Virus record (IMG/VR): IMGVR_UViG_3300033514_000020
Coordinates: 1 to 29,996 of that record
Origin: a virus
Taxonomy: Duplodnaviria; Caudoviricetes
DNA: 29,996 bases
Strand: one strand, 5' to 3'
Shown: in pieces, positions 1 through 29,996 of the stretch
Layout of the letters: every line of letters starts with the position of its first letter
Numbering within the stretch: position 1 is the stretch's first letter
Position numbers and translations under genes: made by a program
Notes under the pieces: model-generated
Told to the model about the DNA's origin: nothing
What the model saw: only the letters and a program-made list of their open reading frames with translations
Database searches by the model: none

Positions 1-707
1 ATAGCAGCAAGATTTACAGCCGTGAGTGTGTCTGGCGCATTCTTTTCGATGTCAGCTAATCGCTTTGCTAATGCTGGATTATCAGCAGTTATGATACGCA
101 ACGACTCTAATGCAGATTTAGATTCTGAACTCTTCGGATCTACTAACCTCTTCTTTAGTTCGATTTGACGTGTTTTCTCAGCAGCAGCTTCTTGCTGGGC
201 TTCTTGTTGAACGCCATACGCATTCTGATCTTTGAATCGATTCTGAGCTAATGCTTCTTGTTCAGCACGTGACTTGTCTAAATCGGTTGCTACTTTGAGA
301 CCATTAAATCCGCCTAAAAAGCCAGCAGCAACATTACCCCAATCTTGCGGGTTTTTGCGTTTTGCTTGCTTATCTTCGTATGCCTGTAAGAGTTGAGCGT
401 ATTGCTCTGGCGAATACTTAGCTTTGTAGTTGCCCATAGCTGATGTGTCAACTTTTGGCTGTTCAGGTGTTTCTGGAGTAGCCGGTGTGCCGAAGTTCGG
501 GTCGAAGAATGCTTCTGGGCCAGCTGGCTTTGTTGGCTCGGCCGGGGTAGTTGGATGATTACCCCCGGTCTGAATCGCGTTACGGATTACATCATCTGGC
601 AAGTTCGGGTTTGCTGCTTTGAGTGCTTGGAACATACTATCATCTTCTGTTCCGCCCATAGCAGCACCTGCTGTGCCAGTTATTGCTCCAAATCCTAAAG
701 GTCCCAT
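1..707 (-). CDS. Putative internal virion/ejection protein, partial (runs off the left edge)
   Basis: Not in the ORF track. The ATG at 707 overlaps the TAA of the upstream gene (TAATG) and follows a GGAG SD. My translation (MGPLGFGAITGTAGAAMGG...QDWGNVAAGFLGGF...) stays open to the window edge and is Ala/Gln-rich. It follows two other ejection-like genes. Confidence 0.65.
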   Translation of the reverse strand, partial: MGPLGFGAITGTAGAAMGGTEDDSMFQALKAANPNLPDDVIRNAIQTGGNHPTTPAEPTKPAGPEAFFDPNFGTPATPETPEQPKVDTSAMGNYKAKYSPEQYAQLLQAYEDKQAKRKNPQDWGNVAAGFLGGFNGLKVATDLDKSRAEQEALAQNRFKDQNAYGVQQEAQQEAAAEKTRQIELKKRLVDPKSSESKSALESLRIITADNPALAKRLADIEKNAPDTLTAVNLAA

Positions 708-1912
708 TATTTGTTCTCCATGTTATTTACGCGGTTATTGATGTTCGCTAACGCAGCCAACATCGCACTCATCATTTCTGCATCACCAGTAACCATCTTG
801 CCTTTTGGTGTGTCTACAACTTTGTCTGCTAACGGCGTATTTTCTAAATCTTGTGCCATAACTCCGACACCTGGCTTGTCACTGCCCTTGTATCGATACG
901 AGTAACCAGTAAGATTGTCAAGTAGATCATTGACTTGCTCATCTGTAAGCTCTGTCGTGTCTTTCTTCAGATTCTCGTCACTAAACCAGTCAGTAACTCC
1001 ATTCACGATAGACTCGCCTATACCAGTATTGCTGAGTGCTTTGAGACCAGCACCCCAGTTGCCCGCAGTATTTGCTGATTGCTGACCTAAAGATTGAGCG
1101 TAAGTATTTGACTGACCTGCTCTGCCTTTTGCTAATGCCAATCTGTCTTCGAATACTGTTTGTGGTGCTTGACGACGACTTGTTTCTTCTTTGTTCGCCT
1201 GACCTAAGTTGTATTCTTGGATGTTCTGAGCTTGATTTAGGTTGCCGACTTGTGCTTGATTACGAGTCTGAACATTAGCATTCTCTGTTTGCTGCTTGAG
1301 TTGCGTATTGAACGCATTGATAGCATCTTGTGCCTTCGCTTTAGCTGCTTCTTCGTTAAACGACTGATCACGCATCGACCCAGCTAACGAGCCCGACTTG
1401 CTAATCGCATCTAATGCGCGTTGTTGAGCCAAAGCAGCAACATCAGTGCCTTGTCGCGACATTCGATCAGCAGCACCTTGCTCTGCCATCATACGACCAG
1501 CAAGTTCTTGACCTGATCCAGAAATACCACGACTTGCCATCGAGTTCTGAAGTGCTGATTGCTCACCACGAAGCTTAGTAGCTTCTTCGATGTTGATGTC
1601 ATTCAACTTCTGGCGATCTATAGCTGTAAGACCACCTTCGTTACCTATTTGCTGTAGCGATGACAGCGAATCGAGTTGAGCGTTGTATAGCTTCGGATCT
1701 GTGTTTGCTTTATACAGCTCCGAGTTTTGCTGATACATCGTCGTAGCCATCTCGGGCGTGATCTGCCCTGATGACACCATTCGCTGTAACGCAAGCGTGA
1801 GCTCTTGCTCAGTAGGTACCGGAACATCCTTGAAGTAAGTCTCTGATGTTTGATACTGTTGTGAGCTCGAAGAGTCCTCTGAGTCACCAAATAAATCGCT
1901 GAACCATCCCAT
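707..1912 (-). CDS. Putative ejection/pilot-type virion protein with C-terminal peptidase S74-like (intramolecular chaperone) domain
   Basis: MGWFSDLFG N-terminus and a Q/A/N-rich helical body. The C-terminus has FSDENLKKD...YSYRYK...GVMAQDLE plus a terminal coiled coil, matching the S74 pattern. It lies downstream of the nozzle gene. Confidence 0.7.
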   Translation of the reverse strand: MGWFSDLFGDSEDSSSSQQYQTSETYFKDVPVPTEQELTLALQRMVSSGQITPEMATTMYQQNSELYKANTDPKLYNAQLDSLSSLQQIGNEGGLTAIDRQKLNDINIEEATKLRGEQSALQNSMASRGISGSGQELAGRMMAEQGAADRMSRQGTDVAALAQQRALDAISKSGSLAGSMRDQSFNEEAAKAKAQDAINAFNTQLKQQTENANVQTRNQAQVGNLNQAQNIQEYNLGQANKEETSRRQAPQTVFEDRLALAKGRAGQSNTYAQSLGQQSANTAGNWGAGLKALSNTGIGESIVNGVTDWFSDENLKKDTTELTDEQVNDLLDNLTGYSYRYKGSDKPGVGVMAQDLENTPLADKVVDTPKGKMVTGDAEMMSAMLAALANINNRVNNMENK

Positions 1913-1933
1913 AGTGTTATTCCTTTATAGTGT

Positions 1934-1940
1934 TATTTAT
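1934..1940 (-). promoter_or_regulatory. ATAAATA box (T4-late-like)
   Basis: 21 nt upstream of the ATG at 1912. Confidence 0.55.
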
Positions 1941-1945
1941 GCGTC

Positions 1946-3853
1946 TTACCAAGTGCTATCACTTGATTCGCTGTATCCGCTGTAAGACGGACCGCTATCA
2001 GTCTCAGTCGTATTTGATCCGCCCCAGTTGCCTGAATCGAACCCTGATCCTGCACCAGTATTTAGGCCGCCATAGTCGGTTGTGGTTCCTGTTCCGCCGT
2101 TTTCTGGTGAGCTGTAAGCCATTGCTGGAGACCAGCTCGGTGCTACGGCAGCTTCGTATTTAGATGAGCCTGTGCCCCATTCTGCTGAGTTAAATCCTGT
2201 GCCAACACCAGTTAGCGGCGCTCCTACTCCGCTTGCTGAATCTACACCACCTAATGTTGTTGTATTGACTGTCGGTGTGTAGACGCCTGTCTTGTCTAGA
2301 GCTGCTACTGATCCGTATGGCTCTAATCCAACTAAGTTGCCTACTGCTCGTGCTGTGTCGATACCAAACATGTTTAACACGCCGAGTAAGAACCCTGCTC
2401 CTGGTACCATTGCGTTTGCGATGTTGTTGACGACTGAGTTAGCGATCTTTGGATTCTCAGAGATAAAGTCATAAAGCTGGTTGCCGAAAGTTCGACCTGT
2501 GTATGGATCCACCCAGTTTGCTTCATCGCCTTGCACGAATGAGTCGCTGCTACTGCCGCCTGTGTTGACATAACCAGCATTCTTTAGGTTGTTTGCGATT
2601 GCAGAGCCCATAGCAGCTTGCTCAGCGACCATAGCAGTCTTTCTATTAGAGTAAGTCTGCACTTGCTGGTTAAGTGTGTTGATTGCGTCGTTGTATGACT
2701 GAGTTTTTGTGCCTTTCTCAAGATTGATGTCCTTACCTTGGTTGCCAATAAGGTTATTGAGTGCACGATAACGAGCTATGTCTTCGTTTGACGCAACATC
2801 ACCTGCTTTAAGGTAGTTAGCATTTTGCGGCAGCACAGCCTTCGAGTTTACACCAGTTAAATCTTGCTGACCATAACTACGCAGTTGCTGGTTCTTTGTT
2901 GCGATGTCATTGAGTGCGTTCTCATTCCAACCCATACGATCTAATGTTGTGCGAACTGAGTTGTCAATCGTTGATAATGGCGCTATTCCGTTTATGATCG
3001 CGTCAATCTTTGATAAGTTGACAGCATCTTCTGCTTTTGCTTGCTCAAGCTTCTGATTTACCTGGACTTGATAGCCCTCTAATGCACCGCCTGTACCAGC
3101 AATCTTACCTATAAGACCAGCTCGCGTATCAGCGGCAGTCTTTTGCGCTTGTTGCACAGCCTGATCTGCTTCACTGAGTGTCTTATCCATAACAGTGCCA
3201 AGAGGAGCTAACGCATTCGACGCATCATAGACCTTATCGCGTGCTTCGTCTGTGTTCTGTAGTAACATCTGGTTCATCGACATGCCACCACGACTATACG
3301 GATTAGGTGCTATCTGTCGAAGTAACTCAGTTTGACCACCAGCAGTTTTGACCAGATTACTAGTATCTGCCGCCTGTTTGATCGCTGTTGACGCAGGACT
3401 CCATAACTCAGTCGATCCAGCCACTGTTGGGCCGCTATAAGTGCCGGATAGCATCTTATTCCAGCTTGCTGTGTCATTCGCATCATTAAATGACGTCGGA
3501 GATGCTACAGCCTTATCTACAAGTCCTTGATTTAGCGTCGGTGTGTTCGTCTGTACCTGAGTGTTGAACGTCGATTTTGCTTGATCAACAGCAGCCATAG
3601 CATCAGTACCTCGTTTTGCTACTGAGTTGGCAACATTCGTACCAAGTTGAGCTGCTTGCGGCTTGTTTGTGTCAAGATAGTTTTGTAAGTTGACGAACGA
3701 GCCCGATGCAGTCGGCGCCTTGTTTGTCTGACCACCACCGCCTTGACTGATAACAGATGCTCCTGTGCCTAAAGTTGCTGGTCCTGAGTCACCTAAGTTC
3801 TGAATCGGCTTAGTGTTCTCTTCATCTGCTTTTGGTTTTGTTATGTATGCCAT
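1946..3853 (-). CDS. Putative internal virion/ejection protein
   Basis: 635 aa, rich in A/Q/N/T/G/S, with one hydrophobic segment (GAGFLLGVLNMFGI). Its position after the tail nozzle genes matches podovirus gene order. Confidence 0.6.
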   Translation of the reverse strand: MAYITKPKADEENTKPIQNLGDSGPATLGTGASVISQGGGGQTNKAPTASGSFVNLQNYLDTNKPQAAQLGTNVANSVAKRGTDAMAAVDQAKSTFNTQVQTNTPTLNQGLVDKAVASPTSFNDANDTASWNKMLSGTYSGPTVAGSTELWSPASTAIKQAADTSNLVKTAGGQTELLRQIAPNPYSRGGMSMNQMLLQNTDEARDKVYDASNALAPLGTVMDKTLSEADQAVQQAQKTAADTRAGLIGKIAGTGGALEGYQVQVNQKLEQAKAEDAVNLSKIDAIINGIAPLSTIDNSVRTTLDRMGWNENALNDIATKNQQLRSYGQQDLTGVNSKAVLPQNANYLKAGDVASNEDIARYRALNNLIGNQGKDINLEKGTKTQSYNDAINTLNQQVQTYSNRKTAMVAEQAAMGSAIANNLKNAGYVNTGGSSSDSFVQGDEANWVDPYTGRTFGNQLYDFISENPKIANSVVNNIANAMVPGAGFLLGVLNMFGIDTARAVGNLVGLEPYGSVAALDKTGVYTPTVNTTTLGGVDSASGVGAPLTGVGTGFNSAEWGTGSSKYEAAVAPSWSPAMAYSSPENGGTGTTTDYGGLNTGAGSGFDSGNWGGSNTTETDSGPSYSGYSESSDSTW

Positions 3854-3861
3854 GTTCTATC

Positions 3862-4281
3862 CTATAAAATGAGGAATGATGCTGTGTATTTCGTGCTGTT
3901 CTTCAATCCAGTAATAAATCTAACCTGGATCTGCCCCGGTGATGCTAAAATCCAATCAGTTATGACGGTTGCTTCTTTGATCATGCTCCCATTCGTCTCA
4001 TAAATGTGACCTAACAGCAAGTGTGTCGGGTAAGTCTTAAACGGCCAAGCTAATCCGACGTCGTTAAAGGTCTTGCTTGCGACATACGTGCTTGGCGTAG
4101 TAAAAGTCGTCGTAACTGACACGCATTGAATGTTGTCAGTTATATTTATGCCCTTGTTAAGAATGTTGTATGTCTGCTCATTGAATGAGTTGATCGGATA
4201 GATCATTCGCTCGACCCAATCTCCTTCGACATCGCCAAAATCCTCTAACATTAGCCGTCTTACTTCTGGTAAGTTTGACAT
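3862..4281 (-). CDS. Hypothetical tail-associated protein
   Basis: 139-aa ORF coupled to the nozzle gene by a TAATG overlap, with a beta-rich C-terminal half. Confidence 0.5.
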   Translation of the reverse strand: MSNLPEVRRLMLEDFGDVEGDWVERMIYPINSFNEQTYNILNKGINITDNIQCVSVTTTFTTPSTYVASKTFNDVGLAWPFKTYPTHLLLGHIYETNGSMIKEATVITDWILASPGQIQVRFITGLKNSTKYTASFLIL

Positions 4282-6812
4282 TATTTGAACCTCTCACCTA
4301 TAACAGTATAAATCAGCGACACACCCGAGAACGACACAGCGTTAAACACTGAAGCCGAGTCCATCGTGATACTGAGCCAGTTTGCTCGTTGATTGGTCTG
4401 CGGCACTATCGAGTCAACTCGTTGCACTGCTGACTCACCTTCGCCCCAAACAACATTACCCCATTCGCCCGAACCCCATGATCCTTTCGACTTGAGCGAG
4501 ATAACAGTGCTGCCTGATAAATCCGATAAATCAGAAGCAAATCGCACATAAACCTTTGCTACAGAATCACTATCAATAAGATAAGCAATGCGCTGGAAGT
4601 GCTTCATTATGCCTGGGTTTTCTGCGTCAAGCGAGTTAAATCTAAACGACACAGCAATCGGCCTAAAGATTGTAGATACACCAGCGACGTAAGTCCATGG
4701 CTCGTCATTGATAACTGTTTGCTCGATAATCGCATGAGTATAATCGGCTGAGATTGATAGCACGACTGATCTGTTACCATCTTGGTAAATCACATCGTCT
4801 ACCTGTATCTTTGACACTAAGCTTGGTGTGTCGTCGAAGTATAGGATGTTATCGACTTGATTTAACAGGTTGACTTCGAACTCGATGTCGGCATAATCTG
4901 CGCTTGTAAAGTCTTTGCGTTCAATCTTGACATGCGCTTGCTCATCTGCGTCTCTATACGGGCAACCCAAATAGAGCTTGTTGTCATACGTGCTCTGAAT
5001 GCCGCAGTTCGCATCCATAATCCACTGCGTCCAGTTGTTAGTAAAGATGTTGAACACATACGCTTGTTTTGCGGAGGTGTTAGTGCCCGTTTCCGGCAAA
5101 AACAGAATGTATTTGTGATCTGACTCATACGAAATCCCAAACGCTTCTTCGTATAAGTTCGGATAAGCAGCAGTCGAACTGAAGAAGTTGATAAGATTTT
5201 CGATTGGACGACTAATAACTTGTGCTCCTGAGTCAGACGCAGCGATAACGCCTTGATCTGAATAGAAATACACACGATTAGATAACACAACAGCCGTCTC
5301 TGGTGCTAAGATTTTGACAGTCGAATCGATCAGTGATACTCTGAAGCTTGAATCAGTATCACCAGTAAGCCGAAAGATGCCGTCTGTCTTTAGAATGATA
5401 ATACCATCACGCAAAGTCAGTATTCGCTCAATAGGCGCGTTTGTTGAGCCGACATCTAAATAGTTTAGTAACGGCACTGCTTCTGGTTGTTGTAACTTCG
5501 AGTAGTAAATCCGATTTGGCATCACATCGTTATCTGACGTGATTGGCGTGTCAAGTCGTGGCGACCAGCAGCTTGCTCGAGTTGATGCGATAGTAAAAGC
5601 ACCAGTCGATAAGTCACGCTTCTCCAACAGGATCTGACCCGGCAGCTGGTCGTAGCCCGAGTTGTAATACGCATTGATAAAAGTATTGGTTGCTACCTGA
5701 TTCATAACCAACACGATGTCACGTGATGTTTGCTCAACATTCTCAGCTGGCGTTAGCGACGTAGTAAGTTTGAATGTTCGTGTACCAACATTATTTGCTG
5801 CTCCTGCAGTCATAATAATCGAAGATACTCCGTTACTGATCGTGATAGTATCAGCAAGTTGTAGTCCTTCTGTGCCTGCTACAGAAATAAGATTGAATGC
5901 TTTGCGATGCACAGTTCGCGTGTTCGCAAAAAAGGTGTAGTTCTTGAAGGTGCATAAGTCTTTTGCGAAAGGAGGTGCCCAGTTCGCACTTGCTATACCT
6001 TCTTGAGTCGAGTTCGTGTATAATGCTGCTTGCTTGAGCGTATCTGGCACTATGTCTACGACTGTTATTGACTTCGCAGTGATCTCTCCTGCAGTCGCAT
6101 TCTTCTCATACACCTGTTGTAAGGCATCTGATGGCTGTGTAGCCAAGTCAGCACTCATATCCGAGCGATAGATCTGGTAAAACCAAGTCGTATCTACGCC
6201 TACTGGCACCTGAATAGTAAGGCTGACGTTGCGACTCGCACCAGCGTTGTTGCTAACGATGATACGATCTGATGGTGCGCTTAAAATAAGGTTTGCATTC
6301 GCGTCTTTGTAACCCCAAACTATGCGATAAGCAACATTCTTTAGGTTATCTAACCAGCCCGATGTGCCTGTTACTGTTGCTGTACCAGCCAATGCTTTCG
6401 GTGATCCAGCTAATCGTGGCGTTGCGTCTACAGAAGTGAGCTTCATCAGCCCGTTATCAGTAGTAAAATACAGATTTTTGTTTGATTTAGCTGATCTTGA
6501 GTTTGTTTGAGTAGTTGGTCGTGCGTAACTACCTGAATACTCAGAGAAAATACCAGTATTATTGTTATCACGCCATAGTTTGTTGTCTTCTGTCAGTGCT
6601 AATACAACATCATTGAACATAAATAGCGTCGAAACATCAGTATTTCCAAGCGAGTTGCTGTAAATCTTGAGTCCACGACGTGATTCGACGATTGATTCGC
6701 GATCTACAACAACGTTGACTGCTTTTGCGAGCGAGCCTGGTGGCACTTCAGAGAAATCATTCGGATTCGTCCATAGCCCGCTTATCTTTAGGTTTAACAG
6801 TTGCTGGGCCAT
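4281..6812 (-). CDS. Tail nozzle/stabilisation protein (P22 gp10 / T7 gp12-like)
   Basis: 843 aa with beta-propeller-like motifs (NRIYYSKLQQPEAVP, IIILKTDGIFRL, YVFNIFTNNWTQW) and a WGSGEWGNVVWG repeat near the C-terminus. It follows the adaptor gene. Confidence 0.75.
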   Translation of the reverse strand: MAQQLLNLKISGLWTNPNDFSEVPPGSLAKAVNVVVDRESIVESRRGLKIYSNSLGNTDVSTLFMFNDVVLALTEDNKLWRDNNNTGIFSEYSGSYARPTTQTNSRSAKSNKNLYFTTDNGLMKLTSVDATPRLAGSPKALAGTATVTGTSGWLDNLKNVAYRIVWGYKDANANLILSAPSDRIIVSNNAGASRNVSLTIQVPVGVDTTWFYQIYRSDMSADLATQPSDALQQVYEKNATAGEITAKSITVVDIVPDTLKQAALYTNSTQEGIASANWAPPFAKDLCTFKNYTFFANTRTVHRKAFNLISVAGTEGLQLADTITISNGVSSIIMTAGAANNVGTRTFKLTTSLTPAENVEQTSRDIVLVMNQVATNTFINAYYNSGYDQLPGQILLEKRDLSTGAFTIASTRASCWSPRLDTPITSDNDVMPNRIYYSKLQQPEAVPLLNYLDVGSTNAPIERILTLRDGIIILKTDGIFRLTGDTDSSFRVSLIDSTVKILAPETAVVLSNRVYFYSDQGVIAASDSGAQVISRPIENLINFFSSTAAYPNLYEEAFGISYESDHKYILFLPETGTNTSAKQAYVFNIFTNNWTQWIMDANCGIQSTYDNKLYLGCPYRDADEQAHVKIERKDFTSADYADIEFEVNLLNQVDNILYFDDTPSLVSKIQVDDVIYQDGNRSVVLSISADYTHAIIEQTVINDEPWTYVAGVSTIFRPIAVSFRFNSLDAENPGIMKHFQRIAYLIDSDSVAKVYVRFASDLSDLSGSTVISLKSKGSWGSGEWGNVVWGEGESAVQRVDSIVPQTNQRANWLSITMDSASVFNAVSFSGVSLIYTVIGERFK

Positions 6813-6815
6813 CAG

Positions 6816-7718
6816 TTATCTCCAGTTTGAAATGCCGTTTGCTTGGATCTTCTTATGTTGTGTCTCAGTTCGTGGCATAATCATCTGTAGCAGTGATGTA
6901 GTCATCTTTTCTACTGTTGACGATGCCACTTTCCACCCATCTTTGTCGCCTAATGACTCAAGACAGCGAACTGCTGCTAACTGTTTGACTAACTCATACG
7001 CTTCGACTGGCACATACTGCATCACAGGAGCAAAATCTAGTGAGCATAAGTAATCACCGACTGTGATCTTATTGAACGCATCAATCGGCACGGTTATGAT
7101 TGTATCAGTTGGAGCACCTGGCACTATTGTGATGTTAAAATCAACAGTCACGAACGGCACTAACTTGCTAACGATGTTAATCATCGGAGTTGCTTGCCAT
7201 GATGCTGGCTTCTGATCTAAAGTCACAGTTGCGAATAAATCACCCGGATCTACCACAGCCTGTTTAGTTAAAACTTTGCCGTGTTCTGTCAATGACAAGC
7301 TCGCAGGACGAGTGTAGTAGTCAACTCGAATCGTATTCGACGGCAAACCTTGATGATAGATGATGATCTGGTTGTTGCGAACGATGTAGCCGTTTCTGTT
7401 ATTCGGCAGCTCAGTCAAGTCAAGCAACGGGATAACCCATAGCGTTCCATCTGGATAGACAGCCATAACATCACGCACAGACAAGCCAACTGCTTCTGGC
7501 GGAATGTTGATCGTTCGCAGTGCGTCAGTGATCTCATAATCTTTGCTCATGCAGAAAAACTCCGCACGAGCAGCCTTGATGAGGGGCACGACCTGCGTCA
7601 GCAACTCCATACTCATCAGTTCGACTAAATCTTCGTCAGTAAATGTGTTTTCTGAAGTAGGAATAGCCTCAATGAGTCGAATGCCCTTTAAGACATTTGA
7701 TACTTCGAACTTTGACAT
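6816..7718 (-). CDS. Head-tail adaptor protein (P22 gp4 / T7 gp11-like)
   Basis: 300 aa with helical N- and C-termini flanking a beta insert, immediately upstream of the nozzle gene. Confidence 0.6.
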   Translation of the reverse strand: MSKFEVSNVLKGIRLIEAIPTSENTFTDEDLVELMSMELLTQVVPLIKAARAEFFCMSKDYEITDALRTINIPPEAVGLSVRDVMAVYPDGTLWVIPLLDLTELPNNRNGYIVRNNQIIIYHQGLPSNTIRVDYYTRPASLSLTEHGKVLTKQAVVDPGDLFATVTLDQKPASWQATPMINIVSKLVPFVTVDFNITIVPGAPTDTIITVPIDAFNKITVGDYLCSLDFAPVMQYVPVEAYELVKQLAAVRCLESLGDKDGWKVASSTVEKMTTSLLQMIMPRTETQHKKIQANGISNWR

Positions 7719-7721
7719 GGC

Positions 7722-7943
7722 TTACTCCTTGCCAAATAACTTGCGTAATTTAGCCTTTACTGAATCATCTTCTTCGTCTTCGCCTTTGATGACAGAGATC
7801 GACAAGCCACCAGCTACTGGCTCGACTTCTTCATCTTCGACTTCTTCATCTTCAGGCTTCATCGACTTGAGAACTTTTGAGTTCATCAGTTCCATTAGAC
7901 TTTTGAGAACATCCATTTGCACGTCTTTTTCTGTGGTCTTCAT
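7722..7943 (-). CDS. Small acidic hypothetical protein
   Basis: 73 aa with an AGGAG SD and D/E-rich tracts. Confidence 0.6.
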   Translation of the reverse strand: MKTTEKDVQMDVLKSLMELMNSKVLKSMKPEDEEVEDEEVEPVAGGLSISVIKGEDEEDDSVKAKLRKLFGKE

Positions 7944-7952
7944 TATTGCTCC

Positions 7953-8189
7953 TTATACAATACTTGCGGTTGACTTCTTTAGTTCGGCTATAACTGCTGT
8001 TGATGCTGTTTCGAGCTTCTGTTTGAGTTGAGCCTTCGTCAGCAATGTTGCTGGGTTACCCATCTCTTCTACTAATGCGTCAATAAAATCGGTTAGATCC
8101 ATCGAAGCACCTATAGTCTTCGTGTCAAGAAAGGTTTGCACTGCTGGATTATCCCAGCGTCGTAATGTTACTATTTTTGACTTTAACAT
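7953..8189 (-). CDS. Hypothetical protein
   Basis: 78 aa with a GGAG SD and TATAAATA directly upstream. Confidence 0.6.
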   Translation of the reverse strand: MLKSKIVTLRRWDNPAVQTFLDTKTIGASMDLTDFIDALVEEMGNPATLLTKAQLKQKLETASTAVIAELKKSTASIV

Positions 8190-8204
8190 AAGTTCTCCAT
8201 ACTG

Positions 8205-8212
8205 TATTTATA
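8205..8212 (-). promoter_or_regulatory. TATAAATA box (T4 late consensus)
   Basis: 15 nt upstream of the ATG at 8189; overlaps the upstream TAA. Confidence 0.55.
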
Positions 8213-9410
8213 CGAAACTCGTTAGCACTTTGACTTGTCCTAACGCCACCGCAGTTGTGTCAGTATCTGCTACACCACCTGTGATTGACATACAGATGCC
8301 AGTGCCAAATCGCATGCCTGTTACACCAAAGTCGAAGTTGAGCGTATCGCCTATTGGCAGTTTGATCCATAAAGCAACTGCGGTAGTGCCTGCTGTTACG
8401 GTTGCTGAGTTATGCAGCTTTAGATAAGCCGCTGCTGCGCCATTGTTGCTCACTGCGATGTGATACAAGGTGCCGGCTGTTGCTTTGATGACTGTTCCGT
8501 TCGTAGTAGCTGCTGAGTTGAGTATGTTCGCAGTCGGTGTTACTGGTGTGACTGTTGCTGTGCCTGATACAGTCACAGATCCCGATACTGGTTGTGTTGC
8601 TGTAACCTGAACTGCCGGGATTGGCTCAGTAGCATACACACCCGGTAGTAAGGTGTAAGTCGCAGTGCCTGAAGTATGAGCTGTTGCTCTGACTCTGAAC
8701 CATTTATACGCATTGACTGACGCTTCCCAGCCATAAACCGGAGTCGCTGCTAATACACCAGTTGTTGTTTCTACTGTATTTGCGTTCGATCTTACGACCT
8801 GGATGACATACCAGTTGCCATCAGTGCCGTTTGTTGAGTTATTTGAGTATTCGAAGGTAGCATTATGACCTACTAATGTAGTAGCGACCATACTGATAGT
8901 AATGTTGCTTGCTCGTTCAACATTTATGAAGATAGTTTGCGCATTCGCAGTAATAGACCCACTTGTTCCCGCAATAGAACCTGGTTGAGTAGCTACTTTT
9001 AGTCGTCCTGCCTCATCTGTCTTGAGTGCTGTGTAGTCGCCATTGTCAGCAGTTGGTGTGTCACTGTCGTTGCGCAACGCGAGCATAAACATGCCAGTAT
9101 GACCAGTCGTATGTGGAGTATCTTCTGAATAAACAGCATTTGTGAGCGATACGGGTTGGGTTGCCTGCCAAAAAGTGCCAGTAACACCAACAGGGTTTGT
9201 GATCGATGTTATGTTCCAAGCACCAGCCTGTGTTGACGGTATCGACGAGTTAGTAACATTGACGTCTGCACTTGGTCCGGCAGCCGAAGTTGACTTCGTT
9301 TGGGCTACCCAATCCATCGCATCAGTATCCCAAACGTAGTTAGCTACAGTCTGCTCACCTGTTTCGAGGATTTTGAAGCCATTTATCGTATTATCCCATA
9401 CTTGTGTCAT
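8208..9410 (-). CDS. Putative virion structural/fibre protein
   Basis: 400 aa, T/A/V-rich beta-strand composition, coupled (TAATG) to the fibre chaperone gene. Confidence 0.55.
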   Translation of the reverse strand: MTQVWDNTINGFKILETGEQTVANYVWDTDAMDWVAQTKSTSAAGPSADVNVTNSSIPSTQAGAWNITSITNPVGVTGTFWQATQPVSLTNAVYSEDTPHTTGHTGMFMLALRNDSDTPTADNGDYTALKTDEAGRLKVATQPGSIAGTSGSITANAQTIFINVERASNITISMVATTLVGHNATFEYSNNSTNGTDGNWYVIQVVRSNANTVETTTGVLAATPVYGWEASVNAYKWFRVRATAHTSGTATYTLLPGVYATEPIPAVQVTATQPVSGSVTVSGTATVTPVTPTANILNSAATTNGTVIKATAGTLYHIAVSNNGAAAAYLKLHNSATVTAGTTAVALWIKLPIGDTLNFDFGVTGMRFGTGICMSITGGVADTDTTAVALGQVKVLTSFV

Positions 9411-9862
9411 TATAGTGTAGCCGCAAGTTCGAAGATAGCATCTACATCTTCTGGTGTCTTACCTAAAAACTCAGCCATTTGACAGATAAGGGCGTTATCT
9501 CGTTCGAACATAGTCGAAAACTCCCAAGTATCTTTAACATCTTGAGTTGATCCGGCTACTGCTGCTTCAATCATCTGACGCATCTCAAGTCGGTTGATTG
9601 CAAGTCTGAACTGCCTCGGCGTCACTGCTCGGATTGGCGCTGGCAGTGGTAAGTCTGCTGGCTCAGGAGGTTTAATGCTTGACTCAACCAAGGTGATCAA
9701 GTCTTCGTAATCAGCAACATCGGCACCTAAGTCTTCCCGCAACATACCCATCTGCACATCAGCGTATGAGTGGCACTTAACTTGCACTCCTTCTGAATCA
9801 ACCCAAGTCGCTTCGACTGAGTTTGTATCTGGATAATGAATGACTTGTTTTAATGTGATCAC
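9410..9862 (-). CDS. Putative tail fibre assembly/chaperone protein
   Basis: Start revised from 9979 to the GTG at 9862, which overlaps the fibre stop (GTGA) and follows an AAAGGAG SD. The VTPRQFRLA...WEFSTMFER...VDAIFELA pattern is typical of small proteins downstream of fibres. Confidence 0.65.
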   Translation of the reverse strand: MITLKQVIHYPDTNSVEATWVDSEGVQVKCHSYADVQMGMLREDLGADVADYEDLITLVESSIKPPEPADLPLPAPIRAVTPRQFRLAINRLEMRQMIEAAVAGSTQDVKDTWEFSTMFERDNALICQMAEFLGKTPEDVDAIFELAATL

Positions 9863-11682
9863 GATACTGCTCCTTTGATGATTGTGAAGTTGATTTCTAC
9901 GACTTGAGCTAATGCCCCTGCAAACATGTTTTCCAATCCTATATAGATTTGACTGGTATTCGTATAGCCCACCCAACATCTATAAGAACTTGCAGCAGGA
10001 ACACCACCACCAATATTAACAACCACAGCATCATTTATAGTAGCAAGGGAGTTATTCAATAAGAAGGTCGTTTTGGCGCCTGCAGCCATTGACTCTGCAT
10101 GGGTATAGATCTTCCCTGTTGGCTTATTCAGCGTTACCGCAGTTGATTTACTCGTAGCTTGCGTGACAGTTCCACCTGCACCTGTGCCGTAACCTAACCC
10201 AATGGTTCCATTGGTAACAACGAAACCTGATGTTGTATCTAGTGTCACTAGGTACCCACCAGAGGCTCTAAGTGAAAGGGTCTTATTGGAAAGCCGTCGT
10301 ATGCCAACATCAGTATCCCCATTACCAAAGAAGATACCTCCAGAATCTACGGCATTAGCTATGGTAACTATACCATCCGCTGCAATACGCATCCTCTCTA
10401 CACCAGAGGTCGTTAGAGACACAAGTGATCCACCTACATATATAGGTTGATAACTTGCACCACCTGTATAATCTGTTCCCTCAATCAGCGTACCTGTAGC
10501 AGTTGTGGATATACGTGCAGCACACGTTAAACCACCTACTAATAGTTTGTTACCATCAGTAGCAGAGCGCATAGTAGTAAGACCATCAGCAGCAATCCGC
10601 ATCCTCTCAACACTATTCGTTCCAAATACAATTGGTCCTGTGTTTGTTTGCATCGTGAGGGCAGAGCAATTAATTGCTTCGATACTTGCAGAGTTTGCAG
10701 CAGGAACAGTTGGTAGATACACTAGAGAACCTGCGGTAGTCTTTCCGTTATACTGGAGTGTCGCTGCCGAGTATGATGGACCAGAGATAAAATCATGAGC
10801 ACCTGCTAGAAGCTGGCTGGATGTAGTTGGTGAACTAGCAAGGCTAGATACCATACCCATGACTTGCAACATGCCTGCACCTGATTCCACCTGCTTGTTA
10901 ATTGCTACAGCACCAGAAGTTGCAATCCTTAGTCGTTCTGATCCGCCTGTGTAGAAGGCCATTGGGAGGTAGGTACCAGTACCGTGGATTCCTGATATGA
11001 AGGCTAATTCAGAAGCCCCTATTTGCATACGTCCATAGCCTGTATTCAGGGGCACGCTATCATTATCAACTTCAATGATCGCAGCCCTTGCGGTTCCATT
11101 TGGAATAACGGCTACCCCTGTAGCTGCATTCACTGTGCTAGTCTGGAACATCGTCCGATTAGCAATAGTCGCGTTGCTGAAGTCGCCCAGAATCCTACGG
11201 CTGCTTCCGCTAAAGGTTAGGTCGCCAGTCATCGTGTCACCTAACTTAGATACCTTCTCAGAATCAACTTCTGCAATTGCTGATTGAACGTTTGTAGCAC
11301 TGATTGTCCCAGTTGGAGTAAAGATGACGTTAGATGAATTGATACCTGTAGCCGACGAGATCGTGGTACCATTAAATTGTAGCGTATTACCTGTAACAGT
11401 CAGTGAGTTAGGTGACAAACCAGTCCAGGTTATAGTCTCGCCTTCGCCTAATGCCAAGAAGCCGGTGTTAGCTGTTGGACTTTGTGATTTGATCTGTGAT
11501 GTCTTGATACCTGACGTTGGACCGAAGTCAACCGGAGCTGTGAGCGTGAATGCTCCTCCTGATTTCTGTAACGTCGAGTTCGTGATTGCCGTAGCCCATG
11601 CTGTTGATTGAGCTCCCCAGTTCGAGTCACCTGTTTGTGGATAGCGGTAGGTTATGCCGTTAACGATTAGGTTTGTGGCCAT
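9859..11682 (-). CDS. Tail fibre / receptor-binding protein
   Basis: 607 aa, G/S/T-rich. It has a KxGDTMTGDL fibre motif, three ER(M/L)RIAxxG repeats and a C-terminal GAGGTVTQATSKSTAVTLNK domain. Strong AAGGAG SD. Confidence 0.8.
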   Translation of the reverse strand: MATNLIVNGITYRYPQTGDSNWGAQSTAWATAITNSTLQKSGGAFTLTAPVDFGPTSGIKTSQIKSQSPTANTGFLALGEGETITWTGLSPNSLTVTGNTLQFNGTTISSATGINSSNVIFTPTGTISATNVQSAIAEVDSEKVSKLGDTMTGDLTFSGSSRRILGDFSNATIANRTMFQTSTVNAATGVAVIPNGTARAAIIEVDNDSVPLNTGYGRMQIGASELAFISGIHGTGTYLPMAFYTGGSERLRIATSGAVAINKQVESGAGMLQVMGMVSSLASSPTTSSQLLAGAHDFISGPSYSAATLQYNGKTTAGSLVYLPTVPAANSASIEAINCSALTMQTNTGPIVFGTNSVERMRIAADGLTTMRSATDGNKLLVGGLTCAARISTTATGTLIEGTDYTGGASYQPIYVGGSLVSLTTSGVERMRIAADGIVTIANAVDSGGIFFGNGDTDVGIRRLSNKTLSLRASGGYLVTLDTTSGFVVTNGTIGLGYGTGAGGTVTQATSKSTAVTLNKPTGKIYTHAESMAAGAKTTFLLNNSLATINDAVVVNIGGGVPAASSYRCWVGYTNTSQIYIGLENMFAGALAQVVEINFTIIKGAVS

Positions 11683-11709
11683 TTGATTGTTTCTCCTTTT
11701 TCTTATACT

Positions 11710-11716
11710 TATTTAT
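11710..11716 (-). promoter_or_regulatory. ATAAATA box
   Basis: Just downstream of the capsid terminator and 27 nt upstream of the fibre ATG. Confidence 0.65.
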
Positions 11717-11725
11717 GCCGATGTT

Positions 11726-11763
11726 AAAAGAGCGTATAACCTCTTATGAAGATTATACGCTCT
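11726..11763 (-). terminator. Rho-independent terminator after the major capsid gene
   Basis: 11-bp stem AGAGCGTATAA/TTATACGCTCT (11729-11739 and 11753-11763) followed by a U run on the minus strand. Confidence 0.7.
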
Positions 11764-11789
11764 CGTGTCACTAACTTACAAGATAAATC

Positions 11790-13046
11790 TTACGAGATAC
11801 CTGTCAGTTTAACCAGTTTTGCTGGCGTTTCTGCGATGATAGCCTGGTTGCTGTATAAGCGATACTCGAAGCCTGCGTTGCTCTGCAACTGCGTGAAGAT
11901 CTCGCCTGTTTTGCTACCTGGGATTTCGAAGCCGATGTCTTGTGCACCAATACGACGGATACGCTTGACCGGAAGAATGAAGCCTTCGCCTTCTTTGATG
12001 AACGGGTGAGCTACGATTTCCATTTCGCCTGACTGACCGTAGAACTTGAGGCTATTTGCACCTTGTTCGAACGAAGTCGTCTTATACGAACTGTCATACT
12101 TGCGTAAAGCAGCTTGATCATTCAGCAAAGTTGTCCACTTCTTCGGATTGATGTAAACCTTAACCTTCTCATCCAATCCGCCACGCTCAACTGCGATAGC
12201 CATAGCATTTTGCAATGCGAGGAATGTCAACGCACCACCAACTGCGTAGGTAGAACCTTTCCACAAGTTGTAAACGGAGTTGTCAATACCGAAGATCGAG
12301 CCAGATGCAGTCAAGATACGGTCGATACCAGACATTTCGTTACCAACAGCACCAGCGAAACGAACATAAGTGTCAGCACCAGCCATCGCGACGATAGCAG
12401 TGATGTCAGCAGCAACACCAGTGATCAGCATTGTGCGAGCCGAACTGTCATACGACGTAACGATAACAGAAGCTGTCGTGTTAACCTTAGTGTTATCTGA
12501 TACTTTGAAGATGTCCAACGTTGCATTTTCGCAACCAGCCCAAATACCACCAGCCCAACCAGCAGCAGCGAAGGTCAATGTGCAGGTTGTAGCAGTTCCA
12601 GCTGCGTGCGAGTCAACAAGGCCAAGACCAGTCGGGCTTGCACCATACCACATCGACAGTTCCAAACGCTTTGTGAGCGAGCCCATCATATTCTCAACTT
12701 GTAGGCCCGTTGAATCATAGAATGCGTTCTTGCCAGATGCGGCACGAGCAGCAGCTTCGTAGTCCATAGTTGAGCGAAGAACCATCTGCGCACCTTGAAC
12801 AGTTGCGTCTTGGGTCTTCATTGAGATAGCTGCATTCAATGCGAACGCACCAGCGTCAGCAGCAGCATAAGTCACACCGTGTTCCATGTTTACGACAACA
12901 GGCTGGTGATACTTGTTACCGAGTTGTTTAGCACGGGATTCAAACGGGATTTCCTTGACAAGCAAGGCATTTTCAGGAATAAGCGTTACGAGTTTGTCAG
13001 CATAGACGTCCTTAAACAACCCGTTTAGATCAGTTGTAGTTGTCAT
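11790..13046 (-). CDS. Major capsid protein
   Basis: Start revised to the ATG at 13046 (AAGGAGA SD), giving ~418 aa. The LNGLFKDVY N-terminus and IAETPAKLVKLTGIS C-terminus fit HK97-fold capsids. It lies after portal and scaffold and is followed by a terminator. Confidence 0.85.
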   Translation of the reverse strand: MTTTTDLNGLFKDVYADKLVTLIPENALLVKEIPFESRAKQLGNKYHQPVVVNMEHGVTYAAADAGAFALNAAISMKTQDATVQGAQMVLRSTMDYEAAARAASGKNAFYDSTGLQVENMMGSLTKRLELSMWYGASPTGLGLVDSHAAGTATTCTLTFAAAGWAGGIWAGCENATLDIFKVSDNTKVNTTASVIVTSYDSSARTMLITGVAADITAIVAMAGADTYVRFAGAVGNEMSGIDRILTASGSIFGIDNSVYNLWKGSTYAVGGALTFLALQNAMAIAVERGGLDEKVKVYINPKKWTTLLNDQAALRKYDSSYKTTSFEQGANSLKFYGQSGEMEIVAHPFIKEGEGFILPVKRIRRIGAQDIGFEIPGSKTGEIFTQLQSNAGFEYRLYSNQAIIAETPAKLVKLTGIS

Positions 13047-13121
13047 TATAATTTCTCCTTTAGATAAAATGACGTTTTGATACATTTATGAGTTAGCGGT
13101 CACCTGACGGCATCACTCAAG

Positions 13122-13128
13122 TATTTAT
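13122..13128 (-). promoter_or_regulatory. ATAAATA box upstream of the capsid gene (a second copy at 13234-13240)
   Basis: 75 nt upstream of the ATG at 13046. Confidence 0.5.
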
Positions 13129-13198
13129 TGTGTTACTGTATCGTCAAATCAGTTTACCACGTAGGGCTGTTTGTTCGATGCTTTTGCTGCTTCTCGAT

Positions 13199-13837
13199 TT
13201 AGATAGCCTTAGCGTCATTCTCGAGTATAACTTTATTTATGACTGTAAACTTTTTCTTTGCGTTTTGGGCATCTTTTCTTGCTTGAGACCACGGTTTTCC
13301 TTTTAACGCTGTAGAGATGTTGTTGCGAGCTGCTTGCGTTGGCGTCGGCATCTTTCTGCCTTTAACTGCGTTAGCTAAGTTAGCTAAATGTTCTGGGGAT
13401 TTTTGCCTGCCCGTATGAGCAACTGATAGCTTATCTTTAGTTTCTTGAGTCTTCTCGCGGCCAGTTAGTTTAGCTGATACTATCGCGTTTCGTTCTTTAG
13501 TGTGTGGAATTCCTGCTCTCAAAAACACTTGTTGTTTAGTAGAAGGATCCTTATACGATTTATTCAAGCAAAAATCTGATTGTATTGATTGCTTTATGAT
13601 GTGCTGCTCTGCCCACCAAGCTGTATCGCTATCGCTATACACCTGAACGACTTCTGCTCTAAATGCATCGTCGCCGTATTGTTTGCGTTGTGCTTTGATG
13701 ACAGCCGAATGAGTAAAATAATGCTTCCACAGATCTTCTTCTGGGTTTCGCGTATTCATTATCTTTGCTGTTCGTGATCCGTGATAGAACTCACCAGTAA
13801 GTTTGTTTGTGATTCGATAAACATAAGGTTGATACAT
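13199..13837 (-). CDS. Free-standing GIY-YIG homing endonuclease with NUMOD3 repeats (Seg-like)
   Basis: YVYRITNKLTGEFYHGSR N-terminal motif and repeats such as KTQETKDKLSVAHTGRQKSPEHLANL. Inserted between scaffold and capsid. Confidence 0.8.
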   Translation of the reverse strand: MYQPYVYRITNKLTGEFYHGSRTAKIMNTRNPEEDLWKHYFTHSAVIKAQRKQYGDDAFRAEVVQVYSDSDTAWWAEQHIIKQSIQSDFCLNKSYKDPSTKQQVFLRAGIPHTKERNAIVSAKLTGREKTQETKDKLSVAHTGRQKSPEHLANLANAVKGRKMPTPTQAARNNISTALKGKPWSQARKDAQNAKKKFTVINKVILENDAKAI

Positions 13838-13861
13838 AGCCTACCCTTCAGTTAAACAAGT

Positions 13862-13890
13862 AGTATAACATAACGATAGACTATGCTCAA
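13862..13890 (-). promoter_or_regulatory. Sigma70-like promoter upstream of the GIY-YIG gene
   Basis: TTGAGC-17 nt-TATACT with an extended -10 TG. Confidence 0.5.
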
Positions 13891-13899
13891 TCATTTCGA

Positions 13900-14805
13900 T
13901 TAATTCAAACCTTTTCGGATAGATTCACGCCACTCATCACGTGATAATGCCTTTGGCTTCTCACGATTAGCTGGATTTGCTGGCACAGTTGGCTTAGTCT
14001 TCGTTTCGATAGTCTTACCTTTCGATTTCTTTAGATGACCACGAACTACTTTATTGCTCACTTCGTCACCTAACAGCTCAAGCAGGATGTCTTCGTTAGC
14101 AGAGCCAAACAACGAGTTGATCTGAGCTAAGTAATCGCGTTTTACGAAGTGAACGACATCTTTCGGTGTGATTTTGACCGGGTTACCATTCTTATCACGG
14201 ATGTCAGCTTCCATAGCCTGTAACATGTATTTGGCAATACCAGCAATCGTTGACTCAGTCTTCGGTAGACCGCCTACTTCTAATGCCTCGATAATACCTG
14301 TGGTGTATTCTTCTTCGTAATGCTTCGTAAACTTCTCGACTTCTGTAGCACGAAGAGCCTCTTCTTGAACTCGTTGCTGCTTCTCATACTCAGCAAGGCG
14401 TTGCTTAGTAGTCTTGAGTTCTTTTTCTTGTGGCGATAGCATCTCTTCTTCGAGTTGCTCTGCAAGATAGTCACGAGCGAATGCTTTGATGTCAACACCC
14501 AACGCATCTAATGCTCGTCGTGGGTCTGTTGATGCAATACGAAGGAACTCTTCTGACTGTTTACGTAGTCGAGCTGCGTCATTCATTCGTTTTTGTGCTG
14601 CTTTTGTGGATTGATAGCCGGATAATAGCTCTTGTTCGTCTACTTCCTGCTCATCGCCGTCAATCTTGACCTTATAACGCTTAGGTTGTGGGACATTGGC
14701 GATTGATTGTTCGAGTTCTGATAGATCATCACCTGTATTTTCCGATTCTGATGCTTCGTTGGTGCCTTCGGAGCTGATGCTTCCTGTGTTTTCTGCTTCT
14801 GACAT
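13900..14805 (-). CDS. Capsid scaffolding protein
   Basis: Acidic N-terminus, YKVKIDGDEQEVDEQELLSGYQ motif, coiled coil and basic C-terminus. It lies between portal and capsid. Confidence 0.8.
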   Translation of the reverse strand: MSEAENTGSISSEGTNEASESENTGDDLSELEQSIANVPQPKRYKVKIDGDEQEVDEQELLSGYQSTKAAQKRMNDAARLRKQSEEFLRIASTDPRRALDALGVDIKAFARDYLAEQLEEEMLSPQEKELKTTKQRLAEYEKQQRVQEEALRATEVEKFTKHYEEEYTTGIIEALEVGGLPKTESTIAGIAKYMLQAMEADIRDKNGNPVKITPKDVVHFVKRDYLAQINSLFGSANEDILLELLGDEVSNKVVRGHLKKSKGKTIETKTKPTVPANPANREKPKALSRDEWRESIRKGLN

Positions 14806-14888
14806 GATGTTTTCCTCGCAAATTGTAGAGTGTCGTCTGTCAAACGACTAAATCACGCTCTGATCACTATGACTAGAGTAGCGATTTG

Positions 14889-15245
14889 TTACTTCTTAAA
14901 AAAGAAATCCAGTATTTGATCTTTGTATAACACGATTAAGGCCCATGCTGCACCTAATAATAGAGTTACGCGTTTGATAAATTCCTTATTCTTCGATACT
15001 TCTTCAGTGATAACTGCTAATGCTTCTCCTATCTTAGCCCAGTTTGATGCTTCTTCAGCTCCGTGTTCCTGTTGCCAGAGCTGTTGAGCTATTATGTGAT
15101 CGTCTAACTTCTTTTCTATTCGAGCCTGTGTTGCTGCTGTTGCTAATGACCGCTCTTCTAAGGTAGCAATCTTTACGTCAGCTATGTCTACTCTCCTATC
15201 TTTATGGTATTCTTCTTCTGTCACGGGCTCTCTCCTGTCAAGCAT
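14889..15245 (-). CDS. Coiled-coil protein with C-terminal transmembrane helix (holin/XhlA-like architecture)
   Basis: Coiled coil followed by VTLLLGAAWALIVLY. The function is inferred only. Confidence 0.4.
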   Translation of the reverse strand: MLDRREPVTEEEYHKDRRVDIADVKIATLEERSLATAATQARIEKKLDDHIIAQQLWQQEHGAEEASNWAKIGEALAVITEEVSKNKEFIKRVTLLLGAAWALIVLYKDQILDFFFKK

Positions 15246-15261
15246 AAGTGTTGATAATACT

Positions 15262-15268
15262 TATTTAT
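15262..15268 (-). promoter_or_regulatory. ATAAATA box
   Basis: Overlaps the portal stop; 16 nt upstream of the ATG at 15245. Confidence 0.5.
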
Positions 15269-17244
15269 GCTTGTCCAGGTATAGCCTGATTGGGTGTCGG
15301 TGCTTTCTCTCCTGTTAGCGGATTCGTTGGCATGTTAGGCATGTTCGGTTGCATCTTCTGCACGTTATCTGCCATAGTCATCGGGTTGTTTGCATCACCG
15401 TTACCTTGTGGCATCGGAGCTGGTGGAGCAGATTGAATCGGCTGTTGACCTAAGATAGTTAGTAATGATGCCAAACTCGGATCCGATAAGAACTTGTGGT
15501 GCTCCATGATGTGGTTACCAACCATAGTTACGACAGCTGCATCTGCTCTAATAGCCGGGTCACTTACGATAGCTTTGTGCTCCAGGATGTGTAACACATG
15601 TTCATCTGTAATCATAGCCATAACTGAGTTGCCTTCTGCCATAGACTCATTCTCTGAACGGATGGCTAATAGCTCTGTAGTCTTACCTTCAATAAGCGGA
15701 TCTAAGTTTCCAGTCTGGATGACCTGTAGTAACTGATCTGGTGTCTTGACTAGTCCGGCTTGTATCATCATCTGAGCTAACTCAACTTTACCTGCTGTGG
15801 TGCGTGTCATCGGATTACCTACGTCGACAGTAACGCGATTGACTTGAGCTAAATCGTCACCCGTAAACTCTTTCATAATGCCTCGATTGTGCTTACCTGC
15901 AATCTCTGCAATACGTGGCACTGAAGCATAATCACGAAGGATGTTGATCGTTGATGTTCCTACATCTTCTAACAACTGAACATAAGATTGTTGTAGTTGT
16001 TGAGCGAACTGAATGCTCATTGACTGCACGAGTGCTAATGCCGCACCTGACTGTAAGGACGATTCTGGGTTACCACGAGCTACTGAGTTGACACCTGAGA
16101 TGATTTCCATAGTGTGCTCTAACTGCCCTAAGAAGTTAAAGATCTCAACAGGAGTAGATGTAAGATTAAGTGGCTCTGGCTTACCTTGTGCTGGATTATA
16201 CGTAATGATGTTCATGCCATTGAGCTGTGATCCTGTTGCGGTACAGCCAATCGGTATAGTAACATTCTGCACGCCAAACGTGAGCTGATTAGTTAGAATA
16301 GTCGAATACAGATCATTCACGCCATCTTGTAATGCGAGCAGGTCGAATGCTGGGCTGTATCCTTGAGTAGAACCTGTTAAGTCTGATGGTGTCACTCTAA
16401 ATACTGGCACACCTGTGTATGGTAGTGGTCCGTCAATCAGCACGATCTCTGAGTCGATGTAAGATACGATACGACCATTCGGCATTGAGTCTGACTTCTC
16501 ATGATAGAAGTCATACACTTCGATTAAGTCTGACGATGTCTGGATCTTATCTGTAGTAACACGATACGATGTTCTTGGATCCTCATCTGATGCTACGGCT
16601 AAAATAAGCTCTGCCATCTCTGGATACTTTGCTGCTAAATCGTATTTGTTTGCTGTTCGTTTGATGATCACCCATTGACTATCAGCCCAACTCTCAAGAT
16701 GCACGTCACGGATTAGATTGAGTGGTTCAATAGTGCCAAACTCGATGTCACCAGCTTGTCGTTCTGCTCCTGTGTCTGGGTCAGTGGCATACACCTCACC
16801 AATGGTAGCATTCCAAGTCGTAGTAACGAATGACTCACCATACACTAAGCACTGCTCAACTGCAGAACGAAGGTTACGCTCAAGCCGTTTCTCACGCATG
16901 TAATAGTCAAGCAATCCTCTTGCTAAAATAGTCTGGGCTTGTGACTTTACATCAGTATTTGTAGCACGTGGTTCGAATGCTGGTCGTTGACTAATCGTAA
17001 GGTTCATTAAGTGTTGGATGAAGTTCCTGTAATGATTTACGTTGATTCGTTTGTATTGTTGATTCTCGCCAGTTGTCTTTATCTCTGGTGCTCGAGTCGA
17101 AGCAGAGTTATACAGATCATAGCTCTTAGCCCATAGTGCCATAAGGCCATTAGTCTGTAAGTTCTGGTAGTAATCATCTACTCGTTGCTCGAGTTCAGCT
17201 ACAACTTCTTCGGTTGGGAGTGATGCAAAATACTGGTTATCCAT
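15265..17244 (-). CDS. Portal protein
   Basis: Start revised to the ATG at 17244 (MDNQY..., AAGGA SD), giving ~659 aa. It follows terL and has P22-type features (ISGVNSVARG...SGAALAL, P/Q/M-rich tail). Confidence 0.85.
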   Translation of the reverse strand: MDNQYFASLPTEEVVAELEQRVDDYYQNLQTNGLMALWAKSYDLYNSASTRAPEIKTTGENQQYKRINVNHYRNFIQHLMNLTISQRPAFEPRATNTDVKSQAQTILARGLLDYYMREKRLERNLRSAVEQCLVYGESFVTTTWNATIGEVYATDPDTGAERQAGDIEFGTIEPLNLIRDVHLESWADSQWVIIKRTANKYDLAAKYPEMAELILAVASDEDPRTSYRVTTDKIQTSSDLIEVYDFYHEKSDSMPNGRIVSYIDSEIVLIDGPLPYTGVPVFRVTPSDLTGSTQGYSPAFDLLALQDGVNDLYSTILTNQLTFGVQNVTIPIGCTATGSQLNGMNIITYNPAQGKPEPLNLTSTPVEIFNFLGQLEHTMEIISGVNSVARGNPESSLQSGAALALVQSMSIQFAQQLQQSYVQLLEDVGTSTINILRDYASVPRIAEIAGKHNRGIMKEFTGDDLAQVNRVTVDVGNPMTRTTAGKVELAQMMIQAGLVKTPDQLLQVIQTGNLDPLIEGKTTELLAIRSENESMAEGNSVMAMITDEHVLHILEHKAIVSDPAIRADAAVVTMVGNHIMEHHKFLSDPSLASLLTILGQQPIQSAPPAPMPQGNGDANNPMTMADNVQKMQPNMPNMPTNPLTGEKAPTPNQAIPGQA

Positions 17245-17260
17245 AGTGAGTTCCTTTATC

Positions 17261-18688
17261 TTATTTAGTCCTGCTGAACATAGATGCAAATTGAGTTACA
17301 TTCGGATCTGTGTTCATTATTGGATTGACCCACATGTTTGTCTGATCTAATCCGTGATTTAGTGGTATTGGGTTAGTAAAAGTATCGATACATCTGCAAA
17401 GATAGACTAATGCTGCGAGTGCGTCATAGTGGCCATACACCTTACTGCGAGCAAAGCCCATCTTACCATTCTGTGAGTTCTTACTCCATACTCCGTAGTT
17501 TAGACAGCCTATAGTCTGTTCGCATCGTGGATGGATGATGAGCTTACCTGTTGCGACCATAATACGCACCTGATTGACCATAGCCTCAAGACTAGTCTTC
17601 GTAGTCGGACTGAACGGTAGGTTGTGCAGTCTGGTTAAGTCCTGAATCAGTATAAGGTTATTATTGTCAGCTACCCTTAGGTATGGTTGTTGCGGTGACC
17701 ATAGTCTTTTCTCAATAGCTCTGATCTCATCTGCCAGCTTGTCAGTAGTCATCTCTGGTCCGTTGATAACATGCTCATCTTCTACGATCAGTGTGGATTT
17801 AGCGAAGTCGTAATAAGCAAAAAGAGCAACAGTAAAATCGCGCACACCTGTATCCATTGCAACATACTTATGATAGTATTGATAGTATGGATCTTTTTCA
17901 ATAATCTTGACATGTTCTACTTCCTTCCATTCCGGTATGATAGCCTGCTCTGAGTCCGTTACATCCTCGCATAGATACTCACGGCGGTAGGTTGTTGATG
18001 CTATGCCACCTGCTTCTTTAACATACATCTCTTTTACATCGTCAGTGATGGAAGTATTATCGTCAATCGTAAAGACTGATACATCACCTTTCTCGGCACA
18101 ATCTTTGAATAGATAGTATGAGTCATGGTCTGGTGTCTTACTCGGAGTTGAGCTAATGAGTGTAAATCCGTTACATGTCAATGTCTGTGGTATTAGAATA
18201 GATTGGACGATGTATTCAAGATTGTCCATGAAGCCTGCTTCGTCGATGAGATTTAAGTCTGATTTAGTTCCGCGTAAAGTCTCGTGGTGGCCATTATCAG
18301 TGCCTGACATATGTATCTGACTGCCATTGTTGAACTGATACATGCCGTCAAAGCCTTTGAATGTTGGCTTCATGTTGGTTGGGCAGTCCTCGAAGATTAC
18401 AGCCATAATCGGGAAGATTGACTTTCTGAGTGATCCTGCTGTTGGTGCAGCAAATCGTATCATTGAGTTTGGGTTGCGGATAGCATACTCAATCGCGATA
18501 AGGCATAAGATGTGTGTCTTGCCAAATCGTCGTGCGCATCGTATGAAGTGCTTCAGTGATGTTCGGTTCTTGATAGCATTCCACATTGCGTGATACAGGA
18601 TGTGTTGATGTTCCTTGAGCTTGAATGATAACCTACCACGAGCCCAGCACTCTTTGATTAGGTCTGCTCTCGTGGTAGTGATTCTCAT
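17261..18688 (-). CDS. terL: Terminase large subunit
   Basis: Walker A ARRFGKT, LRG...LIDEAGF Walker B, ISSTP motif, YRREYLC linker, RNase H-like VAMDTG and a terminal HYDALAALVY. Confidence 0.95.
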   Translation of the reverse strand: MRITTTRADLIKECWARGRLSFKLKEHQHILYHAMWNAIKNRTSLKHFIRCARRFGKTHILCLIAIEYAIRNPNSMIRFAAPTAGSLRKSIFPIMAVIFEDCPTNMKPTFKGFDGMYQFNNGSQIHMSGTDNGHHETLRGTKSDLNLIDEAGFMDNLEYIVQSILIPQTLTCNGFTLISSTPSKTPDHDSYYLFKDCAEKGDVSVFTIDDNTSITDDVKEMYVKEAGGIASTTYRREYLCEDVTDSEQAIIPEWKEVEHVKIIEKDPYYQYYHKYVAMDTGVRDFTVALFAYYDFAKSTLIVEDEHVINGPEMTTDKLADEIRAIEKRLWSPQQPYLRVADNNNLILIQDLTRLHNLPFSPTTKTSLEAMVNQVRIMVATGKLIIHPRCEQTIGCLNYGVWSKNSQNGKMGFARSKVYGHYDALAALVYLCRCIDTFTNPIPLNHGLDQTNMWVNPIMNTDPNVTQFASMFSRTK

Positions 18689-19110
18689 TCGTCGTTCCTC
18701 AGATGCTTATTCAGAATGATCTCGAATTCTTCGTCATCAATGCCCTGCAGCGGGTTGAATGATACATTCGTATCTTGAGTGATTTGCTGTCGTTCAACAG
18801 GTCTCCCTGCAGTGTAAGTCATGACTGCTTGATACGCTTGAGTATCTCCTGTCATAGCCTTATTCATCTGAACAACGGTCATGTTATTCAGTGTTGCCAA
18901 AAACTCTGGATTTACTTGCCAAATAGCATCAAGGCTTTCTCTTAGAGTTTTGAGCATCTTATTGTTCTTTCTGGTCATGTTAGCTCTTTCTTTTTTAATG
19001 GCCTTCTTGATTTCTTTCTCCTCATCTGATAGCTCGGCCCAATACACTGATGAGTGTCTGTTGCCATTCTTGAGTATCACTGGTGATGGATTTGGTTTAT
19101 TCGCCATCAT
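18685..19110 (-). CDS. Probable terminase small subunit
   Basis: 141 aa, overlapping terL by ATGA, with a KAMTGDTQAYQAVMTYTAGRPVERQQI motif typical of TerS. Confidence 0.65.
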   Translation of the reverse strand: MMANKPNPSPVILKNGNRHSSVYWAELSDEEKEIKKAIKKERANMTRKNNKMLKTLRESLDAIWQVNPEFLATLNNMTVVQMNKAMTGDTQAYQAVMTYTAGRPVERQQITQDTNVSFNPLQGIDDEEFEIILNKHLRNDE

Positions 19111-19243
19111 CAGTCTCCGGTTCTGCTAACTCTGCCAACAGTAACGATACAGCCGCTGGAGTTAGCATAAGTCCAGATAGATCATAGATGTTTGTGTCTG
19201 CTAAGATGTCGAATGTCTTGGCCTTATCGGTTGCTTCGCTCAT
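19097..19243 (-). CDS. Small hypothetical protein (48 aa)
   Basis: Not in the ORF track. ATGA-coupled to the upstream gene; MSEATDKAKTFDILAD...; it fills the gap up to terS. Confidence 0.5.
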   Translation of the reverse strand: MSEATDKAKTFDILADTNIYDLSGLMLTPAAVSLLLAELAEPETDDGE

Positions 19244-19500
19244 CGTCTACTCCCCATACTCATTTTGATGTTACTGATCTCCGACTTGAGTTGTGCTATT
19301 TCTTCGGCTGTAGCTTTGGCTGTTTCTTCGTTGACTTTATGCTCTGATTCAAGACGTAGTTTCATACCGTAAATCACAGCAAGAACGGCGCATGTAATGA
19401 AGTAACCGATCACTACTGGATAAGACGGTACAACCATAAGCACAGCAAAATTGATACCGGCTGCGATGCCCATAATCTTTAGTTCAAGATTGGTAGTCAT
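19240..19500 (-). CDS. Small membrane protein (2 TM plus coiled coil), possible holin
   Basis: Two hydrophobic segments followed by a charged coiled-coil tail. Confidence 0.45.
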   Translation of the reverse strand: MTTNLELKIMGIAAGINFAVLMVVPSYPVVIGYFITCAVLAVIYGMKLRLESEHKVNEETAKATAEEIAQLKSEISNIKMSMGSRR

Positions 19501-19504
19501 GATG

Positions 19505-19759
19505 TTAGTTCACAAACTGATTAAGAACTACGTAGATTCGATCTACGGCTTCGTCACGTAGCATCTGTGGTGAGTCATTCTCGGATACAACCTGTGAGTC
19601 TACGATGTCAGTCTGCCTGATGACGTATGCTGGTGTTGCAGAGGTGTCTGAGATGATACGAACGATTGACAGAGCTGTATAAGCATCTGTCGTCTGTGGG
19701 AGGTAGCCTTGTGGGTTATAGGCTGTCTGTGGATCACGCTTGATTATTGCTTTTGCCAT
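19505..19759 (-). CDS. Hypothetical protein
   Basis: 84 aa with a strong AAAGGAG SD. Confidence 0.6.
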   Translation of the reverse strand: MAKAIIKRDPQTAYNPQGYLPQTTDAYTALSIVRIISDTSATPAYVIRQTDIVDSQVVSENDSPQMLRDEAVDRIYVVLNQFVN

Positions 19760-19821
19760 TATGTTCTCCTTTAGTTGAGTTTGGCTACAGGGAATCTTCG
19801 AGAGGTATCACCTGTGTATAT

Positions 19822-19828
19822 TATTTAT
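19822..19828 (-). promoter_or_regulatory. ATAAATA box heading the terminase block
   Basis: 62 nt upstream of the ATG at 19759. Confidence 0.55.
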
Positions 19829-19995
19829 GCCAAAAAATAGTGAGTGCCATTTAGTATAGCAACTTCACCATTCGGATGTCTATAGATGTTTGAGTCTTTC
19901 GTGTATAATGCGTCCTCTGGACGCTTCTTCAAGATCTTGTTCAGCTCATCTATCGTCACGATTTTAGTTTCGTCTCTCTTGACTCCCTCAATCAT
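19825..19995 (-). CDS. Small hypothetical protein
   Basis: Likely start is the ATG at 19995, ATGA-coupled to a 33-codon ORF at 19992-20093. The stop overlaps an ATAAATA box. Confidence 0.45.
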   Translation of the reverse strand: MIEGVKRDETKIVTIDELNKILKKRPEDALYTKDSNIYRHPNGEVAILNGTHYFLA

Positions 19996-20099
19996 CGGTC
20001 GATCCACTGTCGGTAAGATCTGAAGTAGCTGACCATTTCTGATGAGGTCATCTTGCTGAGTTGTTCGTAAGTTGCTCTTGTGAATTTATTCATAATAGT

Positions 20100-20410
20100 A
20101 TTTACCTTTAAGGACTTACACACTGTAGCTGTTTTGACTAATGAGTGAAATTAGATTTTTGTCGTCGTTGTCAAAAAAAAAAATAAATTATTTTCTGCTA
20201 CAAACGCAAAAACGTCTACACACTACACGGGTTTTATACACACTTGCTCTAATTCCACACTTTGACCCCAAAAACAGCTCTAATTTAGCTTCCAGTCCAC
20301 ACAAAAACTCCTGAATAACATGTAAAGTAGTATGAATTTCACACTTTAATAAAAAACATGGTGTGTAAAAACTCATTAGTTAGTGTGTTCTGAGTGTGTA
20401 AATTCCTGCT
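20100..20410. other. Putative replication origin / non-coding control region
   Basis: ~300-bp AT-rich gap directly downstream of the helicase gene, with a poly-A tract and nine CACAC/GTGTG cores. Confidence 0.45.
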
Positions 20411-20430
20411 CTTTTGGTCAGACGAGCAGC

Positions 20431-20452
20431 AAAAAGCCCCAGTTACGGGGCT
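20431..20452 (-). terminator. Rho-independent terminator after the helicase gene
   Basis: Minus strand reads AGCCCC-GTAACT-GGGGCT-TTTT. Confidence 0.8.
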
Positions 20453-20462
20453 AATTTGTTTC

Positions 20463-22322
20463 TTAATCTGGGTAAATTAGCCCCCTAACAGTCTTACCAC
20501 CTGGCATCGAATGCTCTACAATGTATTCATCGTAGCAGGTCTTATACCCGTATGGAGAAGCAATACCTTTATACCATAGCTGACCTTCTATAGTCTTACC
20601 AGTCTTCGCACTCATTGAAGCACCACCTGTAATGCCGATTCGCTTACGTGGAATCATACTATAACCGTGAGCCTCGAGCATCGGCGTAATTTCACTAACA
20701 AGATTATTTTTCTGCTTGATGAACTGATCAGATTTACTATCACCGGCACAAATTTTATAGATTTCAAGAACTTCGTAAATACTAATCTCTTTAACATTGC
20801 GCTCAACGATGTATTCAACAGTCTTACTAATAGGTGACTGTTTTGCTATCTGCAGATCAGCCCAGTCAACATCACGTAACGGTTCAAGAGCAAATCTACA
20901 ACCTTCTTTAGGTGCATGTTTGTAATGCAAATAATTCATAAACTCTTGCAGCACCGCTCTCTCACGCCATAGCTGGGGGCAGCTTCTTAGGAATGTGTCG
21001 CCTTTATCAAATGTAGTCGGGTAATGATCCTTATCAATACCGAGAGCATCTAATGCTTGATCTACAAATCCTGGTTGCATTGCATTCATAATTTCATACG
21101 TTGCCTCTGCAAATGTAAGCCCTTTAACAAGACTGATTGGGCTTACTCGCATCATTTGCTTACCGTCCTCAAGCGGTAGAGGGAAGGTCATCTGGTTAGT
21201 GCCCATTGCCCAAGAGATAGTGTTGTCAATTTGAAACTCTGGACCATACTTTACTTTAACATAGTCATCTGGTGAGCCTGTCATGTTCTTGATCTTGTTC
21301 CAATCCTCTCTTGACGGTACCTCATCAATATACATGAATACTTTGCCGATCTTAAAAGAGTTAAAGTTACCATCAATAACGTCCCAAATAGCTGTGAAGC
21401 ATAGCTCTTTACCTAACATACCTGGGATCACATAATCATACAACGCATTCTTACCTTTCTTTCCTTTGCCGTATTGAACTGGCATCGGCAAAAAGTTATT
21501 TCCGATGTCAGCGCACGTAATAGCATAAATCCATCGCTCAAGCCATTCTATAGTCTTCTGCTTAGTCCCAATCAGATCGCCGGTTACCGGATTAGCTATT
21601 AGCTCGCTGCCACTCATTGCTACGAGCAGTGCCTTCATAACTGGTGGGCATTCAGGTACTGGGTCGTTATCTGATCGACTGTCTGGTGTCATGATGTTGC
21701 TTAGGTCGACCATGTTATAGATAGCAGCATCAGGAATGTGTCGCATGTTACCGAGCTTAGTATAGACCTTACGATCAAACCCGAAGATCTCCTCAACCTT
21801 AGTTTCTGGATTCATAATCTTGATGTCCTTACCTTCAACAATAAGACGTAAGTAACGCTGTGATGCCGGACTACTTAGCTCTACAAAATTCATACCCATC
21901 GATGCAGCTGGGTAGAAGTGAAGTTCTGATGTTTTACGCTCTTGTTCTGTGCCTTTGTCGATGTCAACATAATTCGCCTTTAGAAAGTAACGCGGTGTCG
22001 TGTCACGATGAAAACAGAAGTTATACTGGTTGTATGCTGCTAATGCTGACTTAAACGCTTGCCATTTAGACTCATCTGTTTCTTCTCCCTTCTCCTCTTG
22101 CGCCTTCGCTTTCTTCGCTTTCGCCTTCTCTTCTCGTTGCATTTCGGCTGCTGACTTCTTGTTGTTTGCGATTTCTTCGAGCTCTGCGTCGAGATCGATT
22201 AATTTCTTCTCGAACGACTGAGTTAATTCATCTGACGCATCACTACGGCTAATCTTACGTAGGGCGTCAATTTGTTGCATTACTGACTTGCGTTCGGTTG
22301 CTACTATAGTCTTAGTTCTCAT
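20463..22322 (-). CDS. SF3 helicase (NrS-1/D5-like)
   Basis: Walker A variant GKGKKGKN, Walker B FMYIDE and motif C MGTN. It lies directly after the primase-like gene. Confidence 0.75.
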   Translation of the reverse strand: MRTKTIVATERKSVMQQIDALRKISRSDASDELTQSFEKKLIDLDAELEEIANNKKSAAEMQREEKAKAKKAKAQEEKGEETDESKWQAFKSALAAYNQYNFCFHRDTTPRYFLKANYVDIDKGTEQERKTSELHFYPAASMGMNFVELSSPASQRYLRLIVEGKDIKIMNPETKVEEIFGFDRKVYTKLGNMRHIPDAAIYNMVDLSNIMTPDSRSDNDPVPECPPVMKALLVAMSGSELIANPVTGDLIGTKQKTIEWLERWIYAITCADIGNNFLPMPVQYGKGKKGKNALYDYVIPGMLGKELCFTAIWDVIDGNFNSFKIGKVFMYIDEVPSREDWNKIKNMTGSPDDYVKVKYGPEFQIDNTISWAMGTNQMTFPLPLEDGKQMMRVSPISLVKGLTFAEATYEIMNAMQPGFVDQALDALGIDKDHYPTTFDKGDTFLRSCPQLWRERAVLQEFMNYLHYKHAPKEGCRFALEPLRDVDWADLQIAKQSPISKTVEYIVERNVKEISIYEVLEIYKICAGDSKSDQFIKQKNNLVSEITPMLEAHGYSMIPRKRIGITGGASMSAKTGKTIEGQLWYKGIASPYGYKTCYDEYIVEHSMPGGKTVRGLIYPD

Positions 22323-22324
22323 TT

Positions 22325-23242
22325 TTATGCCTTTCTAAATTTAGATAAAAGTTGTTCGGTTGCTGCTTTATTGTTCTTATACGTCGGATTAAACTTTCTT
22401 ATCTCGTTGATAATACGACCTACATCTGGGGTCTTCGGCGTTATCTTCTTTGTCATTGTTTCGTATTTGCCATTATACGTAGCATCTGGCCAACGGCTGC
22501 GACATTCGATGATAGCTTGTGCTTCGCCTACAGACCTACATACTGCCCTTACAAGCCAGTATCTATCTTCGTTCGGCAGTATTGGTCTGTGCTTCTTTAA
22601 CTCATCTAATGCCTTCTGTAAATCTGATACTGCCATCGGCTTATAGACCTTTTGTGCTACAACTGGCTTTACAACTGGTACAAACCATCGCCAATCTAAT
22701 ACAATGCCATCCTTACTCCATGCATCTTTGTATGCTAATCCTTCTTCTGAGCAAGCCGGAGTGTAAAACGACCTACTATGGCTTACACAAGACCTATCTA
22801 CTTCATCACCAGCAAACTCTAAAAAATTCGCCTTACGTGCTTCCCACTCATCGGCTGGGCAGATGTCAGTAAACGGTAATACAATCCTAAACTTCTCACA
22901 CCCTGCGTCGTTGAGTATGTGTCTATAGCTTGTGTAGCCAAGATGCCGAAACTCAATAAAGCGGGGAATGATGTTCTCCAGTTTTGCTCCGTTGCCGTCA
23001 TAGTCTAAAATAAGACCATCATATCCGATAACATTCTCGAAACACCTTTTGTCTGTTCTGTTCTCGTCATAAGGTGCATCTAAATCAGTTAGCCTATCGA
23101 AGGTGCACAAGTTAAACATACAGCCGTCCTTATCTGCTTGCACTTCGTGAGTTTTGAATTGACTGCATAGCTCATTCCATGTTACATCAGCAAACGTGTT
23201 GACACATACGTCTTTGTAGTTGCTAAAGTAAGTTACTCTCAT
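22325..23242 (-). CDS. AEP-superfamily primase(-polymerase) with C-terminal helical domain
   Basis: LILDYD (DxD), YTSYRH, KFRIVLPF and downstream D...FYTP motifs. Confidence 0.7.
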   Translation of the reverse strand: MRVTYFSNYKDVCVNTFADVTWNELCSQFKTHEVQADKDGCMFNLCTFDRLTDLDAPYDENRTDKRCFENVIGYDGLILDYDGNGAKLENIIPRFIEFRHLGYTSYRHILNDAGCEKFRIVLPFTDICPADEWEARKANFLEFAGDEVDRSCVSHSRSFYTPACSEEGLAYKDAWSKDGIVLDWRWFVPVVKPVVAQKVYKPMAVSDLQKALDELKKHRPILPNEDRYWLVRAVCRSVGEAQAIIECRSRWPDATYNGKYETMTKKITPKTPDVGRIINEIRKFNPTYKNNKAATEQLLSKFRKA

Positions 23243-23670
23243 CTCCGTGCCCTTTCAATTTGATCTTGCAACGCTTTGATGTCTTCCCACCTAAAGTTGA
23301 AGTGCCAATTTATTCCGCCGAACGAGTTATACCTGTTAAAGTCTATAACCGGATACGCTTTAAAACCCATCTGCACAGCAGCTACTATAAATCCCGAATT
23401 TGAACAATACACTGGATTTTTCAGAACGTGCTCACTATACTTCTCAACTAAGTGCTTATGCCCGTATGACCACATCTTTTTTGACTGATTCTTAGTAGCA
23501 GAAATCTGTGATAAAACAGTTCGTAATGCTCCTTCCGGTACTTGTGGCAACGAGTCACAAAACGCTTTCAGTCTTTCAAATGTTGTAAAATAACAAGGAT
23601 AAATTTCCCAGTTGTTTGCTTGCTCGAAATTCACAGTAGTGATTTCTTTGTAGTTTGGTACGATTCGCAT
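23239..23670 (-). CDS. Conserved-type hypothetical phage protein
   Basis: Start revised to the ATG at 23670 (GGAG SD). It has an SYGHKHLVE...YCSNSGFIVAA motif and an ATGA overlap with the primase gene. Confidence 0.6.
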   Translation of the reverse strand: MRIVPNYKEITTVNFEQANNWEIYPCYFTTFERLKAFCDSLPQVPEGALRTVLSQISATKNQSKKMWSYGHKHLVEKYSEHVLKNPVYCSNSGFIVAAVQMGFKAYPVIDFNRYNSFGGINWHFNFRWEDIKALQDQIERARR

Positions 23671-23755
23671 TTGTTTCTCCACATAAAGTGGGTATTTAGA
23701 TAGTGTGGTGTTACCCTTGTAACATAACTCTAACGCTACCGCTCCCCAGCGGTTT

Positions 23756-23854
23756 GTAAGCAACACAAGTTAGGGGGTCCGAGTTCTGGAGCAAGAATAG
23801 CTCTAAGGGTTTAGACGGGGAGTCGCGTAAGACCCCCTAACTTGTGTTGCTTAC
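23756..23854. repeat. Perfect 24-bp inverted repeat with 51-nt loop (IR-A)
   Basis: GTAAGCAACACAAGTTAGGGGGTC (23756-23779) and its exact reverse complement (23831-23854). Confidence 0.95.
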
Positions 23855-23860
23855 TATAGT

Positions 23861-23867
23861 TATTTAT
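23861..23867 (-). promoter_or_regulatory. ATAAATA box heading IR-A and the primase/helicase block
   Basis: 6 nt before IR-A and 30 nt after repeat copy A. Confidence 0.55.
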
Positions 23868-24181
23868 GATAGCACAGAACCATCATTAAATCTATTGTTT
23901 TGGCTACATGCAATCGTAGTAAGATTCGCCGTATGTCTCGTGGAAGCGACTACTCTCCTCAGTAACGACATAAGTTCGTCAAGTCGCCATTCATTCTGTT
24001 CTGCTATGTCCGATAAGATTTGCTCATTTAGTTCTTTGCGTGATTTCACTATCTTGATAATCTTATCTGTTGATGCTCTGTAACGCAATCTATAATACTC
24101 GGCGTCTTTTGTTTGGGTTGTTTTGATCGCATCACGCATCATTATCTTTGTTGGTATACCTGTAGCGTTCTTATTTCTCAT
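23864..24181 (-). CDS. Hypothetical protein
   Basis: Likely start is the ATG at 24181 (ATGA overlap, GGAG SD). The stop lies inside an ATAAATA box. Confidence 0.5.
   Translation of the reverse strand: MRNKNATGIPTKIMMRDAIKTTQTKDAEYYRLRYRASTDKIIKIVKSRKELNEQILSDIAEQNEWRLDELMSLLRRVVASTRHTANLTTIACSQNNRFNDGSVLS
23898..23950. repeat. 53-bp direct repeat, copy A
   Basis: 50/53 identical to 25257-25309. Confidence 0.95.
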
Positions 24182-24513
24182 GTCTTTCTCCCTGTAATCA
24201 TCATGACCCATAACTCCTTGAACTCAATAAACGCCAAAGCCCATTTCAATCGGTTTTTAACAAACAACAATCGATCTAAGATTCCGTAAACAACGTCCTC
24301 TTCTGCGACATCTTTACAATCTCGACGATCTTCTTCTACTTTGAACTCTGCAACAGTCCAACCAGTAGCTGCGTTTAAGTGTAGGTTGATGATGTTTTCT
24401 ATTTCTAATCGTATGTCGTCTCGACCTTTATTGGCTCGAATCCAATTCTCTGCTTCTTCGTAAGTCGTCCTGCGTAAGTAACGCATCGTCTTTTCTTGTT
24501 CAGTCTCAGTCAT
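24178..24513 (-). CDS. Hypothetical protein
   Basis: 111 aa with an AGGAGG SD, part of a coupled small-ORF chain. Confidence 0.6.
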   Translation of the reverse strand: MTETEQEKTMRYLRRTTYEEAENWIRANKGRDDIRLEIENIINLHLNAATGWTVAEFKVEEDRRDCKDVAEEDVVYGILDRLLFVKNRLKWALAFIEFKELWVMMITGRKT

Positions 24514-24697
24514 TTTGAATCCTCCTGATGAGCCAAAGTGAAAGTCTCATAAAGACATTTGGCTTCCACATTTTAGGATTTATAGTAAGCAGTATTGATT
24601 CTAACTTAATCATCTTTATTTCAATCCAATATTTTTGCCATACTAATGATGTATGAGCATTAACTAAACTCTTGTATTCTATCTCCTGATCGGTCAT
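24506..24697 (-). CDS. Hypothetical protein
   Basis: 63 aa with a GGAG SD, coupled to its neighbours. Confidence 0.5.
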   Translation of the reverse strand: MTDQEIEYKSLVNAHTSLVWQKYWIEIKMIKLESILLTINPKMWKPNVFMRLSLWLIRRIQND

Positions 24698-24849
24698 TTC
24701 TTACTCCCGTAAGTCCTAAAAAACTTGTTTAACTCCTTGAGTGATTGAGCGACTCCGAACGACCCAGTGAGTTGTCTTACGTATTCTATTTGAGCAACTT
24801 TGGTTAAGAGACTAAAGCGTTTGTTAAACATCTCGTGTTTGGCGGTCAT
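24694..24849 (-). CDS. Small hypothetical protein (51 aa)
   Basis: Not in the ORF track. MTAKHEMFNKRF...; AAGGAG SD; ATGA overlaps at both ends. Confidence 0.55.
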   Translation of the reverse strand: MTAKHEMFNKRFSLLTKVAQIEYVRQLTGSFGVAQSLKELNKFFRTYGSKK

Positions 24850-24980
24850 TTCGTGTCTCCTTTGACTACGCATTGAGCTACTGCTGTTTCGAGTTTAGTG
24901 ATGCGATACCCATCCGCTAAAGATGCTGCTGCGAGCAACACTAATCCTATGAGGATGATGAGTTGATTTCCTGGTGTCAT
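24846..24980 (-). CDS. Small single-TM peptide (44 aa)
   Basis: Not in the ORF track. MTPGNQLIILIGLVLLAAASLADG...; AAGGA SD. Confidence 0.55.
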   Translation of the reverse strand: MTPGNQLIILIGLVLLAAASLADGYRITKLETAVAQCVVKGDTK

Positions 24981-25076
24981 TTTGATTTCCTTTTATCAAG
25001 GAAGAGTTTGAAGTTGTATGGGCACAGAATGTGCGTGTAACTACTATCATTATACTCAGGTCTTCCATTCCTGAGT

Positions 25077-25180
25077 TATGCAGTTACTACATGTGATGGG
25101 AGTCTTGCGGGTGTGGACCCCTTGAACGTATGCTTTGGAAGAAGATAGTAGCGACTCCCATCACATGTAGTAACTGCATA
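25077..25180. repeat. Perfect 28-bp inverted repeat with 48-nt loop (IR-B)
   Basis: TATGCAGTTACTACATGTGATGGGAGTC (25077-25104) and its exact reverse complement (25153-25180). Confidence 0.95.
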
Positions 25181-25219
25181 GTGTAGATGATTCAGTGTCA
25201 ACATTACCTTCTACATACT

Positions 25220-25227
25220 TATTTATA
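25220..25227 (-). promoter_or_regulatory. TATAAATA box heading IR-B
   Basis: The ATAAATA lies 30 nt after repeat copy B; intergenic. Confidence 0.6.
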
Positions 25228-25256
25228 CTAACATAAATCTTTCGTTATCAAAACCT

Positions 25257-25309
25257 TTTTGGCTATACGCAATCGTAGTAAGATTCGCCGTATGTCTCAT
25301 GGAAGCGAC
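25257..25309. repeat. 53-bp direct repeat, copy B
   Basis: Overlaps the last codons and stop of the GIY-YIG ORF; 50/53 identical to copy A. Confidence 0.95.
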
Positions 25310-25940
25310 GATACGAGCCACCTACGTAGTTCAACGCTATTTGATACTTACCTGCATTAAACGCAGCCTGTCCATCTGTAATAGTATCCACTGTTTTTTG
25401 CGGCTCACTTTTAACTGATTTGATGGCTGAAAACAGGCGATTTCGATCTATTTTGGCGTCTAAACAGCCGTTTTCTGACGTCGTTTTCTTCGCCTGTAGC
25501 AATGACTGCTTTTCAGCCAGTATTTGCGATTTCCTGAACGTCTTATAGCCAGCTACGTCTTTTGGTGAGTTGATGACATAACCTGAATCGGATGCGATCT
25601 TAGCTTCTGCGTATTTCTTCGCATCTCCGTTCTTGGCGTTTTTTAGTTCATGACCTTCGCCTATGAGCTTCTGCACCCAATAAAACTCAGTGTCATTCGT
25701 GGTTGCCTCATCCTTAGAGCACCAGCATAAGATTTCTTCTTGCCAAGGTATGTTCCAGTCATTGAGCTCTTCGCGAATGAAGGCATACACCGGAGTTGTA
25801 TCATAAGTTGCGTGATACTGATGCTCTTTGTATCGAACCCCCGGCAGACGAAGCTCACCGCGACCTGATCGACCTACATAAAAGTATGCCTTCTTACCGC
25901 CAAACTCAATGAAGAGCCCGTAAATAAACTCAGTGCTCAA
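25263..25940 (-). CDS. GIY-YIG family endonuclease
   Basis: FIYGL...FYVGRS...RYKEH...E..W...LKN matches the GIY-YIG catalytic pattern. The C-terminal half is not recognised. Confidence 0.7.
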   Translation of the reverse strand: MSTEFIYGLFIEFGGKKAYFYVGRSGRGELRLPGVRYKEHQYHATYDTTPVYAFIREELNDWNIPWQEEILCWCSKDEATTNDTEFYWVQKLIGEGHELKNAKNGDAKKYAEAKIASDSGYVINSPKDVAGYKTFRKSQILAEKQSLLQAKKTTSENGCLDAKIDRNRLFSAIKSVKSEPQKTVDTITDGQAAFNAGKYQIALNYVGGSYRRFHETYGESYYDCV

Positions 25941-25943
25941 TTC

Positions 25944-26708
25944 CTACTCCTTTACAAGCACGAACTGAACACGACATCGAATAGCCGTGTTATTTGCTGT
26001 TACATTCGTGATGACGAACTCAATGTCAGTAGTTGATGGTAGCCTTGTTGGATACTGAAAGAATGTCGTATCTTCTAAGTTGGCTGATGTGCTCACCTGA
26101 ACGGCATTACGATAAATCCAGCCATTCGGGAATAACCTATCTCGATTTTCGACTGTAATGGCATTAGCTGTAACTGCCTCTCGAATCATGTTATGCCTGA
26201 CTTGAACACCGAGCCCTGTATAACCTTTAGGTATAGTATAGATTGCGCTGAACGCTTGGCCCATACCAGCACGAAGACTTTGCTGTATTAGCCCACCTGT
26301 AACTCGTCTTACATTTATGGTGCCAACGTTACCACCCGCGGACCCTACTACTTCTGTTCGTAGCCGATTGACCCTAAACCATGTTCCGATTGGCACCGGT
26401 GTAAGTCCGTTGAGAGTTATAACGATTTCTGATTTGACATAGTCAGCATCTAATACCTCGATGAAGACCTTCTGTGCTCCTGTACCAGCACTCGTATCTG
26501 CTGCTGAGTCTGATACAACTTCGAGTGGTGCTGCTACCGCCATCCATGGATAGTATCCTTTGACTGTAGCACACCATAAAGTCATTGGCACGTCAACAGT
26601 ATCTACATCTGGCGCACAGCCAATGACAGTCTCTGCTGTAATACCTGACACTCGTCCTAATACTACTTCTGATTCGAATGATTTGATTAGATTTACATCG
26701 CCGCTCAT
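25944..26708 (-). CDS. Beta-rich protein, probable virion structural protein
   Basis: VVSDSAADTSAGTGAQKVFIEVLDADY...FRVNR pattern recalled from phage structural proteins; AAGGAG SD. Confidence 0.45.
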   Translation of the reverse strand: MSGDVNLIKSFESEVVLGRVSGITAETVIGCAPDVDTVDVPMTLWCATVKGYYPWMAVAAPLEVVSDSAADTSAGTGAQKVFIEVLDADYVKSEIVITLNGLTPVPIGTWFRVNRLRTEVVGSAGGNVGTINVRRVTGGLIQQSLRAGMGQAFSAIYTIPKGYTGLGVQVRHNMIREAVTANAITVENRDRLFPNGWIYRNAVQVSTSANLEDTTFFQYPTRLPSTTDIEFVITNVTANNTAIRCRVQFVLVKE

Positions 26709-26878
26709 GATCTTTCTCCTTGTGCAGTTCTAATTTGTTCTAAGATGGTGCAGTAGTTTGGCGTATGATCTTTCTTGAGCTCGTCCCACATAAGCTTCTG
26801 TTCGTATTCGAGCTCGGTCATACCTTCGCGTATTGCATACATCTTCTTGATGGCTGCTATTTGAGTTTGGTAGCTCAT
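26705..26878 (-). CDS. Small hypothetical protein (57 aa)
   Basis: Not in the ORF track. MSYQTQIAAIKKMYAIREG...; ATGA overlaps at both ends. Confidence 0.55.
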   Translation of the reverse strand: MSYQTQIAAIKKMYAIREGMTELEYEQKLMWDELKKDHTPNYCTILEQIRTAQGERS

Positions 26879-27045
26879 AGCTCACCTCTGCGTTTTGCCC
26901 ACCACAGCGTAATAGCTGCTGACATGTTCTTGCAATGCTCTTCGGATTTAGCTTTACCTGTTGCAGCACGTGACATAGCCTTGCGATGCTCATCTGATTT
27001 AGGCTTGCCTTTGGCGTTTGGTCTTGGATAGTATTTGTCGGCCAT
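26875..27045 (-). CDS. Stand-alone NUMOD3-repeat micro-protein (56 aa)
   Basis: Not in the ORF track. It contains two NUMOD3-like units, KGKPKSDEHRKAMSRAA and TGKAKSEEHCKNMSAA. Confidence 0.6.
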   Translation of the reverse strand: MADKYYPRPNAKGKPKSDEHRKAMSRAATGKAKSEEHCKNMSAAITLWWAKRRGEL

Positions 27046-27191
27046 TATAGCTCACCTTCCTCTTCGTTCATGTCTTCGAATGCATCTCGATAAGACAGCA
27101 AACGATCTACTTGCGCTGATAGCTCTGCGATAGCTGCGTTGATCTCGTCGACTTTTTGATTGTGAAATTCGATAAATTCTGCGGTTGTCAT
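27045..27191 (-). CDS. Small coiled-coil protein (48 aa)
   Basis: Not in the ORF track. MTTAEFIEFHNQKVDEINAAIAEL...; AAGGAG SD and ATAAATA upstream. Confidence 0.55.
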   Translation of the reverse strand: MTTAEFIEFHNQKVDEINAAIAELSAQVDRLLSYRDAFEDMNEEEGEL

Positions 27192-27218
27192 GTTAAACTC
27201 CTTGTAGTTGTGTATAAG

Positions 27219-27225
27219 TATTTAT
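27219..27225 (-). promoter_or_regulatory. ATAAATA box
   Basis: Intergenic, 27 nt upstream of the ATG at 27191. Confidence 0.6.
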
Positions 27226-27237
27226 GACGAATCAAGA

Positions 27238-27534
27238 TTATTGGCTGATTAAGGCTTGATTTAGCAGCTTTATGGCCTTCCAGAATTTAGGTAGATGAAT
27301 GAGCATCACAGGCGGGTGATAGATCTTTGGTTCGTCTGATTCTTCCGGCTCATAGTCATCAGGTATGACGATGTTTTTGTTGTATTCCATCTTTTCAGTC
27401 AATCGATAGTAATGACTAGGTTGTGACTTAAAGAGTTTCTGTATCATAGTCGAGCTGGTCTTGTAGTAGATGGCAGCATCTTGTATCGACTCGAATCTCC
27501 CGTCGGGTGTCATGATAGGGGTTTTTGGTCTCAT
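27238..27534 (-). CDS. NUMOD1/HTH-like small DNA-binding protein
   Basis: Likely start is the ATG at 27534 (MRPKTP). TPDGRFESIQDAAIYY resembles the C-terminal HTH module of homing endonucleases. Confidence 0.45.
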   Translation of the reverse strand: MRPKTPIMTPDGRFESIQDAAIYYKTSSTMIQKLFKSQPSHYYRLTEKMEYNKNIVIPDDYEPEESDEPKIYHPPVMLIHLPKFWKAIKLLNQALISQ

Positions 27535-27538
27535 GCAT

Positions 27539-27937
27539 TTACTTTTTGCTTTTAGTTCTTCCGTATGCAGGATTACCTGCACCGCATCTACGAGCCCTCG
27601 CCTCCTCACTCCATTTAGTATGATGCCCTCCTTGCTTTCCGCGAGTGCCATCTAAAAAGTTCTGAACAAATGTTTGACAGAAGATGTTATCTAAAGTGTA
27701 TCCGCCTTTGTCACCAATTCTCGACATACAGTATTTTCCTTTACCGACTCCACGCTCACTAAAATGCCCTGTATTAAGCCACCACGTTATCCACTGGTCA
27801 AATGTTAAATCCCATTCTATGTTTCTCTTATAGATTGCTTGCCCTCGTTGAAGACCCCATTTCTTGTATGCATCTTCGATCTCGCTATTGGTTAATAAGT
27901 CAGTGTATGTCGGCATTGATGTGTATCTCATATACAT
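27539..27937 (-). CDS. HNH-like (beta-beta-alpha-Me) endonuclease
   Basis: RNIEWDLTFDQWITWW...YCMSRIGDKGGYTLDNIFCQTFVQN followed by a NUMOD-like SEEARARR..GNPAYGR tail. Confidence 0.65.
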   Translation of the reverse strand: MYMRYTSMPTYTDLLTNSEIEDAYKKWGLQRGQAIYKRNIEWDLTFDQWITWWLNTGHFSERGVGKGKYCMSRIGDKGGYTLDNIFCQTFVQNFLDGTRGKQGGHHTKWSEEARARRCGAGNPAYGRTKSKK

Positions 27938-28016
27938 TTACTTATCACTCAGCAGAACGGCGACCATAATTAGCCGCCGTTCTTATCGGTACACAACTAC
28001 CGATGACAACACAATC

Positions 28017-28280
28017 TTACTTCTTTGTAAACAGACCTACTGCGTTAAACAGAGACACTACGCCAGACGACATAGCACTGATAGTTGGCCATACAGCCTC
28101 GAATGTATGCTCTGCTTGATCAGCAACAGTCATTGCGGATTGCACAGTAGTCTTGATGACTTCCATCTTTGCTGCTCCGTTACCACCAGCTGGCATTGCA
28201 GCTTCGATGGCTTTAATAGCTTCGATGATGATAGGTAGCAACTGAAGTGCGACTTTGATGATACTAATGAATGATCCCAT
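28017..28280 (-). CDS. Small amphipathic/hydrophobic protein, possible holin-like
   Basis: 87 aa with an AAGGAG SD, ATAAATA upstream and hydrophobic helices at both ends. Confidence 0.45.
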   Translation of the reverse strand: MGSFISIIKVALQLLPIIIEAIKAIEAAMPAGGNGAAKMEVIKTTVQSAMTVADQAEHTFEAVWPTISAMSSGVVSLFNAVGLFTKK

Positions 28281-28303
28281 TTAACTCTCCTTATAAGTAA
28301 AAG

Positions 28304-28310
28304 TATTTAT
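28304..28310 (-). promoter_or_regulatory. ATAAATA box
   Basis: 23 nt upstream of the ATG at 28280. Confidence 0.55.
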
Positions 28311-28432
28311 TGCTCGTAACTACGCGGTGCGTTCTTTCTTTCGAGTATCCGATCTTCGATTATACGCATAACCTCTGAAAAATCACCTCTCTGTAAGAGT
28401 ATCCGCAACCACAACAGCTCACTCGTGCTCAT
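28307..28432 (-). CDS. Small hypothetical protein (41 aa)
   Basis: Not in the ORF track. MSTSELLWLRILLQRG...; the stop overlaps an ATAAATA box. Confidence 0.4.
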   Translation of the reverse strand: MSTSELLWLRILLQRGDFSEVMRIIEDRILERKNAPRSYEQ

Positions 28433-28601
28433 TTGGCCATCCTAACTTCTTAAAGTATTCCTCGTATGTCTCGATTGGGCCATACTGATCTGCAAACTCT
28501 TGATACAACTCGTCTACCTGACTTGACTCTGCCATGATTTGCTCTATCAGCCATTTAAGTTGAAGATTTGCTATCGCTTTGTATGAGCGTTTTAGCTTCA
28601 T
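28419..28601 (-). CDS. Small hypothetical protein
   Basis: 60 aa; the GAGG SD is supplied by the tandem repeat unit. Confidence 0.5.
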   Translation of the reverse strand: MKLKRSYKAIANLQLKWLIEQIMAESSQVDELYQEFADQYGPIETYEEYFKKLGWPNEHE

Positions 28602-28648
28602 TGATTTGACCTCATTGATTTGACCTCATTGATTTGACCTCATTGATT
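28598..28648. repeat. 14-bp tandem repeat, ~3.6 copies
   Basis: Plus strand (TCATTGATTTGACC)x3 followed by TCATTGATT. Confidence 0.95.
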
Positions 28649-29996
28649 GAGCCCTTTGAACTCTTGGATAGCCCATTCCATCTGCTTATCTACCATAGCA
28701 TCTCTGAACGCATTACCGGTCTTGCGTTTTTCGAGTTGTGCTAACTGCGATTCTAACTCAGGCGGTATTGCTCCTTCGCCGAACGTGTCAAGCAGCAAAT
28801 CCTCAACTCGACTACCTTCGAGCGTCTTTTCTTGGACTAAATCAGTCTTAGTAGCATCCTTGACGATTGGCTTCTCGAGTTTCTCGGTTGCTTTTGCGTG
28901 TAATGCATCAGCTTGTGGTTCCATCGGCGGCGCATCGAGTGGATTGACTTCTTCTGGCACGATTTCGTCGACTTTACCGATCTTCTTATTCAGCATCTTG
29001 TTGAGTCGTTCTGCTTGAGTGTCCTCGATTTCTTTGTATGGATCTGCAATAGCTACTTCTGGTACATCGTCGATGTGTTCGACACTAATACCTTCTGTAG
29101 TCGGAGCTTCTTTCTTGGCCTTAATAAACGACACAAGCGGATCTTCCTTACCTAACAACGCCGCAGCTTCTGCATCTATAGCCGCATCAGTTACAGGATC
29201 ACCAGTCTTACCCGATAATAGCTGCTTGATTTGCGCATCACGATCGGATAGATACGAATCTAAGACCGGATCTTTTTCTGCAGGATATGGCTTGAACGGC
29301 TCTTTATTGATACCAGCCAACTTAGCTTCTGTATCAGCGAGACTCATTTTAATAGCATCTGGTGGTGTGCTAAAATCACGTGTATCTTTCGATAATGCAT
29401 CTAACTCTAATCTCGAGTCTACATCGGCGTTATACTTACCACCTGGACCGTTGAGCTTGACGTCATCAACGATTGCTTTATGACGAGCTGCACGACTCTC
29501 AGCTGATTCGACTGGGGCCTCTGCCTTAGCTGCTAATCTTTCTAATGCAGAACGACGAGCATCTTGCGAGATCTGAGTTGGCGTCTTCTTCATCGTATCC
29601 CACATAGCCTGCTGTTCTGGCGTCATTTCTGGGCCTACTGAGCCAACTCGTTCTCCTGCTGCAATCTCTGCTTTACTGTATCCTTTCTTACCACCGTTAG
29701 GCAGTGATGCGCGAAGTTCTGCCATCTGTGCTACTTTGTCTGGATCTGCATCTTCTGGTCGGTTCTTGATTGCGTCACGGTCTGCTTTTGACACTGAATA
29801 CAAGTCAGCCTTTCGTGCTTGTTCGTTACGAATGGCTGTAAGGAAGTCGGGTGATTCTTCAGTTGGGGCTTCTATAGCAGCTCTTACAGCAGCTTCTTTA
29901 TCTTGAACTGTAGTAGTCTTACGATTTCGGATTTCGTCTAATACTGCGTTCTTACCTTCAGCCTTCTTCACAGAAGCAAACTCGTCAGGCTCGTGA
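28640..29996 (-). CDS. 3' part of a large A/E/K/P-rich protein, possibly a large internal virion protein (5'-truncated)
   Basis: The frame stays open beyond 29971 to the right edge. Low-complexity helical composition. Confidence 0.5.
   Translation of the reverse strand, partial: HEPDEFASVKKAEGKNAVLDEIRNRKTTTVQDKEAAVRAAIEAPTEESPDFLTAIRNEQARKADLYSVSKADRDAIKNRPEDADPDKVAQMAELRASLPNGGKKGYSKAEIAAGERVGSVGPEMTPEQQAMWDTMKKTPTQISQDARRSALERLAAKAEAPVESAESRAARHKAIVDDVKLNGPGGKYNADVDSRLELDALSKDTRDFSTPPDAIKMSLADTEAKLAGINKEPFKPYPAEKDPVLDSYLSDRDAQIKQLLSGKTGDPVTDAAIDAEAAALLGKEDPLVSFIKAKKEAPTTEGISVEHIDDVPEVAIADPYKEIEDTQAERLNKMLNKKIGKVDEIVPEEVNPLDAPPMEPQADALHAKATEKLEKPIVKDATKTDLVQEKTLEGSRVEDLLLDTFGEGAIPPELESQLAQLEKRKTGNAFRDAMVDKQMEWAIQEFKGLNQ

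Follow-up and report, generated by a model that had tools for sequence, protein, structure and literature searches.

The window analysed here is the 29,996-nt stretch of the virus record IMGVR_UViG_3300033514_000020 (Duplodnaviria; Caudoviricetes), hereafter G000. The record, rated 71% complete, represents either a fragment or a circle that was not closed, and its minus strand holds all long ORFs. The gene content comprises a primase, a helicase, a terminase and a virion module. A primase-like gene (22325-23242) and a DUF5906 helicase gene (20463-22322) make up the replication block (20463..23242). The packaging and head block (11790..19110) contains a small-terminase candidate with a weak match (18685-19110) and the genes for the large terminase (17261-18688), the portal (15265-17244), a scaffold-like protein (13900-14805), a GIY-YIG homing endonuclease (13199-13837) and the major capsid protein (11790-13046). 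The same strand encodes a 607-aa tailspike-like protein, an S74-chaperone tail fibre (707-1912) and, at 19505-19759, the sole non-structural protein conserved across the clade. A relative, G002, has a complete genome of ~30.8 kb that includes a full virion module and encodes a small family-A polymerase of its own. It has only two non-structural proteins in common with G000, one homing-endonuclease-like and the other an 84-aa protein without an informative match.

The heptamer TATTTAT occurs 12 times on the plus strand, equivalent to 12 copies of ATAAATA (the box) on the coding minus strand; the opposite strand has a single ATAAATA, at 6619. These 12 minus-strand and one plus-strand coordinates agree exactly with the original prediction, and the variants that it had claimed, GTAAATA at 724 and 20099 and CTAAATA at 17262 and 23693, were all recovered, along with two further intragenic CTAAATA copies (2059, 2157) absent from its list. 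At the high-coordinate end, a box on the minus strand, as are all those that follow (AATAAATA, 28304..28310), shares bases with the TAA stop of ORF 28307-28432; 23 nt separate it from the ATG of ORF 28017-28280, with AAGGAG in between. Two intergenic boxes come next, one (CATAAATA, 27219..27225) 27 nt before the ATG of ORF 27045-27191 and one (TATAAATA, 25220..25226) preceding a doubtful 42-aa ORF (25076-25204). Upstream of the replication block, the CATAAATA box at 23861..23867 overlaps the TAA stop of ORF 23864-24211 and is followed by a G+C hairpin-like leader, and a CTAAATA variant (23693..23699) stands 22 nt before ATG 23670, the start of the leading gene in the primase/helicase block. 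A GTAAATA variant (20099..20105) with an uncertain downstream gene lies after the helicase terminator region, and a CATAAATA box (19822..19828) overlapping a TAA stop is found 62 nt upstream of ORF 19505-19759.

Within the packaging and head block, a CTAAATA variant (17262..17268) inside the end of the terminase gene precedes the portal ATG (17244) by 17 nt, and the CATAAATA box at 15262..15268 overlaps the portal TAA stop, an arrangement identical in G002. The 3' end of the GIY-YIG gene harbours a CATAAATA box (13234..13240), and an intergenic AATAAATA box (13122..13128) lies 75 nt before the capsid ATG (13046). The ATG of the tailspike-like gene is 27 nt downstream of the CATAAATA box at 11710..11716, which is syntenic in G002 and in another relative, G004. 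Farther on, a TATAAATA box (8205..8211) overlaps the TAA stop of ORF 8208-9410 and precedes ORF 7953-8189 by 15 nt, with a syntenic box in G002; an intergenic CATAAATA box (1934..1940) is located 21 nt before the ATG of the S74 tail-fibre gene; and a GTAAATA variant (724..730) precedes the ATG of ORF 3-707 by 16 nt, its Shine-Dalgarno (SD) sequence beginning 4 nt after the box. The CATAAATA copy at 4143..4149, inside ORF 3862-4281, is probably non-functional. As originally described, boxes precede virion genes and the small-ORF region as well as the primase/helicase block.

ATAAATA is strongly overrepresented. Counting both strands, G000 has 13 copies where 5.44 +/- 2.23 are expected, a number reached in none of 100 dinucleotide shuffles, and on the coding strand the box ranks first among the 21 A5T2 heptamers (12 copies vs 1 on the other strand). 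Eight of the 12 fall within -80..-9 of called starts, windows that cover 10.1% of the sequence (P = 3.6e-6). TAAATA is the top-enriched hexamer in the upstream windows of both G000 (11/18, P = 1.8e-7) and G002 (12/24, P = 1e-8). The original caveat about stop codons was well founded: five of the 12 boxes overlap the upstream ORF's TAA in one register, and nine extend to TAAATAA, which provides stops in two frames. Positional enrichment persists after control for these stops. When all ORF and stop-codon bases were removed from G000, the remaining 1845 bases contained five copies against a mean of 0.37, with a maximum of three in 1000 dinucleotide shuffles. The corresponding counts and shuffle means are 4 and 1.10 for G002, 4 and 0.70 for G004, and 2 and 0.36 for locus L107; the reverse complement is absent from the strict intergenic sequence of all four. 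The box is confirmed as a real, positioned and conserved element without a -35.

Alignment of 37 sites, hand-picked from upstream and noncoding lists, revealed eight conserved positions, A-TAAATA-[A/C], and no -35 element. According to the available account, the T4-family late promoter consists of TATAAATA at -13 to -6, likewise without a -35 (PMC1524935), and the core of our box is indistinguishable from it, as had been noted. Sigma-70-type promoters are not enriched (33 vs 41.7 expected; 17 vs 23.0). An intrinsic-terminator-like hairpin (11728..11764, minus strand; 16 bp followed by UUUU) lies after the capsid gene and 12 nt ahead of the box at 11710..11716, in keeping with the box that had been placed directly after a capsid terminator. 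Its fold has a z of -4.3, and none of 200 shuffles folds equally well. G002 has an equivalent hairpin ahead of its box, and in both genomes the order is terminator hairpin, box, SD, ATG. Ahead of the G002 polymerase operon, our reading by eye is two terminator-like hairpins, then a box and, after it, an operator-like palindrome. The sixth position after the box, which would be +1 by T4 geometry, is a purine in 33 of 43 sites, and the fifth is T in 20 of 43.

Some of these features would also suit a signal acting on RNA or in coding context, such as a multi-frame TAAATAA stop, an A/U-rich translational enhancer or a processing site. The five stop overlaps and nine TAAATAA extensions point that way, as do the 6 of 31 sites in which the SD begins within 6 nt of the box, since a start 6 nt downstream would cut into that SD; in G004, moreover, one box lies upstream of the post-capsid hairpin, not after it. 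Such a non-promoter role is nevertheless improbable. Enrichment holds in ORF- and stop-free sequence, boxes directly follow terminator hairpins, beyond which few read-through transcripts should remain, the exact heptamer is retained where generic A/U richness would suffice, and the predicted start is biased towards purines.

The motif is conserved in related phages. The box recurs at syntenic sites in three relatives, after the portal stop and ahead of the capsid, tailspike, small-ORF and S74-fibre genes, although protein identity is only 36-70%. The portal gene of G002 is also preceded by CTAAATA, and its S74-fibre site reads GTAAATA where G000 has ATAAATA. Across 79 loci from otherwise unrelated small phages, ATAAATA is the A5T2 heptamer most biased towards noncoding sequence: 172 of 232 coding-strand copies fall in the noncoding 17%. 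At least three noncoding copies are present in 25 of the 79 loci, 11 loci have no box at all, and the distribution of the box within the terminase family is clade-specific. Of 28 box-rich loci, five have at least two noncoding extended -10 sites, so that in those phages the box forms a second class beside the host consensus. At locus L092, canonical TGTATAAT promoters with -35-like hexamers (TTGCAx) cluster within a single small-ORF region, and ATAAATA boxes lie ahead of the genes for the polymerase, the small terminase and others. No noncoding extended -10 site occurs in G000.

In line with the earlier impression, searches of the record found no sigma factor, RNA polymerase (RNAP), clamp or DNA polymerase in G000. 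By profile search, no gp55, sigma-70 region 2 or T7-type RNAP was detected in five records and no gp45 in three, while T4 and T7 positive controls worked. PF00940 had no match in G000, G002, G004, G005 or G006 (T7 control, 1e-110), none of 30 G000 proteins scanned matched a sigma or transcription-factor family, and two complete, more distant relatives also have no sigma factor or RNAP. Between box-rich (28) and box-poor (36) loci, no protein family tracks the box except the terminase (17 vs 8), and the early genes of the two-class phages have no family in common.

The explanation that we tentatively prefer takes the phage as an autonomous, podovirus-like one of ~30 kb and the boxes as likely promoters ahead of most of its gene blocks. 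In ordinary single infection the host core RNAP would read them by means of a specificity factor, for which the searches yielded no candidate, and transcription would start ~6 nt downstream of the box. As a first guess, the factor may be a small, fast-evolving phage-made protein acting like T4 gp55. Arguing against a phage-made factor, boxes also lie ahead of early-looking small ORFs in G000 and of the replication operon in the complete G002; such a factor could not serve these at the onset of infection unless another promoter exists. A host sigma factor, either the primary one of the host lineage or an alternative one, might instead read the boxes directly, with no phage factor. This would fit their presence ahead of all these gene classes, the lack of any other promoter class in G000, the noncoding bias in phages with no structural or replication modules in common, the failure of any phage protein family to track the box, and its clade-specific distribution within the terminase family, as expected of a host-linked signal. 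We consider direct reading by a host sigma rather unlikely, because the box does not obey the sigma-70 -10 rule, the spacing of A at -11 and T at -7 being, as we take it, off by one, and because the canonical extended -10 promoters of five of the 28 box-rich loci imply that their hosts use the ordinary consensus. The sole clue to the host comes from a 2-kb contig, binned with a Burkholderiales MAG, whose capsid gene is 44% identical.

The boxes could also belong to a phage-encoded polymerase, located in the unassembled part of G000 (completeness being 71%) or represented in G002-like phages by a ~390-aa 'mini polymerase' of family-A fold acting as an RNAP. The 394-aa protein of G002 is predicted to adopt a family-A polymerase fold (pLDDT 86) with an N-terminal part that reads as winged-helix-like, and proteins structurally similar to it include T7 RNAP (Z 9.3), yeast mitochondrial RNAP (Z 8.6) and a 404-aa chain of N4 RNAP II (Z 8.0). 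A box lies shortly upstream of the gene in many loci, and mitochondrial-type single-subunit RNAPs typically use short A/T-rich promoters. DNA polymerases, however, score higher (Z 11-12) and account for all of the best 50 Foldseek matches, and direct repeats copying part of the gene lie just downstream of it, as at a replication origin. Among the 79 loci with the gene, only 25 are box-rich and 11 are boxless, and G000 is boxed yet has no mini-polymerase gene by a profile search lacking its own positive control. Given also the null result for PF00940 and the eight conserved positions, far fewer than in T7-type promoters, we judge this origin of the boxes very unlikely.

In the T4 family, gp55 reads the late promoter together with gp33 and the gp45 clamp. 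The original prediction saw a candidate virophage-like phage whose gp55-type late promoters would stay inactive unless a co-infecting T4-like or jumbo phage supplied the gp55/gp33/gp45 machinery. What stands of it is a real T4-like box without a -35, present ahead of all gene classes, for which no reader of the phage's own was found; helper dependence is not supported, and we regard it as highly improbable. In its favour, the core is identical to the T4-family late box, tolerated variation at -13 included, and the CTAAATA variant occurs as in Aeh1, on the available description (PMC1524935); against it, the corresponding description of phage rV5 reports a T4-late-like motif without gp55, gp33 or gp45 and invokes no helper (PMC3606486). 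Also in its favour, gp55, gp45, sigma and RNAP were not found in G000 or the complete G002 with controls working; on the other side, small phages normally have neither a sigma factor nor an RNAP. For the GIY-YIG endonuclease (13199-13837), the closest cultured relatives, at <=32% identity, occur in what are presumably large myoviruses of the T4 and ViI kinds, a further point in its favour. Late transcription of the T4 type works only once a clamp has been loaded onto the template, and cytosine DNA is destroyed or silenced by T4 itself, both of which count against a helper of this type. So do the phages' own replication genes and complete virion modules: the complete 30.8-kb relative has the boxes, a virion module and a polymerase, and neither G000 nor G002 yielded an integrase or any other means of entering with or awaiting a helper. 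Also against the virophage reading is the spread of the box among modularly different small phages, since the 25 box-rich loci of 79 would have to be a whole assemblage of obligate parasites, and some box phages have ordinary early promoters.

In concept, the helper reading resembles the virophages Mavirus and Sputnik, which share the late promoter of their giant-virus helper, and P2/P4, whose late promoters are cross-activated, in that a parasite has its genes under the late promoter of its helper. For those systems the helper has been identified and dependence on it demonstrated; G000 offers motif resemblance alone. The nearest bacterial parallel is provided by MiniFlayer and MulchMansion, Streptomyces satellites that encode their own encapsidation machinery, one of them non-integrating; as far as they are described in the available account, they are missing key replication genes, and the tail of one is adapted for attachment to its helper (PMC10690885). 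G000 differs in having a primase and a helicase, and G002 a polymerase, with no helper link seen. With T4-family late promoters, the G000 boxes share the ATAAATA core, the lack of a -35 and a variable first base, and with Aeh1 the CTAAATA variants, on the account cited above (PMC1524935); the purine bias 6 nt downstream also matches T4 geometry. Unlike T4, G000 and the complete G002 have no detectable gp55 or gp45, the G000 boxes extend beyond late genes, and the genome is that of a ~30-kb podovirus-like phage, not a large myovirus. Coliphage rV5 is similar in having an A/T-rich, T4-late-like motif (TggTAaAAtA) upstream of late genes, with no gp45, gp33 or gp55 homologues in the description available; it is a large myovirus with many genome-wide sigma-70 promoters and a looser motif (PMC3606486). 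In G000, by contrast, sigma-70-type sites are unenriched and the exact T4 core is the dominant upstream motif.

The viral record IMGVR_UViG_3300033514_000020 (hereafter G000) consists of 29,996 bases, is classed as linear and is estimated to be 71% complete (CheckV). All of its long ORFs are encoded by the minus strand. The replication genes recognised there by family scans are those for a primase-like protein (22325-23242) and a DUF5906 helicase (20463-22322). Packaging and head proteins are the large terminase (17261-18688), a candidate small terminase with a weak match (18685-19110), the portal (15265-17289) and the major capsid protein (11790-13085). The scans also named a tail fibre that carries an S74 chaperone domain (707-1912) and a GIY-YIG homing endonuclease of the SegE type (13199-13837), whose gene lies between those for the scaffold and the capsid. 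Homing-endonuclease-like genes are unusually many, with five listed. The other four, in window coordinates, are an HNH/NUMOD-like gene (27539-27937), a 56-aa NUMOD3-like piece (26875-27045) and, by our own reading of the sequence, a gene with a NUMOD1-like helix-turn-helix (27238-27651) and a 225-aa protein that begins like a GIY-YIG endonuclease (25263-25940). A megablast search for near-identity with 25 kb of G000 found no match in cultured phages. The portal has only distant matches among cultured phages, the best being Silvanigrella phage CP017838.1 at 27% identity. Scans of viral contigs found no locus related to the helicase, the GIY-YIG endonuclease or the end ORF (28640-29995), and a scan of metagenome contigs found none related to the helicase. 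A look-up of sequencing runs for 7900-17400 of the window listed none, of RNA or otherwise.

The 3'-open and 5'-open ORFs at the ends of G000 (window 1-707 and 28640-29996) share a frame and, without loss of a base, fuse into a 687-aa ORF that is uninterrupted by a stop and rich in Glu, Lys and Ala; an in-frame match of this kind would occur by chance alone in one case out of three. The end ORF has no homologue at E<=1e-3, and pairwise alignment to the syntenic protein of the closest complete relative, G002, is weak (E 0.019 and 0.037). G000 may be an unclosed circle of about 30 kb, similar in length to the complete G002. At 28600-28650 of the minus strand, the 14-nt unit ATGAGGTCAAATCA occurs three times in tandem, spanning the interval from where the 451-aa end ORF stops to the ATG of ORF 28419-28601.

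The box ATAAATA, which has the core of the T4 late promoter, is found 12 times on the coding strand of G000 and once on the other, and each position at which the original prediction had placed a box is correct. Shuffled sequence gives 5.44 +/- 2.23 copies, and 0 of 100 shuffles attained the 13 observed in all. The coding strand is A-rich, which favours ATAAATA by composition; the box is still the commonest of 21 words of the same composition. Within windows from -80 to -9 before starts, TAAATA is the top enriched 6-mer both in G000 (11 of 18 copies in 10.1% of the sequence, P 2e-7) and in G002 (12 of 24 copies in 6.7%, P 1e-8). The original prediction had cautioned that boxes overlap TAA stops. 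Five of the 12 do overlap a stop, but stops do not explain the signal, which persists in sequence free of ORFs and stop codons. When all ORFs and stop codons are removed, five boxes remain in G000 against a shuffle mean of 0.37, a count reached in 0 of 1000 shuffles; the corresponding values are 4 versus 1.10 in G002, 4 versus 0.70 in the relative G004 and 2 versus 0.36 in the related locus L107. The reverse complement is absent from the strict intergenic sequence of all four. As had been noted from the sequence, boxes also precede the small-ORF region (28304, 27219 and 25220), whose genes look early, and the primase/helicase block (23861 and 23693); in G000 the box is not restricted to late (virion, lysis) genes.

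G000 and G002 have a structural module in common (terminase 58%, capsid 70% identity), which is also present in G004 and the loci L107/L108 and, more distantly, in G003, G005, G006, G007/G008 and the Silvanigrella phage. The motif is conserved in related phages: boxes stand at syntenic places in G000, G002, G004 and L107. They are absent from those places in G003, G005 and G006. Among 20 metagenome terminase loci of at least 7 kb, TAAATA is one of the top three noncoding-enriched 6-mers only in L107, L108 and L104, the last being G002 itself. The first 163 bases of G002 (L005:1-163) are repeated at its end (L006:15827-15989) with one mismatch and CheckV gives a completeness of 100%; we therefore regard G002, whose record class is 'linear', as a complete, terminally redundant genome of about 30.8 kb. 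Lengths of 31-32 kb are found repeatedly among contigs of the clade. Two further complete relatives, G005 and G006, have 127-base terminal repeats and no transcription enzyme, and look like temperate, ordinary phages. In Silvanigrella phage CP017838.1, the portal and scaffold homologues are preceded not by the box but by a repeated motif of the phage's own, about 20 nt long (…GTAACACTTATAGTTAAAAA…); a search of this phage found no T7-type RNAP.

We aligned 37 sites from G000, G002 and G004, picked from upstream and noncoding lists with the C and G variants included. Only the eight positions A-TAAATA-[A/C] are conserved. T is never found immediately 5' of TAAATA, nor G immediately 3' of it, and the alignment contains no -35 or flanking signal, so that the sites have the form of a T4-type promoter, a short A/T box, (T)ATAAATA, without a -35. 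The information content of the box is only about 13 bits. With L107 added (43 sites), a purine occupies offset 6 after the box in 33 sites and T occupies offset 5 in 20; by the T4 rule, offset 6 would be +1. Of the 43 sites, 31 have a Shine-Dalgarno sequence (SD) and start codon in the next 140 nt, and in six of these 31 the SD begins no more than 6 nt after the box, which fits a start 6 nt downstream poorly. In both G000 and G002, the capsid gene is followed by a strong hairpin with a U-run, a box, an SD and the ATG of a tailspike-like gene. A reading of the motif as an archaeal TATA box was rejected on three counts: T precedes TAAATA in 0 of 37 sites, a strong SD lies between box and start, and the fibre and lyase domains are of bacterial type. 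Sigma-70-type promoters (TTGACA-like and TATAAT-like hexamers spaced 16-18 nt apart) are not enriched in the window, where the two counts, 33 and 17, lie below the expected 41.7 +/- 5.9 and 23.0 +/- 5.0, and noncoding TGnTAnAAT does not occur in G000.

The textbook example of promoter dependence on a phage sigma factor (gp55) together with a DNA-loaded clamp is the T4 late promoter. Family scans of G000, with its estimated completeness of 71%, name no RNAP, sigma factor, clamp or DNA polymerase, in agreement with the original prediction; small phages normally take RNAP, sigma factor and DNA polymerase from the host. Six-frame profile searches at E<=1 gave no match to gp55 (phrog_234, phrog_12791), sigma-70 region 2 (PF04542) or T7-type RNAP (PF00940) in G000, G002, G004, G005 or G006, the gp55 result thus covering both the incomplete G000 and the complete G002. 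T4 gp45 used as a protein query likewise matched nothing in G000, G002 or G004. Positive controls were recovered at 1e-110 (T7 RNAP), 2.5e-70 (T4 gp55) and 4e-150 (T4 gp45). A T7-type RNAP system needs a long conserved promoter of at least 17 bp, and the box has eight conserved positions. A PDB sequence search with three uncharacterised proteins returned no match.

Several proteins were considered individually. A 254-aa protein in the 'early' region (25944-26708; phrog_8198, 86 homologues) has a confidently predicted fold (pLDDT 88), an all-beta, jelly-roll-like sandwich whose structural matches, to viral capsid and phage tail proteins, are weak (TM about 0.2); it was rejected as a clamp on account of this fold and because no clamp is among the matches listed. 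A 125-aa family lies 3' of the sole extended -10 site of G002, and its six members all occur in loci with at least two forward boxes. It was rejected as a gp55-like factor, with an hhalign probability of 0.5% against T4 gp55 and no Pfam match. Only two non-structural proteins are common to G000 and G002. One, the phrog_16521 protein (27539-27937), clusters with NUMOD/HNH homing endonucleases and was rejected as a factor; the other, an 84-aa protein conserved in the clade, has no informative match in the atlas.

G002 encodes a 394-aa protein (L006:11971-13155, equivalent to G002 26971-28155) that has no Pfam, PHROG or PDB sequence match and at least 71 relatives. Its predicted fold (AF2, pLDDT 86) is that of a small family-A polymerase. 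The best structural matches of the model are Klenow, Taq and T7 DNA polymerase (Foldseek E 3e-5; Z 11-12), with T7 RNAP (Z 9.3) and N4 RNAP II (Z 8.0) ranked lower. The N-terminal part is predicted to be winged-helix-like, and D198, K248 and H351-D352 are invariant; five places after the Asp of motif A we read an Ala, not the steric-gate Glu. The gene is carried by 80 viral loci, mostly on contigs of 30-39 kb, and tblastn found no match in cultured phages. Directly 3' of it in G002 are two direct repeats of about 80 nt (L006:13157-13345, G002 about 28157-28345), copies of an internal stretch of the gene that codes for a low-confidence linker. A locus rich in boxes, L092, has four tandem 24-nt repeats in the same relative place (11277-11350). 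The repeats in both are likely to be replication origins.

The 79 loci other than G002 (1.11 Mb) contain 232 ATAAATA on the gene strand versus 61 on the other. Of the 232, 172 fall in the 17% of sequence that is noncoding, the highest share among 21 permutations of the word. Three or more noncoding boxes are present in 25 of the 79 loci, and for 22 of these 25 P<0.01; another 11 loci are without a box. Few of these loci have structural genes in common with G000, and a profile search found no mini polymerase in G000; the box is thus tied neither to one structural nor to one replication module. Of the protein clusters, only the terminase (17 versus 8) distinguishes the 28 box-rich loci from the 36 box-poor ones.

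Some box-rich loci also contain canonical promoters. In L092, a small-ORF stretch has repeated copies of TGTATAAT with TTGCAx about 17 nt upstream. They belong to a cassette of at least five copies (11100-13500 and 15490) that consists of the TTGCAx -35-like hexamer, TGTATAAT, a conserved leader hairpin (…AACAGC-N-GCTGTT…) and 'CTTAAACTCTTAAA', precedes small hypervariable ORFs and looks like an early-gene promoter-leader module. The ATAAATA boxes of L092 stand upstream of other genes, those for the polymerase and the small terminase among them. Two or more noncoding extended -10 sites occur in 5 of the 28 box-rich loci; G002 has one and G000 none. In such loci the box is therefore a second class of promoter beside the host consensus, which makes the host primary sigma less likely as its reader and a switch made in the course of infection more likely.

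We propose that, during an ordinary infection, the boxes would serve as promoters for host core RNAP carrying a putative specificity factor. Our first choice, held tentatively and at somewhat less than even odds, is that this factor would be made by the phage. Against it, the searches found no factor, and boxes precede early-looking genes. The early genes of the two-class phages have no common family, so a switch factor, if one exists, is not recognisable by sequence. Our second choice, possible but rather doubtful, is that a host sigma reads the boxes; the canonical promoters in related phages speak against it. The original prediction had gone from the box to dependence on the late-transcription machinery of a co-infecting T4-like helper. 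This step found no support, and we consider it very improbable that G000 and its box-bearing relatives have genuine gp55-type late promoters without gp55, gp33 and gp45 and borrow that machinery. These phages have replication and virion genes of their own, box-bearing phages form a broad assemblage, and some of them possess ordinary early promoters. No means of awaiting a helper was identified either: scans of 30 G000 proteins and 17 proteins of the complete G002 gave no match to an integrase or partition family.

Under a phage-made factor, our preferred reading, the boxes would point to a new family of promoter-specificity factors. A reader in the host would mean that some host lineage uses an unusual promoter code, and a borrowed one would be a new kind of phage-on-phage parasitism, a bacterial counterpart of the virophages that builds its own virions. 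Whichever of the three applies, the 7-base core of T4 dominates among the upstream signals of small phages in which searches found neither gp55 nor the gp45 clamp, and the complete genome G002 and the 25 box-rich loci among the 79 are natural test cases.

The account of the T4 late promoter in the original prediction is sound as far as the available part of PMC1524935 goes, which places TATAAATA at -13 to -6, describes T at -13 as poorly conserved in other T4-like phages and gives CTAAATA as the form used by Aeh1. The resemblance of the G000 box is exact, yet amounts to those few bits; G000 and G002 differ from the T4 system in that gp55 and gp45 were not found and boxes are not confined to late genes. 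In the literature found, itself accessible in part, TATAAATA and gp55 occur together only for large myoviruses, and a full-text search of it returned no report of a small gp55-less phage with the exact T4 core as a general upstream motif. For rV5, the portion of PMC3606486 consulted already describes a T4-late-like motif, looser than this one, in the absence of gp45/33/55. The nearest bacterial parallels are the Streptomyces satellites, which, in the accessible sections of PMC10690885, encode their own capsids and lack replication genes; the G000 phage differs from them in having replication genes.
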